In this document: in pieces, positions 1-64,000 of the stretch
How positions within the stretch are numbered: the stretch's first letter is position 1
Layout of the letters: every line of letters begins with the position of its first letter
Origin: an uncultured Gammaproteobacteria bacterium
GTDB lineage: Bacteria > Patescibacteriota > Patescibacteriia > Magasanikbacterales > GWA2-37-8
NCBI GenBank assembly: GCA_964634875.1
Contig: CAZWKA010000007.1
Span: forward strand, 1,649 to 65,648
Reading direction: 5' to 3'
DNA: 64,000 bases
The notes under the pieces: generated by a model
Databases searched by the model: none
Told to the model about the DNA's origin: nothing
The model's input: the letters and a program-made list of their open reading frames with translations, nothing else
Program-made: the position numbers and the translations under genes

Positions 1-326
1 GTCGCAAGCACGACCCAAAGATGGTGGTAAAAACTAAAAGTCCTTTTTTCAGGAAAAACATGAACAAAATACCAGATAGTCACAGCGATACCAATGCCCG
101 AAACATAGATCGAGCGCATGAGGACGCTGGCGTATTGGATAGGGACGTTGCGGAAAAGAAACAAAAGAATCGACCAAGCGGTGAGGGAGAAAGCGAAGGC
201 AGTAAACGAAAGGTTAACCCTGTTCTTAGGATCATTCACGAGAATAAAAATACTCATGATGAAATTGAAGATGCCTAAGAAGAGCAAAAGATAGTCTGGA
301 AAAGAAAGTTGTGCGATTGAAAACAT
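1..326 (-). CDS. Partial CDS (N-terminus; continues off the window start): polytopic membrane protein, possibly a sensor-type protein. Translation MFSIAQLSFPDYLLLFLGIFNFIMSIFILVNDPKNRVNLSFTAFAFSLTAWSILLFLFR...
   Basis: ATG at 326 on the minus strand opens a reading frame with no stop down to position 1. It encodes consecutive hydrophobic helices. The region is low-GC like the native genes. The plus-strand ORF 21..278 is its exact antisense. Confidence 0.35.
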   Translation of the reverse strand, partial: MFSIAQLSFPDYLLLFLGIFNFIMSIFILVNDPKNRVNLSFTAFAFSLTAWSILLFLFRNVPIQYASVLMRSIYVSGIGIAVTIWYFVHVFPEKRTFSFYHHLWVVLA

Positions 327-337
327 ATTTTCTTCTG

Positions 338-410
338 AAAAAAGAAGAAGCCGGTGTGCGCTTATACTTCTGAAGTGCTTGCGCACGACAGTAGTATAGC
401 ACACACCGGC
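338..410 (-). terminator. Rho-independent terminator downstream of the FabH-like cassette, on the minus strand
   Basis: Nested GC-rich hairpin gccggtgtg...gcgcacaccggc, followed on the minus strand by ttcttctttttt. Confidence 0.5.
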
Positions 411-442
411 CAGGAGTGGACAGGGTGAAGAGAAGGTCGTGA

Positions 443-1582
443 TTAGATCACCATGACGCCGTAGCCTAACATGGCACCGAGGCCGGCGCCGACCAGTAGG
501 AAGACGACCAAGTCTCCCTCGTTCACGAGACCCAGCTCGAAATCCTCCTCAAGCAGGAGGAACGTGCTGGCACACGTAGTGTTCCCGAACCGCTCGATGT
601 TAGTGGGGACTTTTCGCGGATCGAGCTTGAGCGCATCGACAGCATCCTGAATTCGCCACCTGTTTGCCTGGTGGAAATAGACGCGCTTGACCCGATCGAA
701 CGAGAACGGGTAGCCGAGAACGGGCTCAACTTGGACAGCCCAGTCTTCCTTGAGATCCTCGACCGCCTTCAGGATCGACGGGACAAAGATCTCACCCACG
801 AGTGGGGCATTCATCCTATAGAGCTGATCGAACAAGTTCGAGGCGCGGGGAGGATTACCCGAACCACCGGAACCGTAGGTCACGAGCTCGTGCTCGAGCG
901 TACGTTCACGCGCAGCCAAGAGGCCGCGCGGCTTCTGACCACTCGAACTATCAACCTCCACAATCTTGAAAACCGAGGTCGAAGCACCACTCGCGAAGAC
1001 CAGCGACCCCCAAGCCCACGGATCAGGATGCATCCGTAAGCGCTCTTCCACTTCCTCATCACCAAGAACCACGCCTTCAACGGCGTTCGAGAGGATGAAG
1101 ATAACATACTTGAACATGCGCGAGGCGGCATGGATGAGAATCTCGTGCAGCCCCCACGCGACCGCGGCGCAACCGAGATCCTGCTCAAGAGGATGTGCCT
1201 TACGCAAACCCACCCTGCTCAGAATCTTGCCGAAAGACGTACAGAGGTGCAGATCTTCAAAAGTGCACCCAAGACGCACCACGAGGGTGTGTCTCTGGTT
1301 GAGCTCATCAAGAGGGATCCCTGACTTACGGATAGCCTCTTGAGTCGCCTCAACGCACATTTGGGTGTCATTCCGACCACCCTGCTCGTAGGTCAGGGTC
1401 TGGCCGTTCTCATCAATCTGATGGCAGATTGTCCGAGGACCAAAGAGGTCGTACACCTTCGGAGCCGTTATCAGCTTCCCCTTGTGAGCGGGACGCGAGC
1501 GCCGCAGCGAACTCGCAACAGGGATCGGCTGAGGAAGGAATTTCCCCATCCCAATCAGATGAATCTCAGTTCGCGTAGCCAT
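443..1582 (-). CDS. 3-oxoacyl-ACP synthase III (FabH / KAS III) family ketosynthase. GC-rich foreign cassette.
   Basis: Catalytic Cys motif DLGCAAVAWGL, His motif HQANRWRI and Asn motif GNTTCAS match the FabH triad. The start at 1582 is preceded by AAAGGAG with 7-nt spacing. High GC compared with neighbouring genes. Confidence 0.75.
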   Translation of the reverse strand: MATRTEIHLIGMGKFLPQPIPVASSLRRSRPAHKGKLITAPKVYDLFGPRTICHQIDENGQTLTYEQGGRNDTQMCVEATQEAIRKSGIPLDELNQRHTLVVRLGCTFEDLHLCTSFGKILSRVGLRKAHPLEQDLGCAAVAWGLHEILIHAASRMFKYVIFILSNAVEGVVLGDEEVEERLRMHPDPWAWGSLVFASGASTSVFKIVEVDSSSGQKPRGLLAARERTLEHELVTYGSGGSGNPPRASNLFDQLYRMNAPLVGEIFVPSILKAVEDLKEDWAVQVEPVLGYPFSFDRVKRVYFHQANRWRIQDAVDALKLDPRKVPTNIERFGNTTCASTFLLLEEDFELGLVNEGDLVVFLLVGAGLGAMLGYGVMVI

Positions 1583-1932
1583 GATCAGGCTCCTTTTGCG
1601 AAGGCGGTGCCGATCACGGCAGCCTTTTGGTAAATATCTCGTTTCCCCTCCCACATAGTGGAGGGGTTGAGGAAGCGTGCTGCCATTATGAAATCCTCCT
1701 GGGCTGGGGTGGACAAGGCATTACCAGTTTTTTCCCACTCTGGGACTTGGACGAGAAGGGACCGGCTGTTTCCCTTCACTTTTTTCCTAAAACTCATCAG
1801 AAAAAAAATAAAAGGAACATCCAGTCCCGTTTATTGCTTTTTAAAGAGCGTGGCAAAGTTATGTAGAAAACTTAGACATGGCCGAATACAGCCCTTTACC
1901 CTATCTCAAAAAGGCCTTTTTGGCAAGGGTGC

Positions 1933-2679
1933 TTATCCCCGCGCGATGACCAATCCCCAAACCTCTTGAGTACCAGCATTTTTTAAAACCCGAGCACATT
2001 CTAACATCGTGCTTCCAGTAGTAAAAACATCATCAAGAAGTACTACTCGTTCTGGTGCAACATTCTTTTGCCAGCAAAAGGCTTCTTTCAAATTTTGCCG
2101 CCGTTCGACCCCGTTTAAGCGGGCCTGCTGCGGAGTGTCTTTTATCCGGTAAAGCCCGTCAACAAGTAGTTGAACACCAGAATCCTCACCTAACACGCTA
2201 ACAAGATGTGTCCCCAACACCTGTGCTTGATTAAAGCCCCGGCGTAGTTCGCGCTTGGGATGGAGCGGCACAGGAATTATGGAGACCGATTTTTGCGTCA
2301 CATCGCCAGCTGTAAGCCACGGAGGTTTGTGTTCGGTCAAATAATCTTTGAATATTTTTACCCAAACCTGTCCGGAATCCGCTGCCCCTTGGTACTTGAG
2401 CGCCTTAATAAGCTTGGCGGGAGGAGCTGTTTCATCATAGTTAAACAAAGCCGTCAGCCCAAGAAGCGGACTGACGGCACTGCATGAATTACAAATTTTT
2501 CCCTGAGTAGTCGGCACGCTACACACCGGACACGATACTTCACTTAAAAAAGGATATTGTTTTTGGCAAACAACACACCACCACTGACCCTCGCTCGAAC
2601 AACTGACGCAAAAAACAGGAAACAGCACTGACGCAAGATACTTATGGAGATCCTTAAAAAACATAGAGCCGAAAATCAA
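1933..2679 (-). CDS. comFC: ComF family protein (ComFC-like: N-terminal double zinc ribbon plus phosphoribosyltransferase domain)
   Basis: Four CxxC pairs at the N-terminus. C-terminal PRTase motif VVLLDDVFTTGSTM. Confidence 0.8.
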   Translation of the reverse strand: MIFGSMFFKDLHKYLASVLFPVFCVSCSSEGQWWCVVCQKQYPFLSEVSCPVCSVPTTQGKICNSCSAVSPLLGLTALFNYDETAPPAKLIKALKYQGAADSGQVWVKIFKDYLTEHKPPWLTAGDVTQKSVSIIPVPLHPKRELRRGFNQAQVLGTHLVSVLGEDSGVQLLVDGLYRIKDTPQQARLNGVERRQNLKEAFCWQKNVAPERVVLLDDVFTTGSTMLECARVLKNAGTQEVWGLVIARG

Positions 2680-2700
2680 GCGGAGCGACTTCCTTATTTC

Positions 2701-3294
2701 TTATTTTTCCCAAACGAAATTGCTTACGAGCCACGACGAACCTGAGCGCACCATGGTAACGGTAATATTTTGCTGGGAAGTGGTGGTCGCACCATCCTTC
2801 TGCTGCGTACGGACAGTTTTAAAATATAATTCAGCCGTATCAGGCGTCCACGCTTTCATTTCCATTGTAACGACCTGAGTAGTAACACCTACAAAACTAG
2901 TAGCAGGGGTCGTGCTTTGAGGCTTGATCCGCTGCCAAACTTCTGGCGTTACCAACACCTGAACCTCAGTAACGTTTTGACTGTTATTATCACTGGAATA
3001 CGTACCATACCGCTCCACAAAAACACGGGCGAGTTGTTTTACCCCATTTTGAAGGATTTCTTCAGAACTTGCCTGGCGGACCGGAAGACCCGCAGGAATT
3101 TCGGTAGGCTGTTGGGTTGAGCCGGTCGGGATGCCACCCTGGCCGTCTGGAGGCAGCAGCGTGTCACCTGCCGGGTTTTGTCCGGGAGTTTCTTTGTTTG
3201 CCCGAGAGCGGATAAACAAGGCGACACCTACCACTGCTATAACAAGCACAACGATACCAACGATGATAAAGATGCGAGAGCGCAAGGAAAGCAT
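2701..3294 (-). CDS. Hypothetical membrane-anchored protein at the end of the type IV secretion system (T4SS)-like operon (single N-terminal TM helix plus about 160-aa extracytoplasmic domain)
   Basis: N-terminal segment IFIIVGIVVLVIAVVGVALFI. Co-directional with and immediately downstream of VirB4. Confidence 0.5.
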   Translation of the reverse strand: MLSLRSRIFIIVGIVVLVIAVVGVALFIRSRANKETPGQNPAGDTLLPPDGQGGIPTGSTQQPTEIPAGLPVRQASSEEILQNGVKQLARVFVERYGTYSSDNNSQNVTEVQVLVTPEVWQRIKPQSTTPATSFVGVTTQVVTMEMKAWTPDTAELYFKTVRTQQKDGATTTSQQNITVTMVRSGSSWLVSNFVWEK

Positions 3295-3318
3295 AGGGAG
3301 AAAATTAGATAGTAGGAA

Positions 3319-5199
3319 TTAATGGGCGTTTTGCTGATCAAATTCTTTTTTCGCCTTCTCGATATCCAAAAGCTGCTGGGGATTAGTGGTAACAATCTGG
3401 TCTTCGGTATACGAAGCCACTACTTTGATCGCCGCATGCTTAAGACCGGCAAAGAAAATTCCTTCGCCAATACCGCTTTCGAGGAGCAAATATTTTTCGC
3501 TATCGGTCAGCAAGAACACTTTTTGGATCAGATCAATGGCTGCAGGCGACTGGCGCATGAGGAGCTGCAAGGACGAGCTGGTTACGATCGCTTGGCCATA
3601 CTGTGACTTAAGGAAATCATTCACATCCTGAGTGATGGTCGTTACACCCAAGAAGTATTTACGGCAGCGTTTGACGAGCGCATAAATAAACTTGGCACTA
3701 TCTTCATGCTGCATAAGCCACCACGCCTCATCAATAACCAGAATACGTTTTTTGCGCTCACTCCGGACGACATTCCAAATATAGTTCACAATAGCGTAAA
3801 TAGCCAATGGACGGAGTTCATCTTCCAAATCACGAACACTGAAAACAACAAGCTGGTTACGCATGTCGACGTTAGTCGGTGAATTAAAGAGACCGCTAAA
3901 GGTACCCTCGGTAAACTTTTGGAGTTTCAAAACCAGGTCTGCCGAACCCTCCATGCCTTCCAGGATTTCCTGGAGATCCTGCATGATGGGGGCTTGGATA
4001 GTATTTAAATCAGCTTCGGCCGTAATGTCCTTCTTGGCATACGTTTCAATCAGGGCCCGGTCAACAATCGAATCTTCTTGTGTGGTTATACCCCCAAGCA
4101 TAATACGCAGCAAACCTTTGACGGTAATGACTGCACCGCGAATAATATCTTCGGTGGAAAAATCCTTGCCTGTTGGCCGCGGCAGATCAAAAGGGTTAAT
4201 TTTACTTTCGCTCGACAAGGAAATATTGATGTACGTTCCACCCACCGCATCGGACAAATGTTTATATTCCATTTCTGGGTCAATGATGATAACATCAATA
4301 CCCATCATGAGGCTACGCAATATTTCCAATTTGATCGCATAACTTTTACCAGCACCAGAGGTAGCAAATACTACCATGTTGGCATTTTGCAAAGAAAACC
4401 GATCAAACAAAATCAAGCTATTATTGTGGCGGTTAATACCGTATAAAATTCCATCATCGCTCGTCAGCTCAGCTGAAATAAATGGGAACGAGGCAGCAAT
4501 TGGCGAGGAGTTCATGTTAAACGAGATCATCAGCTCGTCATTACACAGCGGCAGCGTTGAATTGAAGCCTTGTTCACCCTGGAACAAAACCTTGCGACTG
4601 CTAATGAGCTTGGCACCGAAAATACCTTCAATGTCCTCGGAGATTTGATCTAATTTTTCTTTAGTTTCGGCGTAGATAGTAACGTAAAAAGCAAATTGGA
4701 AGAAGTGCTCGACACCCTGAGTCAGGTTATCACGAAGCTGTTCAACATCGCGCAGCGCCGTCTCGCGCAGCGGGTCACGAGGGGCACCTTTATCAGCATC
4801 AGCATTAATCTGGGCTTCAAGCGCACCAACTTTGTTCTTGAGCTGCTTTAAAATGATCTCCGACTTAACCGGATAAAAGAACATGCTGATATCCATGGTG
4901 ATCGAAAGATTGATGACCGGCGAGCTCCATCCAATTGAAATATACCGAGGGTAAGAAACGACAAAAATAGTCCGGCAAAAGACTGTGCCGACCTGCAAAA
5001 AATTCGTTTCAACATTAAACGCTGCCGGGGCGATCAGGTCTCGGATCGAAACAACGCCTTCGCGGTAGATCCGCTCTTCTTCAAGCGTAATTAACTCCTC
5101 CTGCTCTTTCTTTTTGAGCACACCTTCTTCGCTCGCCAACTTTTTTCGGGCAGCGGAGTCGTCATTTTTACTATTGAGAAATTTTGGTTTAAAAGCCAT
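3319..5199 (-). CDS. virB4: VirB4/TrbE/CagE-family type IV secretion ATPase, Gram-positive-type (626 aa)
   Basis: Walker A motif FATSGAGKS. Walker B / 'DEAW' motif ILVIDEAWWL. Overall VirB4 architecture. Confidence 0.85.
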   Translation of the reverse strand: MAFKPKFLNSKNDDSAARKKLASEEGVLKKKEQEELITLEEERIYREGVVSIRDLIAPAAFNVETNFLQVGTVFCRTIFVVSYPRYISIGWSSPVINLSITMDISMFFYPVKSEIILKQLKNKVGALEAQINADADKGAPRDPLRETALRDVEQLRDNLTQGVEHFFQFAFYVTIYAETKEKLDQISEDIEGIFGAKLISSRKVLFQGEQGFNSTLPLCNDELMISFNMNSSPIAASFPFISAELTSDDGILYGINRHNNSLILFDRFSLQNANMVVFATSGAGKSYAIKLEILRSLMMGIDVIIIDPEMEYKHLSDAVGGTYINISLSSESKINPFDLPRPTGKDFSTEDIIRGAVITVKGLLRIMLGGITTQEDSIVDRALIETYAKKDITAEADLNTIQAPIMQDLQEILEGMEGSADLVLKLQKFTEGTFSGLFNSPTNVDMRNQLVVFSVRDLEDELRPLAIYAIVNYIWNVVRSERKKRILVIDEAWWLMQHEDSAKFIYALVKRCRKYFLGVTTITQDVNDFLKSQYGQAIVTSSSLQLLMRQSPAAIDLIQKVFLLTDSEKYLLLESGIGEGIFFAGLKHAAIKVVASYTEDQIVTTNPQQLLDIEKAKKEFDQQNAH

Positions 5200-5263
5200 A
5201 CCTTCATTGGAACACTAGAGCATTAAAACACCAGAACAAAAGGGTGTTTTAATGTTTTCATGA

Positions 5264-5953
5264 TTAAATCCCCTCTTCAACCTGCAGGTCGCTGAGCGCG
5301 GGCAGGTGTTCAGTGAGAGCAATATCTGGGTTATACGTGGAATAATACAACTCGATCAGCGCTTGGGTATCAAGCCTCACAATTGTAAGGCCCATACTTG
5401 ACAAACCGGATTCAATCTGGCGAACACGCATGTCAAGATCGTATTTACGCTGCAAAAACTTTTCTCCTTTAAGATGTATGGCATTTGCAGGATTCAGGAC
5501 TTCAGTAATACGGGTCCAAAAACTTTTTTGGTGGTTAGACACTGGATCATACGGGACAACTACAAAAAATTGTTTACTCATAATTTCACCAAGGCTGATC
5601 AGCTCGGTAACAAATGAGCGATAATCAGCGATCTGAGCACGGAGGAGTTCGTTAACCTGTTCACGCTCTTGTTGTAGGAGCTTGTCGAGGTAAGGTTTGA
5701 TATACAGCTTCCGGCTTTGGATAAGTACTTGAAGCGGATATTCGAGCGAGTTTAAAAATGAAACATACGAAGAAATAATCGCGTTTTGCTCATCTTCATT
5801 TTTGAGGGCAAAATTAATACTTGAAACCAGGAGCACAGCCCGAAGCGTCCCGTCTTTCATGATAACGGTGTCATTCTTAATTTCGCCGATCAAAAGATGG
5901 AGTTGTGACGGGACCAGTTTTTTTTTACTTTTGGCTGCATGTTTGTTTTTCAT
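5264..5953 (-). CDS. VirB4 N-terminal-domain-like protein (CagE/TrbE/VirB N-terminal domain family), encoded as a separate ORF upstream of the ATPase
   Basis: The segment LVPSQLHLLIGEIKNDTVIMKDGTLRAVLLVSSINF resembles the conserved start of VirB4 N-domains (for example the pKM101 TraB segment YLPYIGHLSDHIVLLEDGSIMSIARIDG). A 64-nt gap containing stops separates it from the ATPase ORF. Confidence 0.45.
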   Translation of the reverse strand: MKNKHAAKSKKKLVPSQLHLLIGEIKNDTVIMKDGTLRAVLLVSSINFALKNEDEQNAIISSYVSFLNSLEYPLQVLIQSRKLYIKPYLDKLLQQEREQVNELLRAQIADYRSFVTELISLGEIMSKQFFVVVPYDPVSNHQKSFWTRITEVLNPANAIHLKGEKFLQRKYDLDMRVRQIESGLSSMGLTIVRLDTQALIELYYSTYNPDIALTEHLPALSDLQVEEGI

Positions 5954-5955
5954 AC

Positions 5956-6384
5956 CTAATTTTCAGCCTTATAATAACCACCCGTATTGACCATCAGTGA
6001 CAAATTACGGATACGCATAGCTGGGACTTGCTTCGAGACCGCTTCAACTGCCAGCTCGGCAGCAGGAACCATTTTGCGCAAATCATTCAACTCACCCGTA
6101 GTATAACTTTTATTCCACACTCGACGGCTCGGACGGCGGGCAGCTTGAAAAATATTGAGCAAAAAATAATGGAATGATTGGCCGTTAATTTTGACAAACG
6201 CTAAAATGATCGCAAAACCACCAATCAACGCCAGCGCAGCAATAAACAATGGCGTGTCGGCTAATTTGAAGACAATAAAAAGCAAGAGCCCAGCCACAAG
6301 CAGAATTACAAATTGGCGGGTCGTTATCGGACCAAAAATCTTGTCTTCAACATCAATAAATTGTGGAACGGTAAATTGATTCAT
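5956..6384 (-). CDS. PrgI-family small membrane protein (VirB3 analogue of Gram-positive conjugation systems)
   Basis: VPQFIDVEDKIFGPITTRQFVILLVAGLLLF matches the PrgI-family signature (..KIKEKFIFGLTKRQ..) followed by two TM helices. It sits immediately upstream of VirB4, as in Gram-positive T4SS loci. Confidence 0.6.
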   Translation of the reverse strand: MNQFTVPQFIDVEDKIFGPITTRQFVILLVAGLLLFIVFKLADTPLFIAALALIGGFAIILAFVKINGQSFHYFLLNIFQAARRPSRRVWNKSYTTGELNDLRKMVPAAELAVEAVSKQVPAMRIRNLSLMVNTGGYYKAEN

Positions 6385-6391
6385 GGTAGGG

Positions 6392-7531
6392 CTAGGTTAA
6401 CTCTTTTTCCATGGAAATAAGGGCGTTTATCTCGGCGATCTGGATTTTGTTCTTATCAACCAGGACAGCACTGAGCGGACGGTGCTCAGCCAAACCTTGG
6501 GTTAATGCTTCCATATACGCCAAATATAATGGCGAGGTCTGCCAGGCATGTAGAGCCTGCAAATAAAGCACGATCGATTCATCTCTCAGGTTAGTGAACT
6601 TTTCCTGTAGACGTTTAGCTGCTTCAGTAGGATTAGCAGCTAAACGACGAAAATCAGTTAAGTTAAAGCGGGCAATTTCATCAACCGGACCAACTTCGAG
6701 TGTCACCTGCGCAACATCACGGACTAAAGGTTTTACCACTGGTTGACTACCTAATTTAAGCGGTGCTTCCAGCGGGCGCGGCTGACGCGGAGCAGACCGG
6801 GTCATTACCGGCGCAGGAGAAGGAGGTGGATTTTTTAGGGGAACCCCCTCTTTTTTAAGAGCTATAAGATCTTTAATTTCTAGAGGAGCAGCTGTGGTGG
6901 CGCTCCCCATAAGGGCATCAAACTCTTTGGATGTTTTTTTTGGCAAAACTGCAGAGGGTTGATGTGTAGGGTGTTTGAAGGCATTAAAGGGCGTGCTGAT
7001 GGCCGGGAACTTGGCGGCCTGAACAATAGCAGGCTCAAGTGTTTTCTTGGGTGGCGGCGTGACTGACCCACCAATTTCGAGGTCAGGGACAACAATATTT
7101 TTGGCAGCAATAGTAAACGCTGACGCAGCTGTTTTGGCGGCGGTTGAGCCGTGACCATCGGCCAGCTGCAAAACTTGCTCTTTTTGTTCATCGTTTAAAC
7201 CAAGACCGCCTTCCGCTACCGGCCTCCCCAAAGCGTTTTCGGTTTCAGCGCGGCTGCGGACGTCTTTAAGATACAGCTGGATAATGCTTCGGAAACGATT
7301 TTGGTTGTCGGGCGAAGCAAGCTTGCCAACCTGTTTCATGATCGCTTCGACTTCTACCCCCCGACTGGCGCTGGCAAGCGGAGTTGCAGGAGTTGCAACA
7401 ACCGGGGCAGGTGTTGCAGCCACGGCTTCAGGATTTTTTTTGAGCGCCTGAAGTTCACCGAGGGTCATGCGAACCACCGTTCCATCGGCTTTTTTCACCG
7501 TAACCATGGGTTGTCCAGTAAGAGGCGCCAT
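6392..7531 (-). CDS. Hypothetical T4SS-associated protein with Pro/Ala/Thr-rich low-complexity segments
   Basis: 379-aa ORF in the operon. Repeats such as AATPAPVVATPATP. No recognisable catalytic motifs. Confidence 0.45.
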   Translation of the reverse strand: MAPLTGQPMVTVKKADGTVVRMTLGELQALKKNPEAVAATPAPVVATPATPLASASRGVEVEAIMKQVGKLASPDNQNRFRSIIQLYLKDVRSRAETENALGRPVAEGGLGLNDEQKEQVLQLADGHGSTAAKTAASAFTIAAKNIVVPDLEIGGSVTPPPKKTLEPAIVQAAKFPAISTPFNAFKHPTHQPSAVLPKKTSKEFDALMGSATTAAPLEIKDLIALKKEGVPLKNPPPSPAPVMTRSAPRQPRPLEAPLKLGSQPVVKPLVRDVAQVTLEVGPVDEIARFNLTDFRRLAANPTEAAKRLQEKFTNLRDESIVLYLQALHAWQTSPLYLAYMEALTQGLAEHRPLSAVLVDKNKIQIAEINALISMEKELT

Positions 7532-7532
7532 G

Positions 7533-8519
7533 CTATAGAGCTAAAAGTTCGTCATTCCAATGGAACTGCCCATCGGACTCATTAAAATAATAGAGATCAT
7601 TAATTTTTTCATCCCGGTATTCTTCAGCGAGGTTACTAAGGAGGTTAAAAACTGCTCCCGGGTCAAGAAACTGCCCAGTAGCATCCTTCGTAAAATTAGC
7701 TTCGACATTTTTCTTAATTTCAGCATACGAAATTTTTTCACGAACCGGTTCTGTCGCTGGTGCCGCAAGCGTTTCTGGGCTAAATTGGGGAGCTATGCCT
7801 GCCGATTCATCTGCCCTTGTTTCAAGGGCAGCGGCAAAATTTTCATACCGATCCGGATTAATGTACGCACTTACAACATAGGGAGCTTTTTCAGGCTCAA
7901 CCCCAACGAAAAAATTCACTAAATCAATAAAACGTTCAACCGTTTCATTAGGATTAGCAAAAAAATAGGCATCAAACAACGGGTCATCTTTAACAAAAAA
8001 GATGGTTTGGATCTTGGATGCTATTTCTGCAGCCTCGATAGAGGTAGCCTGCGGACGCTGCATGCGTTTAACCATTTCAACAACTTCCACAACTGTAACA
8101 TTTTTACCGGCCAACGTGCCGACGATTGCCTCTGATGTTAAGAAGGCATTTCGCATATCACTGTACCAACCGCCAACTTCTGCATCATCAGTCGTGCGTA
8201 ACCCAAGATAGTCAAGTAGTCGATAATGCACATCTACATCAAGTAAAAACGCCGTAGGAATCTGCCGTGCACAAGCAACCTCCACTACAGTTGAACCGCG
8301 GAGATTGGTCAACATTTTCCAGGTAAGATCGGTATACCAGCGAAATAAGCTATAAAAATACTTCCGGTCTTCAAGCGCAGACTTATCAGCAAAAAAATCA
8401 TAAAGCTCTTGCCAAGCAAGTTGCATTTTTTTAGGCTCCCGAGAAAGGCCGCGAAAATCTTCTTCGATCTTGGCGATTTCAGCTGGAGTGTTTTTAAATT
8501 GTGGAATGTTGAAGAACAT
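7533..8519 (-). CDS. Hypothetical T4SS-associated protein
   Basis: 328-aa ORF tightly packed between the VirB6-like gene and the 379-aa gene (the start of 6392..7531 lies 2 nt after its stop). Confidence 0.45.
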   Translation of the reverse strand: MFFNIPQFKNTPAEIAKIEEDFRGLSREPKKMQLAWQELYDFFADKSALEDRKYFYSLFRWYTDLTWKMLTNLRGSTVVEVACARQIPTAFLLDVDVHYRLLDYLGLRTTDDAEVGGWYSDMRNAFLTSEAIVGTLAGKNVTVVEVVEMVKRMQRPQATSIEAAEIASKIQTIFFVKDDPLFDAYFFANPNETVERFIDLVNFFVGVEPEKAPYVVSAYINPDRYENFAAALETRADESAGIAPQFSPETLAAPATEPVREKISYAEIKKNVEANFTKDATGQFLDPGAVFNLLSNLAEEYRDEKINDLYYFNESDGQFHWNDELLAL

Positions 8520-8531
8520 TTTTTATTTTTA

Positions 8532-11342
8532 TTAAAGTTCGATCCTTCTTCCTTGTGGGTCTACATAATGGTCTGTGCCACCCTTTTGAGCATAAATTTC
8601 TTTTAACTTCGTACGCTTGAACAGTGTTTCAAGGCCAGCAGGATCTTTTGCTTTTGCAAGCATCTTAGAGAGCAGGCTCTCAATCTTGTCCTTTGCCATA
8701 TTAGCAAACGCATCGTTGAAATCCTCAATGTTTGTCTTATCGATAGAACTAACAATGTTAGCCGTTACATTACCAAACATGTTGGCAATACGATCTTGGG
8801 CGGCATCGCTCGAAATACTAATCTTTACCTGTCCATTAACTACCGCATTATCGACTGAGCCTCCAAAGCCCTGGATCTTAGTAGCTTTGGACTGCGCGAC
8901 AGACCATTCACGTTTACCACCGTGCCACTTGGCGTCACCGTTAACATCACTCATATCCGCAGCGTGGAAATTGCTTTCTCCGGTCTTAACATTAAAATCT
9001 TCTTTAAATAAGCCAGCCTTATTGACCGCACCATCATCAGCAGAAAAAGCTAAACCGGCAGTGAAGCTCTGCATGAAGCTGCCAAAATTCTTACCAAGAT
9101 TTTGCCTTAATTCTTCTAAGGCTGCATCAATTTCTGGCTTACTTTTACCTACCTGTCGCTGCAAAATAGAGGCAAGCTCATTTGCCTGATGCGCCGCAAC
9201 GTCATCAGCATCAGCGTCATGCTTCAGCGAGTTGCCTGACGCGTCAATCAGGGCAGTAAGTGTACCGTTATCGCCGAACATTGACCCGCGAGAACCGTTA
9301 AACGCCTGGAGCGAGGCCATGTCGGTAATTAAATTTTTAAGCTTACCTTGTTCTTTTTCAAAATTCGTATCACTTGGCGACAAGCCCGCAACAGCCGTCC
9401 GTTGGGCACGAATTTGATCACGTAAAAAGGCTACCTTCTGCATGGTACGATCAAAGTCAGAACTACCCGCCAAATCAATATCCTCTTTGGTATGTTTGGC
9501 AAGCACCTGTTCCTTGTAACGCGGGGTTTGATTGTTATCAGTAAGGTTCTTGTCTTTCGCCTCGGCAACCTGTAACTCTTCAGCACGGTCAAGTTTCTTT
9601 TTGATTTCCTCGGCATTCGCTTGGGCGGTAATAGCGGTATGCTCAAAATCCATGAAGGCCGCATCTTTCTTTTCGATCATCTCTGCTTCCTTTTTGGCAT
9701 ATTTTTCATCTTTTTTCTTTTCAGCCATTTTCTCAACAGCATGCTTTAGCACGCCGCTGCGAAGTTTTGCCCGACCACCGAGTAATTTGCTCGTACCAAA
9801 TGTTTCTTCTTCAATTTTTTCGTAATTTTCAGCTGTATCCTGCCAGTCTTCAACCTTTTTGGCTTTGCGGCGACTGCTTTCACCAATTAAAGGAATTTTC
9901 TTGAATGCAAAAGCAGCAACAGATGCTCCAACCCCAGCCAGACCCTTTTTACCGCGAGCCCAATCCTCTGCTCCTTTAGACCAATCACTGCGTTTTTTAC
10001 CCAAAGCTGCCCAACCGGCACGAGAGATACTAGCAATATTCTTACCCATATTAACCCAATTCTCACCACCAATGACCGGGGCTTTCATGGCCGCAAATTT
10101 TGCGGCTGCAGTTCCAGCATCAACCGCATGTCCACCAGCCCAGCGAGCTGCATTGATGCCGCTGGCGTATTTACCAACAGTCTTGCCAAAGTCGATCGCA
10201 CCACCAACCGCCGACGCCCCTGCTCCACCTAGTTCTTCGGCAGCTTTGGCACCAACCATGAGCATACCGATCGCAATGGCAAAACTGGCCATCTTTGGCC
10301 AGGACATAATGGCTGAAATACCGGCAGCCTGTACGGCAGAACCAATACCATCAGTACCAGCTGAGCCCTCCAGGCGATTCGGTGCCGTGGAATTATCGGA
10401 AATATCTTGGCTTATATTCCCATTACCCAAGGTTACAAATGACAACCAAACAAAAAATAATAAAACTGGCCCCGTAATGACGTTAGCCGTAAACTCACTC
10501 CACCACTTACCGGCGTATGATTCCGTTTGCGGCAAGATACTGAGCACAAAGGCCAAAGGCGATAACACAATCAAGACCCACAAGACAACCATGCGGGCGA
10601 GCAGCATATACAGAAAAACGAACATGACACCCATAACCATGGCAGCAAAGGTAACACCACCAACAGCGGCAATGAATTGCTCGGTAGCCGTAAACTTTGT
10701 CGGCGAAGTTCCCGCGGATAATTCCAATATCTGATTTAATTGGAAGGCGTTGATAAGGTTACCACCAGCAGTAGCAGCAATACCGTTGACGAAGGTGGTC
10801 ATGACAACCTGAGCAACATCAATGATCAAACCGCAGATAGTACGGCTAAAGTTGACCAAGATAGCGGCAAAAATAAATTTGCCAAGCAGTTTTTTCCATT
10901 CGTACTGTTCAAGACCAAGGATCGTTCCAAAAGCAATAATGAGTAAAATAACGACAAAAACCATGTTGGTAATATCACGAACCATTACCCAACCAACATT
11001 TACAGCTGCCGAATCGAGATAGCCATTATAGCCGCCCAAGGTGATAACGAAACTGAGGATAAAAACAGTTAGCCGGATAAATAAACCAGCGATGGCCAAG
11101 ATGATAGTTGCCAAGAGCTCCAACCAGAAAGCAGGCTCGATCAAGCGACCGATATCCGTTGCGGCATAGCTTGGCAGCGCAAGGACAGAACTGATAGCAA
11201 GGCCAACCACCGAACAAATCAAAAAAAGCGCAACAAACTTTCGTCTGTTACGAAGAAACGAACCGACCGTCTGAAGACACATGGAGACGCTCGCGAGCAC
11301 AAGAAAAAGTTCAAGATCAAAACTGAACGTAGTATACCACAT
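8532..11342 (-). CDS. VirB6/TrbL-like polytopic membrane protein with a long (about 500 aa) hydrophilic, coiled-coil-rich C-terminal extension
   Basis: About 8-10 predicted TM helices in the first roughly 430 aa. Lys/Glu-rich coiled-coil stretch (KKKDEKYAKKEAEMIEKK). Position within the T4SS operon. Confidence 0.5.
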   Translation of the reverse strand: MWYTTFSFDLELFLVLASVSMCLQTVGSFLRNRRKFVALFLICSVVGLAISSVLALPSYAATDIGRLIEPAFWLELLATIILAIAGLFIRLTVFILSFVITLGGYNGYLDSAAVNVGWVMVRDITNMVFVVILLIIAFGTILGLEQYEWKKLLGKFIFAAILVNFSRTICGLIIDVAQVVMTTFVNGIAATAGGNLINAFQLNQILELSAGTSPTKFTATEQFIAAVGGVTFAAMVMGVMFVFLYMLLARMVVLWVLIVLSPLAFVLSILPQTESYAGKWWSEFTANVITGPVLLFFVWLSFVTLGNGNISQDISDNSTAPNRLEGSAGTDGIGSAVQAAGISAIMSWPKMASFAIAIGMLMVGAKAAEELGGAGASAVGGAIDFGKTVGKYASGINAARWAGGHAVDAGTAAAKFAAMKAPVIGGENWVNMGKNIASISRAGWAALGKKRSDWSKGAEDWARGKKGLAGVGASVAAFAFKKIPLIGESSRRKAKKVEDWQDTAENYEKIEEETFGTSKLLGGRAKLRSGVLKHAVEKMAEKKKDEKYAKKEAEMIEKKDAAFMDFEHTAITAQANAEEIKKKLDRAEELQVAEAKDKNLTDNNQTPRYKEQVLAKHTKEDIDLAGSSDFDRTMQKVAFLRDQIRAQRTAVAGLSPSDTNFEKEQGKLKNLITDMASLQAFNGSRGSMFGDNGTLTALIDASGNSLKHDADADDVAAHQANELASILQRQVGKSKPEIDAALEELRQNLGKNFGSFMQSFTAGLAFSADDGAVNKAGLFKEDFNVKTGESNFHAADMSDVNGDAKWHGGKREWSVAQSKATKIQGFGGSVDNAVVNGQVKISISSDAAQDRIANMFGNVTANIVSSIDKTNIEDFNDAFANMAKDKIESLLSKMLAKAKDPAGLETLFKRTKLKEIYAQKGGTDHYVDPQGRRIEL

Positions 11343-11778
11343 TTTTTGGGGATCAACAATCGATGGGGATAACGGAACAAACTATTTTAGCTTACGTGAC
11401 TATCAACTATTTTTTTATAATTACGATTCGTTGTAGTCTGGTTTGCTTATCCTGCTCCACCTCCTTACCACTAGCTTTTCATTCCCGCGCAGGCGGGAAG
11501 TCCAGTGCACGTAGCACATGTCTTGCCTTTTGGATTACTGCCTACACGGGAATGGCATCTAAAGGCAGGCAGCAGGCTCACCGTCTCACGAATTATCCAC
11601 AGCTGATTATTGCTAACATAAGGTAAACTATGTCAGTATGGCCACAGTGAAGCACTTGACTTTTTTTTCAAAATTACGACGATTTAAGCTATAGTAATAC
11701 GTTTTGTTCATTACAACTACCTAACCAACCTTTTAACGCGGTTGTTTAGCGCTACAATCACCAAGCTTAGCTCCACTT

Positions 11779-11823
11779 CTAGGGTTGCGCCAACTATCGA
11801 ATATATAGCTGGCGCAACCCTAG
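11779..11823. promoter_or_regulatory. Near-perfect 17-bp-arm inverted repeat at the boundary of a GC-rich cassette (operator or boundary hairpin)
   Basis: ctagggttgcgccaact / atcgaatatat / agctggcgcaaccctag. Confidence 0.35.
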
Positions 11824-11898
11824 AAAGGAGCTTTTCCGTGAAACGCTGAGGTGCATGCCGCGCCTCAGCAAGTTACCGGCCTCGGAAGGAGCATGACC

Positions 11899-12459
11899 AT
11901 GAGCACGAAGAAGGAGTCTCTGTGCAAGCCGACCCCCCACAACCACCTCACGCTCGCGGCCCTCATCGCCGCACTCACCCTCAGCAGCGCCTGCGGCGGA
12001 GCCGTGGGGAAGGACGACCTGAACTCGGCCACGGCCAACACGCAGACCTCGATCGCCGACGTCGCCAAGGAGTGCGCCGACTCGAAGAAGGCGAGCGAGG
12101 AGACGAAGAAGGCCTGCGACGACCAGATCAAGAGCTGCGAGGACACGAAGCGGGTCTGCGAGATGCCGACCCCCAGCGCCATGACGACGGCGCGCTGCCA
12201 GGCGCTGATGCCGGCAGCCAACCGCACGTTCACCAAGTGTGGCGCCAAGATGGAGAGCGGCAAGCTGTGGCTCGACGTGGCCAACAAGTCGAACCCCGCC
12301 CTCAAGGACGTGGACTGCGTGGTCAACCTGACCGGCATCCTCGGGGAGGGCACGATCCCCATCAACAACCTCCACGTGACGCAGTGGAGCGACGCGGGCG
12401 ACCTGATCCTCAAGTTCTGGATCGATCACCCGCTCGGACGGACGATCTGCGAGCCCTAG
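11899..12459 (+). CDS. Cysteine-rich lipoprotein, hypothetical. GC-rich foreign cassette.
   Basis: GGAAGGAG sits 7 nt upstream of the ATG. Signal peptide LTLAALIAALTLSSAC with Cys right after the lipobox. 11 Cys in the mature part. The antisense and other-frame ORFs 11794..12486 (-) and 11922..12581 (+) are GC-composition artefacts. Confidence 0.65.
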   Translation: MSTKKESLCKPTPHNHLTLAALIAALTLSSACGGAVGKDDLNSATANTQTSIADVAKECADSKKASEETKKACDDQIKSCEDTKRVCEMPTPSAMTTARCQALMPAANRTFTKCGAKMESGKLWLDVANKSNPALKDVDCVVNLTGILGEGTIPINNLHVTQWSDAGDLILKFWIDHPLGRTICEP

Positions 12460-12555
12460 CTCGCCTACCCGCTGGCTCGCCTTCACCCCACCCCGGGGAT
12501 CGAAGGCGAGCCAACGGAGATTTCAAAAATTTACAACATACTTTATATATTTTTG

Positions 12556-12597
12556 AAAAAACAAAACCCTCTATAAAATAGAGGGTTTTGTTTTTTA
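12556..12597. terminator. Bidirectional rho-independent terminator
   Basis: aaaaccctctataaaatagagggtttt with T-runs on both sides. It ends both the plus-strand cassette gene and the minus-strand giant gene. Confidence 0.6.
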
Positions 12598-12618
12598 CTT
12601 ATACCTCTTCAAGACATT

Positions 12619-15600
12619 TTACTCTGCAGGAGCAGCAATGATAATTTTATTGGCAAAAGGAGTAAAGGCAAAATCATCTACCGCCGCACTACACTCTTTA
12701 ACACCGTTAGATCGAGGATCATTGTAGCACCCTGAAGCACGACCCGCACAATTTCCATTACACCACCCCCAATTATCAACCACCTGTACTTTTGGCACAA
12801 ATTCACAACAGCCATTTGGGAAGTTCGCAGGGCATTGGGCAGCCTCTTTAAAGCCGACACTATCGCGTGAACAGAAGTACACATGATCGAACAAGCGATA
12901 ATTAGCCACACAGGTTTTATCAATAATCCGACCAAAACTTTGGGCTGAGGCCTCTGGAGCACACACTGGCTCAATAACACAATCAGAATTTACTCTACAG
13001 ACAGTCTTAAGGTCGCGTGGAACTACACACTTACCAACCGGAGTCTGAGGATCATTTGGCAAGAGACAGGTTGCACCAGGTTTACCATTAGGCCCACCCG
13101 TGCAATCAGCATTTGTAGTACAAGAGATATCTTGAAGGTCTTTTACGACACAGTGTTTTTCGGCACCAACCGTTTCACATGTTGGCTGCTGATAGCCACG
13201 GTAGTTACGACCAGCTTGTTGGCCTGGCAAGGTGCTTTTACCGTCGCCCCAAAACACATTAACTTCACGGATAGGCATCTGATCGGCGTCCGCGGCAACG
13301 AAAAATTGCAGATCAACTTTGGCGCTTGGGGTGCGGCGGATAATATCTCTTCCTTGTGGTTCATTATCAATAGTCATGCCTGGCTTAGTCTGGTCTTCGA
13401 GACAGTGTCCTTCGGCATTACAAGCACCAACAGGGAACACAACTGGTGGACGAGGTTTTTTCTGCCAATCACCCGTAGCCGTTTTATCATTAAACGCACC
13501 TTTCGTGACCGCAAAAACGTTGCTGGAGTTGAATGTATACAAAGTATTAACCCGCGCAAATAACGAACCAAACGAATTGTTAGAATCAGCTGAGCTTGCC
13601 CCAACCTTTGTAGCATTTTTAACAGTCCCATCAGCCAACACCTGTAAACAACTTGATTTTGGGCCTCCAAGACATGCATATGGCGAACCAGGAACATACG
13701 TCGGCACTGCAGCATTACCTTTTACGATACTTAAAGGATACTTACAATTTTCTAGCCCAAACGATGGGAAACAGGTTGTCTCACTCTCTTTAGGCTCAAA
13801 CGGAGTCATGATAAGCGGCTGATTTTGATTCATGCTAGCTATTCCCAAACTACCAAAAGGTGCAATCGGGGTGGTGTACATATAGCCTAGACCGGCGAAA
13901 CCGAAATCACCATTGTAACTACTTGAAATACTATAGAGCGACTGCTTCCAAAGACGATTAGTCCAAGGGATCGATCGATCATCGGACGAACCTACTGTAT
14001 CGACTTCGGCTATACGAGTACAAATCTGTCGAAGCTTAAAACTCACTTTGTATTTGATAAAGTGGTCATCCCCGGCATCATACGAACCATGATAAAGGGT
14101 TCTGTAACCAAGGAAGGTTCCGTCATTATCAAACGTAAAGAGGATGGCATGCCAATTACCTTCGCCTGCGTGGGTGTCGGCAATAGTAGCGTTGGTGACA
14201 CTAGGGTTCCAAAACCCAAGTTCACCAAGATTTGTGCCTCGATTAGTTATGCCGCTTGGAACAAAAATGTTGCCATTCAACATTCCACAGTCACCCTTTG
14301 GCCCAGTATTTGCACATTCTGCAGAAAAGCTGCCATCATCCCCCATACAAATGTTTCCCTCTTGGCTTACAAACTCTCCATGTGTTCCATCGCGCTTCTT
14401 ACTACCGTACATGTAAATGAATTCGTTCGGCTTGCCCATGTAATGGCCAGTAAGTGCGCGTCCCGGGCCTTGCATATGATCTTTTGTCTGGTAAACAGTC
14501 TGAGGCTGGTCAAGGGGCGTAGCAGCATTTGGCCAAATCTCAAAAATGGCACCATTTGGATCTTCACTGTCCCGAATATCCTGGGTATGGATGATTATTT
14601 TCTCAATATCAGATTTACGCAATTTGCGCTCGTCTGCTGTTGCTTGATAAAAATCACGGTTGGTTGAGCCTACAAAGGTAGCAGCATTCCTAAATGGACT
14701 ATTCCAGTCACACGAGGTACCAGATTGGCCATACATATCCGACTGCTGGATTTTCTTGTTGTCATAAAATTCATAGGTACCAAACAACAAATCTTGGCCA
14801 TAAAAATACCTGCTCGCTGGATACGGCATGGCCGGATCCATTTTATCACCACCGGCATTGTTGGCGTCCAAGCAGTACTCACGACCAGACGCCAACCCCA
14901 AGTCAGCAGGAGATTGGTAACCGGCATCAGGATGCTGCTCGTTAATGTCGTTTGACCCGATAATACTGTCAACAGGGAACCAAGACAAGCAAGGGAAAAC
15001 ACCCTGCGCAGCGTTCACGTTGCGGGAGCTATCCGGTTCCAGACAAAAACCTTTCCAGCCTAAGAGCTGTTCGTTCCGACGTTGTTTTTGGCATGTTCCA
15101 GGCGTCTTGCCGGTCATCTGACAACCTTCATCATCGCTACAAGCTGAACCTTCTTTAAAACCACCCTGACAAATACCTTGGGGGACTTTTAAGTTACTTC
15201 CTGGTACCGCAGCAGCATCAAGCGTATTTGGTTTCTGGTAGTTCCAATACTTAGTGAGCGCACCATCACCGTAGGTAACCTTGGTATAGTTACAATCACA
15301 CGCCCCGGATACACTTGGGTCAGAGGTAAAACCATTGGTTTCACTACAGAACTTGGCATTACTAAACTGAGAAATTGCTTTTCCAATCACCGTCGTATTA
15401 GGGAACGGCGAATCCTTTTCAGGATACAAACGGCAGGCTTCAGCCGGAGACTTCTTAACCACCTCGCCAATCGTGCCATCAGGGTTTTGTAAACAGAGGC
15501 CATTCAAACAAATACCAATTCCGCCTTGACCACAAACCTTATCATTTTCTTTACACGATGCGTCGTTCGGTGCTGCGGCGTCTACACAATTCGTATTACC

Positions 15601-18600
15601 GCATGGTATTCTTCGCACCAAACGGAACAAGGGATTAGCGCTTTGGCCGCTAATATTTACCTGAGCCAGCTCTTCAACTGGGAAGATACCTGGGATAGAC
15701 CAGCCGGTAAAATCCATACCCGCCCAACTTGTATCACGCTGGGTATATAGTTCAGGAGTTAATACCTGGCCAGAATATTCCCCACCACCTTCAACCCAAC
15801 TGGCGCAATTGGTTATATTACTTTCGGCTTGGTTTTCTGGGGCACGATCACAGCGGCCGATATCATCACAGACTATTTTCCATTTACCGGTTTTATCATC
15901 CCAAACACGATGGCTAGAACGGCACTGGAGCCATTCGCCACAGGTACGATCGTGGTCAACTTTAATAATGATATTAGCATCCGCTGGATTAGCAGTAGAG
16001 CCGTCAACCGGTTTGACGAGGGCATCCTGAGACTCCTGGCTGGCAGCATACGTCGCCTTGCTTGACCAGTATTTATTTGGATTATCAGGTTCGTCAAACA
16101 ACGCACAGCCTTTCTTCTGACTCACCGTACCATTACATTCCGCTCCATCAATCTTTTCGTTTTTAATATAATAGTAAGAACGATCATTATCATTGTGATC
16201 AACAAATTGAGTACATTTATCTTGGGCAGCCGGACACTCACCAACAAAGTTTTGATATTTAGCGCCATCACCATACGACCAGAGGCCATAATTATTGCCC
16301 TGCTGGACGTAATCTGCATAACACGGCTGCGCTCCTACACCCTGGCAGGTCGCACCAGTGCCACAATCAGCATTGGCAGAACAGAATTTGCCGCTGTTGT
16401 TGCTACAGATACCAACCCCTTTCCAGAACCAGCCACTAGATTTTACACCCTTTACGTTTACATCAGCCTGGTATGTACAAATCTTCTGACCGGTAACCAG
16501 CGGATCTTTAAAATATGAATCACCCGTTGCACTGCCGAACGCCGAACAACCTACTGCTTCTTTCTGGCAAAGTGTTGTTTCATACGCGGCCGGATCGTTT
16601 TTAACCAAAGCCGTGGTGTATTGGAGACCCGTTGGGGTTGATTTCTGGACACCCGCAAATGTACAACCAAGATCAGCAACATTACAGGAAGCAGCCTGGT
16701 TAGCAACGAGATACACAGGCGTTGTCGCTGGAGTATCAGCTGGTACATAGACGGTTGATTTTACAAAACTGCCTGCTCCGGCAACCTGGATAATCTCACT
16801 GGCCTCATGGCCGCTGATATTGACATAACACCCTGACTGTCCGACAGGAATCTGACACGAAACCGTATCATTGCCAAGTTGGATTTCAACTTTTGTTCCG
16901 CCGGTGCCGACAAGCCAAACATTGAAGGCTTTAGGACCAGCGTCGGCAGGAGTATTTTGGGTATCAAACAAGGCCGTACAACCAATCGCACCTTCACGGC
17001 AAAGGTAGTTAAAACCTGTCAAAGCAAAAGTCTTATTGCTCGGGTCTTTATACTGCATACAACCCAAAGCCTCGCCAGGCAAATTGTCATTCACGTTACT
17101 GTCACAAACCGGATCCACTTTAAGACTGTTCTTAACAAGATAAATATAATCAGTAACCTCGACGAGGCGGATGTTATCGAGATATAATTTGGCGTTGCCC
17201 TGATTTTTGAAAACCAATTGGCCTAGTGTCCCGGCTCCACCATATTCGATCGGCCCCAAGCGATAATAATTCCAGGTATCCCCCACCCCAACTGCACCAA
17301 AATCTTTGGAGTAATTACCCTCGGTCGAAGCCAGGCTGACAGTTAAGGACTGAGCGTCACCCTTTGCCCAGAACGTAAGGTCGTAACTCTTACTCGGGAC
17401 CACATTAATGTCGCGCGTCAGAGCCGCTGCTCCAAGGTAGCCCAAAGAATGCTCGCCAACGCGGGTAGATTCGCTCGAAAGTTGCACGGCAGCTGGTTTC
17501 CACGGGGTCAAAACAGGAGCAGTCGTACCTTCAAAAGTGTCATTAAATACTTCCTTAATATTGTTACCGGCATTCCCTTTATAAGCACGACACGTGTTGG
17601 CCGACGCTTGGCAAGATTTACTGGTGCCCGCTGTATTTTGAACACCATCTGGCAAACCGTAGTAGAAACAAGAACCGTTCTGGTACTCACCACCCTGCAA
17701 ACAGAGTTGACATTGGTTATTGTTCCAAAAACCCTTCTTAGTAGCACACGTAGCCTGATCATATGATGTCGGCAAGAGCTCGCTGTTATTTAAACGGTAC
17801 GGTGTACACGAGTTAGAAACCGGGATGGTTTTGGCGAGTAAACGGTAGTAAACATTACCCTCATCATCGTTAAACTGTCGGCAGTCTGGGTCTGCTTTGC
17901 CGCTCTTATAGAGGGCCTCACTGCACTGGCGGGCATAATTATCGGCATCACTCTCTGTGCGATAAAAATACTTTGGTCCACCTGTCTCATCTTTAACCAA
18001 GGTAAAGACTTTTAATTGGTAACCACCGACCGTAGAACCCTCGTAGGTAATAAAGTTTTTCTGAACATTTACGTCTGGTGTGGCGCAAGGGCGGAGATAT
18101 GAATAATGTTCGACATTTTCTACCTCACCAAGTGTCGTGCTAAGGTTGGTAAAACTGCTGCAACTTTCTTCTTGGGCACTGCAGGAAGAACCAGAAGCAG
18201 GAATTATATATGCAACATCCTGGCCAAGCGAATAATTACTTGGCATTTCGCGATAACTGGCATAGCCGACACATTTTGCATCACATTGGTCATTCCAGAC
18301 AATTTGTTTATCGACCACCTCAGCTGCTTTAAACCGGCCAGGAATTTTGCTGCCGCCCTGGGCTGAAGTGTACCAATTGCAATTTACTTCATCCGCAATA
18401 CAAGCACCGGCATAATTACTACATTGTGCCTTTGGTGTAATCCTGGCGAGATCAGCTGTCGTGTTGGCCCAATCAATTTTTCGGGTACTTGGATCACTGT
18501 CATAACAACCTAAATAGTCCGGAGCTTTTTTGAGATACAGACTGTTCTGATTATTTGTTGCACCAGCGATCTTAAAGGCAGAGCAACCAGCTGAATTAGC

Positions 18601-20556
18601 GCTACAGGAGGTAGAGACTTTATTATTGAAGAAAGCACCGTTATTTACATATCCAACAGCACTATCAGGGCCAGCTGGATCCTGCCAGTTGCCTGCACTA
18701 TCTTGCGACAAGCTATACGTAGTACAGCCGACATTATCTTTTGTACAAACACTGGTGTCGAGGCTGCGGTAAACATAAGCCCGCTGCGCACCGCTGGCAT
18801 CTACGAATGAGCGGCAGGTACGGAATTGTGCATCACAGCTGTCCGCATTAAAGCGCCAGGTATTTTTCTCGCGCGCACAGTAACCGTAACTACTGCAACT
18901 ACCATCGCTATTATAAGCGACACAAGTTGACAGGTCAGCACAGTCTTCGAGACGGTCAGGAGCATCGGAACTGAGCAAGTTAGCGCTAAAACCGAGGGCG
19001 TTACAGCGGGCGGCAGGAGCCTTGATTACCCAATCTGGATCGATGAGGTGGCAGAAAGGTTTGGTAATAGGGTCATACGTAACACCGACGATCTTACCCT
19101 GCGGATCCTTAATATAATTACAATCATTAAAGCCTTTCACTACTTGGCCGAGCGTCCAAGGCTGGTCAGGATCGCTTTTAGCGGCTGCAAGCTCAAACCC
19201 AAGCGGAATGATTCGGGCTTGGCGAAGGACTTTCAGGTTTGAATAGCAATAGGCATTCAAATAACAATTCTTATCAGAATTATCTTCGGCACGGCTTGGC
19301 GGGATAAGCTTAAATTCACCATGCAGCCACCCCTTGTCAATTGCTTCCTGGATTGTCGTTGGATTACCGTTGCCAATTTCTTGTGCTGCCTGCACCAAAC
19401 CAGCGTCTGCGCGACAGTTGTAGAGGCCAGCCGCATCCGGACAGCTACTTAGCTGACCCAGGATGTCATATTCATTAACTGTATTAGTACGGACAGCTAA
19501 GAAACCACTGAAAAGCTGTTCAGCCTGACGGCGACCACTTGTAACGCCGCTATCGCTAAAGCTTGTGACCGCGCTGTTGATTGAGGCGCAACTTTCGCCA
19601 CCAACTCCACCAACACACAAACCAAATGGCAACACGCCTTTTTGTTGGAAATTTTTAAGTACTGTTCCAGCCAAAGTGCTGAGGAAGAAATTTGCCAGGG
19701 CACCTGGAAGATTTTTATAGTTGCCGGAATTAATAGCCGCGGTGATCTGGTCGCCACTCTTATCGACCTGGCGGGCATTTCCGGTAGCCTTAAACTCTTC
19801 TGCAATTAATGGGGCAGGAGTTTGGATATCACCAGAGATATTGGTTTTTTTATCAACAAAACCCTGGTTAGCGATACGTTCGGAATCTGCGGCACCAACT
19901 GCTCTCGCAGCTTGCTGGCTAATCTTAGAGGAAGCGGCAAGCTGTATACCAAGTCCAGTCTCATCGATCTGGAAGGCAGAATTAAACTGCTGCTCGATGG
20001 AACCGCCTACCGAACTGAACTTGCTTCTCCAGGCCTCTGCACTCCAATTTTTTTGAAAATCCGAAAAAGTACATGCTGGCTTGCGGGTAGGATCCCCCGT
20101 TCCACCACTCGGCAAATTAACACGGATACCGACCTTCATTGCTAAATCAAGCTGTGGATCAGGAATGCTACACAAGTTAAAACCAGCTCCTTTACTTAAT
20201 TCTTCGATACCATGCCCAAGCGCATCATTACCAACATTTTTGAGGTAATCACCAAAACTTTTGGTCTGAGCAAATGGATTTTGGCCCTTGCCTCCAGAGG
20301 CAAGCCAGACAGCCGAATCATAAGCAACTTTACGCAAGACATACGACACAACCGTACCAGCCGCCGCTTGGACAGCTACTTTAAGGCCTTCCAAAATTTC
20401 ATCTTTGACTTTAAAAGTCGTAGCCACCACGTCTGTTGTTACTACAACAGGGATAGTCGCTTTGGCCGTCCCAGGGAAACCAAATGACCCAACCACACTG
20501 ACAAAAGCAACCACCGCAAGAATACCGGCTAAACCTATTTTTTTAAATATAGACAT
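12619..20556 (-). CDS. Giant (2645 aa) secreted or cell-surface cysteine-rich protein, N-terminally anchored
   Basis: Single uninterrupted ORF. N-terminal signal/anchor MSIFKKIGLAGILAVVAFVSVVGSFGFPGTAKA. Over 150 Cys, Gly/Asn/Ser/Thr-rich, no cytoplasmic-type motifs. Co-oriented directly upstream of the T4SS-like genes. Confidence 0.7.
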   Translation of the reverse strand: MSIFKKIGLAGILAVVAFVSVVGSFGFPGTAKATIPVVVTTDVVATTFKVKDEILEGLKVAVQAAAGTVVSYVLRKVAYDSAVWLASGGKGQNPFAQTKSFGDYLKNVGNDALGHGIEELSKGAGFNLCSIPDPQLDLAMKVGIRVNLPSGGTGDPTRKPACTFSDFQKNWSAEAWRSKFSSVGGSIEQQFNSAFQIDETGLGIQLAASSKISQQAARAVGAADSERIANQGFVDKKTNISGDIQTPAPLIAEEFKATGNARQVDKSGDQITAAINSGNYKNLPGALANFFLSTLAGTVLKNFQQKGVLPFGLCVGGVGGESCASINSAVTSFSDSGVTSGRRQAEQLFSGFLAVRTNTVNEYDILGQLSSCPDAAGLYNCRADAGLVQAAQEIGNGNPTTIQEAIDKGWLHGEFKLIPPSRAEDNSDKNCYLNAYCYSNLKVLRQARIIPLGFELAAAKSDPDQPWTLGQVVKGFNDCNYIKDPQGKIVGVTYDPITKPFCHLIDPDWVIKAPAARCNALGFSANLLSSDAPDRLEDCADLSTCVAYNSDGSCSSYGYCAREKNTWRFNADSCDAQFRTCRSFVDASGAQRAYVYRSLDTSVCTKDNVGCTTYSLSQDSAGNWQDPAGPDSAVGYVNNGAFFNNKVSTSCSANSAGCSAFKIAGATNNQNSLYLKKAPDYLGCYDSDPSTRKIDWANTTADLARITPKAQCSNYAGACIADEVNCNWYTSAQGGSKIPGRFKAAEVVDKQIVWNDQCDAKCVGYASYREMPSNYSLGQDVAYIIPASGSSCSAQEESCSSFTNLSTTLGEVENVEHYSYLRPCATPDVNVQKNFITYEGSTVGGYQLKVFTLVKDETGGPKYFYRTESDADNYARQCSEALYKSGKADPDCRQFNDDEGNVYYRLLAKTIPVSNSCTPYRLNNSELLPTSYDQATCATKKGFWNNNQCQLCLQGGEYQNGSCFYYGLPDGVQNTAGTSKSCQASANTCRAYKGNAGNNIKEVFNDTFEGTTAPVLTPWKPAAVQLSSESTRVGEHSLGYLGAAALTRDINVVPSKSYDLTFWAKGDAQSLTVSLASTEGNYSKDFGAVGVGDTWNYYRLGPIEYGGAGTLGQLVFKNQGNAKLYLDNIRLVEVTDYIYLVKNSLKVDPVCDSNVNDNLPGEALGCMQYKDPSNKTFALTGFNYLCREGAIGCTALFDTQNTPADAGPKAFNVWLVGTGGTKVEIQLGNDTVSCQIPVGQSGCYVNISGHEASEIIQVAGAGSFVKSTVYVPADTPATTPVYLVANQAASCNVADLGCTFAGVQKSTPTGLQYTTALVKNDPAAYETTLCQKEAVGCSAFGSATGDSYFKDPLVTGQKICTYQADVNVKGVKSSGWFWKGVGICSNNSGKFCSANADCGTGATCQGVGAQPCYADYVQQGNNYGLWSYGDGAKYQNFVGECPAAQDKCTQFVDHNDNDRSYYYIKNEKIDGAECNGTVSQKKGCALFDEPDNPNKYWSSKATYAASQESQDALVKPVDGSTANPADANIIIKVDHDRTCGEWLQCRSSHRVWDDKTGKWKIVCDDIGRCDRAPENQAESNITNCASWVEGGGEYSGQVLTPELYTQRDTSWAGMDFTGWSIPGIFPVEELAQVNISGQSANPLFRLVRRIPCGNTNCVDAAAPNDASCKENDKVCGQGGIGICLNGLCLQNPDGTIGEVVKKSPAEACRLYPEKDSPFPNTTVIGKAISQFSNAKFCSETNGFTSDPSVSGACDCNYTKVTYGDGALTKYWNYQKPNTLDAAAVPGSNLKVPQGICQGGFKEGSACSDDEGCQMTGKTPGTCQKQRRNEQLLGWKGFCLEPDSSRNVNAAQGVFPCLSWFPVDSIIGSNDINEQHPDAGYQSPADLGLASGREYCLDANNAGGDKMDPAMPYPASRYFYGQDLLFGTYEFYDNKKIQQSDMYGQSGTSCDWNSPFRNAATFVGSTNRDFYQATADERKLRKSDIEKIIIHTQDIRDSEDPNGAIFEIWPNAATPLDQPQTVYQTKDHMQGPGRALTGHYMGKPNEFIYMYGSKKRDGTHGEFVSQEGNICMGDDGSFSAECANTGPKGDCGMLNGNIFVPSGITNRGTNLGELGFWNPSVTNATIADTHAGEGNWHAILFTFDNDGTFLGYRTLYHGSYDAGDDHFIKYKVSFKLRQICTRIAEVDTVGSSDDRSIPWTNRLWKQSLYSISSSYNGDFGFAGLGYMYTTPIAPFGSLGIASMNQNQPLIMTPFEPKESETTCFPSFGLENCKYPLSIVKGNAAVPTYVPGSPYACLGGPKSSCLQVLADGTVKNATKVGASSADSNNSFGSLFARVNTLYTFNSSNVFAVTKGAFNDKTATGDWQKKPRPPVVFPVGACNAEGHCLEDQTKPGMTIDNEPQGRDIIRRTPSAKVDLQFFVAADADQMPIREVNVFWGDGKSTLPGQQAGRNYRGYQQPTCETVGAEKHCVVKDLQDISCTTNADCTGGPNGKPGATCLLPNDPQTPVGKCVVPRDLKTVCRVNSDCVIEPVCAPEASAQSFGRIIDKTCVANYRLFDHVYFCSRDSVGFKEAAQCPANFPNGCCEFVPKVQVVDNWGWCNGNCAGRASGCYNDPRSNGVKECSAAVDDFAFTPFANKIIIAAPAE

Positions 20557-20579
20557 ACCTGGCCTAGAGTCAAGTGAAA

Positions 20580-21215
20580 TTAAGGTTGTGTGCTGGTTGA
20601 ACTCGCTTCAAGAGCTGCAAAGGCATCGAGCGTGCTTGACGAACTCATTGCCTCCGCTACTGTGGCGAGCAAGTCTTTGTCGGAAATTTTTTTCAAGTCT
20701 TCTTCATTGACGCCCGCCTGGATTAACATGGCACGGATTTGAGCGGGATCCTGCAGGGCAGCAGCAAAAGCAGCGGGTGTCAGACCATCAGGCTGTTCGG
20801 GCTCAGTAGGGATCGTAGAAGAAACAACACCCGATGAAGAAACGGTGGTTGCATCATTACATTGCCCTTTGGGGCAAAGCGCTAATCCTTTGGCCACAAC
20901 CTCTTTATCACTTAAGCCATAGCTAAAAGTGTCATACAAATACGGACTCGTGCTATACACATAGAGCTCGTCAAAATCGTTAAGTTCATCGTGATCCGTA
21001 TCGCGGTACCGTAACGCATCGGGAGTATTAACATCGTTTTTTAATGTCGTTGGTACTGTGCTTGTGAGAGCAAAAGGTGCGTAGAGCGTGTTGCGGATCT
21101 GTAAGAAACCTAAACCAACAGCAAGAACAGCAAAAACAAGCAGGAGGGAAAACCCAATTCTCTGCTCGCGAGTAAAGCTTCCGGTACGACTAAAATTCTC
21201 TGGCGCTTCCACCAT
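20580..21215 (-). CDS. Hypothetical membrane-anchored protein (N-terminal TM helix) upstream of the giant protein gene
   Basis: TM segment IGFSLLLVFAVLAVGLGFL. Its stop lies 24 nt upstream of the giant ORF start. Confidence 0.45.
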   Translation of the reverse strand: MVEAPENFSRTGSFTREQRIGFSLLLVFAVLAVGLGFLQIRNTLYAPFALTSTVPTTLKNDVNTPDALRYRDTDHDELNDFDELYVYSTSPYLYDTFSYGLSDKEVVAKGLALCPKGQCNDATTVSSSGVVSSTIPTEPEQPDGLTPAAFAAALQDPAQIRAMLIQAGVNEEDLKKISDKDLLATVAEAMSSSSTLDAFAALEASSTSTQP

Positions 21216-21294
21216 ACAACGCCCACGAAGTTAAAATGAATGTGCGGTGACTATAGCACATTTTTAAGAAAGAAGTAAGTGGATAACAACGCAC

Positions 21295-22119
21295 TTAGAC
21301 CGACTCATACTGCTTGGCTAGCTCAACCCATGCAGCAAGAGGCACTTCTTGAGCTCGGGCGTTGCGCGTTAGTCCAAGCTTATCAAAAATAGCCTGGAGC
21401 GTGCCCGCAGGTTTTTCTTTAAAGAGCGGCGTTAGGTTCTTGAACAAAAGTTTGCGACGGCTGGCAAAACCAGCTTTAACAATCTTAAATACAACCGCTT
21501 CAAAAATTTCGTCCCGCTCCCGCTTAAATGGAGTTATCTTAATAAGGGCGGAATCGACCCCGGGCACTGGCCAAAACGAAGCCCGCGGAACTTTGAGGAG
21601 GTATTCAGCTTCCGCATAATACTGCACGGACACCGCCAAGAGCGACATGTCACCGGGCTTTGCACAAATACGCTCAGCAACTTCGTGCTGAACCATAAAT
21701 ACCATGCTTTCCGGCGCCTGCTTGGCTTCCAGGAACATCCGAATAACCGGCGACGTGATTTGGTAAGGTAAATTGGCAATCACCTTGTACTTTGATGGTG
21801 GCACAAATTGATGCAGGGCATTCCCCCAGACTATTTCAATATTTGGATGTTGTTTTTGCTGTTTTTTCCAATACGGTTCCAACTTTTTTTCAATTTCGTA
21901 GGTGACAACCTTGCCAACTTTTTCTGCAAGCGGCAAGGTGAGGACGCCAAATCCTGGACCAATTTCAACAATTGTATCCCCTGCCCCCAAATCCTCGGCA
22001 AGCATGCGCTCAATGGGCGCGGGATCGATTAAATAATTCTGGCCATAGCGGCGAGAAGGCGTCAGGCCATAGCTCCGGCATAGGCGTTCGAGTTCTTCAG
22101 GAGAAAGAAAATGAGGCAT
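21295..22119 (-). CDS. rsmA: 16S rRNA (adenine1518/1519-N6)-dimethyltransferase
   Basis: YGQNYLIDP, SAM-binding VEIGPGFGVLT, and NLPYQITSP motifs. Confidence 0.9.
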   Translation of the reverse strand: MPHFLSPEELERLCRSYGLTPSRRYGQNYLIDPAPIERMLAEDLGAGDTIVEIGPGFGVLTLPLAEKVGKVVTYEIEKKLEPYWKKQQKQHPNIEIVWGNALHQFVPPSKYKVIANLPYQITSPVIRMFLEAKQAPESMVFMVQHEVAERICAKPGDMSLLAVSVQYYAEAEYLLKVPRASFWPVPGVDSALIKITPFKRERDEIFEAVVFKIVKAGFASRRKLLFKNLTPLFKEKPAGTLQAIFDKLGLTRNARAQEVPLAAWVELAKQYESV

Positions 22120-22120
22120 A

Positions 22121-22729
22121 TCATTCGATATGTAAACTACCCTGCCTTAAAATTTCCATTTTTCCGCCAATCACACTCACAATTGTTGTCGGTAATTCAT
22201 GCGGCAAAAGGCCAGCATCAACGAGCGCATCAGGTTGACTGTTTTTTCCAGCAAACATCATTTCGATTTCTCGCGGGTCATACAACTCACCTGCTCCGGA
22301 AAGATTGGCGGAGGTAGCAACAACCGGGCGACCGAACCGGGTAGTAAGTTCTTGCAGGAAAGGAAAACGAGTAACACGAATTGCTACCGTGCTGCCTGGT
22401 GACACCACTCCTCGGGCAAGCGGCGGGACGTTAGGATCAATTTTGTATTCACCGACAATCGTAAGGCTCCCTGGCCAAAATCGAGTCGCCAATGTTTCTA
22501 CGGCATCGTTCCACAATATGTATTCACGCGCTTTTTCTACCGTTGGCACCACCACCAATAAAGGTTTGTCACTGGGGCGTCCTTTAATTCCAAAAATAGC
22601 ATCAACCGCTTCTTGATTCGTCGCATCGCACCCGAGGCCGTAGGTGGTTTCGGTTGGAAAAACTAAAGTCTTACCTTGATGGAGGTAATCGAGAATTTCA
22701 AAATATTGTTTTGACAGAAAGACTCTCAT
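22121..22729 (-). CDS. tsaC: L-threonylcarbamoyladenylate synthase (TsaC/YrdC/Sua5 family)
   Basis: VFPTETTYGLGCDATN...KGRPSDKPL motif cluster. Confidence 0.85.
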   Translation of the reverse strand: MRVFLSKQYFEILDYLHQGKTLVFPTETTYGLGCDATNQEAVDAIFGIKGRPSDKPLLVVVPTVEKAREYILWNDAVETLATRFWPGSLTIVGEYKIDPNVPPLARGVVSPGSTVAIRVTRFPFLQELTTRFGRPVVATSANLSGAGELYDPREIEMMFAGKNSQPDALVDAGLLPHELPTTIVSVIGGKMEILRQGSLHIE

Positions 22730-22815
22730 AAAATAAAAGCTAAAAACGAAAAGTTTAAAATAGCTGTGTCGCCGTGGCGAATCGATTATTTTAGTTTTTC
22801 GTTTTGCGTTTTACA
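22730..22815 (-). repeat. Copy 1 of a roughly 85-nt palindromic intra-operon element
   Basis: aaagctaaaaacgaaaagtttaaaatagctgtgtcgccgtggcgaatcgattattttagtttttcgttttgcg. Related copies lie at 26137, 35450 and 46656. Confidence 0.6.
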
Positions 22816-23886
22816 CTACTGCTTAAGCCACCTCAAATACGCTTCCGACAGTGGCAATAACTCCCCTTCAAGCACGCTCTCGGGATCGGTTGACTCAAAG
22901 TCGGTGCGATGGTCTTTGACCAGATGATAGGGATGCAAGACATATGACCGAATCTGGTTGCCCCACTCCGCGGATTTATATTCGCCGCGCAGGTCTTGGC
23001 GCTCTTTGGCCAGACGCTCTTGTTCCAACCGATACAGTTTAGCCTTCAAAATTTTCATGGCCGTTTCTTTATTCTGCAATTGCGAGCGCTCGTTTTGGCA
23101 GGAAACACTAATGCCTGTCGGGATATGGACGATACGGACAGCGGAATAGGTTGTATTGACGCTTTGGCCACCCTTACCACCCGACATGAACGTATCAATG
23201 CGTAAATCTTTTGGCTCAATAGCGATACTTATTTCTTCATCAATTTCCGGTAATACTTCGATAAGCGCAAACGAAGTGTGGCGCATTTTTTCGGCATCAA
23301 AAGGTGAGATACGCACCAGACGGTGGACACCGTGTTCGCCCTTGAGGTACCCAAAAGCGTACCGACCGGTTACTTCAAAGGTAATTGATTTGTAACCAGC
23401 TTCAGCTCCGCGTGATTCGTCAATAATACGCGTCTTATATCCTTGTTTTTCACAAAAACGAAACACCATCCGTAGCAGCATCTCTGCCCAGTCCTGCGCC
23501 TCAGTCCCGCCACTGCCCGCATGAATGGAGACAATCGCATTCTTACTATCGTAGGGGCCGTTCAGCAATAAATAAAACTCATAATCACCGTACTCTTTTT
23601 CGAGTTTGGCAAATTCGGTTTCAATCTCGATTTCGAGCGACTTGTCTCCAGATTTTGAAAGCTCGATCAGATCAGTAACTCTTTTTTCAAGATCGGCCCA
23701 CTTTTCTACTTCGTTTTTTATATCTTGGTAGTCCTGGCTAACGGCCTGGGCATTTTCCGGGGTTTGCCAAAAATCAGGCGCATTCATTTGCTCGCCAAGC
23801 TGTTCCATTTTACCCTTCAAATCAGCAATTTTAAGCAGAGCCATGGTTTCCTGAATTTTCTCAAGCAATTGCTTCAATTTTTCCAT
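22816..23886 (-). CDS. prfB: Peptide chain release factor 2 (no programmed frameshift apparent)
   Basis: SPF motif in RISPFD, GGQ motif, and RF2-type N-terminus in a single frame. Confidence 0.9.
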   Translation of the reverse strand: MEKLKQLLEKIQETMALLKIADLKGKMEQLGEQMNAPDFWQTPENAQAVSQDYQDIKNEVEKWADLEKRVTDLIELSKSGDKSLEIEIETEFAKLEKEYGDYEFYLLLNGPYDSKNAIVSIHAGSGGTEAQDWAEMLLRMVFRFCEKQGYKTRIIDESRGAEAGYKSITFEVTGRYAFGYLKGEHGVHRLVRISPFDAEKMRHTSFALIEVLPEIDEEISIAIEPKDLRIDTFMSGGKGGQSVNTTYSAVRIVHIPTGISVSCQNERSQLQNKETAMKILKAKLYRLEQERLAKERQDLRGEYKSAEWGNQIRSYVLHPYHLVKDHRTDFESTDPESVLEGELLPLSEAYLRWLKQ

Positions 23887-23928
23887 AAGAAGTTTAAATC
23901 GTTCCCATTCTAGCTTACTTTAGCCCCT

Positions 23929-23957
23929 TTGACAATTGAGGTATTTTAAACTATGTT
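23929..23957 (+). promoter_or_regulatory. Sigma70-like promoter TTGACA-N17-TATGTT
   Basis: TTGACA at 23929, TATGTT at 23952. Drives the small two-gene cassette. Confidence 0.4.
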
Positions 23958-23975
23958 CACTATACGGAGGTTGCC

Positions 23976-24098
23976 ATGAAATACCAACTGCCGCGTAGTA
24001 TCAGGCTGTTACCAGGGTATATTCTTTTTAGCTTGCTCTACGCAGGAGCAATTGTCATCGTCCTTCTCTTTGATCACCGGAAAAGGAGATCTTCATGA
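23976..24098 (+). CDS. 40-aa hydrophobic peptide (MKYQLPRSIRLLPGYILFSLLYAGAIVIVLLFDHRKRRSS), translationally coupled to the next ORF
   Basis: GGAGG 6 nt upstream of the ATG. The stop TGA overlaps the downstream ATG as ATGA. Confidence 0.4.
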   Translation: MKYQLPRSIRLLPGYILFSLLYAGAIVIVLLFDHRKRRSS

Positions 24099-24406
24099 GA
24101 ATCCACCTTGTAACCATCTGGCAAGAAGCAAGCCAGCAGCTCAGTAACCACGCCCCAAACCTGGCTCGGATAGCTGGTGGGGGCGTTATCTACGTGTTCA
24201 AGACGAGTATTAACCCTATCCTTCGCCTGGTCTTCCCAGAGTGCCGCATTGACCAGCATAAATACTCGGTTGATCACGACTTCCCCCGCACCACCCGACT
24301 CGTAAAGGGGGTCGGGAGGACCCTGGCCAGCGCTAGCGACCTTGTCACCAGACTCGCTACTCAGGCAGAGCGCATCTGTCGCCCGCTGCACCAGCGTCGG
24401 ACATGA
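24095..24406 (+). CDS. Hypothetical 103-aa protein. GC-rich foreign cassette.
   Basis: AAAGGAG 6 nt upstream. Ends 20 nt before a hairpin terminator. The antisense 126-aa ORF 24074..24454 is judged an artefact. Confidence 0.5.
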   Translation: MRIHLVTIWQEASQQLSNHAPNLARIAGGGVIYVFKTSINPILRLVFPECRIDQHKYSVDHDFPRTTRLVKGVGRTLASASDLVTRLATQAERICRPLHQRRT

Positions 24407-24426
24407 CCAATGTTCCACAACCAAAA

Positions 24427-24459
24427 GGACGCCCCAACCGGGAGCGTCCTTCACTTTTT
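24427..24459. terminator. Rho-independent terminator (ggacgc-N11-gcgtcc followed by ttcacttttt)
   Basis: Stem and T-run seen directly. Also positioned to end groEL on the minus strand. Confidence 0.5.
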
Positions 24460-24495
24460 CGCTTATATACTTGACAAATTAATTAAAACTGATTT

Positions 24496-26229
<1,734 letters not shown>

Positions 26230-26523
26230 TTATTCAATCACCGCTAAAATTTTGTCATGCATCACGACGCGGTATTCTTCTTCATTTTTACCTTTACCAA
26301 ACTTTACTTCCTCGACGCCCTCACCCCATTTTGGGGTCAAAACTTTGTCGCCGACTTTAAGACCGAGCTTTAAAAGATCTTCGCCGTTGCCCACAGCTTC
26401 GATAGTACCATAGGCCTTTTTATCCTTATCAACTGTTTCTGGAAGAACCAGTCCGAATGTTGTTGTTTCTTCCTCTTGCTGCATTTTAACCAATACGCGA
26501 TTACCCAAGGGACGGATATTCAT
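26230..26523 (-). CDS. groS: Co-chaperonin GroES (Cpn10)
   Basis: MNIRPLGNRVLVK...GLVLPE, and the mobile loop. Confidence 0.9.
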   Translation of the reverse strand: MNIRPLGNRVLVKMQQEEETTTFGLVLPETVDKDKKAYGTIEAVGNGEDLLKLGLKVGDKVLTPKWGEGVEEVKFGKGKNEEEYRVVMHDKILAVIE

Positions 26524-26558
26524 AGTTTAAAAATTAAATAAATAAATGGTCTTACTAT

Positions 26559-26585
26559 TTATCACTCTTAAGTATCGAGTGCTAA
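26559..26585 (-). promoter_or_regulatory. CIRCE operator (HrcA box) upstream of groES
   Basis: The minus strand reads TTAGCACTC-gatacttaa-GAGTGATAA. One mismatch to the consensus TTAGCACTC-N9-GAGTGCTAA. Confidence 0.8.
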
Positions 26586-26596
26586 ATACCCTCCCC

Positions 26597-26624
26597 ATTC
26601 TACCCTATTTCGAAATGCTGTCAA
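26597..26624 (-). promoter_or_regulatory. groES sigma70-type promoter (TTGACA-N16-TAGAAT on the minus strand)
   Basis: -35 at 26619-26624 and -10 at 26597-26602, both read on the minus strand. Confidence 0.6.
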
Positions 26625-26648
26625 GTGGAAAATCCTTTTCTAAAAACC

Positions 26649-26676
26649 TTGACAACAAAGCGAATTTTGGTATACT
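26649..26676 (+). promoter_or_regulatory. Consensus-like promoter TTGACA-N16-TATACT driving the divergent GC-rich lipoprotein gene
   Basis: TTGACA at 26649, TATACT at 26671. The motif ggTATACTtgg is shared with 51876-51885. Confidence 0.5.
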
Positions 26677-26712
26677 TGGCCCCTGCCAAACTGGCAGAAG
26701 GAGCACCTGACC

Positions 26713-27159
26713 ATGCACCTGTCGCCACGTATTTTGAGTTCAGTCGTGACCTGCCTCTTGGGCTGTGTGGCTAGTCCACAGACCACTGGGCTCAAACCTG
26801 CTGCTGAGCTTCGGGGTGAGACCCAGCCTACCCAGACGCGCAAGACCGAAGCAGAGGCCACGGACGAGCCGGCTGCCGACACCGTCATCTGTGTACCGGA
26901 TGTTGCCGAAGATCTGGGCCGGAGCTACTTCATAGTGAAAGAGCGAACCGATGGAACAGTTTTTGTCGGCAGTTGCAGGAACCTGGACGTGATCTACGAT
27001 CTAAAGTGCGCGGATGGCCAGACGCCGAGCGCGATCAGGATAGAGCCCCCGCCAACGGACAGCAAGCGCTTCACCGAGGACAGTGGCACCAGGATCCTCC
27101 ACAGCTACTCCGACGTCAAGGAGCAGGTGACCCTCGCCTTGACCTGCCGTACACCCTAG
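26713..27159 (+). CDS. Small lipoprotein, hypothetical. GC-rich foreign cassette.
   Basis: AAGGAG 8 nt upstream. Signal peptide ILSSVVTCLLGCVASP (lipobox LLGC). A hairpin terminator follows at about 27200-27260. Confidence 0.6.
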   Translation: MHLSPRILSSVVTCLLGCVASPQTTGLKPAAELRGETQPTQTRKTEAEATDEPAADTVICVPDVAEDLGRSYFIVKERTDGTVFVGSCRNLDVIYDLKCADGQTPSAIRIEPPPTDSKRFTEDSGTRILHSYSDVKEQVTLALTCRTP

Positions 27160-27345
27160 TCGTCCAGCTATGCCTGGCAAAGCCCGCTCTTTCTGTTGAC
27201 AGCCCCGCTGTCGACAACTCAAAAATACTCCCAACACTGTTGAGAGTATTTTTATTTCGCTAAAAATCAGCTTTGACCATTGACGACACCGCGTTTACGT
27301 GCTTCACTGTCTCTGCCGTAAAAGCGGCCACAACACTCCGTGGAG

Positions 27346-27705
27346 GGAATGATGCGACAAACTTTGCTCCGCCTTCTTGGATATGCCTTTGGCATTGCCT
27401 TGGTTGTGTTACCCGGGAATACCTCAGCGAAGGGATCCGGGAATTGTTACTTGGGCAAAAACAGCGGTATCCCCTTCTTCAAGGTCAAATATTTAGGAGA
27501 TGGGCATTACCAACTCTGGTGCAGCGAGCAGCTCGTTGATGAGGTCTGGTACAATAGCAATTTTTACTGGGCGAGGATAACCTCTACTCCACCGTTTGAC
27601 ACCGTGGAGGAACGCGGCACAACCACCATTTATCACTTCACCCAACGACTGTCTGTCGACCAGGCCGACGTCTCGATCATGCCCGAACAAAAGGACAGTA
27701 GGTAG
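27346..27705 (+). CDS. Small secreted protein, hypothetical. GC-rich foreign cassette.
   Basis: GGAGGG lies immediately upstream of the tandem ATG ATG. Signal peptide MMRQTLLRLLGYAFGIALVVLPGNTSAKG. Confidence 0.55.
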   Translation, partial: GMMRQTLLRLLGYAFGIALVVLPGNTSAKGSGNCYLGKNSGIPFFKVKYLGDGHYQLWCSEQLVDEVWYNSNFYWARITSTPPFDTVEERGTTTIYHFTQRLSVDQADVSIMPEQKDSR

Positions 27706-27715
27706 GAGTAGCCGC

Positions 27716-27979
27716 ATGCTCAAAATCGGCCTTCTACTCTCCCTATTTGGCATTGGGCTCGCGCCGAGTTGTTGCGACCAGGCGAAGATGGCCTACGAAG
27801 CCGCCCAAACAGCGCGCACCAAGGCTGAGGAACTATACGACGCTTGCTACCGCCACCATACCACTGACTTCACTGAAGCGTGTTCTGGCGAAGATGCAAA
27901 CGTCAAGCAAGCAGAAACGAACGTAAAAAGAGCCAGCGACGCTGTCGGCAAGGAGTGCCACGGTATCGACCCGCTCTAA
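27716..27979 (+). CDS. Small Cys-containing lipoprotein or secreted protein, hypothetical (87 aa)
   Basis: AGGAG 7 nt upstream. Signal MLKIGLLLSLFGIGLAPSCC. Followed by the bidirectional terminator. Confidence 0.5.
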   Translation: MLKIGLLLSLFGIGLAPSCCDQAKMAYEAAQTARTKAEELYDACYRHHTTDFTEACSGEDANVKQAETNVKRASDAVGKECHGIDPL

Positions 27980-28049
27980 GCCCGCTCTTTAGCCGCCCAT
28001 CCGCGGCCTCCCCCATGAGTTCCTAAAAATTTGGGAACTGATGCACTAA

Positions 28050-28087
28050 AAATACCAGCCCTGCTAGGGTCTGGTATTTTTATTTTC
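28050..28087. terminator. Bidirectional rho-independent terminator
   Basis: aaaaataccagccctgctagggtctggtattttt. Confidence 0.55.
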
Positions 28088-29371
28088 TGGCAAAATAATT
28101 CCATCGGGACGAAGGGCTAAGGCCCACCCCACAAACCATATCAGTTGACCCGTAAACAATGTTGCCAGCCAGTGATCAAACAAACCCGCCACCGTGAGCG
28201 TAACAATAATGGCGGCACCAAGCCTAGACATCTGCCAAACTTTTTTAAAAAGTAAAATGTATATAACGGCAAAAACAAAACTAGCGAGCAGACCCCACTG
28301 GGCAATCGTTAAAAAATAAATGTTGTGCACGGGCTGGAGCTCAAAGGCGCGTGCTTCCGGATGTTTTGCAGCAAGCGCAACAGTATATGCACCCGGACCC
28401 ACCCCGAGCAGCGGATACTCTTTAATAGTTGTCAGGGCTTCGTGCAATTGCGAAGCGCGCTCACCGAGGGAGCGGGCTTCCAAACGGTTGCTAGGTGTGA
28501 AGCGAGCAAAAAAGAGCGGCTGAAGGGCGAGAATAAAAAAAAGGGTGATGAGCGTATAAAACCCAGCTTGTTTTAAAAAAACATTCCGAAGTGGCGTCTT
28601 GACGACACAGAGGAATATTGCCGCAAGTCCGGCTACACCAGATAACCAGGCACCACGCGAAAAAGAAAGAATAAGACCGCCGAGAATTACAAGCTGCCCA
28701 ACAGTGATAAGCAACTTTACTTTGTTTGAAGTAGTACCGAGATACAAAATAAGCCCCACGACAAACACTACCGCTAAATAAATACCGAGTGAATTCGGCG
28801 AGCCAAAACTGCCATATGCCCGAAGCCACCGTTCATCCCCAAACTCGATAACACTCGCTCCCAATTCTTTCGCTGTATGGCTAGCCAGTCCGAACCATGT
28901 ATTGGCCGTGACTTGCTGCATAAAAAATTGCCCCATACCAAAGAGCGCCTGCACCACGCCCCCCAGCCAGAGGGCTAGAGCAAGTGTACGAGCTGAATAC
29001 TGGCTCGTGAGGATAAGCAGCATAGCCCACAACCCCAAGAGCAACCAGGTAACCGCTTGGTACGAAACGCCGGGATTAAAACTGTGGCCGATACAAAGAG
29101 CCACAAAACCCAGTACGACGACAATAACAGCACTCGACGTACGGCGGCTCCAGGACGCCCTGGGGTGGCTTGCATCCCGGATCAACCTAAAAAAACCAAG
29201 CCCGATGACCAAACACAACAAAAGTTCGGTGGCATACAAACTTTTTGTCCCATACTCCCACGGTGAACCATTAATAAAGGCTGGCGAATAAATCCACCGC
29301 GTCTGCCAGGGCAGCAAAAACAGAAAGAGGCACAGCAGCGTATCGGTAATTTTAGCGAGCGACATATTCAT
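28064..29371 (-). CDS. O-antigen ligase (WaaL/Wzy_C)-family polytopic membrane protein
   Basis: More than 10 TM helices. The SFSRGAWLSGVAGL motif is typical of Wzy_C. The start was chosen at MNMSLAK to limit overlap with the upstream gene; the ORF could extend to 29452. Confidence 0.6.
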   Translation of the reverse strand: MNMSLAKITDTLLCLFLFLLPWQTRWIYSPAFINGSPWEYGTKSLYATELLLCLVIGLGFFRLIRDASHPRASWSRRTSSAVIVVVLGFVALCIGHSFNPGVSYQAVTWLLLGLWAMLLILTSQYSARTLALALWLGGVVQALFGMGQFFMQQVTANTWFGLASHTAKELGASVIEFGDERWLRAYGSFGSPNSLGIYLAVVFVVGLILYLGTTSNKVKLLITVGQLVILGGLILSFSRGAWLSGVAGLAAIFLCVVKTPLRNVFLKQAGFYTLITLFFILALQPLFFARFTPSNRLEARSLGERASQLHEALTTIKEYPLLGVGPGAYTVALAAKHPEARAFELQPVHNIYFLTIAQWGLLASFVFAVIYILLFKKVWQMSRLGAAIIVTLTVAGLFDHWLATLFTGQLIWFVGWALALRPDGIILPENKNTRP

Positions 29372-30305
29372 TTTTTTTAAGCCAAGCGGCGTGGTAGTCG
29401 CGCCGTGTGTCACGCTCATGAAACTTAAGCACGCCTTCAGCCAGAACCACATGATTATTGGGTTCTCGAGCCAAGGCTTTAATTTTCGGCGCGATCGATC
29501 GCCACTGGATTTTTTTTGCTTCGGCTTCGATCAAATTACCATAGCTTGTCCCCCACACCTTTTCTAAAATTTTCTTAATACTCTGCCCCAATAGGCCAGG
29601 CTTATTTCCCCGCGTATACGTAAGGGGGAAACGCAGTTCACCCTGCTGCCCCGGTACATAGTTAAGAGCCCAGGTATTGGCACGGCGAAACTGCCGGGCT
29701 ACGTCGCCGGTGTCATAAAGCACAAACATTTGCTGCAGCCAGTAAGCGAAATGAACATCGCCTGGTACCACACGGAGTGGGCCAAGGTCGAGATGCTCAG
29801 TATCGACAAAAAAACACAGGCACATCCGGCCGGATATTTTCTTACCATATGTCCGAAGTCCAAATAACCGTAAAATCGCATGGGTAAAAAAACGCACCAG
29901 CCAAATCCTTTTGGGGGCAGTGATAATAAAAAGATCAATATCGCTTGTCAGCGTCGCGTTTTCAGCACCTACCGAGTTACACACGAAAACCGCTTTTAAA
30001 AACGGCACCCAACTAACAAGCTGCACGGCGCGGCGGGCTTTTTTGAGCATGTGCTCGGTAGGCACAATCCGCTCTTGGCGGCGGGCAATAAGTTCCGCCC
30101 GCCCGGGTAAAAAATAATACCCCCCCTGACATTGCCAACGCGATGATTGGCGGCCGACCAGATACGCAGTAAACTCAGAAAAGGTTATTGTTGGCGGGAG
30201 CCACAAAAAAGTAAATAATTCCTCGAGCGTGAGCGGGAACTCGGCCACATCAAAATAGGCCAGTGTTGTACTTATAGATTGTTCGAGCGCAGGGTTTTGG
30301 TTCAT
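29352..30305 (-). CDS. Nucleotidyltransferase-fold (Pol-beta superfamily) protein of unknown function
   Basis: The segment CNSVGAENATLTSDIDLFIITA fits the [GS]x9-13DxD minimal NTase motif. Confidence 0.45.
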   Translation of the reverse strand: MNQNPALEQSISTTLAYFDVAEFPLTLEELFTFLWLPPTITFSEFTAYLVGRQSSRWQCQGGYYFLPGRAELIARRQERIVPTEHMLKKARRAVQLVSWVPFLKAVFVCNSVGAENATLTSDIDLFIITAPKRIWLVRFFTHAILRLFGLRTYGKKISGRMCLCFFVDTEHLDLGPLRVVPGDVHFAYWLQQMFVLYDTGDVARQFRRANTWALNYVPGQQGELRFPLTYTRGNKPGLLGQSIKKILEKVWGTSYGNLIEAEAKKIQWRSIAPKIKALAREPNNHVVLAEGVLKFHERDTRRDYHAAWLKKNEYVAR

Positions 30306-30337
30306 ACAAAATATCGATCGTATACTACACTAAAAAA

Positions 30338-30370
30338 AGCCCCCTGAGAACAGGAGGCTTTTTGAAAGAA
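30338..30370. terminator. Rho-independent terminator between yidC and the NTase gene
   Basis: aaaaaagccccctgagaacaggaggcttttt. Confidence 0.5.
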
Positions 30371-30371
30371 G

Positions 30372-31232
30372 CTAGGAAACAATCTGACCTTCGATTACCT
30401 TGCCTGAGTCATTCGGAGCAGCTGGAGGCTGAGTGGTCGGAGTATTTTTTTTGTTAACCAAGTATTGTTGTCCAGCCATAAGGAGTGTGCCGAAGAACCA
30501 ATAGAGCGACAAACCACCCGGGAGGCTGAAACCAATGATTGCAGTCATGACGGGCATAAAGTAAAGCATTTGCTTATTCATCATCGCCATCATACCCTCA
30601 TCCTTACCACCTTCACCCGCAGTTTTTGGCGGCATGCGGCGGGTCATCCCCCGGGCTTGCAAATACTGGGCAAGACCCGCCAGGACGGCGAGCACATAGT
30701 TAGGTTTGAGCAAGTTAAAAAAACCGAGTGATACCGGGTTGACCGTACCTGGATTGTGAACAAAGGAGTACAAGGTTTCGGCAATATTAGTGGAAGCGAG
30801 GCCGGCACGCAGCACTGTATAGAGCGCGATTAAAATCGGAATTTGAAGGAGAATCGGCAAACACGAAGCAAACGGGTTAACCTTATTATTTTTATAGAGT
30901 TCCATGGTGGCCTGAGCCAGCGCCTGCTGGTCGCCCGCATGTTTTTTCTTGAGCTCATCAAGTTTTGGCTGTAGCCCCTGCAGCGACTGTTGCGCTTTGA
31001 TCGATGACGAAGTGAGCGGATACAGCACGAGCCGGATCAACAGCGTGATAATGAGGATAACAAGACCCACGTCATGGCCGGGAACAATGTTATACAGGAC
31101 GATAAAGAGGTTGAAGATGGGTTTATAGAGTACAATGTGAAAGGCAGCGGAAATGGCAGCAAACATAGGGTAAATATCTAATGTCAAAATCCTAATGACT
31201 AATAAAAATCCAAATGTCCAAACCATTATCAT
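30372..31232 (-). CDS. yidC: Membrane protein insertase YidC/Oxa1 family (short form)
   Basis: NPFASCLPILLQIPILIALY and the conserved C-terminal TM bundle. Confidence 0.85.
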   Translation of the reverse strand: MIMVWTFGFLLVIRILTLDIYPMFAAISAAFHIVLYKPIFNLFIVLYNIVPGHDVGLVILIITLLIRLVLYPLTSSSIKAQQSLQGLQPKLDELKKKHAGDQQALAQATMELYKNNKVNPFASCLPILLQIPILIALYTVLRAGLASTNIAETLYSFVHNPGTVNPVSLGFFNLLKPNYVLAVLAGLAQYLQARGMTRRMPPKTAGEGGKDEGMMAMMNKQMLYFMPVMTAIIGFSLPGGLSLYWFFGTLLMAGQQYLVNKKNTPTTQPPAAPNDSGKVIEGQIVS

Positions 31233-31277
31233 TGGACATTTTATTTGACAAGAAATTAGGATTTAGGATTTAAAAAA

Positions 31278-32537
31278 TTATTCTTTAGTCTCTGCAGCTG
31301 GTTCTACTGATTCTTCAACAGCCACTGCTTCATTTGCTTCTTCTGCTGGGGATTGAGTTTCTGGCGCCTCTTCCTCACTTGCTTCAGCTGGTTTTTCTGG
31401 CGCACCCTCCTGAATCACACTAATTTTCCAACCAGTCAACTCTGAAGCAAGGCGCACGTTCTGGCCACTGCGGCCGATAGCAAGTGAAAATTGTTCAGAC
31501 GCTACCAATACTTTAGCCACCTTGGAATCTTCATCGAGCTCAACGCTCAATACTTTGGCTGGCGACAAGGCGTGAACAATATATTTTTTAGCGTCTTCAT
31601 TATACTGGATAACGTCAATCTTTTCGCCCCCCAACTCTTCAATAATTGTGGTAATGCGGCTACCACGCTGGCCGATACACGAACCGATCGGATCGATCGA
31701 AGTGTCGCTCGTCGCTACTGCTACTTTAGAACGAAAACCAGCTTCGCGCGCCACACCTTTGATCTCAATCACACCGTCAGCAACTTCCGGGATTTCTTGT
31801 TTAAAAATTTCTTTCACCATGCCCACAGAACTGCGGGATAAAATAATTTCCGGGCCACGCATGCCCATCTCAACTGAAGCGACATAAAACTTCATCCGGC
31901 TACCAGGACGATAGTGTTCGTTATAAATTTGCTGATCATGTGGCAAGATAGCCGTGATTTTACCAAGGTCAATCAAAACTTTACGCCCTTCCACGCGCTG
32001 GATAGTTCCCTGGATAATCGTTCCTTCCTGCCCCTTGAAGTCACCAAACACCATCGTGCGTTCGGCTTCGCGGATTTTTTGAATGATAACCTGCTTAGCA
32101 GTCTGAGCAGCCATGCGGCCAAATTCGTGAGTGATTGGAAGCTCGATATCAATAACATCACCCAATTTTACTTTGCCTTTAATGATTTTCGCTTCTGAAA
32201 TCATCATTTCAGTTTTTGGATTGAATCGAGGCAAGTCAGCTGTTTCCTCATCGGTAAGCTCGCGCCCTTCATCCTTGGCTTTTTTGCGCCGTTCAGTCAA
32301 TTCTTCCTGGGCTTTTTCAAGCGCTTCAGGATCAACATCTTCTACAACAGTCTTAATATCCCACGCCTGCATGTCGCCAGTTTCGGGGTCAAATTTTACT
32401 TTAATGTTTTGCTGTTTGTTGCCAAAATCCTTGCGGTAAGCGGCAGCGAGAGCAATTTCAATGGTATCCATGACCGCTTCATAGGACAAATTCTTTTCAT
32501 CGCAGAGGGCCTGAATCGCTTTGGTAATTTCGGACAT
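31278..32537 (-). CDS. nusA: Transcription termination/antitermination factor NusA
   Basis: N-terminal domain, S1 domain and KH domains (IGQRGSRI, AIGRSGQNVRLAS). Confidence 0.9.
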   Translation of the reverse strand: MSEITKAIQALCDEKNLSYEAVMDTIEIALAAAYRKDFGNKQQNIKVKFDPETGDMQAWDIKTVVEDVDPEALEKAQEELTERRKKAKDEGRELTDEETADLPRFNPKTEMMISEAKIIKGKVKLGDVIDIELPITHEFGRMAAQTAKQVIIQKIREAERTMVFGDFKGQEGTIIQGTIQRVEGRKVLIDLGKITAILPHDQQIYNEHYRPGSRMKFYVASVEMGMRGPEIILSRSSVGMVKEIFKQEIPEVADGVIEIKGVAREAGFRSKVAVATSDTSIDPIGSCIGQRGSRITTIIEELGGEKIDVIQYNEDAKKYIVHALSPAKVLSVELDEDSKVAKVLVASEQFSLAIGRSGQNVRLASELTGWKISVIQEGAPEKPAEASEEEAPETQSPAEEANEAVAVEESVEPAAETKE

Positions 32538-32776
32538 AGTACGTGAGTTAGAGAGGTTAATTAGTAATGAGTATAGCAGTTTTTAACAAAAAGAGCCACT
32601 TTTATAAAGTGGTCTTAGGCTAAGAGTAGCTGAATAGCTTAAATTTGTCAAGCAAAAATTTGGCTTTATGATTGACAAAAAATTAACTGTATAGTACATT
32701 GATCTGTTACTAAAATGTTTCATCGAGCAACCATCTCAGGTGGTTGATAAAGGGAACATTTACAAAAGGGAGACCA

Positions 32777-33334
32777 ATGCGCACATTTACTGTCTCAGCT
32801 GAGGGCAAAGTAGAGCCTGGAATCACAATCATCAAACCAGGGCTGTTTCCACGCAACTATCGTCATAGCCTGGAAATCGGTGAAGGCGAGGCAAGGAGGC
32901 AGATAGTACTTGGTATCGGCGAACAATCCTGTGACACTGCCCGAGTCACAGACAGAACCATCCATATTGAAAAATGCGACCTCTTCCAGAGGAGGGATGG
33001 CAAACTACTGTTCGTACGCGAACGGATCAATACCGACGAAAACCGTATTCTGGTTCGCTGGCAGACATGCACAGACCCATTTGCCCAAATTAGATTTGAA
33101 ACTCCGTCTGATAACGGAGCTCAGCCTGCGCTACTCATTTGCGGAGCGAAAAGCCAGGTCGATAGTTTGTGGTATATTGAGTGTGTCGTGATACTTTATC
33201 CCGACTCCTCAGTTATAGCGCAAAGCACAAGCTTTGGCATCACTCGAGCCCGCAAACTAACTCGCAGCCTCGAAGGGGATTTCCTAACGGTGTCCGGCGA
33301 AACACCGGTCGACACAGATGGAGTCTACCTCTAG
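32777..33334 (+). CDS. Hypothetical protein (no signal peptide). Moderately GC-rich cassette.
   Basis: AAGGGAGA 5-6 nt upstream of the ATG at 32777. A long-stem terminator lies immediately downstream. Confidence 0.5.
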   Translation: MRTFTVSAEGKVEPGITIIKPGLFPRNYRHSLEIGEGEARRQIVLGIGEQSCDTARVTDRTIHIEKCDLFQRRDGKLLFVRERINTDENRILVRWQTCTDPFAQIRFETPSDNGAQPALLICGAKSQVDSLWYIECVVILYPDSSVIAQSTSFGITRARKLTRSLEGDFLTVSGETPVDTDGVYL

Positions 33335-33384
33335 TCTTTCTCTCCCAACACCGGGCAGAGAGCACAATACCCCTGCTTCCGATC

Positions 33385-33433
33385 TTATTGCTTAAATACT
33401 TGAGCGATAAGATTAGCAGGGGTTTTGTTTTAT
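33385..33433 (+). terminator. Rho-independent terminator (cccctgct...agcagggg then ttttgtttt)
   Basis: Hairpin followed by a T-run. Same stem core as the terminator at 33885. Confidence 0.5.
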
Positions 33434-33499
33434 AACCGCCTACCACCATTGACATTAGAGGCTGAATGTGCTATTACTCTCCTCGGAGGGAAATAGTAC

Positions 33500-33841
33500 A
33501 TGAGCCTGAGACACGCATGTGCAGCAGTCGGACTGGTTCTCTTCTGTGGGGCATTTGGCCCCCTGGACTGCCTCAAGAAAAAGGCGGACGAGGCACGCCC
33601 CGAGGATCCCTGCAAAAAGGTCCAGTCGCATTTCCACGCCACTACCCAGAAGTTCGCCTCGGCTTCAAAAGGGGGCGCATGGTTCGATGCACTGTGCGAT
33701 GTGTGGACAGAGGCAGAGGCCATCCCGGACACATGCGCCAGCTTCCGCCAGGAAGTCTTGACCTTCCTGAGCAATCAGAATCTGCCCTCGCGCGAAGCGG
33801 CGTGTGACCCCTGCATGAACATTCCCGAGGAGTGCTACTAG
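33500..33841 (+). CDS. Small secreted cysteine-rich protein (113 aa). GC-rich foreign cassette.
   Basis: GGAGGG 9 nt upstream. Hydrophobic N-terminus AAVGLVLFCGAFGPL. 9 Cys. Confidence 0.55.
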   Translation: MSLRHACAAVGLVLFCGAFGPLDCLKKKADEARPEDPCKKVQSHFHATTQKFASASKGGAWFDALCDVWTEAEAIPDTCASFRQEVLTFLSNQNLPSREAACDPCMNIPEECY

Positions 33842-33884
33842 CAGCCCCTCGCACAACCAGCTCAAAGGGAGCCCTATCCCCCTG

Positions 33885-33945
33885 CTACATACCTACTGCT
33901 CAACTTATCTTGAACAGTGAGTACGGCAGGGGGTTTTGTTTTTAC
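33885..33945. terminator. Rho-independent terminator (ccccctgc...gcaggggg then ttttgttttt)
   Basis: Hairpin followed by a T-run. Confidence 0.45.
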
Positions 33946-35445
33946 TTATTTCTTCACCAACGAAGAAATAAAATTTTCAATCGGCGCGTAGTCATCAGTC
34001 AAAACAGGAGATGTGCTTGCAAGAGGATTTTTTTCTACACCCGCAAGAAAACTAGCTGCTTCACCTGTTGCCGCTGTCCAGTCTGGCGCTTGATGTGATT
34101 TAAGCGCGACAAGCATTATATTTTGAAGTTGTTCCTGATCAGTTGCGGTGTCAACAGGCAGTTGATACACCTGGGGGAATACTGCTTGCAGGGTGGCCAC
34201 TTTACGCTTTAAAAACGATGCCCCAGGCCCTCCGAGCGATGCATTGATGTTTACAATATATACCCCATCATCCGTAAGATGGTCAGCAATTTTTTGCACC
34301 GCTTCAATCGTGGTCAGCTGGAACGGAACATCAAAGTAAGAATGAAACGCATCGCCATAGATAGCATCATATTTTTTTTCACCAAGCCTGTTTAAAAAAA
34401 CCCGGCCATCCTCGTGGTAGATACTGAGACGCGAGTCTGGTTGCAGATTAAAATACTCTCGAGCGAGCTCGGTAACTCCAGGATCGATTTCAACGACATC
34501 GAGCATAGCATCAGGGTGTTTGGCCAAAAAATCTTTGGGGTATGAATAAGCTCCCCCACCGATCATGAGGGCGCTTTTTATTTCTGGATTAAAAAAATCC
34601 GCCAAGCGATAATATTTGGAATATGGGTAGACCAAGTCATTGTCGTCATCCAAAAACATTCCAGCTTGCGTCGCTTCGCGCGAGCTGACCATATTTAGGG
34701 TAGGGCGATTGGTGGCAGCGTCCACACTTTCGATCAAAAGAAAACGATTGTAATGAGTATCTACATCCACCCGAATACCGCTGGTCGCAAGCGTGCCCTG
34801 AAAAATATTAGGCACTACTAAAAAAATAGCAGCAACAGCGGCTAGGCCGATACGCGAACCCCGATACTGAGCAGAAAATACTAAAAAGGAGGCAACAAAC
34901 AACAGAAGCGCCAGGAGGAGCAAAATTTTAGTGGTGCCAAGATACGCAATAAGAAAATAACCGGCTGCAAACGTGCCGGTGATGCTGCCGACAGTTGAGA
35001 GTGCGTAGAGCCTGCCTACCAAACGCCCGGAAGCAGCCACTGATTCAATCTTAAGCCGCACTGCGTAGGGCGAAACCATCCCCAGCACGATGCTGACAGG
35101 AGCAAAAATTATACCCGCAGCGAGGAGCGCAGCCAGACGTAGATCAAGCGCGCTTGACCCAAAAAGCACCAAGACAGGAAATTTAATCGCAGCCACGAGG
35201 AGCATAAGTGCACCCGCGAGCGCCATAATTAACGCGAGCGAGCGAGCAGTAGCCTGCCGATCGGCTAAACGGCCGCCCCACCAATACCCCAGACTCAGGC
35301 TGCCCAGAATTACACCAATAATGCTTGTCCAGATGTATAGGGAAGTGCCCAAGTACGGCGCAAAAACACGTGAGCCAACCAACTCAAAAACCATGACGGT
35401 AAAGCCACAAATAAAGACAGTTATTTCGAGAAAATATCTCCGCAT
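33946..35445 (-). CDS. Spermidine synthase-like (polyamine aminopropyltransferase family) protein fused to an N-terminal polytopic membrane domain
   Basis: About 6 N-terminal TM helices. C-terminal aminopropyltransferase-type segments VLMIGGGAYS and DAIYGDAF. Confidence 0.6.
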   Translation of the reverse strand: MRRYFLEITVFICGFTVMVFELVGSRVFAPYLGTSLYIWTSIIGVILGSLSLGYWWGGRLADRQATARSLALIMALAGALMLLVAAIKFPVLVLFGSSALDLRLAALLAAGIIFAPVSIVLGMVSPYAVRLKIESVAASGRLVGRLYALSTVGSITGTFAAGYFLIAYLGTTKILLLLALLLFVASFLVFSAQYRGSRIGLAAVAAIFLVVPNIFQGTLATSGIRVDVDTHYNRFLLIESVDAATNRPTLNMVSSREATQAGMFLDDDNDLVYPYSKYYRLADFFNPEIKSALMIGGGAYSYPKDFLAKHPDAMLDVVEIDPGVTELAREYFNLQPDSRLSIYHEDGRVFLNRLGEKKYDAIYGDAFHSYFDVPFQLTTIEAVQKIADHLTDDGVYIVNINASLGGPGASFLKRKVATLQAVFPQVYQLPVDTATDQEQLQNIMLVALKSHQAPDWTAATGEAASFLAGVEKNPLASTSPVLTDDYAPIENFISSLVKK

Positions 35446-35449
35446 AAAC

Positions 35450-35535
35450 TAAAGGCGTAAAACGAAAAGCTACAAATAAAACTGTCGCCGGGGTGACTCG
35501 ATTATTTTTAGTTTTTCAATTTTCATTTTGAACTA
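35450..35535 (-). repeat. Copy 3 of the roughly 85-nt palindromic intra-operon element
   Basis: ...aaataaaactgtcgccggggtgactcgattatttttagtttttc... Confidence 0.5.
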
Positions 35536-35536
35536 T

Positions 35537-36310
35537 TTACTTCCCGGCCACACGCTTTGGCGCCTTACCAGTAATTTTAACCGTATCGCCCACATCCAAA
35601 AAGGCGTATAATTTTTCGACGTCCTTGTAGGCGATATTCACACAACCATGACTCATGGGACGAATGCCGAATTGGTTGTGCCAGTAGGCGCCGTGCAGAT
35701 AATACGTACGTTTGAATTCCAGATTCCATTTTGTATTCGGGAGGTCGTACCCTGGGCCACGGTAATGCTTGACCGGAACTTTGCGCATAATAGCAAACTC
35801 CCCAACCGGGGTGGGTGTTTGCGCAAGCCCGCTTGAGATTGGCATTGATCCAAGCTGTACATCATTTAAATAATACACGAGCTGTTGGGTATTCAAATCA
35901 ACTTCAGCGTGGCGTTTGAGACTACGATCCCCACCACCTTTCAGCGGGTTGTACCCAAGGTACGCTTCACCACCATCCTTATAGCCATCCCTATCAGTAT
36001 CACTAATATTTAAATCAGTACCAAGACCAAGCTCAGCTTCATCACTCAGTCCGTCGCTGTCAGTATCAACTGCCGACAATTTTTTGTTGTCGCCGACAAG
36101 CGGTGAATAGCCATTGGTTATCTCTTCACCATCACTAAAACCATCGCCATCGGTGTCAGCAACACTGGGATTCGTATAGTACACACCAACCTCCTCTACG
36201 TCAGTAAGCCCGTCCTGGTCGATATCATTCAGCTCCGCGGCTGCGGCCGGAACAACAAAAAAAAGCCCTGAGGCGACTGCTACGATAAAAAATCGATACA
36301 CACATTTCAT
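35537..36310 (-). CDS. L,D-transpeptidase (YkuD) family protein with N-terminal thrombospondin-type-3-like Asp-rich repeats
   Basis: Catalytic SHGCVNI motif. Repeats DTDGDGFSDGEE. Signal peptide. Confidence 0.8.
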   Translation of the reverse strand: MKCVYRFFIVAVASGLFFVVPAAAAELNDIDQDGLTDVEEVGVYYTNPSVADTDGDGFSDGEEITNGYSPLVGDNKKLSAVDTDSDGLSDEAELGLGTDLNISDTDRDGYKDGGEAYLGYNPLKGGGDRSLKRHAEVDLNTQQLVYYLNDVQLGSMPISSGLAQTPTPVGEFAIMRKVPVKHYRGPGYDLPNTKWNLEFKRTYYLHGAYWHNQFGIRPMSHGCVNIAYKDVEKLYAFLDVGDTVKITGKAPKRVAGK

Positions 36311-36318
36311 ACCAGTGT

Positions 36319-36519
36319 TTACATGTTACCAAGCGCGACAATAAAGAGCACTAGGGTCATTACAATAAAAATACAAAAACCAATAATTGCAGCCACAACC
36401 AAAGTCACACGCTTGAATGGCACGGCACGCTGCGAACCAAACTTCTTCCATACGATAAAAAACACCAACCAATACAAGATCGTCATTCCGCCAACAAGCA
36501 GAACAGAGAATGGAATCAT
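36319..36519 (-). CDS. Small two-helix membrane protein (66 aa)
   Basis: Hydrophobic ORF tightly spaced with flanking minus-strand genes. Confidence 0.35.
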   Translation of the reverse strand: MIPFSVLLVGGMTILYWLVFFIVWKKFGSQRAVPFKRVTLVVAAIIGFCIFIVMTLVLFIVALGNM

Positions 36520-36529
36520 AGACCAACAG

Positions 36530-37405
36530 TTATCGTATCAGTATAGCACCCTCCGTATCAGTTCGTAAAATAGTCACACCAGCCCGCTCCAATCGCTTTA
36601 TAACCCGCAGCGAAGGGTGCCCATAGCGGTTGGGACCGGTCGAAATAGTCCCCACCCTCGGCGCTACTGCTCGCAAAAACTCATCGCTGGTTGAAGTTTT
36701 ACTGCCATGATGCCCTATTTTGAGAATATTTGACTGCAGCGCTGGGCAGGGATACAGGTAGATACTCGAAACTGTACCGCAGTACCGTTTAAGGAGCGCC
36801 TGTTCCAACTGAAATTCTGTATCTGCAGTTAGTAAAAAGGAATTGGTTCTGTCGTCGAGGCGAAACACGATGGAATAATTATTACTGTCGTCAGTTGCGG
36901 TAGTTACTCCGAGGAGCGGATCAGGCGATACAAAGCGCAGCGTCGAACTGGCGATCGTCCACGTAGCCGGTTTATCGATAGTACCAAGCTTCGCCCCCGA
37001 AGCCTGCCGAACAGCATCCCAGGTTTGCCAATAAGGATCGTTCGGTTTCACCGCACCATTGGTAATAATCACCCGCACCTTATACCGCTTGACGACATCA
37101 ATACAGCCGCCATAATGGTCGAGATCGGGGTGCGTTACCACAAGATACTCAATTGACCGGTCGTACAACGGAAGCTGCTTACCCAGCTCTGACAATACCA
37201 ACGTATTTGCCCCACAATCAACCAGCATTTTTTCACCGTTCCTAAACTGGATGAGCGTGCTGTCGCCCTGGCCGACATCAAGAAAGATTACTTTAAATTG
37301 ATGACGGCGAACGTCGTCGTATTTTAGATACACCTGCACCCCAGCAAAAACGAAGCTGAGCACGGCTATCACAAAAATTATTTTTTTCATAAGCCTATCT
37401 GTCAT
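36530..37405 (-). CDS. Membrane-anchored MBL-fold metallo-hydrolase (ComEC C-terminal-domain-like)
   Basis: THPDLDHYGG metal-binding motif. N-terminal TM helix. Lies two genes downstream of the ComEC gene, which lacks an MBL domain. Confidence 0.65.
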   Translation of the reverse strand: MTDRLMKKIIFVIAVLSFVFAGVQVYLKYDDVRRHQFKVIFLDVGQGDSTLIQFRNGEKMLVDCGANTLVLSELGKQLPLYDRSIEYLVVTHPDLDHYGGCIDVVKRYKVRVIITNGAVKPNDPYWQTWDAVRQASGAKLGTIDKPATWTIASSTLRFVSPDPLLGVTTATDDSNNYSIVFRLDDRTNSFLLTADTEFQLEQALLKRYCGTVSSIYLYPCPALQSNILKIGHHGSKTSTSDEFLRAVAPRVGTISTGPNRYGHPSLRVIKRLERAGVTILRTDTEGAILIR

Positions 37406-37521
37406 TGCGAGGAGTGAGGCACGAATGACGAAGCAATCCCCTAGATTAAAAAATAATGCAATTAATTATTAAAAAGCTGGCACTACTACCGAGGGGATTG
37501 CTTCGTTTCGCTCGCAATGAC
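37401..37521. repeat. Palindromic MITE-like element, full intergenic copy (family GTCATTGCGAG...CTCGCAATGAC)
   Basis: gtcattgcgaggagtgaggcacgaatgacgaagcaatcccc ... ggggattgcttcgtttcgctcgcaatgac. Confidence 0.7.
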
Positions 37522-37526
37522 AGAAG

Positions 37527-38153
37527 TTATTTACTTACTACAATAATCTGATTCACCCACACCCCTTTTTCCTCAATCATACTTTCTTTTTCAATCCCAA
37601 AAGCCAAGCTACCTAAAATCTCCCGGATTTTTTCCGGCCGATGGTAATAAGAATCAATCTTAATAATCCCCTGTTTTGTCTCAACTTCGGGCGCTTCTTT
37701 TTGATTGATGTTGGTAACGATCAATTTTCCACCCGGCTTTAGTACCCGGTAAGCTTCGTCAAAAAAGCGTGTCGGATCTTTGAGATGCACAATAAGAAAA
37801 GCGGCCACGACAAAATCAAAATGAGCATCAGGAAATGACATACTTTCTGCATCACCAACGACTGTTTCGATCTTTGTTCTAATTTTATTCCGCAACACTT
37901 TCAACATTTCTTCCGATACATCAAGCGCCGTTACCAGAGCGCCCTTTTTAACTAGCTCAATCGCTAGGCGTCCCGTGCCTGCGCCCACATCGAGAACTGT
38001 CTTGCCCTCAAGATCGCCAAACAGCGGCAGCACTTTCTGTTGTTCAAAACTGTTGAGGTATTTTTCTTTTTTGTCGTAGGTGCTTGCGGCCAGATCGTAG
38101 CCAGTTTGTGAATTGTGGATCTTTATTTTTGACTTTGACATAACAAAATACAA
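37527..38153 (-). CDS. Class I SAM-dependent methyltransferase
   Basis: VLDVGAGTGRLAIEL glycine-rich SAM motif. Confidence 0.8.
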   Translation of the reverse strand: MYFVMSKSKIKIHNSQTGYDLAASTYDKKEKYLNSFEQQKVLPLFGDLEGKTVLDVGAGTGRLAIELVKKGALVTALDVSEEMLKVLRNKIRTKIETVVGDAESMSFPDAHFDFVVAAFLIVHLKDPTRFFDEAYRVLKPGGKLIVTNINQKEAPEVETKQGIIKIDSYYHRPEKIREILGSLAFGIEKESMIEEKGVWVNQIIVVSK

Positions 38154-38168
38154 AACAAAAAATATAAA

Positions 38169-38537
38169 TCAATTGAACGACTTTCTAACAGTACGAACAC
38201 TCGCTCCAAGCATGTTAGCAATTTCGGTAGTTTCTTTTAATAATCTCGTAACCGAATCTCTATTTGCCTTGTGTGAGGCTCTTAATAAACCAAGCCAAAA
38301 TTTACTTTCATTAGCAGATTTTAAAGCATGATTTAAAAAGACTGCAAAATCTTTTCGAGAATTTCCCCCTTGGGATTCCGCAATATTAGCTCCGATACTG
38401 GTACCGCTACGAAGAAGTTGTTTTGAAATAACCTGAACACTCCAATCATTCTTGTTCAAAGTATCTAGTAACTTAATTAATTGAAGCGCATGCTTATAAG
38501 CTCTATATTTAAGATTGTTTTCTTCAGTCATACGCAA
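38169..38537 (-). CDS. Four-helix-bundle protein (the family often found inside 23S rRNA intervening sequences)
   Basis: GTSIGANIAESQGGNSRKDFAVFLNHALKSANES matches the family signature. Confidence 0.7.
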   Translation of the reverse strand: MRMTEENNLKYRAYKHALQLIKLLDTLNKNDWSVQVISKQLLRSGTSIGANIAESQGGNSRKDFAVFLNHALKSANESKFWLGLLRASHKANRDSVTRLLKETTEIANMLGASVRTVRKSFN

Positions 38538-40174
38538 TATTTTGTATTTTTTTCTTTGTATTTAAACTTTGTTAGCAACCGCTCGCTCCTCGCAATGACA
38601 GCAAATAACGCAACATACAGTCCAATCATCCCCCACCACGGCAAAGCAGTATCGAAGGATGCCCAACTTTTCTCCCCAAAAAAACTAACGACCAGTATAA
38701 CATACTTGAGACCCAACGCAGCAAGCCAAGCGATTATTTGCCCCAAAGGGAAATATAAGAAACTCGCTACAAGCGAAACAAAACCGAAGAGCATGAGCCA
38801 GGGTATACACCATAATATTAACACATTCACCAAGGGCGCGACGGTTGATAAGCGGCCAAACTGAAAAAGGATGAGGGGCAGCGTGGCAATAATTGCCGAA
38901 AGGGTGGCAATAAGCGTTTCAACAAAAGGCTTAACTTTGTCATTGCGAGCTAAGCGAAGCAACCCCCTCGATAAACAAGTCCAGTTCTTGTTAAAAAATG
39001 AATCTGTAATCAAGGGGATTGCTTCGTCCCCGCCGCGGCAGGTCCTCGCAATGACATGCTCTAGCACGGGTGAGACATACACAAGCCCGAGCGTTGCTAA
39101 AAATGACAACTGGAACCCCGCGTCCCAGATAAGTACGTACGGATTCAATAGCGTCATCACTGCCGCAGTAAAGACAAGTACGTTACTGATGCGCGACAAT
39201 CGCCCCAACTGGCGCGCGACCAGAACCAAACTCCCCATGATCCCAGCGCGCACAACCGATGCAGAGGCACCGGTAAAAATAACAAAGATACAAATAATCC
39301 CAAGGATACACCAAAAGGCACGGCGACGGGATAGCCCGGCCAGCATAAAAATACTGCCGAGCACCGTGCCAATGATCGTAATGTTAAATCCGGAAACAGC
39401 AATGATGTGCGTAACGCCGGTACGGCTGAAATTCTCACTGAGTTCCTTGGGTAACCCACTTTTGCTGCCGTACAGGAGACCGGCCATGAAACTAGCTTCG
39501 GGCTCACCCCAAAGCCGGCCAATCTGTTGGCCAATACGTGATTTTAATTTTAGAATCCTACCCATCAGCGGGCTCCCGCTTTGGCCTTCTTCTAGAGTAA
39601 TAAACGGATTATTACACACCGACCAAACAGCTTGCTGAGCCAAGTATTTATCATACCGAAATGTCCCATCCGGGGCGACGAACGGAGCGTCAAGCAAGCA
39701 TTTGATGGTTAATCTGTCGCCGTACTGAAAAGCCGGGTATGATCGATTCTTAAGCAACATTTTTCCTGAAACAAAGTGTTCAGTCTTATTTTCAATCAAT
39801 TTTTCGACAGCGAGGATATAGCGAGTTTCGCCAATCTGCACGTCCGGTTCTGCGGTCACAAATCCCGTTACCGTTACCGGGCGCCCATTGTACGAGTGAA
39901 GCTCGCCGGGCGCATCCGCTGGAAACGAAACCAAAAAACGGAGTGCGCCAAGGATAAAAAATAAAACAACCAAAAGAATACACCTAGCGCCCAACCGAGA
40001 CCAATTCATAATCGCCAGGAACGCAGCGATAAAGAATAGAATAAATAATGGATACAAGAAGTAATCATCGGTGCAAAACGAAAAAATCCCTGCCCCAAGC
40101 ATAAACGAAAAACAAAACGCGAGGAACGTTTTGCTTCGTGAATTGATTATTGTGGTATATGCCCCCTCAAGCAT
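38528..40174 (-). CDS. comEC: ComEC/Rec2 family competence membrane protein (N-terminal OB/DUF4131 plus competence channel domain; no MBL domain)
   Basis: Polytopic protein with the competence-domain segment GVTHIIAVSGFNITIIG. 548 aa, compared with about 750-aa full-length ComEC. Contains an in-frame MITE copy. Confidence 0.75.
   Translation of the reverse strand: MLEGAYTTIINSRSKTFLAFCFSFMLGAGIFSFCTDDYFLYPLFILFFIAAFLAIMNWSRLGARCILLVVLFFILGALRFLVSFPADAPGELHSYNGRPVTVTGFVTAEPDVQIGETRYILAVEKLIENKTEHFVSGKMLLKNRSYPAFQYGDRLTIKCLLDAPFVAPDGTFRYDKYLAQQAVWSVCNNPFITLEEGQSGSPLMGRILKLKSRIGQQIGRLWGEPEASFMAGLLYGSKSGLPKELSENFSRTGVTHIIAVSGFNITIIGTVLGSIFMLAGLSRRRAFWCILGIICIFVIFTGASASVVRAGIMGSLVLVARQLGRLSRISNVLVFTAAVMTLLNPYVLIWDAGFQLSFLATLGLVYVSPVLEHVIARTCRGGDEAIPLITDSFFNKNWTCLSRGLLRLARNDKVKPFVETLIATLSAIIATLPLILFQFGRLSTVAPLVNVLILWCIPWLMLFGFVSLVASFLYFPLGQIIAWLAALGLKYVILVVSFFGEKSWASFDTALPWWGMIGLYVALFAVIARSERLLTKFKYKEKNTKYCV
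38939..39055. repeat. MITE-like palindromic element inserted in-frame within the ComEC ORF
   Basis: gtcattgcgagctaagcgaagcaacccc...ggggattgcttcgtccccgccgcggcaggtcctcgcaatgac. Translated as ...EHVIARTCRGGDEAIPLITDSFFNKNWTCLSRGLLRLARNDK... A further 19-nt arm at 38581-38599 supplies the last codons (VIARSER) of ComEC. Confidence 0.65.
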
Positions 40175-40251
40175 AGGCTGGAGTTTGGTTAAAAAGACGT
40201 ATCAAGCATTAGGCAAATACGAGGAAATTGAATTCACTGCTTGGGCATATA

Positions 40252-40890
40252 CTACGATCGGACGAAGAACTCATACACGATTAGAGCCACTTGAAAAATA
40301 ATCAATGCCTCAATAACCCATGCTGCAAAACGTATTTTGCGGCGCTGACTATTGTATAGAGCGACATCAGCGGGATCGATAGGCACAACGCTATACCCGG
40401 CAGCACGAAGCGCACCCGTCAATGTTTGAACATCACCGTATGAAAGTTGATACAACCAGGGGGCCTGATCACTGCACTCAATCTTGATCGCCCAGGTAGC
40501 TTGGAATTTGACGAGCGCGAACAGGTTAAGCGAAGGACTCGGCACAAAAGAAATTCTCGTAACCGACGATTTAGCCACAGTGTTGAGCAGTTTTGCGCCG
40601 TGCGATCTAACCTCCAACCCGGCCTCCCCGACACGCAAGTATTCCCGTTTGCCCAGAGCGCTCCAAAACCATATAGCAATAATAACCGTAAAAAGTTTGG
40701 CCGCGACCACGAGCGCCTCAACGTTAAATTCGTAAGGGTACTGCTCAAGATTCTTAACAACAAAAAAAGTACCCACCGCAACAGTGACAACAGTCATGAA
40801 AATAGCCAACCAAAAAACTCGCCGCAAATTAAAGCCCGGATTTTGGAGTATATATGTGTACGAGTTTTCAGGCATACATTTAGACAACAA
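40252..40890 (-). CDS. Hypothetical polytopic membrane protein
   Basis: Three to four TM helices. Overlaps the leuS end by 11 nt. Confidence 0.4.
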   Translation of the reverse strand: MLSKCMPENSYTYILQNPGFNLRRVFWLAIFMTVVTVAVGTFFVVKNLEQYPYEFNVEALVVAAKLFTVIIAIWFWSALGKREYLRVGEAGLEVRSHGAKLLNTVAKSSVTRISFVPSPSLNLFALVKFQATWAIKIECSDQAPWLYQLSYGDVQTLTGALRAAGYSVVPIDPADVALYNSQRRKIRFAAWVIEALIIFQVALIVYEFFVRS

Positions 40891-43800
40891 TACTTACCAA
40901 TTTGCCTTTGACATAAATGACCTTCTTTGGTTCTTGACCCTTCAGCCAAGCAACAATTTTTTCACTTGCTAGCGCCAGTTTTTTAACTGTTTCATCGTCA
41001 AGGTTCTTAGCGACCGTCAGCTGGTCGCGGACTTTACCATTGACCTGAATAACGAGCGCAAAGCTGTCATCGACTAACCATTTTGCATCGGCAATGGGCC
41101 ACGGCGCGAGCGCCACGCTACCGTCGTTACCGAGGGCACTTGACCACAACTCTTCGGCTACATGCGGCGCAAACGGCGCAAGTACTTTGATCAGCATTTC
41201 ATACACTGACTTGCCAATATGCGTAAAACCACTCATTTCATTAATGAACTCCATCATCTTGGCAACTGACGTGTTAAATTTCATTTCATCAATATCGCTC
41301 GACACTTTAGCAACGAGGCGGTGCGCTAACTTATATTGCTCCTCAGAAATCCCTGATTCATCAGCGGTAACTTTTTCTTGCAAGTTCCACACTTTTTCAA
41401 GAAAACGATAGACACCAACAACACCATTCGTATTCCAAGCTACTGCCTGGTCGAACGGACCCATAAACATAATATAGCTGCGTAAGGCGTCGGCACCAAA
41501 CTGAGCCACAATATCGTCGGGATTCACCACGTTCCCACGACTCTTACTCATTTTTTCACCATCTTCCGCAAGAATGATGCCGTGGGAAGTGCGCTTTTTA
41601 TACGGTTCGAGTGTTGGGACTAATCCCTGGTCATACAAAAATTGATTCCAGAAACGGGAATAGAGCAGGTGCAGCACCGTGTGCTCATTACCACCGTTAT
41701 ACCAATCAACGGGCGCCCAGTACTGTAGTTTTTCTGGTGCAGCAAAGGCAGTGTCGTTGTGCGGATCCATATAGCGCAGCCAGTACCAACTTGACCCAGC
41801 CCAATTCGGCATCGTGTCGGTTTCACGGCGGGCTGTGCCAGGAACAAAAACATTGTGGATGTCGGTGTAGTTTTTAAGGATTTGGTTTTCGGGCAATACT
41901 TCTTTAAGCTTTTCAAAACCATGATACCCCCAGGCACAACCAATAATATTCCTTCGGTCTAAGAATTCTTCAAGCTCATAGACGTCTGCTTTGGTATCTG
42001 TAAAATAAAAAGCATCTTGTTCGCTTATTTCCCAAGCCTTACAAATTGAAGCAATTTTTTCTTCTTTGGAATGGTGGTCTTCAAAAGTAAGCACATGCGT
42101 AGCATCAAGACCTGACACTGCAATTTTATTTTCAATGTATAATTTTGACCCACTTGAAACAATCGCAATTTTGGTGTTTTTAATCTTTTTAATTTCCGCA
42201 ATAAACTCAGCGAACAAATCAAAGCCCTCAGCATTCATCTGCGCTCCATACTCAGCTGTAAACCGCTGGTTCCACGCAACCATTTCATCCGTCATAGTAT
42301 GACCTTTAGCATGATACGGTTTTTTATCAAAATATTCTTCCATCTGCGCGAGGGCATCATCACGATCTTTAGCATAACCTGAAGTAACCCGTGCCCGGAG
42401 TGACGCCTCAAAAGTATCGCCAACGACACCGTCAAAATCAAAAATTAAATACTTAGGGGTGTCGGCTGACAACTTGGTACAGCGCGGACAATCGGTTTTT
42501 ACCCAATCATCAATTTTTGACAGCGGTGACTCGCCCGTGTCAGTCGGTTCATATTTTTCTACCTGGGGCAACGTGAGCGGCAGCTGGTCTTCCGGAACTG
42601 GCACATACCCACACTTATCACAAATGACAATGGGAATTGGTTCACCCCAGTAGCGCTGGCGTGAAAAAACCCAGTCACGGAGTTTGTAGTTGGTTTTGGC
42701 GACACCAAATTTCTCAGTAATTTTTTGCTTGGCTTCCGCCGAAGTAAGACCGCTAAACTCAGCGGAATGTATGAGCACACCGTCTTCGGTAAGCGCAAAG
42801 CCGCCAGCAGTAAACCAACGCCATTCAAATGGTCCGTCAACCACATTCACAAAGCCGCCTACTTCATCCTGCGGTATCCAAACCGGGTCATGCTTAGCAC
42901 TTTCGGCGAGCGCAATAGTATCTTTAGCTTCGTCATCAAGCTCAAAATGCAACGGATGAATTTCAGCATACCGATTTTCATCTTTGTGTGCCGCATGGTA
43001 TTGAGTGTGAAACTCAACGCCCAGCGACCGGACAAAACGAATATTCCTATATCCTGTTTCTTCCATAATTTCCCGCTTCGCCGCCTCAACCACATCTTCA
43101 CCATCTTCGACACCACCAATTATAAAGGTATGCGGTAAACGACTGCCCCAGACTGCGCCTTTCCATGAGAGCATCAAAATTGCACCATCACTTTTACGGC
43201 TGACAATAGCGTGCACCGTACGCCGACGGACTGTTTTTTTATCCGGCCGTGGCGGGTTTACTGGCTCGATGAATTGCGGCGCAATTACCTGTCGCACAGA
43301 AAGATTATATTTTTTAGCGAACTCAAAATCACGCTCATCGTGAGCGGGCACGCCCATGACTGCACCAGTACCAACCGTACTCAAAACATAGTTAGTAATC
43401 CATACCGGAACAGTTTCGCCGGTGGCCGGATTCACTGCGGTGACACCGGTTTCGATACCAGTTTTTTCGGGTTCTTCACGGGTATTCATAACCGCACGGG
43501 CGGCGATACATTCGGCAATATATTTTTTGACCTCGACTGTTGTTTCCCACCCGACTTCGAGCCATTTTTTGGCAACTTCGGGGGCAATAGCAATATAGGT
43601 GACGCCGAAAAGAGTATCCGGACGCGTCGTGAAGACTTCTATTTCTTCAAATCCAGGGAATTGCTTCGTCGTTTCACTCCTCGCAATGACAAATTTGATG
43701 AGTGCACCTTCACTTTTGCCAATCCAATTTTGTTGCTGTGCTTTGGCTTCGGGAATATACTTTACTTCTTCAAGTCCTTGAAGCAACTGCTCAGCATACT

Positions 43801-44389
43801 TGGTAATCGCCAGCATCCACTGTTCTTTGTTCCTTGCCTCAACCGGCGTGCCGCAACGTTCACAGCAACCACCAACCACTTCTTCGTTGGCGAGCCCAAT
43901 TTTGTCTTTTGGACACCAGTTAATCGGCTGATTTTTTTTGTACGCAAGTCCGGCTTTAAAAAATTGTAAGAATAACCACTGGGTCCATTTGTAATACTTG
44001 GGATCAGTGGTATCAATCACGCGAGACCAGTCAAAACCAAAACCAAGACTCTTAAGTTGCCGAGTAAATGTAGCGATATTTTCTTTAGTTACTTCGGCAG
44101 GTGGACGGCCAGTTTTGATAGCATAATTTTCGGTCGGCAAACCAAAGGCGTCAAAACCAATTGGATATAAAACGTTACATCCTTCCATCCGTTTCTTACG
44201 CGACACCACATCCATGGCGGTGAAAGGGCGCGGGTGACCGACGTGGAGGCCGGCGCCAGACGGGTACGGAAATTCAATGAGCGCATAGAATTTTTGTCTA
44301 GTGACATCGTCGCTAGCAGCAAAGGTTTTATTTTTGTCCCAATATTTTTGCCATTTCTTTTCAATTTCCTCCGGATTGTATTTTTTCAT
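40880..44389 (-). CDS. leuS: Leucine--tRNA ligase carrying embedded Nudix-hydrolase and HAD-hydrolase modules (1169 aa)
   Basis: HIGH motif (HVGHP), editing domain (TTRPDT, PAHDERD), KMSKS, and C-terminal anticodon-binding region. An inserted Nudix box GGVEDGEDVVEAAKREIMEETG lies between the editing domain and the YRLRDW...RYWGEPIP segment. An inserted HAD motif I LIFDFDGVV lies between CPRCTKLSADT and ARRETDT. Confidence 0.9.
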   Translation of the reverse strand: MKKYNPEEIEKKWQKYWDKNKTFAASDDVTRQKFYALIEFPYPSGAGLHVGHPRPFTAMDVVSRKKRMEGCNVLYPIGFDAFGLPTENYAIKTGRPPAEVTKENIATFTRQLKSLGFGFDWSRVIDTTDPKYYKWTQWLFLQFFKAGLAYKKNQPINWCPKDKIGLANEEVVGGCCERCGTPVEARNKEQWMLAITKYAEQLLQGLEEVKYIPEAKAQQQNWIGKSEGALIKFVIARSETTKQFPGFEEIEVFTTRPDTLFGVTYIAIAPEVAKKWLEVGWETTVEVKKYIAECIAARAVMNTREEPEKTGIETGVTAVNPATGETVPVWITNYVLSTVGTGAVMGVPAHDERDFEFAKKYNLSVRQVIAPQFIEPVNPPRPDKKTVRRRTVHAIVSRKSDGAILMLSWKGAVWGSRLPHTFIIGGVEDGEDVVEAAKREIMEETGYRNIRFVRSLGVEFHTQYHAAHKDENRYAEIHPLHFELDDEAKDTIALAESAKHDPVWIPQDEVGGFVNVVDGPFEWRWFTAGGFALTEDGVLIHSAEFSGLTSAEAKQKITEKFGVAKTNYKLRDWVFSRQRYWGEPIPIVICDKCGYVPVPEDQLPLTLPQVEKYEPTDTGESPLSKIDDWVKTDCPRCTKLSADTPKYLIFDFDGVVGDTFEASLRARVTSGYAKDRDDALAQMEEYFDKKPYHAKGHTMTDEMVAWNQRFTAEYGAQMNAEGFDLFAEFIAEIKKIKNTKIAIVSSGSKLYIENKIAVSGLDATHVLTFEDHHSKEEKIASICKAWEISEQDAFYFTDTKADVYELEEFLDRRNIIGCAWGYHGFEKLKEVLPENQILKNYTDIHNVFVPGTARRETDTMPNWAGSSWYWLRYMDPHNDTAFAAPEKLQYWAPVDWYNGGNEHTVLHLLYSRFWNQFLYDQGLVPTLEPYKKRTSHGIILAEDGEKMSKSRGNVVNPDDIVAQFGADALRSYIMFMGPFDQAVAWNTNGVVGVYRFLEKVWNLQEKVTADESGISEEQYKLAHRLVAKVSSDIDEMKFNTSVAKMMEFINEMSGFTHIGKSVYEMLIKVLAPFAPHVAEELWSSALGNDGSVALAPWPIADAKWLVDDSFALVIQVNGKVRDQLTVAKNLDDETVKKLALASEKIVAWLKGQEPKKVIYVKGKLVSIVV
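43656..43690. repeat. MITE arm (gggaattgcttcgtcgtttcactcctcgcaatgac) encoded in-frame inside leuS
   Basis: Translates as FVIARSETTKQFPG within the editing-domain entry region. Confidence 0.5.
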
Positions 44390-44474
44390 AACATGTTAAC
44401 TAATCAGCTGAAGCTTAGAATAGTCTTAGTCTACTCAAAAGACAGGTTAAAATCAAGCAACATCTACTTCGTTA

Positions 44475-45338
44475 TTATTTCTGACAATTTCGGCAAAAAT
44501 GCGTCCCTCGCCCCGCTACCTTAGTTTTTTCGATAGTGCCGGTTTTACACGTTTTACACCGCGCATTCTTGGAACCGTACACTTTTAGGTGCGCGGAAAA
44601 ATTGCCTTTGTTGCCTTCACTATCGATGTAATTATTAAACGTTGTGCCGCGATACTTAACCGCCTTTTTAATGATTGCATTTGAGGCAATGTGGAGCTTT
44701 TTAATCTCAGCCGGCGTCAGCGTAGCTGTCCGCCTGGTTGGCAGCACACCAGCCGCGTGACAAATTTCATCGGCATAGATATTCCCTATTCCCGCAATCA
44801 GCGCCTGGTTGAGCAGCAGCGCCTTGATGTTCGTTTTTTTATTTTTGAGCAGCGCCAAAAATTTCGCAAACGTAAAATCTTTTGTAAGCGGTTCAATGCC
44901 AAAACCATCCAAAACTTTTATCGACTGCTCCTCAGTAACTAATTTTAAATACCCAAACTTGCGCAGATCATTAAAAAATAGCTGTGACGCATCGCCAAAC
45001 GTAAAAATAGCACCCGTAAACTTATCCGGCAGTTGTGTGTTTAGCGTTTTAAAACTGTGACCGCCGCCGACAATAGTATTTTTGAAAACATACACGAGCT
45101 GCCCGGTCATTTTGAGATGCACCAGAAGAACATCCGTCGCTTTTTCAAAACGAAAAATCATCAACTTCCCCCGCCGGTCAATCTCACTGATTTTTTTACC
45201 AACTAAAAAAGCTGCCACCTCTTGGGGTTTTCCGGCAGCTACTTTAGGATACAGCGCCTTAAACTCAGTAATTTTTTTACCGATAATTTTGCGGCGTAAA
45301 TCTTGGCGGATCGTTTCAACTTCGGGTAATTCGGGCAT
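44475..45338 (-). CDS. mutM: Formamidopyrimidine-DNA glycosylase (Fpg/MutM)
   Basis: N-terminal MPELPEVE and C-terminal zinc finger CxxC...CxxC. Confidence 0.9.
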   Translation of the reverse strand: MPELPEVETIRQDLRRKIIGKKITEFKALYPKVAAGKPQEVAAFLVGKKISEIDRRGKLMIFRFEKATDVLLVHLKMTGQLVYVFKNTIVGGGHSFKTLNTQLPDKFTGAIFTFGDASQLFFNDLRKFGYLKLVTEEQSIKVLDGFGIEPLTKDFTFAKFLALLKNKKTNIKALLLNQALIAGIGNIYADEICHAAGVLPTRRTATLTPAEIKKLHIASNAIIKKAVKYRGTTFNNYIDSEGNKGNFSAHLKVYGSKNARCKTCKTGTIEKTKVAGRGTHFCRNCQK

Positions 45339-45344
45339 ACAAAA

Positions 45345-45388
45345 AAGAACACCTTTTCTTAAAAAGCGACCTTGCGGCCGCTTTTCTT
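45345..45388 (-). terminator. Rho-independent terminator downstream of the 45391..46314 gene
   Basis: aaagcgaccttgcggccgctttt hairpin with flanking T-runs. Confidence 0.4.
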
Positions 45389-45390
45389 TT

Positions 45391-46314
45391 TTAAACTGTT
45401 GGTTTGTTGCGTAGTTTGCGCCGAACCAACCAGATACTGAGCAAGGCGATACCCCATACTGGAGAGAAAATAAGTACCCAGATACCGAGTTCGGCTAATT
45501 CCTGGCCGACCTCAATAAGCGTACGGATTGCCTCTTTGACCACTGCAACCGGGCGCCAGACTGAACCATCTTGCTCCACAACAGGCAAAACACTAGGATC
45601 AGTCGACAGATTGACCGTCAAAACCGAAAGATCCACACTCTCTTGAAGATATTTGCGACGCGCTTCATAGCTTTCAATCTCGGAACGGATTTGAGTCAGT
45701 TCGCGCTGCACACTGAGTACGTCGGCAATACTGCCGGAACGCTTCATTATTTCAAGGAGTTGCGCTTCGCTGGCGCGATAATTTTTAAGCCGGGCTTCCA
45801 GATCAACATATTCTTCGGTCACATCTGTGCCCCGAATATTTTCACTTTCGAGTTCACCAAAATTTTTGACTTCCGCAATACCAGCGCTAAATTCTTTCGC
45901 TGGGATACGCACCGTAATGCGCCCCACCGGGACCAAACCATTTTTGTAAACAGTACTTTCAACCACGAAACCACCTTTTTTGAGGGCAAGGTCGGTAATT
46001 TGTTGCAGCGACCAATTCAGGTCTTTAACAACGAGCGACAATTCGCTCGAACGCACCACCATTCGCTCTTCACGGGCAGGCGAAGGACTTGCCGATGGCG
46101 CTACCTGGTCGGCTGCATACGAAGGAGCCTGGGCTACTTTACCCATTCCAAACCCACCATACGCTCCGCCCTCGTCAGATTCAACCAGGCTGTAAGAGCT
46201 GCTGCCGGTGGTCGTCATGCCCTGGCGCTCATAGTACGTTTTGCCAAAAGCAATCGCGAACACCAAACATAAAAATAAGCCGATACCAAGGGCAAGTTTA
46301 GCTTTGGAGGACAT
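45391..46314 (-). CDS. DUF4349-like periplasmic coiled-coil protein with N-terminal anchor and C-terminal TM helix
   Basis: N-terminal TM, central coiled coil and C-terminal TM (GIWVLIFSPVWGIALLSIWLV). Confidence 0.45.
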   Translation of the reverse strand: MSSKAKLALGIGLFLCLVFAIAFGKTYYERQGMTTTGSSSYSLVESDEGGAYGGFGMGKVAQAPSYAADQVAPSASPSPAREERMVVRSSELSLVVKDLNWSLQQITDLALKKGGFVVESTVYKNGLVPVGRITVRIPAKEFSAGIAEVKNFGELESENIRGTDVTEEYVDLEARLKNYRASEAQLLEIMKRSGSIADVLSVQRELTQIRSEIESYEARRKYLQESVDLSVLTVNLSTDPSVLPVVEQDGSVWRPVAVVKEAIRTLIEVGQELAELGIWVLIFSPVWGIALLSIWLVRRKLRNKPTV

Positions 46315-46331
46315 GGGGAAAGATTTAAAAA

Positions 46332-46655
46332 TTAGACAAGATGTTTATTGATCATTTCTTGCAACTTCTCTTTCTGGACACCACCCACAACCTGGTCAAC
46401 CATTTTGCCGTCTTTGAAAAGAAGGAAGCTCGGAATGCTGAGGACATTATATTGCCCGGCAGTATTTGGGTTCTCGTCCACATTAACCTTGCCAACCTTG
46501 AGGTTCTTCCCTTCGTACTCATGTGCAAGAGTCTCCACAATTGGCCCCATCATCTGACAAGGACCACACCATGGTGCCCAGAAATCTACAAAAACGAACG
46601 TATCGGATTTTAAAACTTCATCATTAAAATTTGCGTCGGTGAAAATGTGTTCCAT
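46332..46655 (-). CDS. trxA: Thioredoxin
   Basis: WAPWCGPCQM active site. Confidence 0.95.
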   Translation of the reverse strand: MEHIFTDANFNDEVLKSDTFVFVDFWAPWCGPCQMMGPIVETLAHEYEGKNLKVGKVNVDENPNTAGQYNVLSIPSFLLFKDGKMVDQVVGGVQKEKLQEMINKHLV

Positions 46656-46749
46656 AGGATTAAAATTAAAAGCTAAAAATAAAAGCTAAAAATAAATGTG
46701 TCACCGTGGCGACTCCACTATTTTTAGTTTTTCGTTTTGCGCTTTACGT
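46656..46749 (-). repeat. Copy 4 of the roughly 85-nt palindromic intra-operon element (infB-trxA spacer)
   Basis: ...aaataaatgtgtcaccgtggcgactccactatttttagtttttcgttttgcgctttac... Confidence 0.55.
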
Positions 46750-48765
46750 TTAAGACAAAACGAGTTTCTTCTCTTTCTTCTCTTCCTTATACGCCTGGAT
46801 GATATCCCCTTCTTCAACTTTTACCTTACCATCATATTGTACACCACCTTCATTGCCTTCGGGAAGTTCGTTGACTGATTGTTTGCCGCTTTGAAGGGCG
46901 CTGATTTTGCCAAGGCCAATAACCTGACCATCGCGCTTGATGCGGGCTTTGGAGCCTGCAATGAGCTTGCCGCCTTCGACGCGACCACCAACGATCATGG
47001 AATTTTTAGCTGTGCGGAAAATAGCCAAGACTTTGAGGTGACCAAGTTCAGTCGTAATAAATTCAGGGTTGAGCATTTTTTCAAGCTCGTCCTTTACCTC
47101 ATCGAACAAGTCGTAGATGACTTTATACTCTTTGTAGCGGACGCCGGTTTTCTGGATCATTTCCATCGCAATAGGCGTTTTGGTAACGTTGAAAGCGAAC
47201 ACCGTCGCATTTGCTGTTTCGGCCGCCGTGACATCATCGGCCATAATGTTCCCCAGACCCTTACCGATAACACGGACATTGGCTTCATCATTTTTAATTT
47301 TCTCCAAAGAACCAATGATTGCCTCAAGCGACCCTAGGGTATCTGCTTTAATAACTACGTTCAAAACTTTTTTCTGATCTTCTTCGTCATCAGATTCATT
47401 GACTTGAGTGGCGACTTGTTTTTCAGCACCAGTCTGCAGAGTGCGCTTACTCTTCATATTCACAAGCGTCGCTGTGCCAGCCTGGGCAATGTCGAGGATA
47501 TCGCCAACTTGTGGGGCGATTTTGAAACCCAAAATTCTAACCGGAGTGCTAGGTCCGGCTTTGGTAATCGCTTCGGCGCGATAATTTTTGAGCGCGCGAA
47601 CCTTGCCATAAATTTCACCGTTCACGACCAGCGGATCATTGATACTGAGCGTACCCGTTTGAACAAGGATCGTCACGACAGCACCTTCACCTTTGTCAAC
47701 GCGGGCTTCGATAACCGTACCAGCTGCCGGACGGTCCGGATTAGCTTTGATCGTGTCTTTGTATAAATCGGCCACCAAGAGCAAGGCGTCGAGAATTTTA
47801 TCAATATTCAGTTTTTGTTTGGCGGAAATTTCAACCATCACAGTGTCACCACCCCATTCTTGCGGGATAATATTGTATTGTCCAAGCGAAGCGCGCACCC
47901 GCTCAACATCAGCACCTGGTTTATCAATTTTGTTGATTGCAACGATGAAGGGCAATTTGGCGGCCTTAATAATGTTAATCGCTTCTACGGTCTGCGGTTT
48001 GATACCATCATCGGCGGCAACAACCAAAACAGCAATGTCAGCAACCTTGGCTCCACGACTGCGCATAACTGTAAAGGCTTCGTGACCCGGTGTATCAATA
48101 AAAGTAAGCGGGGTTTCTTCTTTAGTAACCGGGTTTGTCCAGATTACCTGGTACGCACCAATGTGCTGAGTGATACCACCAGCTTCGCGGCTCACCACAT
48201 TAGTACTCCGGATCGAGTCAAGAAGTGTTGTCTTACCGTGGTCAACGTGACCCATAACGACAACGACCGGCGCGCGCGGCGTGGTCATGTCACCCGCCAG
48301 CATGGTGGCCAAATTTTCAAGATGCGTATCGACAACTTCGGCTTCAGCGCCGCCTTCAGCGACCGTAAAGCCAAGTTCCTCGGCGAGGAGGACTGCAGTG
48401 TCGTGATCAATATTTTCATTCTGCGTTGCCAAGATACCATTTTTCATGAGCTCCAAAATAAGCTTGTTGATAGGCAGGCTTAATTTTTCAGCTAATTCCT
48501 TTACCGTCAAAACACCTGGAATGGAAACACTGATACCACTTTCCCGGCGCTGTTCTTTTTCGAGTTCTTTTTGTTTTTCTTTTTCAACCCGGTCGCGCTC
48601 CTCTAATACAAATTTGATGCGGCGCCATTCACGCTGGATTTGCTGGGCGACACGGTCATCGATCTTAACGGCGCGGGCGCCAATATCAAAACCAAACTCG
48701 GGCAGAATTTGTAAAAGTTTCTGGGGATGGATGCGGAGGCCGCGGGCCAGTTCGGAGACATTCAT
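46750..48765 (-). CDS. infB: Translation initiation factor IF-2
   Basis: G domain VVVMGHVDHGKTTLLD, DTPGHEAF, NKID, and C-terminal beta-barrels. Confidence 0.9.
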   Translation of the reverse strand: MNVSELARGLRIHPQKLLQILPEFGFDIGARAVKIDDRVAQQIQREWRRIKFVLEERDRVEKEKQKELEKEQRRESGISVSIPGVLTVKELAEKLSLPINKLILELMKNGILATQNENIDHDTAVLLAEELGFTVAEGGAEAEVVDTHLENLATMLAGDMTTPRAPVVVVMGHVDHGKTTLLDSIRSTNVVSREAGGITQHIGAYQVIWTNPVTKEETPLTFIDTPGHEAFTVMRSRGAKVADIAVLVVAADDGIKPQTVEAINIIKAAKLPFIVAINKIDKPGADVERVRASLGQYNIIPQEWGGDTVMVEISAKQKLNIDKILDALLLVADLYKDTIKANPDRPAAGTVIEARVDKGEGAVVTILVQTGTLSINDPLVVNGEIYGKVRALKNYRAEAITKAGPSTPVRILGFKIAPQVGDILDIAQAGTATLVNMKSKRTLQTGAEKQVATQVNESDDEEDQKKVLNVVIKADTLGSLEAIIGSLEKIKNDEANVRVIGKGLGNIMADDVTAAETANATVFAFNVTKTPIAMEMIQKTGVRYKEYKVIYDLFDEVKDELEKMLNPEFITTELGHLKVLAIFRTAKNSMIVGGRVEGGKLIAGSKARIKRDGQVIGLGKISALQSGKQSVNELPEGNEGGVQYDGKVKVEEGDIIQAYKEEKKEKKLVLS

Positions 48766-48962
48766 GAGAAAAAGGTTGAAGTTGAGTAAATTATTGCGTA
48801 AGTATAGCCTAGCCTCGCCAAAAGGTCAATAAACAAGGAAGGTGCCCCGCTTTTAGGATATGACTTTAAATTATGAATCCTATCTTGACCGATGGGCACT
48901 TTTATGATCTTCTAGACTATACGCTTCGCCAAATGTTTCACTGACCATCAAGGAGTTGAACC

Positions 48963-49475
48963 ATGACCCGATTATTCCTGCTATCCGGTTGTCTCACGCT
49001 TGTGCTGGCCTGCTCGGCAACAAGCCCGTTGCCTCCTACCGAAGTGGCGCCTGGGATCCCTCCCGCACACATGAACGCTCCTGACGACCAGGACTACAAC
49101 ACCCCGATGAACCAGCTCGTCTTGCACCGGGACATCATCTGCGGCGGCAATCCCCAATCTTTTGACCTGCTGCGGTGCATGCGCCTGGAGATCGAGGTTG
49201 GCTTGCGGTGCGGCCAAAAAGGCCGACTCGAGTCAGGCATAAACGGCAAGGACGAGAACCTCGACTGCCTGGTGCTTGCCAAAGATAAGCCCTACAGATT
49301 CGCTCTCGGCACCCTTGATGAGCGAGTTCCCGAATGCGCCGGAGGTAGTTGGCGGACTGACGTAGAGTGTAAAGCCGTCCTCAAGGCAGGCGCGTTCTAC
49401 TGTGGCCGGCACCTCGACCATCCCGAAACATCGCTGCCCGAGTTCTGCAGCGTGCTCACGCAACACCTGCCGTAA
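48963..49475 (+). CDS. Cysteine-rich lipoprotein, hypothetical. GC-rich foreign cassette.
   Basis: AAGGAG 8 nt upstream. Lipobox LLSGC. 12 Cys. Confidence 0.6.
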   Translation: MTRLFLLSGCLTLVLACSATSPLPPTEVAPGIPPAHMNAPDDQDYNTPMNQLVLHRDIICGGNPQSFDLLRCMRLEIEVGLRCGQKGRLESGINGKDENLDCLVLAKDKPYRFALGTLDERVPECAGGSWRTDVECKAVLKAGAFYCGRHLDHPETSLPEFCSVLTQHLP

Positions 49476-49887
49476 AAAGATCTTTTTCCTAGTTCCAAGC
49501 CCCCGACCATCACTCCTTTCGTCGTAAAAACCAGTGACCCCGCGCTCGCTCTGAGAAGCTTGAGCGCACCTTCTCCAAACACCCTTTAGCATAGAAGTAT
49601 TTTAAGGATGTTAGGAACAGGTTCAATAAATACCCTAATTTAAGCCATTTTAGCTTAACCACGGCGAAACACCCTTGACAAAATGCTCAAAATGTGCTAG
49701 GATTGTTCGTTCCTGAAAAAGATCAGGAAGTTCTTTTAAATAGTGGCTGATGCCGTAAAACCCTTTAGGGATAGAGGTTTCTACGGCATTTGCCAAACAA
49801 CCATTTCAGGGAGGCGGAAAAACCAAAATTCCACTGCCTTGAGACCCAACGTCGACCAAACGAACTTTTTCGGAGGAACCTGAACAT

Positions 49888-51043
49888 GAAGAACGCACAC
49901 CTGACGACCCTCGCCGCGCTCGCCCAGCGACTGAGCTCCCTGCTCATCCTGGCGGCGCTCAGCGCTTGCTTCGACTTCGGCGCCCTCGTGGGGCCGTGCC
50001 AGCCGAACTCCACCGCCCCGGGGTGCGTCAGCCCCCCGGACATCGCGTGCGAGGAGCCCGACGACTGCATCGGCAGCCGCCTCACCACGGTCTGCCAGGG
50101 CGGCCGCTGCCGCTCCACCGCGACGGGGAAGTGCAACAGCACCGTGAACTGCGCGAGCGGCCTCGAGTGCAACTCGGGCTCCTGCAAGGAGCCCATGAGC
50201 ATGATGCCCGACATGGGCACGGTCGACCCCAAGACCTGCCAGAATGAGAAGAACTGCGCGCCCGGCGCCGCGTGCACCGACCAGGCGCAGTGCCTCTCCG
50301 GCATCTGTGAGACCGGCACCTGCCGGGCGAAGCTCACCGAGACCTGCAAGGAGCACAACGAGTGCCAGGCCAGCCTGACCTGCGGGCCGAACAAGACCTG
50401 CCAGGCCAGCGGAGGCGCCGCGTGCACCGACCAGGCGCAGTGCCTCTCCGGCATCTGCAAGACCGGCACCTGCCGCGGCAAGGTCGGCGACGGCTGCACC
50501 ACGGCCGCGACCGACTGCGATGACAACCTCATCTGCCCGTCGGGCACCCGCAAGTGCACGGTGCCCACCCTGCCCAAGTGCACGGTCGGCACGCAGCTCG
50601 ACGGCCCCACCAACCCCTGCGGTGGCGACCAGACCAACACGGTGTGTTCGCCGCTCGACAAGTGTGGCGTTGATCGGTACGTCAGCAAGGCGGCCGACTG
50701 TGACCTCACGAAGGCCCCGATGTTCGCCGGCAACCCCGGCGGCAAGGGCGTCTGCGCCGTGGGTGTCAAGCAGTACATGTTCATCCAGAACAAGGGCGAC
50801 GCGACCAAGGTGTCCGTGATCGCGACCCCGCCCCGCACCATCGCCGACCCGGCCGACGGGTCGTTCTACACCTTCAACGACACGGAATTCGTCTCGGCCT
50901 TCGCGGCGAACGGCGGCGACCAGACCACCACGATCGCGTTCTGCTACAACACCAAGTGGAACGCCATCGGCAAGGGCGAGTCCCCGGCCTACGTGTGCGG
51001 CGGACCCAACAAGTGCTGCAGCAGCGCCGTCACCCCTCCGTAG
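49888..51043 (+). CDS. Lipoprotein with tandem Myxococcus-type cysteine-rich repeats (385 aa). Very GC-rich.
   Basis: GGAGGAA 7 nt upstream. Lipobox ALSAC. Duplicated CTDQAQCLSGICxTGTCR units fit a Cx2Gx2Cx2GxC pattern. The overlapping antisense ORFs 49765..50841 and 49781..50356 are artefacts. Confidence 0.65.
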
Positions 51044-51219
51044 GCTGAGGCTGCCTCACACCTACCCAATCGCTCCTTCCGCAGCCCCACGGCTGCCATC
51101 CTACCACCGGCGCGCCTCGACTCTGTCGAGCGCGCGCCACTTCCCATTATCGTTTTACTTTGTAGAAAAATAATGGGAGCGCCTTCCACCAACCGCCCTT
51201 CGACAAAAAGGAGCCCGAA

Positions 51220-51748
51220 CATGCGACTGATCCAGACCCTTTTTTTTGCCAGTTTTGTCTTGTTGCTCGGCTGCGCGACGCCCCAGGTGGCGTCGCCGCC
51301 GGTCGAACACCCCGCCACGTTGGGCGGCGAGCCGGTCGCCAACGGTAGCTGGGACGCCCAGCAGGAGGCGGATCGCGAGACGAGTGAGCGCATGGAGCGG
51401 TACAGGCTCCAGGACGACCTGATCCAGAACCGAATCGCCTTCATCTGCCCCGACGCCGATGGAAGCGAGAAGACCTCCACTCTGACGCCGGAGCGCTGCC
51501 AGCTGACAATGTCTGCCTGGCACGATAACTTCAAGATGCGGCGCGAGTGGTGCCGCCGCGTTAGCGACGGGAAGTGCAACTACCACGTCGACTTCCTCTT
51601 GTGCCAGGTGACGAACCCGCCGTGGAAGACGTCGGCCTGCGACGAAGAAGGGGCACAGTTCATCAAGAACTACCCCGAGCTCGGCGACGATAGCAAGGCG
51701 TACCACGAGCGACGCCCCGACCCGGGCTCCGACGTCTACTACCCGTAG
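51220..51748 (+). CDS. Cysteine-containing lipoprotein, hypothetical. GC-rich foreign cassette.
   Basis: AAAGGAG 7 nt upstream. Lipobox LLLGC. Confidence 0.6.
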
Positions 51749-51854
51749 ACCCAAACCCCACCCCACCAGTCGAGCGTTCCTGCCCCCGGCAGTGCAACGC
51801 TCCTGGCTTCCCCCTTTGCCAAGAAACCAAAGTTTATCGGCAGAGCAGGAAGGT

Positions 51855-51883
51855 TTGACACTCCACCCCTCCCCTGGTATACT
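51855..51883 (+). promoter_or_regulatory. Promoter-like TTGACA-N17-TATACT, 260 nt upstream of rny
   Basis: TTGACA at 51855, TATACT at 51878. The same ggTATACTtgg context as at 26669-26678. Confidence 0.4.
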
Positions 51884-52142
51884 TGGTTCAGTTACTTTAA
51901 TTTATAAAGATTTTTGAGCGAAAACTCTGGTTAGAAAAAAGTCCGAAATTTCCTTACTTTCACAGCATTTCGTAACTTATTTATGTCATTTACTCCTCAC
52001 ATTCTAAGAGAAAATCTCCCTTGGAAAGCGGCTTTAGCCGTCAGAGTGTTGTAATTGGCCTAAAATCTTCTAACCCACGGGGTCTCTTGTGAGACCTCTA
52101 TACGAGTAATCCTCATTAATCCTGAGGTTTTTTTATTTTTAT

Positions 52143-53675
52143 ATGGTAATCAAATACATTATCGCCGGCGTTATTGCCCTGGTCGGTACTGGTTTAGGCC
52201 TCCTTATTGGGTACATGCTCAGAAAGAAGATTGCCCAAGCCGAAGCAAATTCAATCGAAGCTCGAGCTGAAAAGCTCCTCATCGAAGCCAAGAACAAACA
52301 GCAAGAAATCTTGCTTGAAGGAAAAGAAAAAGCCACTAAAGTGCTTGATGAAGCCAAGCAAGAAGAAAAACAGATCCGCCAAGAACTCCGCACCATCCAA
52401 GAGCGCTTAGAGCGCCGCGAAACCACCTTTGACCAAAAACTCCTTGAGTTCCAAGCCCAAGAAAAGCAACTCTTAGAAAAGATTGAACGCGTTAAACAGA
52501 TTAAAGTAGAAATTGAAGGCCTTAAAGAAGAACAGATGCTCAAACTCCAACAAGTTGCTGCCTTGACCCGGGACGAAGCCAAGGATCAATTGCTGGTTAA
52601 AATAGAGGAACAAAGCAAGACGGATCTCATGGGCCGTATCATTAAACTGGAAAAAGAATCCTCCGAAGTTTTTGAAGATAAAGCCCGCGACATTATCACC
52701 GACGCGATCCAGCGCTGTGCCAGCAGCCACGCTGCCGAAACTACTTCGTCGATCGTCCACATCCCAAGCGAAGAAATGAAGGGACGTATTATCGGTAAAG
52801 AAGGCCGCAACATCAAGACGATTGAAAAACTGACCGGTTGCGAAATTATTATTGACGACACCCCGGAATCAATTATCGTTTCCGGCTTCTCCCCTATCCG
52901 CCGACAAGTTGCGAAACTCGCGATCGAAAAACTGATTGCTGACGGCCGCATCCAACCCGCCCGCATCGAAGAATTTGTTGAAAAAGCCAAACAGGATTTA
53001 GCGCTCGACATTAAAAAAGCTGGTGAAGAGGCGCTCTATAAAATGGGTATTACAGGTATTGATCCCAAACTCGTTAACATTGTTGGCCGCCTCAAGTACC
53101 GCACGAGTTATGGCCAGAACATCATGAACCACTCCACCGAAGTGGGCTACCTCGCCGCCCTGATCGCAGCCGAACTGGGTCTCGATGAAGCGAAAGCTAA
53201 GAAATGTGGTTTCTTCCACGATATTGGTAAATCAGTTGACCAAGAAACCCAAGGGTCGCATCCTGAGATTGGGCACATGATCCTCAAGAAGTTTAATATG
53301 GACGAGGATATCTGCCAGGCCGCACTCACCCATCACAACGACAAGCCATACAATATTTATTCTTCGGTTGCAAAAGCTGCTGACGCTATTTCCGGCGCCC
53401 GCGTTGGTGCCCGGCGCGACACCTACGAACAATACATTACCCGTCTCGAAGACCTCGAAAAAACTGCCGGCTCCTTCCCTGGTATCGAAAAAGTGTATGC
53501 TATCCAGGCTGGTCGTGAAGTTCGTGTGTTTGTCCGTCCGAATGAAATTGACGATTACGCTGCTTATCAACTAGCCAAAGATATCGCCCACAAAATTGAA
53601 CAAGAACTTAAGTACCCAGGAGAAATTCGCGTGTCACTGATTCGCGAGACCCGCGTGATTGAATACGCCCGCTAA
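52143..53675 (+). CDS. rny: Ribonuclease Y
   Basis: N-terminal TM, coiled coil, KH domain (GRIIGKEGRNIK) and HD domain (FFHDIGK). Confidence 0.9.
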   Translation: MVIKYIIAGVIALVGTGLGLLIGYMLRKKIAQAEANSIEARAEKLLIEAKNKQQEILLEGKEKATKVLDEAKQEEKQIRQELRTIQERLERRETTFDQKLLEFQAQEKQLLEKIERVKQIKVEIEGLKEEQMLKLQQVAALTRDEAKDQLLVKIEEQSKTDLMGRIIKLEKESSEVFEDKARDIITDAIQRCASSHAAETTSSIVHIPSEEMKGRIIGKEGRNIKTIEKLTGCEIIIDDTPESIIVSGFSPIRRQVAKLAIEKLIADGRIQPARIEEFVEKAKQDLALDIKKAGEEALYKMGITGIDPKLVNIVGRLKYRTSYGQNIMNHSTEVGYLAALIAAELGLDEAKAKKCGFFHDIGKSVDQETQGSHPEIGHMILKKFNMDEDICQAALTHHNDKPYNIYSSVAKAADAISGARVGARRDTYEQYITRLEDLEKTAGSFPGIEKVYAIQAGREVRVFVRPNEIDDYAAYQLAKDIAHKIEQELKYPGEIRVSLIRETRVIEYAR

Positions 53676-53798
53676 AATGAGCTGTGGAAAAGTGTGCTTG
53701 GCTGAGCATAGCCAAAAAAAGACGACCGTGATATAGTAGCCGTATCATTACTCAGGCCTCAAGGTCACATACTTGAGTCCTCTAAAAAGAATGGATCT

Positions 53799-54074
53799 AT
53801 GAACAAAGCAGAATTGGCCCAAACTTTGGCCGAAAAACTGAACGTTTCAAAACGTGAAGCCGAAGATATGCTTAACTTATTGGTCGAAACAATCACTATG
53901 ACCCTTAAGAAAGGCGAAGAAGTTGTGTTAACTGGTTTTGGCGCTTTCAGTGCCAAGCAACGCGCAGCTCGCACCGGTGTTAACCCACAGAATCCTTCAC
54001 AAAAAATCCAGATCCCAGCCGTTATGGTTCCTAAATTTAAAGCTGGCAAAGCCCTCAAAGACGCCCTCAAATAA
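53799..54074 (+). CDS. hup: DNA-binding protein HU
   Basis: MNKAELAQTLAEKL...GFGAF...PKFKAGKALKDA. Confidence 0.9.
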   Translation: MNKAELAQTLAEKLNVSKREAEDMLNLLVETITMTLKKGEEVVLTGFGAFSAKQRAARTGVNPQNPSQKIQIPAVMVPKFKAGKALKDALK

Positions 54075-54263
54075 TTATTACGGACAGTAAAGATCCTCCC
54101 GCTTGTCGGGGGGATTTTTTTATCTCCTTGCTATATTGACAAAAACCACAATCTCACATATACTGAACTGTTTCTTAGCCAGTCGCTCGGGAAATTTCCT
54201 AACCACCTTTTTTGGGTTGGTCAGGGTTCGCCCCGGCTGACTAGGAACACAGGAGGAACGCTA

Positions 54264-55451
54264 ATGTTCAAAGGAAAGATAGAAATTACGGCCATGGTCT
54301 TTGCCGTGCTCGCCGATGAGCGGTTGGGTCTGACGGCCGAACTACAACGGGCCCGCGATGAAGCGGCGGATGCGCAGAAGATCGGCAAGATCGAGAGTTC
54401 GCTGTCCGGCAACCGGGACGAGTGGTTCCGACGGCTCGACAATCTCGAGACGACCACCTTCGACAGGATCGACCTGCCGAAGGACGAGCTGCTCGCGATC
54501 TTCATGGCGGATCTTGCCATAGCGGAAGAGCACACACCCTGCAGTAATGGGTGGGGGCTCGACATGGCCATCCAGATGGTCGAGCAGCGGCTTAGCCCGG
54601 CGCACGGACGCCTGGCAGCCATCTGGCGCATGACCCTCGACGGACTCGCCGAGCGGAACGCCCCACTCGACGCCATGCTCATCACGAAGCTGGCGATCTT
54701 GAACGCCATCCGGCGCGAGCAAACGCCCGATCAACCGGCTATCGACAGTCTCATCAACGAGATCAAGAGTGCTGCGCTCCAGATCGACGAGGCAAAGCGT
54801 CGGAGCCGCGTGCTCTCGTGGCTGCTTCGGCAGGCCGGCATCGTCGCTCGCCGCACTGGCAACTACCCTCTGGCCAGTGAGATGCAGGAGCTGGCGGCCG
54901 AAACCGCCACCGACCGGGCGAACAAAACGATGTACCGCTTCCTCAGCCTGGTCGAACAGCACAACCAGGCGGTGTTCACGGGGAGCGACAACACCCCGTT
55001 CACCGCCCAGGCTCTCGATGACGCCTACGACGACGTCATGGAGGCCATGGGCAAGGGGCACGACTGGGCACCGAACCCCCCGATTCATGTCGTCTGGGCC
55101 TGGTGGCTCGCCGATCTGAGAGGTCCTCAGGACGAGGTGCTCATCGAGCAGACCATCGGCCTCAGCGGCAAGCAGGCCGAAGTCTTCGTGGACTGGATCA
55201 CCCTCATCCAGGCCATCCGGGCCGAGCGCCACGGTGACCACATCGCTGCCACCGAGTTCGCTCTCCGGATCATCGAGACGGCCAAGGGCGACGAGATCCG
55301 TGCGAGCGCCTACGTGCTCCTCGGCAACCTCGCCGTCACCGAGGACGAGCAGGCCAGCTACTACCTTCTGGGCAGCCGCGCCAACAAGAGCGAGGGCCAC
55401 CAGGTGGCCAAGCTCGCCGAGCGCAAGCTGCAGTCGCTGCTGCAGCGCTAA
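54264..55451 (+). CDS. Hypothetical all-alpha cytoplasmic protein (395 aa). GC-rich foreign cassette.
   Basis: AGGAGG 8 nt upstream. The antisense ORF 54342..55400 is an artefact. Confidence 0.55.
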   Translation: MFKGKIEITAMVFAVLADERLGLTAELQRARDEAADAQKIGKIESSLSGNRDEWFRRLDNLETTTFDRIDLPKDELLAIFMADLAIAEEHTPCSNGWGLDMAIQMVEQRLSPAHGRLAAIWRMTLDGLAERNAPLDAMLITKLAILNAIRREQTPDQPAIDSLINEIKSAALQIDEAKRRSRVLSWLLRQAGIVARRTGNYPLASEMQELAAETATDRANKTMYRFLSLVEQHNQAVFTGSDNTPFTAQALDDAYDDVMEAMGKGHDWAPNPPIHVVWAWWLADLRGPQDEVLIEQTIGLSGKQAEVFVDWITLIQAIRAERHGDHIAATEFALRIIETAKGDEIRASAYVLLGNLAVTEDEQASYYLLGSRANKSEGHQVAKLAERKLQSLLQR

Positions 55452-55611
55452 CCCTGCGCCACCACCCTTCCTTTCACAATGGCCGACCGGGCGGCCATCT
55501 CTTCATTCTTGAAAAATACTTTTCACGAGTGAAGATATCCTGACGCTGTTGGGATGCAGATTTCTCTACCTACTTTGCTTACCCAAAAAGATTGAGTATA
55601 CTCAAGGGCGT

Positions 55612-56427
55612 ATGAACCCCACTCAATTTCGCCAAAAAATTTATGCTTACGCTGCTAGCGCAAATCGCCAGCTCCCCTGGCGTGAAACCACCGACCCTTA
55701 CAAAATTTTGGTTTCGGAAATCATGCTCCAGCAAACTCAAGCTGAACGCGTGATTCCAAAATATAAAGCCTTTATTAAACAATTTCCCACTTTCAAAAAA
55801 CTAGCCAACGCAAAACTTCCTGACCTCCTAAGCGCTTGGCAGGGGCTTGGCTACAACCGTCGCGCACTGTCACTCCAAAAAGCTTCCAAAATAGTTATTC
55901 AAAAATACAAAGGAAAAGTACCTAACGATCCCGAACTCCTCAAAGAACTTCCTGGTATCGGACCGGCTACAGCAGCATCGATCGTTGTCTACGCTTTTAA
56001 CCTGCCATTTGTTTTTATTGAAACAAATGTACGCACGGTTTTTATTCATTCTTTTTTTTCGAACCGAACTGATGTTACTGATACTGAGCTACTTCCAATT
56101 ATCACCAAAATGTTAGATCGAGGTAACCCACGTAAATGGTATAATGCGCTCATGGATTATGGGGTTATGCTCAAAAAAACCCATAAAAACCCCAGTCGCG
56201 CGAGCGCCCACCATACCAAGCAATCCACCTTTAAAGGGTCTCTCCGGCAGGTGCGTGGACGAATTATAAAAATAATTACACATAAAAAAAATAGTACCCT
56301 CGAGGAACTTACTAAAGAAACCATTGATCTGCCACAAGCATCGTCCGATACCTTGGATACACTTATTACTCAGCTTGAGAAAGAAGGTTTTTTAAAAAGG
56401 AAAGGCACACGGATCAGTATTGCCTAA
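55612..56427 (+). CDS. HhH-GPD superfamily base-excision glycosylase (MutY/Nth-like)
   Basis: Helix-hairpin-helix segment LPGIGPATAASIVVYAF followed by the catalytic Asp in NALMDYG. The start was chosen at MNPTQF. Confidence 0.7.
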   Translation: MNPTQFRQKIYAYAASANRQLPWRETTDPYKILVSEIMLQQTQAERVIPKYKAFIKQFPTFKKLANAKLPDLLSAWQGLGYNRRALSLQKASKIVIQKYKGKVPNDPELLKELPGIGPATAASIVVYAFNLPFVFIETNVRTVFIHSFFSNRTDVTDTELLPIITKMLDRGNPRKWYNALMDYGVMLKKTHKNPSRASAHHTKQSTFKGSLRQVRGRIIKIITHKKNSTLEELTKETIDLPQASSDTLDTLITQLEKEGFLKRKGTRISIA

Positions 56428-56530
56428 AATCCCTAAACCCTTGATTTTTTTGTGGTTTTAGTGTATAAAAAAAGCATACCCTTATTACTTCGCACCTTAA
56501 AAACCAGCAACACAACCGGGAGGTGCTCGT

Positions 56531-57007
56531 ATGGACCACCGAAAGCCGCTAACTGTTACTTCATCCTGGACAGAGTCCCTAGAGCTGGCAACAGCGACCG
56601 TCTCGCTCTTCGCCATGCTCTTCGGCATCGTCTGGTATATGGGTGCTAGCGCTGAAGCCCACTGGATCAGCCCGCCGCTACTGTGGCACCACAATGCGGT
56701 CGGTAAGCCAACCGACTTTTGGTGGTTCCAGGGAGCGTGTGCCACCCTGCTCTACCTCGGCGCCGGGATTGCCTTCTTCTGGTCGTTCATGCGGATCCTC
56801 GCCCGTCACCAGACCAAGGAGAAGCAGCGGATCGCCGACCAGGTCGTCGCTGAGGCGCAATGGGACAAATTGTACGAGTCTTTCTTCACTTCCCCACGCC
56901 CACCCGCCCTCAGTTCAGTGGAGATGGAGACTCACCAACTACCCGTAGCGACTCCAAAGCGACGGACACGTCGTCCGGGGCGCAGAAAAGCAGCCAGAGC
57001 AGCGTAG
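56531..57007 (+). CDS. Hypothetical two-TM membrane protein with a basic C-terminal tail. GC-rich cassette.
   Basis: GGGAGGTG 6 nt upstream. TM helices TATVSLFAMLFGIVWYM and ATLLYLGAGIAFFWSF. Confidence 0.5.
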   Translation: MDHRKPLTVTSSWTESLELATATVSLFAMLFGIVWYMGASAEAHWISPPLLWHHNAVGKPTDFWWFQGACATLLYLGAGIAFFWSFMRILARHQTKEKQRIADQVVAEAQWDKLYESFFTSPRPPALSSVEMETHQLPVATPKRRTRRPGRRKAARAA

Positions 57008-57180
57008 ACAGGCTCTTTCTTATCTTCGTTCCCCGCGGCCAGCATTCTAGCTCGCCGCTTCAACCCTGTAGACACCTTCACCTTGAAGGTGTCTAGCGGA
57101 CTGAATAGTCACCCAAAAATTGACAGCTTACCCTGGCCGTGGTACTATGGAGGCGTTCTGAACTATCTCTTTTTTGTTCT

Positions 57181-57399
57181 ATGAAAGAAAACCTATACAA
57201 CATTTCTCAGCTTGTTTTAGCCATTTTACTCATTATTGTCGTCCTACTCCAACAAAAAGGCGGCGGCTTGGGTGCGGCTTTTGGTGGTTCCAGCAATGTT
57301 TACAGCACCAAACGCGGCGTTGACAAAATACTCCATTATTCGACTATTGTTGTTAGCGTACTTTTCTTCGGCTTGTCCTTAGTCCGCCTTATCTTCTAA
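57181..57399 (+). CDS. secG: Preprotein translocase subunit SecG
   Basis: LVLAILLIIVVLLQQKGGGLGAAFGG signature. Confidence 0.8.
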   Translation: MKENLYNISQLVLAILLIIVVLLQQKGGGLGAAFGGSSNVYSTKRGVDKILHYSTIVVSVLFFGLSLVRLIF

Positions 57400-57482
57400 A
57401 TTGCCTTGGTTCGAGGCCTCTTAGAACGCCAGACACAACCTGGCTCCGGCAAACAGCCTCCCTCCAATAACCTTCTTCCCTC

Positions 57483-59438
57483 ATGAAGTTCGGCACTTTT
57501 TTTACGTGGTTTAAAAAACAAACCCGCAGCATCTTGCCCAAGTCGAAACTTGACCACAAGCTTATCGGCTCAATCAATGCGCGGACAATCCCGAGCCTTA
57601 CCCAGCTTAAGTACGTCGGCCATTTTCTGGCACCACAAGAAAAAAAGATGCTAGGTATCCTGGGAACTGTCGTAGCTGTTGCGACATTGGCCCTGGGTGG
57701 TGTTTTTGTTGTCACTCACTTCACGGCTGTAGCTAAAGAAGGCGGTGACTACAGCGAAGCAATGGTCGGACAACCTAAATTTATCAACCCGATCTACGCA
57801 AGCGTCAGCGATATTGACAGCGACCTGAGCTTTTTAACCTATACCGGACTTTTCCGCTATACTAACGGCCACGAACTTACCCCTGATCTGGCCGAAAAAT
57901 ACACCCTCAGCGACGATAAAAAATCCTATACCGTCACCCTTAAACCTAACATCGTTTGGTCCGATGGAGAGCCGCTCAAGGCCGACGATATCATCTTTAC
58001 ATTTGAGACGATCCAAAACCCCGAATCAAGCAGCCCCCTCTTACCTGCTTTCCAAGGAGTAATCATTGAAAAAATAGATGAGTCAACTATCCGCTTCACC
58101 CTCAAAGAACCCTTTGCACCGTTTCTCAACAGCTTAACCGTAGGCATCATACCCGAACATATTTGGAGCGGGATTCCACCGCTTAATCTGAAGCTTGCTC
58201 CGACCAACCTCAAACCTGTGGGTACTGGCCCGTGGAAATTTAGCAGGCTCATCAAAGACGATCTCGGCACGATCCAAAGTTACGTTCTCGTACCCAACGA
58301 CTTATACTACGGCCAAAAACCATACCTTAAGACCCTAACGTTTAAATTTTTTGTTGACCCAAACGAAGCGGTCGAGGCAGTGCAAAACCAGTCGGTTTCG
58401 GCTATTAGCTTTGTACCGAGCAAATCCAAAGACAAACTCAACAGCAAAAACTTGGTAAGCCACACGCTCATTCTACCCCAGTACACCGCCCTATTTTTCA
58501 ACCAAACCCAAAACGATAACCTAAAAGACAAGGATTTACGCCTCGCTCTCGCGACTGCGCTTGATAAACAACAAATCGTGGACACAGCGCTTGAAGGCGC
58601 AGGGCAAGCGATCGATTCGCCACTTTTGCCGGGGAGTATTGGGTACTACCCTGATATCAAAAAAATCGCTTTTAACGTTGATGCGGCCAACGCACTTCTC
58701 GACAAAAAATGGGCTCGAATACAGCCCGAAGAATACTTTAAGCTGCGCCAAACGGCTCTCCTCAAAAATAGCCAGGCTGAAATTGATGCTGTAATCAAAA
58801 ACCCGCCCGAAGGCGAAACAGCGTCGAGCAGCGTCGATAGAATCAACCAGGATATCGCCGACCAGGTTCGCAGCGAAATGAGTTCGGAGCAAACCTTTTA
58901 CCGTAAGACCAAAGATGGTGTGCCACTCCGGCTCAGCATTACTTTTGTTGATACTAAGGAATACCAAAAAAGCGCCCAGATGGTCGCCGCCGCCTGGAAG
59001 GCGATCGGCGTACAAACCGACCTCAACCAGGTCAGCAGTCGTCAGATCAGCAGAGATGTATTTAAAAACCGTTCCTACCAAATCCTACTGTACGGCGAAA
59101 TCATTGGCGGTGATCCCGACCTGTTCCCTTTCTGGCACTCCACGCAAAGCGATTATCCCGGTCTTAATTTGGCTCAGTTTTCCGACCGCACCGCCGATAA
59201 ACATCTGGAAGAAGCCCGCTCAGCGACTGACCCAGCTGCCCGCGAAGCTTTGTATAAAAAATTCCAAGACATTTTGGTCGACCAATTACCTGCTATTTTC
59301 TTGTTTACGCCTAATTACAATTTCTTTGTGAACGAAAATATTAAAGGTATTACTGTCGAACGTATTACTGCGCCCAGCGACCGGTATAACACTTTGAGCA
59401 ATTGGTATGTAAAAACAAGTTGGAAATGGAAAGAATAA
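57483..59438 (+). CDS. ABC transporter substrate-binding protein, family 5 (oligopeptide/nickel type), membrane-anchored
   Basis: N-terminal anchor helix. Length and sequence fit the SBP_bac_5 family. No permease or ATPase genes are adjacent. Confidence 0.7.
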   Translation: MKFGTFFTWFKKQTRSILPKSKLDHKLIGSINARTIPSLTQLKYVGHFLAPQEKKMLGILGTVVAVATLALGGVFVVTHFTAVAKEGGDYSEAMVGQPKFINPIYASVSDIDSDLSFLTYTGLFRYTNGHELTPDLAEKYTLSDDKKSYTVTLKPNIVWSDGEPLKADDIIFTFETIQNPESSSPLLPAFQGVIIEKIDESTIRFTLKEPFAPFLNSLTVGIIPEHIWSGIPPLNLKLAPTNLKPVGTGPWKFSRLIKDDLGTIQSYVLVPNDLYYGQKPYLKTLTFKFFVDPNEAVEAVQNQSVSAISFVPSKSKDKLNSKNLVSHTLILPQYTALFFNQTQNDNLKDKDLRLALATALDKQQIVDTALEGAGQAIDSPLLPGSIGYYPDIKKIAFNVDAANALLDKKWARIQPEEYFKLRQTALLKNSQAEIDAVIKNPPEGETASSSVDRINQDIADQVRSEMSSEQTFYRKTKDGVPLRLSITFVDTKEYQKSAQMVAAAWKAIGVQTDLNQVSSRQISRDVFKNRSYQILLYGEIIGGDPDLFPFWHSTQSDYPGLNLAQFSDRTADKHLEEARSATDPAAREALYKKFQDILVDQLPAIFLFTPNYNFFVNENIKGITVERITAPSDRYNTLSNWYVKTSWKWKE

Positions 59439-59451
59439 CGTTTACTTAAAA

Positions 59452-59533
59452 GCGGACGTGGCGGAACTGGTATACGCGTACGTCTCAGAAGCGTATGGAG
59501 CAATCCTTGAGGGTTCGAGTCCCTCCGTCCGCA
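59452..59533 (+). tRNA. tRNA-Leu (anticodon CAG), long variable arm
   Basis: Acceptor stem GCGGACG/CGTCCGC. Anticodon loop CTCAGAA flanked by TACGT/GCGTA. T-arm GAGGGTTCGAGTCCCTC. Discriminator A, no encoded CCA. Confidence 0.85.
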
Positions 59534-59560
59534 CAAACAAACAACCCCACCAATAATCCC

Positions 59561-59697
59561 GTCATTCCGACCGACCTGCCGCGGCGGGGAGCGGAGGAAC
59601 CCCTTAAAGCTTGTTTTACTTTTTTAGGTTTGTTTAAAAACAGACGCTAAGGGATTCCTCCGCTACACTCCTGTGTCGTCGTTCCGTTCGGAATGAC
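59561..59697. repeat. Divergent copy of the MITE-like palindromic family, immediately 3' of tRNA-Leu
   Basis: gtcattccgaccgacctgccgcggcggggagcggaggaacccc...gggattcctccgc...cgttcggaatgac. It shares gacctgccgcggcgggga with the ComEC copy. Confidence 0.6.
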
Positions 59698-59795
59698 AAC
59701 CAACTTTTTTAAACTCACATTTTTACTTATTTTATTTCTTTGAATTGTAGAATCTTCTTATTTTCTCATTTCAAGCTAACTCAACAAACTCTCGT

Positions 59796-61829
59796 ATGAA
59801 CCCAACACCGCTTGCCCCCCTCGCACCACTTGACCTGGGGAAACCATCGACCACACCACAGCTGCCTTTGCGCCGCCGTACTCCGAACACACCCTTTAGG
59901 GCTGCGCCTGTTTCGGCTCGTCAGCCAGCCGCACCCCTCGCTCGAGCGCCAATTGCTGCAGCTCCACTACAGCGCTTTCCCGCGCCTACAGAAAGCAAAT
60001 TAAAAACCACCACACCACATCTCGCTCACAAACCACTTCCGCACTCAGCGCACCAAACCGCCCGGCCACGCCGCGACAAAGGAACGGGCTTTACCCCATA
60101 CCAGGCCTACCCAGGAAAACCAACGGGCACCGCACCATTCAAGCCAGCCCCTACTCAGGCCGGTGGCGGCACGCTTCGGATTATTCCAATCGGCGGCTGT
60201 GAAGAAGTTGGACGCAACATGACCATCTACGAATATGGCGATGATATTATTATCCTCGACATGGGCGTGCAATTCCCGGAAGAAGACATGCCGGGTATTG
60301 ATTATGTCATCCCCAACACCAAATATTTAGTCGGCAAAGAAAAAAATATCCGTGGGGTTATTTTTAGCCACGGCCACCTCGATCATATTGGCGCCGCACC
60401 AATCCTGCTTGAAAAACTAGGCAACCCACCGATCATTGGCATGCCACTCACCCTTGCGATGATCAAACATCGCCAGGAAGATTACAAAAAAGATACCGGT
60501 GCCAAACTCCGTACGATCCCGGTCAAAACCATTAACGATGTCATCCAGCTCGGAGCTTTTAAAGTGAAATTTTTCCAGGTAGAGCATTCGATCATGGATT
60601 CGATGGGTACCATCCTCGAAACCCCGGCCGGAAGCGTCATGCATGCCGGAGACTGGACCATGGAGCGCCAAGAAGACGGCTCAACACATATCCACTACGA
60701 ACAGCTTCAAAACGTAAAAAAACCAAGCGTCCTCATGCTTGAGAGTCTTGGTTCTATTCGCGAAGGCCGCCACGCTACACACGAAGAACTCTACAGTAAC
60801 CTGACTGAAATTTTGGAAAACGCCCCAGGCCGGGTTATCTTGGCTACGTTTTCTTCCATGGTGGAACGCGTTAAATGGGTTCTGGAAGCTGCCCAAAAAC
60901 TGGGTAAATTTGTCGCCCTCGCTGGGTACAGCATGAAAATGAACATTGAGATCGCGCGCGAACTTGGCTATATCAAAGTAGGCAAGGGCGTCCAGATCGA
61001 CATGCGCGATATTGGTAAATACCCGGATAATAAAGTCGTACTAGTCTGTACAGGCGCACAAGGAGAAGAAAATGCTGCCCTCAACCGTATTGCCAGCGGC
61101 GAACATAAGGATATCCGTTTCCAAAAAAATGACACTGTAATCTTCTCGTCTTCCGTTATCCCGGGCAACGAGCGCACGGTTCAACGCCTCAAAGACAATA
61201 TCTACCGCCAGGTCGATAACGTCATTCATGGCGACCTGATGGACGTGCACGTCTCTGGACACGGCACTCGCCGCGATATCGTTGACATGTTAAACCAAGT
61301 CAAGCCTGATTTTTATATCCCGGTCTACGCCAACCACTTCTTTCTCAAAGAAGCCCGGAACCTGGCTGTCAAAAATGGCTACCCTGCTAACCGGATCTTT
61401 GTACCCGATAACGGTACGGTTATGGAATTATCCGGCGGCAAAATTACGGTCTTACCTAAAAAAGTACCGAGCGAATATGTGTTCGTGGACGGCCTCGGCG
61501 TTTCTGACTCGCAACATGTCGTACTGCGCGACCGCCAGGTCCTGGCTGAAGATGGCATGGTTGTGATCATCGCGACGGTTGATACCAAGAGCGGCAAGCT
61601 GATCCAGAATCCCGACATTATCTCTCGCGGGTTTGTCTTCCTCAAAGATCACAAAGAGTTAATCGAGGACTTACGCCACCGCGTCAAAAAGATGGTCGTT
61701 GAATCTGACCCGCTATCCTGGGCTGACACCAACAACATCCGCAACAAGATCCGCGACTATGTCGGTCAATTCCTCTTCACGAAAACCGAGAAGCGCCCGA
61801 TGATCTTACCAGTGGTGATTGAGGTATAG
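59796..61829 (+). CDS. rnj: Ribonuclease J with a roughly 125-aa Pro/Ala-rich N-terminal extension
   Basis: MBL motif HGHLDHIGA, the beta-CASP region and the C-terminal domain. The low-complexity N-terminus (PLAPLAPLDLGKPSTTPQLPLRRRTP...) is GC-richer than the rest. Confidence 0.85.
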   Translation: MNPTPLAPLAPLDLGKPSTTPQLPLRRRTPNTPFRAAPVSARQPAAPLARAPIAAAPLQRFPAPTESKLKTTTPHLAHKPLPHSAHQTARPRRDKGTGFTPYQAYPGKPTGTAPFKPAPTQAGGGTLRIIPIGGCEEVGRNMTIYEYGDDIIILDMGVQFPEEDMPGIDYVIPNTKYLVGKEKNIRGVIFSHGHLDHIGAAPILLEKLGNPPIIGMPLTLAMIKHRQEDYKKDTGAKLRTIPVKTINDVIQLGAFKVKFFQVEHSIMDSMGTILETPAGSVMHAGDWTMERQEDGSTHIHYEQLQNVKKPSVLMLESLGSIREGRHATHEELYSNLTEILENAPGRVILATFSSMVERVKWVLEAAQKLGKFVALAGYSMKMNIEIARELGYIKVGKGVQIDMRDIGKYPDNKVVLVCTGAQGEENAALNRIASGEHKDIRFQKNDTVIFSSSVIPGNERTVQRLKDNIYRQVDNVIHGDLMDVHVSGHGTRRDIVDMLNQVKPDFYIPVYANHFFLKEARNLAVKNGYPANRIFVPDNGTVMELSGGKITVLPKKVPSEYVFVDGLGVSDSQHVVLRDRQVLAEDGMVVIIATVDTKSGKLIQNPDIISRGFVFLKDHKELIEDLRHRVKKMVVESDPLSWADTNNIRNKIRDYVGQFLFTKTEKRPMILPVVIEV

Positions 61830-61847
61830 TACCACTTACGTCAATCG

Positions 61848-61889
61848 TCATTGCGAGCGAGGTCTGCCTGCCGGTAGGCAGGGAATCCC
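61848..61889. repeat. Partial MITE copy (left arm) after rnj
   Basis: gtcattgcgagcgaggtctgcctgccggtaggcagggaatccc. Confidence 0.5.
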
Positions 61890-62263
61890 TTGGCGTTTGA
61901 ATACCATTTTTTGACCAATCTATACGCACCCACAAAAAACTTGGCTCAGCTAGCCAAGTTTTTTTATTTTCTTCACCGCTACCCTTTACAAAACTGCACG
62001 TATGGGTTCTACTTACATAAGATGCCTACGCACCATCTAAAGCTCTTTATCCCCGCCCGAAAGGCATTGTTGACAGTTCAAAAGTATGCTATGCTTGGCG
62101 CATTGTGTTTAAGGGATAGCAGCACTACTCTTGACAAAAGGGCTGCAACGGGCTAGCCTTATCCAGTTGTTCTTTCAAATATGTCGGGTGTGATATCTGT
62201 AAACTATTTTATAAGTTTATAGACACCACGCCCGAACATATAACCTTAAAACGAGGAGGCTTC

Positions 62264-62629
62264 ATGATGAGCAAGTTGAACGGCCTGGAGCAGCCTTTTG
62301 TGGAGCTGCTCAAGCGGCTCGATGCCCGAAAGGCGGAAGGGTATGCGCCCGACCGTCGCTACGAGAGCGATGACTACGTCTTTCTGGCAGATGTTGCCGC
62401 ACACGACCCGGACGCTGTCACCAAGCTCGCTGATGACCTGCGCCAGGAGACCGGCAACAGGTTCCACGCTATCTACATGCTGGACCGCGTCCGGGAAGAG
62501 ATGGAGCTGGGAAGCCAGCCTCGACTGGCTCTCGAAGAGCAGATTCACCAGCTTCGGCTTGGCAGCGACCGCATGCGCTTCCGCATGGCATGCGATGGCC
62601 AGCTCCAGAAGAACGACGATGCGTCGTAG
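62264..62629 (+). CDS. Hypothetical 121-aa cytoplasmic protein. GC-rich foreign cassette.
   Basis: GAGGAGG 6 nt upstream. Followed by two hairpins. The overlapping ORFs 62246..62548 (-) and 62298..62774 (+) are artefacts. Confidence 0.5.
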   Translation: MMSKLNGLEQPFVELLKRLDARKAEGYAPDRRYESDDYVFLADVAAHDPDAVTKLADDLRQETGNRFHAIYMLDRVREEMELGSQPRLALEEQIHQLRLGSDRMRFRMACDGQLQKNDDAS

Positions 62630-62815
62630 TAGTTCCGTGAAACCCTACGCACGCGCACCAGACAACCCAGGAGAGGCGACTCACGGTATCGCCTCTCCCC
62701 CTTACCCCTCTATAACCAAAGACTTAGCAAGGTCTTTTTTTTGTTTAAAGCCAACTATTGACTTTTTTCGCTAAAAAATATATTATAGCGACGTTCAATT
62801 TGAACGAAAAACGAT

Positions 62816-62887
62816 GGCCCCATCGTCTATCGGTTAGGACATTGCCCTTTCAAGGCGAAAAGACGGGTTCGACTCCCGTTGGGGCTA
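62816..62887 (+). tRNA. tRNA-Glu (anticodon UUC)
   Basis: Acceptor GGCCCCA/TGGGGCT. Anticodon loop CTTTCAA with stem TTGCC/GGCGA. T-arm ACGGGTTCGACTCCCGT. Confidence 0.85.
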
Positions 62888-63001
62888 CGAATAAAAATGC
62901 CGCTTAAACAGCGGCATTTTTTGTTGTAACCAAATTGGAAATCGAACTCTCGTGACTTTAGGTCTATAGTATGGTATTTTCATACTACATATATTTTTCC
63001 T

Positions 63002-63637
63002 ATGGAAAGACAAAATCAAAATCGCGAAAATCCCTCCATGCTACTCGAGCCCTGGCGTGAAATACCTACTCACTTTGTGAGTGTTTATCACCATACCAAC
63101 AAGGAGGCTCTTGAACCTATCAGCAGACAAGGTCTTACTCATTTTGTTGATCAAATTTCTGTAGAACACATGACTGCGGAAGAAAAAACGAAGACGATAT
63201 TTAACAGTCTTTGCGATACTTTTGCGAAAAAGCTGGGGAAACCGTTTGAAAGAGGTAAGGCTGTTTTTGCTGCAGTTGATAATGATGAAGCTGGCACCTG
63301 GTCGCATTTTGGCGATGTTGTACTGGAAATTAAAACTGACCCAGGTACGACATTTGTCTATGACAAAGTCCTGCACACAGCAGCGAGTATCGCTTGGCAT
63401 AGAACACCAGATGGAGAGCATTGGCTTCACGACCGACCAGAACAACGAGCGGCATTTGATGAGTTACAAAAACAATACCCAGAAAGCTTTGAATTTTATC
63501 TTGAAAAGTATTTGAAAGGAAGGATGAGTTTGACTGAATATAATACGCTGCCTGCAGAAGAGAAATATAAACGAATCTCAAAACCAGAAGTCGCTCTACC
63601 ATCCCCTGTTGACCCAAAGTTTATTCGTACAGTTTAA
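63002..63637 (+). CDS. Hypothetical 211-aa protein (native low-GC composition)
   Basis: Clean ORF followed by a canonical terminator. No recognisable motifs. Confidence 0.5.
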   Translation: MERQNQNRENPSMLLEPWREIPTHFVSVYHHTNKEALEPISRQGLTHFVDQISVEHMTAEEKTKTIFNSLCDTFAKKLGKPFERGKAVFAAVDNDEAGTWSHFGDVVLEIKTDPGTTFVYDKVLHTAASIAWHRTPDGEHWLHDRPEQRAAFDELQKQYPESFEFYLEKYLKGRMSLTEYNTLPAEEKYKRISKPEVALPSPVDPKFIRTV

Positions 63638-63671
63638 AAGTTTGCAAACTGCTACGAGTAACCCTACACCG

Positions 63672-63702
63672 AAAAACTCCTCTAAAATAGAGGAGTTTTT
63701 TA
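63672..63702 (+). terminator. Rho-independent terminator
   Basis: aaaaactcctctaaaatagaggagtttttt. Confidence 0.6.
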
Positions 63703-63757
63703 TTAAATAATTAAACTACATTTTCTATCTCCAATCTGTATTTTCAGATGGTTCTCA

Positions 63758-63786
63758 TTGACAAATCAGCTTTTTTTTAGTATGTT
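63758..63786 (+). promoter_or_regulatory. Promoter-like TTGACA-N17-TATGTT (same -10 as at 23952)
   Basis: TTGACA at 63758, TATGTT at 63781. Confidence 0.3.
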
Positions 63787-63947
63787 TATTTGTTATTTCT
63801 TGTATCAAATTTCATACCTAAGCAAAATAATTTTTCGCTTAGGTATGAGCTTTGACAGCTCCACGGTTCGTTTACAACGAGTCACGCCACAGAAGCATGA
63901 CTCTACATTTTTGCGATCAATCCACCTACCCCTACCAGGAGGAAACA

Positions 63948-64000
63948 GTGTTGCCGACGACGAAGCAGACCAAACTTGAAGGCCCCCTCTATGACCCAGG
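63948..64000 (+). CDS. Start of another GC-rich cassette gene (partial; runs off the window)
   Basis: AGGAGG at 63937-63942 followed by GTG (63948) / TTG (63951). The downstream sequence is GC-rich and open to the window end. Confidence 0.3.
   Translation, partial: MLPTTKQTKLEGPLYDP

Follow-up and report, generated by a model that had tools for sequence, protein, structure and literature searches.

What are small, GC-rich genes led by strong SD sequences doing in a genome whose core genes have none, and where do they come from? The question is raised by a 64,000-nt stretch of chromosomal DNA (the window) from an uncultured, ultra-small bacterium, which groEL assigns to Candidatus Magasanikbacteria (CPR). 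Overall GC in the window is 48.1%, and GC-rich islands stand out in its 400-nt GC profile with sharp compositional edges; the flanking core genes show no GC3 gradient. Pooled over 15 complete ORFs (8,337 nt), the genes in these islands, here called cassettes, have a GC content of 0.605 (GC1/2/3 = 0.59/0.46/0.76), compared with 0.469 (0.55/0.40/0.46) for 37 core genes (48,033 nt). Cassettes account for about 14% of window bases; relatives have far fewer, about 3% of ORFs. A first-pass annotation had described GC-rich, SD-bearing cassettes in a low-GC chromosome. The computed composition is indeed non-uniform, in GC3 (76% against 46%) as in pooled GC, except that 32777-33334 is not GC-rich and 27349-27705 only mildly so. 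Since host GC is about 47%, the background is moderate rather than low.

The contrast in SD usage is sharper still. A GGAG, GAGG or AGGA core lies at -18 to -4 in 16/16 cassettes and in 1/37 core genes (Fisher p = 1e-12), and a 5-mer SD in 14/16 and 0/37, respectively, in agreement with the earlier view that the native genes are SD-less. A canonical SD had been reported for every cassette, whereas 32777-33334 has only a weak one (GGGAG). Within the GC-rich ORFs themselves the motif occurs by chance at rates of 12.7% (4-mer) and 4.7% (5-mer), which the cassette leaders exceed with binomial p = 5e-15 and 3e-17. Leaders of core genes are rich in T (38%) and poor in G (14%), and the initiation regions of cassettes are more structured (-10.4 vs -6.4 kcal/mol, p = 4e-4). 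The anti-SD motif is missing from about half of Parcubacteria 16S genes (PMC9297842); neither the window nor the relatives' loci examined contain rRNA, and an Rfam scan of the window returned two tRNAs and nothing else.

The cassettes and the kinase gene beside the first of them are listed below. Three starts given earlier as 27346, 49888 and 51220 were corrected to 27349, 49886 (the frame was off) and 51221, and a single cassette at 23976-24406 proved to be two ORFs, the stop of the first overlapping the start of the second (ATGA).

about 1-326, minus strand: start of a HisKA_7TM kinase of normal GC; follows the FabH-like gene and runs off the window start
443..1582, minus strand: FabH-like gene (KAS III C-terminal domain, Pfam PF08541), 379 aa; SD AAGGAG, GC 0.57, GC3 0.67
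11899..12459, plus strand: lipoprotein, 186 aa, 10 Cys; SD GGAAGGAG, GC-rich 3' hairpin, GC 0.66, GC3 0.96; no family match (Pfam, NCBIfam, PHROGs, PADLOC)
23976..24098, plus strand: hydrophobic small ORF, 40 aa; SD ACGGAGG, promoter-like site 23929-23957
24095..24406, plus strand: 103-aa ORF (c24095); SD AAAGGAG, GC 0.58, GC3 0.66
26713..27159, plus strand: probable lipoprotein (LLGC), 148 aa; SD GAAGGAG, GC 0.60, GC3 0.71, AT-rich hairpin terminator 3'
27349..27705, plus strand: secreted-type protein, 118 aa; SD GTGGAGGGA, GC 0.50, GC3 0.62
27716..27979, plus strand: 87-aa protein with signal-like N-terminus, 5 Cys; SD GGTAGGAG, GC 0.56
32777..33334, plus strand: 185-aa ORF; normal GC 0.50, GC3 0.51, weak SD (AAGGGAG); located at a hot spot of variable content, with NusA on one side and a spermidine-synthase-like gene on the other
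33500..33841, plus strand: Cys-rich exported-type protein, 113 aa, 9 Cys; SD CGGAGGGA, GC 0.59, GC3 0.72; has a copy of a long terminator hairpin on each side
48963..49475, plus strand: lipoprotein (VLAC), 170 aa, 10 Cys; SD CAAGGAG, GC 0.60, GC3 0.71; opens a run of three cassettes in the divergent gap between IF-2 and RNase Y
49886..51043, plus strand: lipoprotein (LSAC; c49886), 385 aa, 39 Cys; SD CGGAGGAA, GC 0.69, GC3 0.96; 150-nt tandem duplication inside the gene; no Pfam, NCBIfam, PHROGs or PADLOC match
51221..51748, plus strand: lipoprotein (LLGC), 175 aa; SD AAAGGAG, GC 0.64, GC3 about 0.86
54264..55451, plus strand: all-helical TPR protein (c54264), 395 aa; SD CAGGAGGAA, GC 0.64, GC3 0.84
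56531..57007, plus strand: membrane protein, 158 aa; SD CGGGAGG, GC 0.60, GC3 0.70
62264..62629, plus strand: cytoplasmic-type protein, 121 aa; SD CGAGGAGG, GC 0.61, GC3 0.76; tRNA-Glu (62816-62888) begins 187 nt downstream
63948..64000, plus strand: start of a GC-rich ORF, cut by the window end; SD CAGGAGGAA, promoter-like site 63758-63786

Sigma-70-like promoters precede several cassettes. Besides the sites listed at 23929-57 and 63758-63786, they lie at 26649-26676 (11/12 matches with TG, back-to-back with the groES promoter), 49675-49703 (serving c49886) and 54136-54164 (11/12, serving c54264). Hairpin terminators occur as well, for example at 55479-55498 behind c54264. The gene at 27716 starts 10 nt past the stop of the one at 27349, and the two are therefore probably co-transcribed. 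The portrayal of the products as mostly lipoproteins or secreted proteins stands in outline: an N-terminal hydrophobic segment is present in about 10/15; four products satisfy a strict lipobox pattern, and a fifth (LLGC) comes close. Myxococcus-type Cys-rich repeats received no Pfam or NCBIfam support. For c54264 the AlphaFold model is confident (pLDDT 84, pTM 0.81; residues 1-70 low confidence), and the modelled fold is an RRNPP/MalT-domain-III-like TPR. Sequence identity to RRNPP receptors (AimR, Rap, PlcR, NprR) and MalT domain III is 6-10%, and, in contrast to those receptors, c54264 has no Pfam match; we recognised neither an HTH nor a phosphatase N-domain in it, and saw no peptide gene next to it. 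TPR folds match each other promiscuously.

Comparison with close relatives locates the cassettes in gaps that vary in content. The Wzy-groES gap measures about 100 bp in L002 and 1.5 kb, with 3 cassettes, in the window; the corresponding lengths for L097 and the window are 432 and 3,378 bp at IF-2/rny, and 135 bp and 3.1 kb at HU-secG, c54264 being absent from the latter gap in L097. The cassette at 26713..27159 is missing from both L002 and L003. On the NusA side, where the window has 32777..33334, L002 and L003 carry unrelated GC-rich SD-led ORFs. Most cassettes are absent from the closest relatives, where sites are empty or differently filled, and c24095 is the only one with same-site orthologues in the closest relatives, L002 and L003, two MAGs from other studies. 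These are 52-54% identical to it by tblastn, whereas groEL is 92-93% identical (dN 0.43 vs 0.05). Target-site duplications, which the first-pass annotation had proposed to look for, were not seen in filled-versus-empty comparisons; attC-like sites or shared boundary repeats were not found at the cassettes, nor was an integrase or transposase among the genes scanned.

Relatives from many projects and other studies have the same class of gene, as seen over 160 loci totalling about 2.2 Mb. Scored with one start rule, 70% of 70 GC-rich ORFs have a 5-mer SD, compared with 13% of 1,139 conserved genes (odds ratio 13, p = 1e-23), and in conserved gene families SD at the first start is about 0%. The histories of cassettes are decoupled from those of flanking genes: between L155 and L156 cassette dS is 0.17 but rny dS 0.003, and between L013 and L016 cassette dS is 0.27 but groEL dS 0.77. 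We consider that the cassettes belong to a flexible, fast-turnover, SD-translated pool of genes, mostly for exported proteins, that circulates among Magasanikbacteria-like CPR genomes, and give this reading a probability of roughly one half.

An alternative account is recent, direct import of every cassette from bacteria with high GC and SD usage, such as the host or partner of this episymbiont, with SD, GC-rich codons and GC-rich terminators as unameliorated donor features. The foreign acquisition proposed at the outset draws strength from GC3 values of up to 0.96, the elevation of GC at all three codon positions, the GC-rich 3' hairpins, the sharp island edges, the variable presence between close relatives and the non-conservation of 70/73 GC-rich ORFs in relatives. 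DNA-uptake genes are encoded in the window (ComEC, 38528-40174; ComF, 1933-2679), and the closest named relative of the FabH-like protein, at 38% identity, is from an Acidimicrobiales MAG, to whose group the copy in L177 is nearer (44-46%) than to other CPR copies. The donor itself is what failed to appear. All cassettes looked up were singletons at 90% identity, c49886 had zero homologues among 5.8e9 proteins, and most cassettes are orphans without homologues even in other CPR genomes. Assemblies from the same sample are part of the collection. The two families that do have homologues, c54264 and the FabH-like enzyme, are both present in further SD-less CPR genomes, where they again exceed their host in GC. 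No phage, plasmid or viral contig matched them, and no high-GC donor was found. In 1.84 billion representatives c54264 has just 27 relatives, all of them distant (28 family members with the window), and the eight contexts read, window included, are all SD-less CPR-like genomes in which the gene is GC-richer than its host (8/8; host/gene GC 0.37/0.44, 0.41/0.58, 0.42/0.64, 0.44/0.60, 0.46/0.50, 0.47/0.64, 0.50/0.68 and 0.59/0.69). The GC of the gene rises with that of its host (Spearman 0.80, p = 0.017), and SD is present in members ameliorated to host-level GC, L090 (AGGAGGAGG) and L095 (GGGAGG); because of this retention, SD is unlikely to be a mere donor relic. The adjacency of the FabH-like and HisK genes in three deeply diverged genomes also argues against direct import, which we regard as unlikely. 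Recent import from a high-GC donor does not fully explain the pattern, which is real and recurs across the lineage.

The persistence of these features invites the opposite proposal, that the cassettes are not foreign DNA but native genes of long residence, kept GC-rich and SD-led by an active process, be it selection (a rare-codon- or SD-dependent regulon, mRNA stability) or gene-specific GC-biased conversion. GC excess in every host of the c54264 family whatever its GC, together with the covariation of gene and host GC, is consistent with this. The FabH-like gene is a case in point: the genome that encodes its closest homologue (46% identity) has a GC of 36%, and the homologue itself forms an island of GC 0.56 led by a GGAGG SD. 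In three genomes, whose ArgRS are only 36% identical, the gene adjoins the same HisKA_7TM kinase (N-terminus 84% identical to L082 and 59% to L177). In all three, FabH-like GC is 0.56-0.57 beside a normal-GC HisK, GC3 is 0.58-0.67 vs 0.26-0.46 for the host, and dS is saturated. Here the first-pass annotation's notion of an old and native cassette, one kept at the same site in relatives, fits. Likewise, same-site orthologues in L098 and L148 (hosts 44% GC, rny dS about 3) are 31% identical and both have GC3 0.90, and SD is kept while 5'UTRs diverge in L098/L148, L121/L123, L013/L016 and c24095/L003. Passive amelioration can hardly account for GC-richness that survives saturating divergence, unless genes are often replaced. 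A native class is nonetheless doubtful, given that most cassettes are missing from the closest relatives and lack homologues, that so few GC-rich ORFs of relatives are conserved, and that the flanks lack the GC3 gradient expected of regional biased conversion. Maintenance of GC is not universal, because L090 and L095 decayed to host GC, and no mechanism is known that would hold an individual gene 15-25 GC points higher than the bacterial genome around it.

That the stretches encode no proteins, their ORFs having arisen by chance in GC-rich RNA elements or non-coding DNA, is highly improbable. GC-rich DNA does have long ORFs in several frames, and most products lack homologues, but codon periodicity is strong in one frame (GC3 far above GC1 and GC2), SD is correctly spaced, signal peptides and lipoboxes are present, proteins are conserved between genomes, c54264 yields a confident model, c443 has a Pfam domain, and no Rfam match beyond the two tRNAs was obtained. 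An assembly or binning chimera joining another organism's GC-rich fragments into a CPR contig, or engineered insertions, as once suggested, is hardly conceivable: sharp compositional contrast and the origin of the window in a 70,306-bp metagenome-assembled contig are all that speak for it, whereas contigs L001 (containing 26713..27159) and L085 (c54264 and 56531..57007), which come from Logan, another assembly pipeline, match the window at 100% identity across core-cassette junctions (5,054 and 5,459 nt), the cassettes sit exactly in intergenic gaps with intact ORFs and adjoining native promoters and terminators, and other-study MAGs carry a same-site orthologue and the same gene class.

Among the closest known systems are horizontally acquired genomic islets and ORFan accessory genes of atypical base composition, as in the Lawrence-Ochman picture of acquisition and amelioration; DNA acquired by bacteria is usually AT-richer than the host. 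The cassettes share with islets atypical GC and codon usage, presence/absence among close relatives, placement between syntenic core genes, and a mostly orphan, fast-evolving content. They differ in lying 13-20 GC points above the host, in having no donor or mobile-element hallmarks that we found, in having homologues in sister CPR genomes that are again GC-rich, in a GC excess that outlasts saturated synonymous divergence, and in a translation-initiation signal unlike that of the rest of the genome. Integron cassettes and CALIN arrays are also small, mostly orphan, strain-variable single-gene units, often of unknown function, and short runs occur here too (3 at 26.7-28.0 kb, 3 at 49.0-51.7 kb). 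In contrast to integrons, no shared attC-like imperfect inverted repeats were found at cassette 3' ends, the genes scanned include no integrase, and the units do not form an array but are spread across 64 kb, several with their own promoters and terminators. The Streptomyces bldA/TTA regulon is a gene set defined by a rare codon. It resembles the cassettes as a mostly accessory minority using genome-rare codons, and by analogy rare codons could couple cassette expression to particular tRNAs or states; the likeness goes no further than analogy, as the shift runs the other way (towards GC-rich codons, in a genome of mid or low GC) and affects the whole gene rather than one codon, and no regulatory tRNA is implicated. 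Finally, two reports (PMC7797042, PMC13000453) describe Bacteroidia as SD-poor, with a sequestered ribosomal anti-SD and an SD-led rpsU, the SD-led gene of Flavobacterium being a single conserved, autoregulated ribosomal-protein gene. A core genome without SD and a strong canonical SD on a small minority of genes are common to both systems; here, however, the SD-led set is the variable layer, with dozens of orphans of foreign-like composition.

On the reading of a circulating pool, the genome has two layers. Core genes start translation without SD, from T-rich, G-poor, weakly structured leaders, and about 16 small genes in gaps between syntenic core genes form a second layer, each gene or short pair being expressed on its own, from a sigma-70-type promoter, with a strong GGAGG-type SD 5-10 nt upstream of the start and a hairpin terminator. 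Pool genes would come and go, or replace one another, at intergenic hot spots, a likely route being DNA uptake, for which ComEC and ComF may serve, followed by recombination. No recombination or insertion machinery or scars were found, and the mechanism of gain and replacement is therefore one that we purely infer. Most cassettes have no CPR homologue, so the sharing of a pool is demonstrated for a few families only. The GC-rich, SD-using character of the pool would point to an ultimately foreign, high-GC origin, although the immediate exchange would be with other CPR genomes and not with a high-GC organism. Retention of SD between diverged orthologues and after GC decay suggests that it functions in the recipient, where it may compensate for the stronger structure of GC-rich initiation regions. 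Most products appear to be exported (lipoproteins, secreted Cys-rich proteins and one membrane protein), the TPR receptor-like protein and the FabH-like enzyme being cytoplasmic members, and the layer as a whole would probably equip each strain with its own set of cell-surface proteins for life as an episymbiont.

The GC profile of the window consists of a background of ~46-47% with islands at 55-70%, and after correction of starts and frames the cassettes comprise 15 complete ORFs and one truncated ORF. Pooled, they have a GC content of 0.605 and a GC3 of 0.76, compared with 0.469 and 0.46 for the 37 core genes, which are conserved and of normal GC. Base composition and codon usage of the cassettes are atypical for the host and the island edges are sharp, the compositional pattern of an acquired islet. 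A GGAG, GAGG or AGGA core lies at -18 to -4 in 16/16 cassettes versus 1/37 core genes (Fisher p = 1e-12), and an SD 5-mer in 14/16 versus 0/37; chance rates calculated from the cassettes' own composition are 12.7% (4-mer) and 4.7% (5-mer). T is abundant and G scarce in the leaders of core genes. Over the 60-nt initiation region, folding is stronger in cassettes than in core genes (means of -10.4 and -6.4 kcal/mol, p = 4e-4). Several cassettes are flanked by near-consensus sigma-70-type promoters and hairpin terminators, and core-gene promoters are of the same kind. The GC, GC3 and SD counts bear out the first-pass annotation, which had described GC-rich, SD-bearing cassettes in an SD-less genome. 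It had also listed 32777-33334, which is not GC-rich on computation, and had treated 23976-24406 as a single gene; this cassette consists of two overlapping ORFs. Features discussed individually are as follows.

443-1582 (-), c443, FabH-like gene
24095-24406, c24095, ORF 3′ of groEL
24496-26136 (-), groEL, 546 aa
33500-33841, cassette between two terminator hairpins
c49886 (starting at 49886), gene for a 385-aa lipoprotein with 39 Cys
54264-55451 (+), c54264, TPR protein gene
55549-56427 (+), HhH-GPD (Nth/MutY-like) glycosylase gene
c56531 and c62264 (starting at 56531 and 62264), cassettes

The same class of gene is found in relatives. ORFs were called under a single start-choice rule in 160 loci (~2.2 Mb) around groEL and rny, and were scored as GC-rich if GC lay +0.08 or more and GC3 +0.15 or more above background, provided that the third codon position had the highest GC. 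Seventy ORFs qualified. An SD 5-mer precedes 70% of the GC-rich ORFs. The corresponding figure is 13% for the 1,139 conserved genes of normal GC (odds ratio 13, p = 1e-23) and 16% for variable ORFs of normal GC; within individual conserved families the frequency at the first start is ~0%. A purine-rich GGAGG-like motif thus occurs above chance both in the window and in relatives, as is characteristic of SD-dependent translation. Nearly all GC-rich ORFs in the relatives (70/73) are non-conserved, and the GC-rich, SD-led gene class is a lineage-wide property. RNase Y homologues (L097-L176) differ from all other conserved families checked: 19% carry an SD-like 5-mer, and 32% a 4-mer, at the first candidate start; these could be start-site miscalls or a real exception.

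Fifteen of the 16 cassettes in the window lie on the + strand (binomial p = 5e-4), presumably the lagging strand. GC skew of this strand is negative throughout 1-64000, though core genes switch from - to + at ~49-52 kb. GC-rich SD-led ORFs in the relatives' loci are not preferentially oriented like the adjacent genes (19 in the same direction, 30 in the opposite one), versus 90% co-orientation for conserved genes.

Comparison with close relatives, proposed in the first-pass annotation, revealed differences in presence and absence at syntenic sites, which are empty in L002, L003 and L097 or hold other genes in the same gap. The spacer between Wzy and groES is ~100 bp in L002, the closest relative found (groEL 93%), versus 1.5 kb with three cassettes in the window. 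The gap between IF-2 and rny is 432 bp in L097 (rny 82% identical) versus 3,378 bp in the window. SecG directly follows HU in L097, where the window has 3.1 kb containing c54264, the HhH-GPD gene and c56531. Since the HhH-GPD gene is SD-less and of normal GC, not all of this variable block is GC-rich. The nusA-side gap is occupied by unrelated GC-rich SD-led ORFs in the window, L002 (96 aa) and L003 (a 200-aa lipoprotein) alike. Cassette 33500-33841 is bordered on either side by a long terminator hairpin (AAAACCCCTGC...GCAGGGGTT; 33340-33420 and 33860-33945), which occurs once in L002 (4500-4580), 3′ of a spermidine-synthase-like gene. It looks as if insertion of the cassette duplicated this hairpin or brought a copy with it.

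Two protein families allowed the class to be followed over greater distances. The c443 product matches the C-terminal ACP_syn_III domain (PF08541, E = 9e-16, residues 320-393); the N-terminal KAS III domain PF08545 was undetected in c443 and its close relatives P0010-P0015 and is present in more distant matches. The nearest relative (46% identity), in a genome of 36% GC, forms an island of GC 0.56 with a GGAGG SD and lies between genes for ArgRS and a histidine kinase. A third FabH-like copy (34% identity; GC 0.57, GC3 0.64) has the arrangement ArgRS ... FabH-like-HisKA_7TM in a 35% GC genome. In the window c443 is likewise followed by the orthologous HisKA_7TM kinase, the N-terminus of which is 84% and 59% identical to those of these two outside genomes; the ArgRS proteins of the two are only 36% identical, with dS saturated. 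Just 3′ of the FabH-like-kinase pair lies a gene of the bAvd/23S-rRNA-IVP family (L177 6935-7297; L178 5340-5702), whose Pfam family recurs in the window at 38169-38537. Proteins of this kind are accessory factors associated with diversity-generating retroelements.

For c54264 there were no word-sharing relatives, and phmmer, run over all 1.84 billion representatives, returned 27 distant relatives at 20-28% identity. In the seven whose context was examined, neighbouring genes are SD-less and the family gene is GC-richer than its host each time, as listed here.

Table. GC content of hosts and of c54264-family genes
L095: host 0.37, gene 0.44
L087: host 0.41, gene 0.58
L091: host 0.42, gene 0.64
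L094: host 0.44, gene 0.60
L090: host 0.46, gene 0.50
Window copy: host 0.47, gene 0.64
L086: host 0.50, gene 0.68
L092: host 0.59, gene 0.69

Gene GC rises with host GC (Spearman 0.80, p = 0.017), and most copies have an SD, including two that have decayed to host-level GC. In L092, an SD-less genome of 59% GC, an adjoining EamA-type transporter gene (6170-7093; GC 0.63, GC3 0.80) likewise exceeds the surrounding genes in GC and is preceded by a GGAGGA SD. A conserved position between rny and HU, hinted at by L087, was discounted, as 0/80 relatives' rny loci carry the family, and a search of JGI metagenomes with alignment A2 found no members. The c54264 protein has a superhelical TPR domain like the peptide-binding domain of RRNPP receptors; residues 1-70, where an N-terminal HTH or phosphatase effector would be located, are of low confidence in the structure model. 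No small signal-peptide ORF that might supply a cognate peptide was evident in 54075-54263 or 55452-55548, and the small ORFs 5′ of the L087 and L090 family members show no relationship between the two loci.

Taken with the patchy distribution, the evidence points to a gene pool that circulates among SD-less CPR genomes and carries a putatively functional SD. Horizontal transfer involving Patescibacteria has been described as occurring mostly within this group (PMC12455944), and our literature search found no description of GC-rich SD-led islets in CPR. Eight cassettes occur in a collection of 15 billion proteins, each as a singleton at 90% identity. The foreign origin initially proposed is supported in part: the genes vary between genomes, have sharp boundaries and look foreign in composition, but direct transfer from a high-GC organism could not be demonstrated. 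Searches yielded no donor lineage of matching composition; where homologues exist at all, they lie in other SD-less CPR-like genomes, and the sole high-GC lead is a FabH-like protein of an Acidimicrobiales MAG (P0012, 38% identity).

Simple import followed by amelioration is not enough to account for the GC content of the cassettes. L098 and L148 (rny 83% identical, dS ~3) share an orthologous cassette in the IF-2/rny gap that is 31% identical, with GC3 of 0.90 in both 44% GC hosts. With more than one substitution per synonymous site, in this pair and in the FabH-like genes, neutral decay should have erased most of the GC excess. Either a GC-rich pool often replaces resident copies or something maintains cassette GC. 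Replacement is supported by decoupled histories of cassettes and flanks: L155 and L156 differ by a dS of 0.003 in rny and 0.17 in the cassette, and L013 and L016 by 0.77 in groEL and 0.27 in the cassette. Maintenance by regional GC-biased conversion is unlikely because flanking core genes lack a GC3 gradient.

An integron-like or other site-specific cassette system was also considered. When the entire window was searched for repeats, none proved to be shared among cassette boundaries and no attC-like inverted-repeat family was common to cassette ends, the 3′ hairpins of the cassettes are unrelated to one another in sequence, and only c62264 has a tRNA neighbour. Integrase domains, including that of an IntI integrase, and transposase domains were absent from all ORFs scanned in the 64-kb window. 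Target-site duplications, for which the first-pass annotation had advised inspecting the junctions, were not seen at filled versus empty sites, and we rejected such a system. Phage or plasmid origin was likewise set aside, with no PHROGs match, no tblastn match in phage or plasmid collections, and no relatives of the c54264 family, c54264 itself or c49886 in IMG/VR; PADLOC identified no cassette as a defence system. Assembly chimerism or synthetic insertion, also raised at first, was rejected on the evidence of two Logan contigs of run SRR12762304, made with a different pipeline and 100% identical to the window across junctions over 5,054 and 5,459 nt (one covers Wzy-[three cassettes]-groES-groEL, the other c54264-HhH-GPD-c56531-SecG-SBP), and by 52-54% identical orthologues of c24095 in MAGs of two other studies (L002, L003), in the same place 3′ of groEL on the opposite strand.

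The core gene content of the window fits a CPR bacterium. The best relatives of GroEL, 93-77% identical, come from MAGs labelled Candidatus Magasanikbacteria/Magasanikiibacteriota or Patescibacteria. Other core genes are listed by group.

groES/EL with a CIRCE-like operator, class I release factor, KsgA, Sua5, YidC, NusA, IF-2
RNase Y, HU, SecG, RNase J, LeuRS, Fpg, thioredoxin
ComEC, ComF, VirB4/PrgI-type secretion cluster

The 1,169-aa LeuRS (40880-44389, -) contains a NUDIX domain (aa 388-510) and a HAD-like hydrolase domain (aa 648-803) between its editing and anticodon-binding domains. A type IV secretion or conjugation-like cluster of native GC (1933-11342, -) adjoins comF and encodes a VirB4-like ATPase in two ORFs (229 and 626 aa), a PrgI-family protein and large unannotated membrane-type ORFs. 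An ORF of 2,645 aa, also of native GC (12619-20556, -), has a marginal CBM_4_9 match alone and is conserved in L002-L004 (60-84% by segment). At 37424-39028, inverted repeats (36 nt, 89% complementarity; 31 nt, 84%) surround a 1.4-kb segment of low GC (0.35-0.42) that borders or runs into the 3′ end of ComEC and could be an AT-rich inserted element. Its genes are as follows.

37527-38153, class I methyltransferase
38169-38537, 23S-rRNA-IVP/Avd-like protein

A long AT-rich hairpin (85-95 nt) with a GC tip (GTCGCC..GGCGAC) is present in four copies, mutually 60-75% identical.

22729-22813, AT-rich hairpin
26141-26225, AT-rich hairpin
35445-35529, AT-rich hairpin
46661-46745, AT-rich hairpin

Every copy occupies the spacer of a co-directional pair of core genes, immediately 5′ of the next start codon, and one is in the groES-groEL spacer. 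Two fold clearly better than shuffled sequences (z = -3.2, -2.6), an Rfam search gave no match, and at the L002 junction homologous to the 35445 copy the spacer is absent altogether.

A hydrophobic segment is present at the N-terminus of approximately 10 of 15 cassette products; a strict lipobox pattern is matched by four products, and a fifth comes close. The Cys-rich products contain 9, 10, 10 and 39 Cys. For the last of these, encoded by c49886 (GC3 0.96), a threshold of E <= 1e-3 yielded no homologue. The 'Myxococcus-type' repeats first ascribed to one cassette product lack model support, as c49886 matches no NCBIfam or Pfam family at E <= 0.01; the same is true of an analogous 589-aa Cys-rich lipoprotein of L077. 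Within c49886 an 85-nt segment is repeated at a spacing of 150 nt (50264-50348 and 50414-50498, 87% identity), a sign that a CTDQAQCLSGIC-type module was recently duplicated in tandem.

A further reading, to which we give a chance of only about one in five, is that two initiation regimes operate in one cell of Magasanikbacteria-like CPR bacteria. The conserved core would use SD-independent initiation and the GC-rich accessory or surface genes SD-dependent initiation, with selection or gene-specific biased conversion, not recent import, preserving the distinct composition of these accessory genes across deep evolutionary time. Such a class could be switched as a block during host attachment, with anti-SD availability or tRNAs for rare GC-ending codons as candidate switches. 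The anti-SD motif has been lost in part of the Parcubacteria (PMC9297842). The window and the 176 loci contain no 16S rRNA whose 3′ end could be read for a CCUCC motif.

The CPR, or Patescibacteria, make up a large uncultured share of bacterial diversity, and little is known of their surface variation and expression regulation. GC excess combined with a strong SD in an SD-less genome provides a cheap signature of a strain-variable, mostly exported layer across a CPR lineage. Acquired DNA is usually AT-rich and ameliorates; single genes that remain 15-25 GC points above their genome after synonymous saturation run counter to this rule and raise the question of how they do so. They also raise the question of whether a ribosome whose core mRNAs ignore the SD still uses it for a special class of genes. 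Filters that bin or decontaminate CPR genomes by GC content would wrongly remove these genes.

Follow-up and report, generated by a model that had tools for sequence, protein, structure and literature searches.

A probable Patescibacteria-clade type IV secretion locus of a Magasanikbacterium with a giant cysteine-rich protein and a fast-changing lipoprotein gene as neighbours

The type IV secretion systems (T4SS) of Patescibacteria form, according to the accessible text of the 2025 phylum survey (PMC12102498, Quinonero-Coronel 2025), a distinct VirB4 clade sharing its ancestry with MPF-FATA systems and contain TrsD, PrgI and VirB6; relaxases are absent, genes for a coupling protein (T4CP) seldom occur in the vicinity, and class ABY1 shows linkage to comF. 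In Southlakia (Saccharibacteria, Wang 2023), epibiotic growth requires the T4SS genes, whereas comEC can be dispensed with, as stated in the available portions of PMC10633639 and PMC12857230.

The window examined here, i.e., the whole analysed stretch of 64,000 nt (GCA_964634875.1, contig CAZWKA010000007.1, positions 1,649 to 65,648, forward strand), harbours a locus that is likely to represent a vertically inherited chromosomal T4SS of the Patescibacteria clade in a Magasanikbacterium, acting in host contact and not in conjugation. Its membership in this clade is suggested by profile scores and gene content. All window ORFs of more than 120 aa were subjected to profile tests, and 80 related loci, labelled mostly as Magasanikbacteria (which we place in GTDB class ABY1), served as comparison set.

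As in Southlakia epibionticum (SEML1_0006-0019) and the T4SS covered by the accessible survey text, a monoderm-type VirB4 has a TrsD-like protein encoded next to it and is accompanied by PrgI/VirB3 and VirB6, neither a relaxase nor a coupling protein is nearby, and the chromosomal site is conserved, with ksgA nearby and, in ABY1, also comF; VirB8 profile matches are likewise concentrated in ABY1. The likeness seen by the earlier note to an apparatus proposed for episymbiotic small-genome bacteria agrees with these sources (PMC12102498, PMC10633639, PMC12857230, as far as accessible). Unlike in the described systems, neither a VirB2-like pilin array (common, but not universal, in the clade) nor peptidase/lysozyme (VirB1-like) genes were seen in the window, whereas the Magasanikbacterium locus adds a giant Cys-rich protein, a TSP3-repeat membrane protein and a GC3-extreme lipoprotein gene. 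None of the latter three is mentioned in the accessible Patescibacteria T4SS literature (PMC12102498, PMC10633639), the term "giant" being absent from the 2025 survey and the term "lipoprotein" from Wang 2023.

Genes of the predicted translocon

The window ORF list places ten minus-strand genes, from p211 to ComFC, at the coordinates given below. The same ten genes had been named in the earlier note, but not as the interrupted array they form: a plus-strand lipoprotein gene and a hairpin separate the giant gene from VirB6. The translocon genes form one co-oriented block, with the soluble, lineage-specific p328 and p379 inside and ComFC at the end. Their products may assemble into a cytoplasmic-membrane translocon composed of an extended VirB6, PrgI/VirB3, a split VirB4 (TrsD-like plus catalytic part) and a VirB8-fold protein.

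The VirB4 ATPase (626 aa; 3319..5199, minus strand) is of the monoderm type (CD1110 / MPF-FATA), its best NCBIfam model being the CD1110 VirB4 family with 352.6 bits (cut-off 325), and matches P-loop_TraG with 1e-28; its Walker A (ATSGAGKS) and Walker B (ILVIDE) motifs are intact. The gene adjoining virB4 in all loci compared encodes a TrsD-like protein (229 aa; 5264..5953, minus strand; 9.5e-9 against NCBIfam TrsD/TraD), the detached N-terminal part of VirB4. It covers positions 91-234 in the VirB4 model Mbov_0397 and positions 25-95 in the CD1110 model, whereas the alignment of the 626-aa VirB4 begins only at position 158. The PrgI family protein (VirB3-like, 142 aa, two predicted TM segments; 5956..6384, minus strand) matches Pfam PF12666 with 2.5e-11 and 44.4 bits (cut-off 27).

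TM prediction and orthologue profiles identify an extended VirB6/TrbL-like polytopic membrane protein (936 aa; 8532..11342, minus strand) with 7-8 TM segments within residues 1-370, followed by a hydrophilic tail of ~560 aa with low conservation and varying length (orthologues of 910-1832 aa). The window protein itself has no Pfam match; 5 of 39 orthologues match Pfam TrbL (best 2e-6), and homologues carry precomputed PF04610/PF19590 matches. Since orthologues match TrbL, the identity holds at family level by transitivity. The VirB6/TrbL-like assignment of the earlier note is thus retained, whereas the coiled coil it described for the tail is not established, the tail being A/K/G/D-rich with a heptad-like pattern in patches only. 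Its assignments of VirB4, the VirB4 N-domain, PrgI and ComFC likewise survive the profile tests, VirB6 doing so through its orthologues. A polytopic core that continues into a large hydrophilic C-terminal domain whose length varies is also found in the extended VirB6 proteins of Rickettsiales (Rickettsia, Anaplasma), again reduced-genome, host-dependent bacteria whose T4SS does not serve conjugation. However, these belong to another lineage with diderm MPF-T systems as opposed to the monoderm type with a single VirB6 copy in the Magasanikbacterium, and the tails share no detectable similarity.

The 197-aa bitopic protein (one TM; 2701..3294, minus strand), previously described as membrane-anchored, indeed possesses the anchor, and an AF2 model with Foldseek extends its identity to VirB8-like. 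A disordered linker connects the TM helix to an alpha/beta domain of NTF2-like type. The model (pLDDT 79.3) has TrwG/VirB8 (R388), TcpC (3ub1), CagV, Brucella VirB8, PrgL (7aed) and DotI as top PDB matches, with probability 1.0 and TMt mostly ~0.5-0.66; CaMKII hub domains, also NTF2-like, are interleaved among the matches. Pfam VirB8 is matched below threshold (0.015; 15.5 vs cut-off 23.2), and a match is present in 2 of 39 orthologues. Judged from the model, the protein clearly has a VirB8 fold, contrasting with Southlakia, where no VirB8 was detected structurally according to the accessible text of PMC12102498.

Two further products of the block match nothing in Pfam, NCBIfam or PDB. The lineage-specific accessory protein p379 (379 aa, no TM; 6392..7531, minus strand) is present in essentially every locus, and its alignment displays a conserved N-terminal VKKADGT motif, a Pro/Ala-rich linker and a conserved C-terminal domain. 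The acidic soluble protein p328 (328 aa; 7533..8519, minus strand) occupies a variable slot that holds 1-3 unannotatable genes in relatives; these relatives or replacements have in common a motif of the type LYYF[DN]E..G.F.W at or near the C-terminus.

Compared to MPF-FATA systems (CTn2 with CD1110-type VirB4; pGO1 with TrsD; pCF10 with PrgH, PrgI, PrgJ and PrgL), the locus shares a VirB4 above the CD1110 cut-off, TrsD, PrgI, VirB6-like and VirB8-fold subunits, and the absence of outer-membrane core components. In contrast to these systems, the window encodes no relaxase, T4CP, cell-wall hydrolase or PrgB-type adhesin, the VirB6 has its 560-aa hydrophilic extension, and the locus is not on a mobile element; the best plasmid matches of VirB4, from Firmicutes and Actinobacteria, share <=35% identity.

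The upstream unit and the convergent lipoprotein gene

Directly upstream, beyond a putative terminator, p211 and a 2645-aa disulfide-rich secreted protein constitute a second unit, separated from the translocon unit by a convergent, fast-evolving lipoprotein gene. The first gene of this unit, always located directly before the giant gene, encodes the bitopic membrane protein p211 (211 aa, predicted TM at residues 20-38; 20580..21215, minus strand) with degenerate bacterial TSP3-type Ca-binding repeats (14 of 21 orthologues match Pfam TSP3_bac, best 7.5e-7).

The giant secreted Cys-rich protein (2645 aa, 110 Cys; 12619..20556, minus strand) starts with an N-terminal signal or TM segment, which has the form of a signal peptide whose AxA site is conserved. 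Its conserved core (residues 1-1900) includes a CBM4/16/22-like beta-sandwich (residues ~1000-1150), followed by a hypervariable region in the C-terminal third (residues ~1900-2550) and a conserved Cys-rich C-terminus; relatives show swapping of (binding) modules. These features, i.e., the CBM fold, the swappable binding modules and the hypervariable region, suggest an adhesin-like protein. The large Cys-rich proteins of other CPR bacteria (Peribacteria, Anantharaman et al. 2016) are similar in size (>1,500 aa), signal peptide, Cys content (several percent), proposed attachment role and strain-level variation, but are not linked to a T4SS, and the giant family differs in being Magasanikbacteria-specific, with 97 of the 110 Cys positionally conserved and a CBM-fold domain. 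A polymorphic toxin or contact-dependent inhibition locus (giant plus small downstream gene) was considered and rejected: the variable region is internal and followed by the conserved C-terminus, and domain searches found no toxin domain. Likewise, the downstream gene does not qualify as an immunity gene, being convergent and encoding a secreted lipoprotein.

This hypervariable lipoprotein gene (11893..12459, plus strand; alternative GTG start at 11851) was absent from the gene list of the earlier note. Its product has a signal peptide with the lipobox LSSAC (Cys34) and contains 10 Cys; a search of 1.84 billion representatives yields a single homologue of the mature part. The GC3 of the gene is 0.96 vs 0.36-0.51 in neighbouring genes and ~0.45 in the genome. 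At least 38 related loci carry a GC3-rich opposite-strand ORF in the same slot between giant gene and VirB6, many with a lipobox-like signal; these ORFs fall into at least 5 sequence families. A palindrome with 21-nt arms directly upstream of the lipoprotein gene (11777..11825, inverted repeat I1), for which Rfam yields chance-level miRNA matches only, could serve as operator or cassette boundary. The stop codon is followed by a GC-rich hairpin (12469-12517) and by a perfect hairpin with 19-nt arms and A/T runs at both sides (12556..12596, inverted repeat I2, read directly from the sequence). From its sequence, the latter looks like a bidirectional intrinsic terminator common to the convergent giant and lipoprotein genes.

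What ties the giant protein to the T4SS is conserved adjacency only, the gene belonging to its own transcription unit. Giant, p211 and lipoprotein might therefore constitute an independent surface-adhesin module merely situated beside a secretion system that comprises the VirB6-to-VirB8 block only, a possibility we entertain tentatively. It is suggested by the separate unit, parted from the block by the strong bidirectional terminator and the convergent gene, by 9 of 59 loci with housekeeping genes in place of the giant gene upstream of VirB6, and by the lineage-confined family (197 homologues, restricted to Magasanikbacteria where source names exist) vs a phylum-wide T4SS (accessible text of PMC12102498). 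It is also consistent with the lack of a stated T4SS link for the large Cys-rich extracellular proteins of other CPR bacteria (PMC4736985) and with a giant variable region that shows no clear co-variation with the lipoprotein family. However, the giant gene lies upstream of VirB6 in the other 50 of the 59 loci, and this adjacency is kept down to ~33% giant identity in genomes with little other synteny. Moreover, Gram-positive-type T4SS typically use a dedicated surface adhesin, e.g., PrgB, a role left unfilled in the accessible text of the 2025 survey, which has no Patescibacteria adhesin (PMC12102498).

ComFC and possible nucleic-acid import

The last gene of the block encodes ComFC/ComF (248 aa, double zinc ribbon plus PRTase domain; 1933..2679, minus strand; 2.8e-29 against TIGR00201). 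The earlier note named ComFC, yet its span, starting at 2701, leaves comFC outside. The comFC start is 21 nt past the VirB8-like gene, and both are probably co-transcribed. Synteny of orthologous loci with com genes, proposed in that note as a check, is borne out: comFC follows the VirB8-like gene in all 26 loci with enough sequence. A ComEC that lacks the MBL domain (38528-40174) is likewise confirmed elsewhere in the window, as is an MBL gene of its own (36530-37405).

DNA importers are known from H. pylori (the ComB T4SS, which acts together with ComEC/ComF) and from archaea (the Ced system). Like ComB and Ced, the present system is T4SS-derived, lacks a relaxase and is near a competence gene (ComFC), and it could conceivably import nucleic acid. 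In this reading, the T4SS might pass single strands of host or environmental DNA or RNA to ComFC (and ComEC), thereby supplying an organism that, in line with other Patescibacteria, is assumed not to synthesize nucleotides; we regard this as unlikely, albeit worth considering. A nucleic-acid route explains the position of ComFC no less well than protein export does, and the comF, recG and radA linkage in ABY1 (accessible text of PMC12102498), the ComEC and MBL genes in the window and a weak CedB match of VirB4 (1.7e-14) point in the same direction, as does a 2026 preprint on a cultivated relative (Minisyncoccota/Patescibacteriota) that feeds on host RNA and whose tubular structures may be T4SS pili. 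On the other hand, the CedB match (53.4 bits) is far below its cut-off of 700 and far below the match to the conjugative CD1110 VirB4, a CedA-like match was not found, and the locus contains no recognizable DNA-binding or DNA-processing component. The ComFC link is positional only and may reflect mere operon drift; furthermore, ComB is a diderm VirB2-10 system with outer-membrane parts that are absent here. In Southlakia, deletion of comEC ends competence but not viability, so that the essentiality of the T4SS does not derive from ComEC-dependent uptake (accessible portions of PMC10633639 and PMC12857230).

Chromosomal setting and proposed host contact

The order KsgA, p211, giant, VirB6, p379, PrgI, TrsD, VirB4, VirB8-like, ComFC recurs in 80 related loci, with KsgA upstream of p211 in 13 of 13, and dozens of Magasanikbacteria genomes carry the locus at one site between ksgA and comFC. 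Since this order recurs, the locus is considered vertically inherited and not an ICE (synteny counts 50/59, 41/43, 26/26 and 13/13). The genes have a GC3 of 0.36-0.51, as in housekeeping genes, and the flanks consist of housekeeping genes; those of related loci likewise contain housekeeping families only, with no coupling protein, among the 25 families listed. No relaxase domain was found in any window ORF of more than 120 aa, the 64 kb contain neither an integrase nor a T4SS-DNA_transf, TraG-D_C or TrwB domain, and among the small intergenic ORFs, all of which were scanned, no two-TM pilin-like protein turned up near the locus, in line with the earlier note, which had recognized no relaxase, VirD4 or pilin. 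As these searches covered 64 kb, relaxase, coupling protein or pilin genes may be located in another part of the genome. The locus borders have no att-like repeat or tRNA, the only tRNAs of the window being at 59452 and 62816, >38 kb away; hence the constellation of relaxase, VirD4 and att-flanked borders that the earlier note named as speaking for an ordinary ICE is absent from the window.

Identity to the closest relatives is 95% for VirB4 (related loci L002 and L003), 89-91% for TrsD, 84% for PrgI, 60% for the giant protein, 57-60% for the VirB8-like protein, 46-62% for VirB6, 53% for p379 and 37% for p328. The VirB4/TrsD motor thus appears to be under very strong constraint, with surface-exposed and accessory parts evolving fast, and a VirB4 of 95% identity between species next to proteins as low as 37-60% indicates strong purifying selection on a host function. 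A degenerate or resident ICE with relaxase and coupling protein outside the window is largely refuted and highly improbable: although monoderm conjugation machines are built around VirB4, TrsD, PrgI, VirB6 and VirB8, the search covered 64 kb of the genome and VirD4-like genes occur elsewhere in many Patescibacteria genomes, the fixed site across dozens of divergent genomes, the native composition, the bare borders and the VirB4 conservation all speak against it, as do the survey counts, according to which just 103 Patescibacteria genomes have relaxases and the relaxase gene is near virB4 in no more than 15 cases (accessible text of PMC12102498).

Gene content, flanks, recurring order and literature therefore support the interpretation, already put forward in the earlier note, of a chromosomal T4SS-like apparatus rather than a conjugative element, and the machine is probably not used for conjugation. 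This kind of T4SS is already published for ultra-small Patescibacteria. The Magasanikbacterium copy adds two neighbours which, relative to the accessible literature, are undescribed: the giant Cys-rich secreted protein and the fast-changing high-GC lipoprotein gene. By analogy to Saccharibacteria, which belong to a different class (Saccharimonadia), the T4SS would mediate contact-dependent exchange with a host bacterium, i.e., protein export or import of host macromolecules. Beside the channel, both the giant protein and the lipoprotein most likely serve to recognize the host surface or to adhere to it.

Components of the secretion locus

The ORF map of the window recovered exactly the ten minus-strand genes listed in the earlier note, which encode from upstream to downstream: a 211-aa protein (p211, 20580-21215) with one transmembrane segment (TM), a giant protein of 2645 aa (12619-20556) with 110 cysteines and one N-terminal hydrophobic segment, a VirB6-like protein (936 aa, 8532-11342) with 7-8 TM followed by a hydrophilic tail of 560 aa, two soluble proteins of 328 aa (p328, 7533-8519) and 379 aa (p379, 6392-7531), PrgI (142 aa, 5956-6384) with two TM, a TrsD-like protein (229 aa, 5264-5953), VirB4 (626 aa, 3319-5199), a VirB8-like protein (197 aa, 2701-3294) with one TM, and ComFC (248 aa, 1933-2679). 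VirB4 is identified by Pfam P-loop_TraG (1e-28) as well as by the NCBIfam model "VirB4-like conjugal transfer ATPase, CD1110 family" (352.6 bits, curated cut-off 325), and contains P-loop (ATSGAGKS) and Walker B (ILVIDE) motifs. Its alignment to the CD1110 model begins at model position 158. The 229-aa protein had rightly been designated a VirB4 N-domain protein, since it matches the NCBIfam TrsD/TraD family (9.5e-9) and also N-terminal stretches of two VirB4 models; judged from these alignments, it is predicted to supply the N-terminal part of VirB4 as a separate protein. The previous assignments of PrgI (above the Pfam threshold) and of ComFC (DZR_2 and PRTase domains, ComF model) likewise stand, and that of the 936-aa protein to VirB6/TrbL holds at the level of orthologues: the window protein has no direct Pfam match, whereas TrbL/VirB6 is matched by 5 of 39 orthologues, and precomputed TrbL-family annotations exist for some homologues. 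The coiled coil proposed for its tail was not established, the sequence being A/K/G/D-rich with a heptad-like pattern only in patches.

The 197-aa protein matches Pfam VirB8 below threshold (0.015), and the family was matched in 2 of 39 orthologues. Its AlphaFold model (alignment of 19 sequences, pLDDT 79.3) consists of a TM helix, a disordered linker and an alpha/beta domain. The best PDB matches of this model are overwhelmingly VirB8-family proteins, i.e., TrwG/VirB8 of R388, TcpC, CagV, Brucella VirB8, PrgL and DotI (probability 1.0, TMt mostly ~0.5-0.66), so that the protein can confidently be predicted to be a VirB8-fold subunit. When p379, p328, TrsD and the VirB8-like protein were compared as sequence profiles with PDB sequences, nothing useful emerged. 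The monoderm-type inner translocon (VirB3, VirB4 plus TrsD, VirB6 and VirB8) is complete, and stands in the window without DNA-processing partners.

Chromosomal context and relation to the published system

A Pfam scan of every ORF >120 aa across all 64 kb detected no relaxase, coupling protein, integrase or T4SS-type hydrolase, confirming that relaxase and VirD4 are missing as first reported; small intergenic ORFs near the locus included none with two TM resembling a pilin. Neighbouring genes in the window are of housekeeping type (KsgA, Sua5, RF1, GroEL, YidC, NusA, LeuRS, IF2, RNase Y, RNase J), and tRNA genes occur only at 59.4 and 62.8 kb. The leucyl-tRNA synthetase (40880-44389, minus strand, 1169 aa) contains internal Pfam matches to NUDIX (residues 388-510) and HAD_2 (648-803), an unusual pair of insertions. 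Also present, as noted earlier, are a ComEC (38528-40174, minus strand) with DUF4131 and Competence domains but without MBL domain, and a lone metallo-beta-lactamase gene (36530-37405, minus strand) 1.1 kb downstream of it, with a methyltransferase gene and a 122-aa ORF intervening.

Scanning one genome per species retrieved 80 related loci; informative titles among them refer to Magasanikbacteria, which we take to be class ABY1 (GTDB), or to unclassified Patescibacteria, while many others bear a generic MAG label. Homologues of the VirB6-like protein, where named, stem mostly from Candidatus Magasanikbacteria. The recurring gene order is KsgA, p211, giant, VirB6, p328 or others, p379, PrgI, TrsD, VirB4, VirB8-like and ComFC, co-oriented without exception: KsgA precedes p211 in 13/13 loci, the giant gene lies upstream of VirB6 in 50/59, VirB4 lies downstream of VirB6 in 41/43, and ComFC follows the VirB8-like gene in 26/26. 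Nine loci have housekeeping genes instead of the giant gene upstream of VirB6. Such cases include L015, L043, L045, L057, L067 and L069; SecY, Map, AsnRS-like and other housekeeping genes precede VirB6, except that L015 has in their place a 1367-aa protein containing a lamin-tail domain. Large ORFs flanking the related loci encode aminotransferases, tRNA synthetases, SecY, MreB and similar proteins. Downstream of comFC, the window carries a FabH-like gene (443-1654, minus strand; ACP_syn_III_C match) whose GC content at third codon positions (GC3), 0.66, exceeds the housekeeping range; orthologues also follow comFC in locus L003 and in Logan contig L081.

Best plasmid matches of VirB4 share at most 35 % identity and originate from Firmicutes and Actinobacteria. 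Because of this distance, the synteny counts and the housekeeping flanks, the locus is native and vertically inherited rather than an ICE. A conjugative element is also rejected in view of the lack of relaxase, T4CP and integrase in the window, the native composition and the conserved position. The chromosomal, non-conjugative apparatus proposed from the sequence is borne out by the absence of mobility genes from the window, the housekeeping surroundings and the recurring gene order; the T4SS resides at one conserved chromosomal site, with adhesin-like surface genes alongside.

The locus represents the same system as the Patescibacteria T4SS of Quinonero-Coronel et al. 2025 (PMC12102498). The sections of that survey available to us describe a separate VirB4 clade of Patescibacteria that has common ancestry with MPF-FATA, frequent adjacency of TrsD, PrgI and VirB6, near absence of relaxases, coupling proteins seldom nearby and KsgA often close, and specifically for class ABY1 a linkage to comF, recG and radA. 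The same sections report few VirB8 profile matches, nearly all in ABY1, and no detected adhesin; they make no mention of a giant or cysteine-rich protein. A difference concerns VirB8, which in this part of the survey is represented by sparse profile matches only, whereas structure prediction confidently indicates a VirB8 fold in the window lineage. According to Wang et al. 2023 (PMC10633639), Saccharibacteria need their T4SS for epibiotic growth, and neither a coupling protein nor a relaxase can be recognised in it. The overall finding of the earlier note is thus real and its interpretation correct, but it exemplifies a system already known from publications of 2023-2025; the core machine offers nothing categorically new here.

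Surface-protein genes and their divergence

Compared to its nearest relatives, the window locus displays a steep gradient of identity: 95 % for VirB4, 89-91 % for TrsD, 84 % for PrgI, 60 % for the giant protein, 57-60 % for the VirB8-like protein, 46-62 % for VirB6, 53 % for p379, 48-51 % for ComFC and 37 % for p328, with no detectable homology to these relatives in the lipoprotein slot between giant gene and VirB6. Sequence comparison thus suggests an extremely constrained motor, with exposed and accessory parts changing fast, as expected of a host-facing machine; the gradient itself serves as pointer to the host-facing parts. The slot between VirB6 and p379, occupied by p328 in the window, is variable among loci L008-L079 (1-3 genes of 320-760 aa), and the proteins encoded there in relatives have no Pfam domains. 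Many acidic slot proteins display an LYYF[DN]E..G.F.W-type motif at or near the C-terminus, which one may speculate to be a docking or secretion signal. Another family recurring in this slot carries a ..WLRE.L-type motif at its end.

Only 197 homologues of the giant protein were found, all unnamed "hypothetical" and, where a source name is given, nearly always from Magasanikbacteria or unclassified Patescibacteria. Comparison of 32 full-length orthologues shows that at least 80 % of them retain 97 of the 110 cysteines; identity amounts to 40-69 % for residues 1-1900 and 10-30 % for residues 1900-2550, the last ~100 residues being conserved again. GC3 of the variable region is ordinary. No PDB sequences were matched by the giant protein. 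Residues 1-1150 were modelled by AlphaFold with only partial confidence (mean pLDDT 63.5; the stretches 360-520 and 770-1150 are good), and this region includes a carbohydrate-binding-module (CBM) fold at about residues 1000-1150; one homologue has NHL beta-propellers at the CBM position and at a second site. Such features are those of an adhesin that is secreted, stabilised by disulfides and fitted with binding modules that can be exchanged. Bacterial TSP3 calcium-binding repeats characterise the family of p211, the partner encoded upstream of the giant protein, and were matched in 14 of 21 orthologues. Other CPR bacteria are on record as having large extracellular proteins rich in Cys (PMC4736985). 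A polymorphic-toxin/immunity arrangement of giant and downstream gene was rejected, since the variable region is internal and followed by a conserved C-terminus, the neighbour is a convergent lipoprotein gene and no toxin domain is present. Co-variation of the variable region with the lipoprotein family was likewise discarded, the effect being tiny and confounded by phylogeny.

The 1.3 kb between giant gene and VirB6, overlooked in the earlier note, are occupied. Just past the giant stop codon lies a perfect hairpin (12556-12596; 19-nt arms, A/T runs on either side), on which a plus-strand ORF (11893-12459) converges, encoding a 188-aa lipoprotein with signal peptide, lipobox cysteine and ten cysteines in total. 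Two further strong hairpins bracket this cassette, a palindrome with 21-nt arms directly ahead of the gene (11777-11825) and a GC-rich one with 16-nt arms immediately past its stop codon (12469-12517); flanking direct repeats were not found. Rfam searches for an RNA gene in the gap (gathering and E-value modes) produced only chance miRNA-like matches on the palindrome, and the gap codes for the lipoprotein.

GC3 of the lipoprotein gene is 0.96, compared to 0.36-0.51 for every T4SS gene, 0.45 for GroEL and ~0.45 for the genome. At least 38 related loci (within L002-L078) possess an opposite-strand GC3-rich ORF (120-320 aa) in the same slot, with GC3 of 0.52-0.88 against a background of 0.26-0.52 and many with a lipobox-like signal peptide. 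These genes form at least five sequence families, one of which, with eight members, includes the window copy. In the loci nearest to the window (VirB4 95 % identical), unrelated families occupy this slot. Mean identity in the lipoprotein family alignment is 17 %, and among 1.84 billion representatives the mature part of the window protein matched just one homologue (40 % identity). In the largest family (family 1), lipoproteins are more alike where TrsD identity is higher (Spearman 0.43); one pair shares 52 % identity between lipoproteins and 95 % between TrsD proteins. Since lipoprotein similarity tracks TrsD identity, the gene appears to be largely vertically inherited, diverging very fast and retaining foreign codon usage. 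The same correlation weakens an explanation wholly by recent acquisition from a high-GC donor, as does the contig with the sole homologue of the window copy, which also bears a related VirB6 and VirB8-like gene. An assembly chimera as cause of the high-GC segment is dismissed by the recurrence of a GC3-rich opposite-strand ORF, often with a lipoprotein signal, in the same slot of ~38 independent assemblies. Candidate causes of the GC3 anomaly are a recombination hot spot with GC-biased gene conversion, or exchange that has taken place repeatedly between relatives; the literature search on GC3-extreme lipoprotein genes retrieved no paper.

A class of orphan genes across the window, all on the plus strand and without Pfam match, has GC3 of 0.61-0.93 compared to 0.25-0.57 for housekeeping genes (26713-27159, 27340-27705, 27596-27979, 33500-33841, 48963-49475, 49790-51043, 51173-51748, 54264-55451, 56531-57007 and 62264-62629). 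Most are small, Cys-rich and equipped with signal peptide or lipobox; the product of 49790-51043 has 9.6 % Cys and repeated CxxxxxCxSGxC units. They produce a 64 % GC island at 49.7-51.8 kb and a 56 % island at 54.2-55.5 kb.

Proposed role in host contact

To our knowledge, the T4SS of Patescibacteria is the only one essential to its own carrier bacterium. On the combined analysis, the locus probably encodes a contact-dependent translocation machine of the epibiotic lifestyle, in which giant protein and lipoprotein would have a role in host recognition. That the surface module instead functions independently of the T4SS is conceivable, if rather doubtful. Somewhat less likely, and nevertheless a serious rival, is nucleic-acid import coupled to ComFC, although deletion of comEC leaves the viability of the Saccharibacteria epibiont Southlakia unaffected (2025 review, PMC12857230), a result that speaks against the essential role being uptake through ComEC.

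Returning to the contact-dependent machine, a more far-reaching proposal, which we consider improbable, is that Magasanikbacteria have extended the phylum-wide T4SS into a three-part host-contact module: (i) a conserved motor and channel, (ii) a disulfide-braced secreted protein of 2,600 aa, which would carry exchangeable glycan-binding or beta-propeller modules, and (iii) a lipoprotein that would act as host-specificity determinant. Genes of the lipoprotein slot have GC3 of 0.6-0.96, foreign to their own genomes of 38-50 % GC, and diverge far faster than their neighbours; some ten further genes for small secreted proteins in the window share the anomaly. If the three-part module were true, this anomaly would stem from a process of GC-biased diversification or recombination dedicated to surface genes, or else from adaptation to a host of high GC.

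That a gene passed on vertically should have so extreme a GC3 is a compositional puzzle. Most of the interest that the locus retains comes from the conserved giant protein and especially from the hypervariable lipoprotein gene with its GC3 anomaly. Conserved and unannotated, the giant Cys-rich, CBM-bearing protein and the hypervariable lipoprotein represent concrete candidates for the missing adhesin or specificity function.

What the first reader, a model, noticed from the sequence alone, without database searches (positions are those of the whole stretch)
12619..20556. 2645-aa cysteine-rich giant extracellular protein encoded as one uninterrupted ORF
An 7.9 kb ORF has an N-terminal signal/anchor, more than 150 cysteines and G/N/S/T-rich composition. 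No cytoplasmic enzyme motifs are visible. It is co-transcribed upstream of the T4SS-like genes. Its function is unknown. Plausible roles are an adhesin, an S-layer-like component or a pilus-like component of the secretion apparatus. The density and regular spacing of Cys pairs suggest many disulfide-stabilised repeat domains.
Basis: seen in the sequence. Interest (0 to 1): 0.6.

Follow-up and report, generated by a model that had tools for sequence, protein, structure and literature searches.

The report
Giant disulfide-rich surface protein, Patescibacteria
This 7.9-kb gene encodes a real, widely conserved but undescribed 2,645-residue secreted protein of ultra-small Patescibacteria, held together by about 55 disulfide bonds, carrying a sugar-binding module and a fast-evolving domain, and encoded next to their enigmatic type IV secretion system, so it is most likely a host-recognition adhesin.

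Summary
The ORF (12619-20556, minus strand, 2645 aa) is real and is a single gene. Full-length homologues of 2,500-3,300 aa exist in hundreds of Patescibacteria (Magasanikbacteria/ABY1) genomes, with about 1,470 cluster representatives, all unannotated. It has 110 cysteines, not more than 150. Cysteine is the most conserved residue, cysteines are gained and lost as neighbouring pairs, and 85% of family members have an even count, so disulfides are strongly indicated.

The layout is: Sec signal peptide, conserved N-terminal domain, cysteine-stapled beta-rich body with nine C-x6-C hairpin motifs, a CBM4/16/22-like jelly-roll (aa ~1000-1140), a hypervariable domain (aa 1890-2375), and a conserved cysteine-rich C-terminus. 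No toxin, RHS, LPXTG, SLH or pilin features were found.

It forms a tight gene pair with a small membrane-anchored TSP3-repeat protein (63/64 loci). It lies upstream of a Gram-positive-type T4SS cluster (VirB6-like gene in 38/44 loci). In this window a strong terminator and a convergent high-GC lipoprotein gene separate it from the T4SS genes, so co-transcription is not supported.

Best reading: a host-glycan-binding, host-specificity adhesin at the epibiont-host interface, possibly working with the T4SS. This function is inferred, not shown.

The parts
12619..20556 (-). Giant ORF, 2645 aa (mature form about 281 kDa, pI 5.1)
   Evidence: ORF and translation. Full-length homologues at 32-65% identity overall. 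Mass and pI.
20458..20556 (-). Sec-type signal peptide, aa 1-33 (MSIFKK...GTAKA|T)
   Evidence: Only hydropathy peak above 1.4. The AxA site is conserved as PAxAQ in the family consensus. No class III pilin motif and no lipobox.
18997..20457 (-). Conserved N-terminal domain, aa 34-520 (motif RKVAYDSAVWLASGGKGQ). It always sits directly after the signal peptide.
   Evidence: 47% mean column identity. A profile finds 1471 representatives, and the domain sits at aa ~35-520 in all of the top 150. AF2 predicts helices at low confidence for aa 30-350 and a confident alpha/beta part at aa 359-509. No PDB sequence match.
17560..18996 (-). Cysteine-stapled beta-rich region I, aa 521-999 (28 Cys; C-x6-C-[STRNA]-x-[FYL] hairpin motifs at aa 574, 604, 651, 719, 792, 982)
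   Evidence: Cys positions and motif instances. Nearly all Cys are invariant.
17137..17559 (-). CBM4/9/16/22-like beta-jelly-roll, aa ~1000-1140 (no Cys)
   Evidence: Pfam CBM_4_9 E 1.2e-3, below the curated cut-off. Family profile against PDB: laminarinase CBM4 E 1e-4, plus CBM16 and CBM22 hits. AF2 pLDDT 77-89. Foldseek 2zex E 8.6e-8 TM 0.66; 4xup TM 0.69.
14890..17136 (-). Cysteine-stapled region II, aa 1141-1889 (41 Cys; hairpin motifs at aa 1186, 1330 and 1441, plus a similar C-x6-C hairpin at aa 1291; small 4-Cys knots at aa 1384-1412, 1668-1688, 1796-1822)
   Evidence: Relatives P0088 and P0089 carry NHL beta-propeller insertions after aa ~1092 and ~1404-1437.
13432..14889 (-). Hypervariable beta-rich region, aa 1890-2375
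   Evidence: 8-25% identity and many indels, against 35-63% elsewhere. The closest homologue is 79.5% identical in the conserved part but 30.6% here. No Pfam family in 61 variants. No word-sharing relative scored E <= 0.001 in 5.8 billion proteins. AF2 block-mean pLDDT is mostly 73-92 over aa ~1966-2065 and ~2095-2205. GC3 is not elevated.
12622..13431 (-). Conserved cysteine-rich C-terminal domain, aa 2376-2645 (motifs FFxxADxNQMPIR, VDWGDG, PKVQVxDNWGWCNGxC)
   Evidence: Alignment. No Pfam or PDB match; the PKD resemblance is not supported.
12556..12596 (-). Intrinsic-terminator-like hairpin with a U-run about 23 nt after the stop codon. It is palindromic, so probably bidirectional.
   Evidence: Sequence. 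RNA fold -23.5 kcal/mol, z -6.2, 0 of 200 shuffles fold as well.
20580..21215 (-). Upstream partner gene (211 aa): N-terminal TM anchor plus two TSP3-like DTDxDGLxDxDE calcium-binding-type repeats plus a CxxGxC motif. Its stop codon is 23 nt before the giant's ATG.
   Evidence: Translation. Present immediately upstream in 63/64 loci. Consensus sequence. Faint TSP3_bac hits in homologues. Spacing.
11893..12459 (+). Convergent orphan lipoprotein ORF on a 66% GC island (GC3 0.96; lipobox LTLSSAC)
   Evidence: No homologue found. Analogous high-GC lipoprotein genes occupy the same gap in many loci.
8532..11342 (-). 936-aa polytopic membrane protein with a long hydrophilic C-terminal half. VirB6-like by position and topology only.
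   Evidence: Translation. No family hit. A homologue lies downstream of the giant gene in 38/44 loci.
2701..8519 (-). T4SS-like gene set: two unknown genes (328 aa and 379 aa), PrgI/VirB3-like (5956-6384), TrsD/VirB4-N-like (5264-5953), VirB4 ATPase (3319-5199), weak VirB8-like (2701-3294)
   Evidence: NCBIfam conju_CD1110 E 4.5e-105, TrsD E 9.5e-9. Pfam PrgI E 2.5e-11, P-loop_TraG E 1e-28, VirB8 E 0.015. Synteny.

Best explanation
The gene encodes a Sec-exported, roughly 281-kDa extracellular protein of an uncultivated Patescibacterium (ABY1/Magasanikbacteria lineage). It belongs to a large, unannotated family.

Shown here:
- After signal-peptide cleavage, a conserved N-terminal domain is followed by a long beta-rich body. 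The body is cross-braced by about 55 mostly local disulfides, including nine C-x6-C hairpin staples and several small cysteine knots.
- The body carries a CBM4/16/22-type jelly-roll.
- Near the distal end there is a folded domain that evolves far faster than the rest. It is capped by a conserved cysteine-rich C-terminal domain.
- The gene is paired with a small membrane-anchored TSP3-repeat protein.
- In most relatives it sits just upstream of the chromosomal, relaxase-less, Gram-positive-type T4SS.

Inferred:
- The protein stands on the cell surface, held by its N-terminal domain, possibly through the TSP3 partner.
- It binds host-cell envelope glycans with the CBM.
- It recognises particular hosts through the hypervariable domain.
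- It thereby provides the contact that the epibiont, and perhaps its T4SS, needs. Functionally it would be the counterpart of the surface adhesins that accompany Gram-positive conjugative T4SSs, without being related to them.
For: Single real gene: collinear homologues of 2,500-3,300 aa. About 1,470 representatives match at E <= 1e-3 and 997 at E <= 1e-30.

Export: one N-terminal hydrophobic segment and a conserved AxA site.

Disulfides:
- Cys is the most conserved residue (mean 0.88, against W 0.67). 85 of 110 Cys are at least 90% conserved.
- Variable Cys appear and disappear as adjacent pairs (phi 0.67-1.0).
- 85% of 198 full-length members have an even Cys count.
- There is only one CxxC, so metal clusters are unlikely.

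Glycan binding: CBM fold.

Specificity domain: 79.5% versus 30.6% identity in the closest pair, indel-rich, confidently folded, with no relative found by word search. Ligand-binding NHL propellers are inserted in some members.

Genomic linkage: the TSP3 partner is present in 63/64 loci, the VirB6-like gene in 38/44, and PrgI/TrsD/VirB4 in 31/44 within 10 kb.

Literature:
- The Patescibacterial T4SS is MPF-FATA-like and mostly lacks a relaxase, and 'no adhesins such as PrgB were detected' (PMC12102498).
- In Saccharibacteria the T4SS and glycan-binding surface proteins are essential for epibiotic growth (PMC10633639).
- Giant surface proteins are proposed host-attachment factors in CPR (PMC8080830).
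Against: - There is no experimental or expression evidence. Adhesion and host specificity are inferred from architecture alone.
- CBM ligand-binding residues were not examined, and the Pfam score is below the curated cut-off.
- Linkage to the T4SS is not universal: 6 of 44 loci have none within 10 kb.
- In this window a terminator and a convergent gene separate the giant gene from the T4SS genes.
- The gene also keeps synteny with housekeeping genes (RF1, Sua5, KsgA, GroEL). Adjacency may therefore reflect conserved gene order rather than function.
- No anchoring motif was identified.
- AF2 confidence is low for aa 30-350 and 520-790.
- The C-terminal 1,200 aa match no known fold.
- No Dsb/VKOR-type oxidase was seen in the window.
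Confidence: 0.5

Rival explanations
1. It is a structural envelope or coat protein (S-layer-like or fibrous surface layer). It would be a housekeeping component of the Magasanikbacteria cell surface, and its variable region would simply be a poorly constrained, exposed face.
For: Very widespread, and seemingly one conserved locus per genome. Embedded among housekeeping genes. Acidic pI of 5.1. Still present where the T4SS is not adjacent.
Against: No SLH or other known S-layer anchoring domain. From general knowledge, 4% Cys and about 55 disulfides are atypical for S-layer proteins, which are normally Cys-poor. A CBM and inserted NHL propellers point to ligand binding. The variable part is a discrete folded domain, not diffuse surface variation.
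Confidence: 0.2
2. It is an extracellular structural part of the T4SS itself. It could be a disulfide-stapled stalk or conduit that replaces a pilus and bridges to the host, or alternatively a T4SS substrate.
For: Conserved position just upstream of the VirB6-like, PrgI, TrsD and VirB4 genes. From general knowledge, Gram-positive-type T4SSs lack pilins. The function of the Patescibacterial T4SS is unknown (PMC11665869), and this T4SS mostly lacks a relaxase (PMC12102498).
Against: It carries its own Sec signal peptide, so it does not need the T4SS for export. It has a separate transcription unit here. The T4SS is absent within 10 kb in 6/44 loci, whereas the TSP3 partner is nearly always present. 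No similarity to VirB2, VirB5, VirB9 or VirB10 was found.
Confidence: 0.13
3. It is a polymorphic toxin or effector. The conserved body would deliver a variable toxic module (aa 1890-2375), and the variable small lipoprotein encoded immediately downstream would be the immunity protein.
For: A hypervariable near-C-terminal region. Next to it lies a hypervariable, mutually unrelated small lipoprotein gene in many loci.
Against: No toxin, RHS, pre-toxin or peptidase family in the window protein or in 61 variable regions. The extreme C-terminus is conserved rather than variable. The lipoprotein genes are mostly on the opposite strand and compositionally foreign (GC3 up to 0.96), while the giant's variable region is not.
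Confidence: 0.07
4. It is a host-envelope-degrading or nutrient-harvesting enzyme. An unrecognised catalytic domain would be targeted by the CBM.
For: From general knowledge, CBM4/16/22 modules normally accompany glycoside hydrolases. The PDB relatives found here are CBMs of laminarinase, xylanase and endoglucanase. Giant genes in predatory Omnitrophota are implicated in cell-wall degradation (bioRxiv 10.1101/2023.11.21.568195).
Against: No catalytic family was detected by Pfam, NCBIfam, PDB profile search or Foldseek.
Confidence: 0.08

Closest known systems
PrgB/aggregation-substance-type surface adhesins encoded with Gram-positive conjugative (MPF-FATA) T4SSs
   Same: Sec-exported surface protein encoded beside VirB4/PrgI/TrsD-type T4SS genes. 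Proposed role is establishing cell-cell contact for the machine.
   Different: No sequence or domain homology and no LPXTG anchor. About twice the size, with roughly 55 disulfides. Chromosomal, with no relaxase or coupling protein among the window genes examined. Separate transcription unit here. PMC12102498 reports no PrgB-like adhesins in Patescibacteria.
Giant surface proteins of the CPR predator Vampirococcus lugosii (PMC8080830) and the glycan-binding adhesins essential in Saccharibacteria (SEML1_0890, SEML1_0891, SEML1_0315; PMC10633639)
   Same: Very large or glycan-binding envelope proteins of ultra-small epibionts, thought to recognise and hold the host.
   Different: Those proteins are built from recognised modules (WD40, PKD, DUF11, integrin, FN3, VCBS, dockerin). 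This family has only a CBM-like fold, is cysteine-stapled, and has conserved synteny with a T4SS.
Omnitrophota giant genes next to secretion systems (bioRxiv 10.1101/2023.11.21.568195)
   Same: A giant ORF with a conserved secretion-system gene neighbourhood in a nanobacterial lineage.
   Different: Different phylum. The neighbouring genes there are type II/type IV-secretion-like and pilus-assembly genes rather than a VirB4-type T4SS. Those proteins are implicated in cell-wall degradation.
CBM4/CBM9/CBM16/CBM22 carbohydrate-binding modules (Pfam CBM_4_9)
   Same: Beta-jelly-roll fold: TM 0.66-0.69 to 2zex and 4xup, with about 18-26% identity.
   Different: Embedded in a non-enzymatic giant protein. 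The Pfam score is below the gathering threshold. The ligand and binding residues are unknown.

Membership tests
Patescibacterial MPF-FATA-like T4SS locus (context, not the giant itself) | VirB4 ATPase of the monoderm type plus PrgI/VirB3 and TrsD nearby; no relaxase or coupling protein | tested here: met
   conju_CD1110 E 4.5e-105 (score 352.6, cut-off 325); TrsD E 9.5e-9; PrgI E 2.5e-11. No T4CP or relaxase family was found among the window ORFs scanned.
PrgB-type Gram-positive T4SS adhesin | LPXTG sortase anchor and adhesin/Ig-like domains homologous to PrgB | tested here: not met
   No LPXTG motif. No Pfam or NCBIfam hit.
CBM_4_9 / CBM4-16-22 jelly-roll superfamily (domain aa ~1000-1140) | Beta-jelly-roll fold with sequence-profile similarity | tested here: met
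   Foldseek E 8.6e-8, TM 0.66-0.69. Profile against PDB E 1e-4. Pfam E 1.2e-3, 19.7 bits against a 25.9-bit cut-off, so sub-threshold by sequence.
CBM_4_9 / CBM4-16-22 jelly-roll superfamily | Demonstrable carbohydrate-binding cleft residues or ligand | not testable with these tools
No binding data.
RHS/YD-repeat or other polymorphic toxins | YD repeats or RHS core, a variable extreme C-terminal toxin domain, and a co-oriented immunity gene | tested here: not met
   No YD motifs. No toxin families. The C-terminus is conserved.
S-layer proteins | SLH or other known cell-wall anchoring module | tested here: not met
   No SLH or other anchoring hit. The Cys content is 4.2%; that S-layer proteins are normally Cys-poor rests on general knowledge.
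Type IV pilins / sortase pilins (pilus-like component) | Class III signal peptide (G|FTLxE), or an LPXTG motif plus a pilin motif | tested here: not met
   Neither motif is present.
Diversity-generating retroelement target | Template/variable repeat pair and a nearby reverse transcriptase | tested here: not met
   No direct repeat involving the ORF. No RT among the window ORFs scanned.
PKD domain (C-terminal region) | A match to the PKD profile | tested here: not met
   WGDG...HxY...DNWGW resembles the PKD signature (recalled from memory; motifs seen). No PKD hit in any of 28 members, even at E <= 10.
Disulfide-rich extracellular protein | Conserved, paired cysteines with an even count in an exported protein | tested here: met
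   Chemical proof of disulfides is not possible with these tools.

The most novel reading that the evidence does not exclude
The giant protein is the missing extracellular arm of the Patescibacterial T4SS. In this reading it is a pilin-free, disulfide-stapled stalk held at the membrane by the TSP3 partner and/or the VirB6-like protein. It docks onto a specific host through the CBM and the hypervariable domain, and so positions the relaxase-less T4SS to tap the host cell. The recurrent, compositionally foreign orphan lipoprotein cassettes wedged between the giant gene and the T4SS genes would be exchanged (possibly host-derived) specificity or protection factors of the same apparatus.
Probability: 0.12. 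Interest if true: 0.85.

Novelty: new variant of a known kind. Interest (0 to 1): 0.58.

Why it matters
Patescibacteria make up a large share of bacterial diversity. They appear to live attached to other cells, yet the molecules that choose and hold the host are known only for a few Saccharibacteria. Their T4SS is essential in Saccharibacteria but its function is unknown, and a phylum-wide survey reported no associated adhesin.

This family is a concrete candidate for the host-recognition element in the ABY1/Magasanikbacteria lineage. It is conserved, very large and disulfide-braced, and it has a glycan-binding fold and a hypervariable domain encoded beside that T4SS.

It gives defined fragments (CBM, variable domain, N-terminal domain plus TSP3 partner) that could be expressed and used to fish for hosts of uncultivated lineages. 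It also adds about 2,500 residues of sequence with no recognisable fold to the list of targets for structural work.

Tried and rejected
Domain, fold and motif searches that found nothing:
- Tandem or dispersed DNA repeats, or a DGR template, in the ORF: none.
- PHROGs for the giant protein and five neighbouring ORFs: nothing.
- Pfam on 61 variable regions: nothing.
- PKD reading of the C-terminus: not supported.
- PDB profile searches of the N- and C-terminal domains: nothing.
- Foldseek of the aa 1446-2645 model against PDB and BFVD: no hit with E <= 0.001.
- LPXTG, class III signal, YD and CxxC motifs: absent, or a single occurrence for CxxC.

It was re-run with 28 and 27 accepted sequences, so the MSAs were shallow.

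Searches for relatives:
- Homologue search with the variable region alone: no hit.
- Metagenome scan for near-identical population variants, intended for a selection test: only relatives at 26-41% identity.

Lipoprotein side-track:
- Homologue search for the intervening lipoprotein: orphan.
- The idea that the giant's variable region shares the high-GC origin of the neighbouring lipoprotein cassettes: rejected, because its GC3 is slightly lower than the rest of the gene.

Literature searches for a prior description of this family: none found.
Full report
**Observation**

It runs from 12619 to 20556 on the minus strand, starts with ATG and encodes 2645 aa.

- Composition: G 9.6%, S 7.8%, N 6.6%, T 6.4% (30.4% together). 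There are 110 cysteines (4.16%), not more than 150.
- Export signal: the only strongly hydrophobic stretch is aa 1-30 (MSIFKKIGLAGILAVVAFVSVVGSFGF). It is followed by A-K-A|T, a site conserved as P-A-x-A-Q in relatives. This is a Sec signal peptide.
- Negative motif checks: no lipobox, class III pilin motif, LPXTG or YD repeats, and only one CxxC.
- The mature protein is about 281 kDa with pI 5.1.

**One gene, not an artefact**

- A search of 5.8 billion proteins returned 197 hits at E <= 1e-5. The 120 best listed were mostly 2,500-3,300 aa and collinear over the whole length. All were 'hypothetical' and came from Patescibacteria, mainly Magasanikbacteria.
- A scan of one genome per GTDB species found 318 stretches encoding relatives. 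66 of the fetched loci carry an uninterrupted frame of more than 2,000 aa.
- A profile of the N-terminal domain finds 1,471 cluster representatives (50% identity clusters) at E <= 1e-3 and 997 at E <= 1e-30. The domain sits at aa ~35-520 in every one of the best 150.

**Genomic setting**

The window is ordinary Patescibacterial chromosome. It carries GroEL, RF1, Sua5, KsgA, YidC, NusA, IF2, LeuRS, ComEC, Fpg, RNase J and others.

**Cysteines and disulfides**

- In a 61-sequence alignment, cysteine is the most conserved residue: mean conservation 0.88, against 0.67 for Trp and 0.49 for Gly. 85 of 110 Cys are at least 90% conserved.
- The few variable cysteines are gained and lost as sequence-adjacent pairs: 314/323, 937/949, 1668/1675, 2262/2271, 2295/2303, 2575/2583, 2603/2610, 2469/2485, with phi 0.67-1.0.
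- Among 198 full-length family members the Cys count ranges from 82 to 166, and 85% have an even number.
- Together with export and the lack of CxxC motifs, this is the evolutionary signature of about 55 mostly local disulfides.

**Internal organisation**

Consecutive Cys spacings of 6 and 7 residues occur 12 and 13 times, against about 3.6 expected each. The motif C-x6-C-[STRNA]-x-[FYL] occurs nine times between aa 574 and 1441. Only 0.65 copies are expected even with the Cys positions held fixed, and 0 of 2,000 shuffles reach nine. Leave-one-out HMM scores are 4.6-20 bits. There are also small four-cysteine knots at aa 1384-1412, 1668-1688, 1796-1822, 2469-2497 and 2510-2532. There are no DNA-level or tandem repeats. 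The 'many regularly spaced repeat domains' are therefore really an irregular series of disulfide-stapled hairpins and knots.

Conservation divides the protein into four parts:
- a conserved part, aa 1-1890 (29-63% identity to the window sequence per 50-residue block);
- within it, a distinct N-terminal domain, aa 34-520;
- a hypervariable, indel-rich part, aa 1890-2375 (8-25%);
- a conserved cysteine-rich C-terminus, aa 2376-2645.

**Recognisable domains**

- Pfam gives only a sub-threshold CBM_4_9 hit at aa 1003-1098 (E 1.2e-3). NCBIfam and PHROGs give nothing.
- A family profile against PDB sequences hits CBM4, CBM16 and CBM22 modules (best E 1e-4).
- AlphaFold2 on aa 30-1229 with a 28-sequence MSA gave mean pLDDT 55. 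It is confident for aa 359-509 and 789-1139.
- Foldseek places the latter region's jelly-roll with CBM16 and CBM22 (2zex E 8.6e-8, TM 0.66; 4xup TM 0.69). The CBM-type fold at aa ~1000-1140 is therefore supported by three independent routes.
- The aa 1446-2645 model (pLDDT 66.6, pTM 0.54, almost all beta) has no significant match in PDB or BFVD.
- The N- and C-terminal domain profiles match nothing in PDB.
- A PKD-like look of the C-terminus (FFxxAD...VDWGDG...HxY...DNWGW) is not borne out by hmmscan.
- Two relatives carry NHL beta-propellers inserted after aa ~1092 and ~1404-1437. The scaffold therefore accepts extra ligand-binding modules.

**The hypervariable domain**

- The closest relative (L005) is 79.5% identical over aa 400-1000 but only 30.6% over aa 1890-2375. 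Many relatives with 45-55% identity in the conserved part have no alignable variable region at all.
- No Pfam family occurs in 61 variants.
- A word-indexed search with this region alone finds nothing.
- JGI metagenomes hold no near-identical variant, so a population-level selection test could not be run.
- The region is predicted to be folded, with block-mean pLDDT mostly 73-92 in two beta-rich stretches. Its GC3 is slightly below the rest of the gene, so it is native sequence diverging fast rather than imported DNA.

**Neighbourhood**

- Immediately upstream, with its stop codon 23 nt before the ATG, lies a 211-aa protein. It has an N-terminal TM anchor, two TSP3-like DTDxDGLxDxDE repeats and a CxxGxC motif. 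It is present in 63 of 64 loci that have enough upstream sequence.
- RF1, Sua5 and KsgA precede it almost everywhere.
- Downstream on the same strand lie a 936-aa polytopic membrane protein (VirB6-like by position and topology only), two unknown genes, PrgI/VirB3-like, TrsD, a CD1110-type VirB4 ATPase, a weak VirB8-like protein and ComF.
- Of 44 loci with at least 9 kb downstream, 38 have the VirB6-like gene, 31 have PrgI/TrsD/VirB4 within reach, and 6 have none. These 6 include loci of the most divergent clade, such as L003.

**Co-transcription is not supported in this window**

About 23 nt after the stop codon there is a 19-bp hairpin (-23.5 kcal/mol, z -6.2) followed by a U-run. The 1.27-kb gap also contains a convergent ORF on a 66% GC island that encodes a lipoprotein-like protein.

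**Literature**

- A phylum-wide survey (PMC12102498) describes the Patescibacterial T4SS as MPF-FATA-like and mostly relaxase-less. It notes KsgA near virB4 generally and comF in ABY1 T4SS loci. It states that no adhesins such as PrgB were detected, and it does not mention this gene.
- In Saccharibacteria the T4SS and several glycan-binding surface proteins are essential for epibiotic growth (PMC10633639). The T4SS role is called completely unknown (PMC11665869).
- Giant surface proteins are proposed host-attachment factors in Vampirococcus (PMC8080830).
- Giant genes lie next to secretion systems in Omnitrophota (bioRxiv 10.1101/2023.11.21.568195).
- Five further searches found no description of this family.

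**Interpretation**

Shown:
- The protein is exported and disulfide-braced, and it belongs to a very large conserved family.
- It has a CBM-type fold and a discrete, fast-evolving folded domain.
- Its gene is paired with a membrane-anchored TSP3 protein and is usually next to the T4SS.

Inferred:
- It is a surface-standing adhesin. The CBM would bind host envelope glycans and the hypervariable domain would set host specificity.
- It would be a functional counterpart of Gram-positive T4SS adhesins, but it is not a member of that family (no LPXTG, no homology).
- I put about 0.5 on this reading. I put about 0.9 on the narrower statement that it is a secreted, disulfide-rich surface protein.

Rivals:
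- An S-layer-like coat (0.2).
- A structural arm or substrate of the T4SS (0.13).
- An unrecognised glycan-degrading enzyme (0.08).
- A polymorphic toxin with a lipoprotein immunity partner (0.07).

**Novelty and score**

The kind of thing (a giant host-contact surface protein of an ultra-small epibiont, next to a secretion system) is known. This family, its cysteine-stapled architecture and its T4SS/TSP3 synteny appear undescribed, so I rate it a new variant of a known kind. Interest is 0.58. It is a concrete candidate for the missing adhesin of an essential but unexplained machine. However, the function is inferred, the lineage is uncultivated, and most of the protein has no interpretable fold.

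Noticed in passing
window 11800-12500 (ORF 11893-12459 +); L005 18072-18635 (-) and 18963-19502 (+); also L001, L014, L018, L023, L034, L038, L043, L046, L050 and others, in the gap between the giant gene and the VirB6-like gene: This gap is a recurrent hotspot of compositionally foreign small lipoprotein genes. They are 51-69% GC with GC3 0.58-0.96, against a locus GC of 0.37-0.53. They lie mostly on the opposite strand and are mutually unrelated. The window's copy is an orphan with no homologue found. Repeated horizontal acquisition, possibly from high-GC hosts, or some local mutational process could explain this. It remains unexplained.
   Followed up: partly
window 48963-51748 and 54264-55451: Further high-GC3 genes sit in a ~47% GC genome. 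There are two lipoproteins (170 aa and 191 aa; GC3 0.71 and 0.85). There is a 417-aa cysteine-rich lipoprotein (GC3 0.93) with a duplicated GAACTDQAQCLSGIC-x-TGTC unit (DNA repeat D2, 50264-50498). There is also a 395-aa protein (GC3 0.84) with no Pfam hit. They look horizontally acquired.
   Followed up: partly
window 22729-22813, 26141-26225, 35445-35529, 46661-46745: Four copies of an ~85-nt A/T-rich palindromic element with a GTCGCC...GGCGAC core. The one inverted-repeat pair reported is between two of these copies. They may be terminators or a REP-like repeat family.
   Followed up: no
window 40880-44389 (-): The leucyl-tRNA synthetase is 1169 aa. It has a NUDIX domain (aa 388-510) and a HAD-like hydrolase domain (aa 648-803) inserted within it.
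   Followed up: no
window 5264-5953 and 3319-5199 (-): The VirB4 function is split. A separate 229-aa TrsD/TraC-like protein matches the N-terminal part of VirB4 models, and the 626-aa ATPase matches only the C-terminal part. This is consistent with the TrsD family reported for Patescibacteria.
   Followed up: partly
P0088 (aa ~1047-1940) and P0089 (aa ~1495-1690): Two family members carry NHL six-bladed beta-propeller insertions at two sites of the conserved body. This indicates modular acquisition of ligand-binding domains.
   Followed up: partly
L003 22654-23040: An Avd-like / 23S-rRNA-IVP four-helix-bundle gene lies about 4 kb downstream of the giant homologue in a Magasanikbacteria contig. 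No reverse transcriptase is listed nearby, so there is no evidence of a DGR.
   Followed up: no
Loci L005-L008, L010, L012-L014 and many others (record titles): Many GTDB records carrying this Patescibacteria-type locus are titled 'uncultured Gammaproteobacteria bacterium'. Gene content and synteny show that these labels are wrong or are placeholders. The 2015 'Kaiserbacteria' label of P0073/L079 is also doubtful, because its synteny is the Magasanikbacteria one.
   Followed up: partly
window 35537-36310 (-): An L,D-transpeptidase (YkuD) carries an N-terminal bacterial TSP3 repeat, the same type of repeat as in the giant's partner protein. TSP3 may be a common envelope-association module in this organism.
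   Followed up: no
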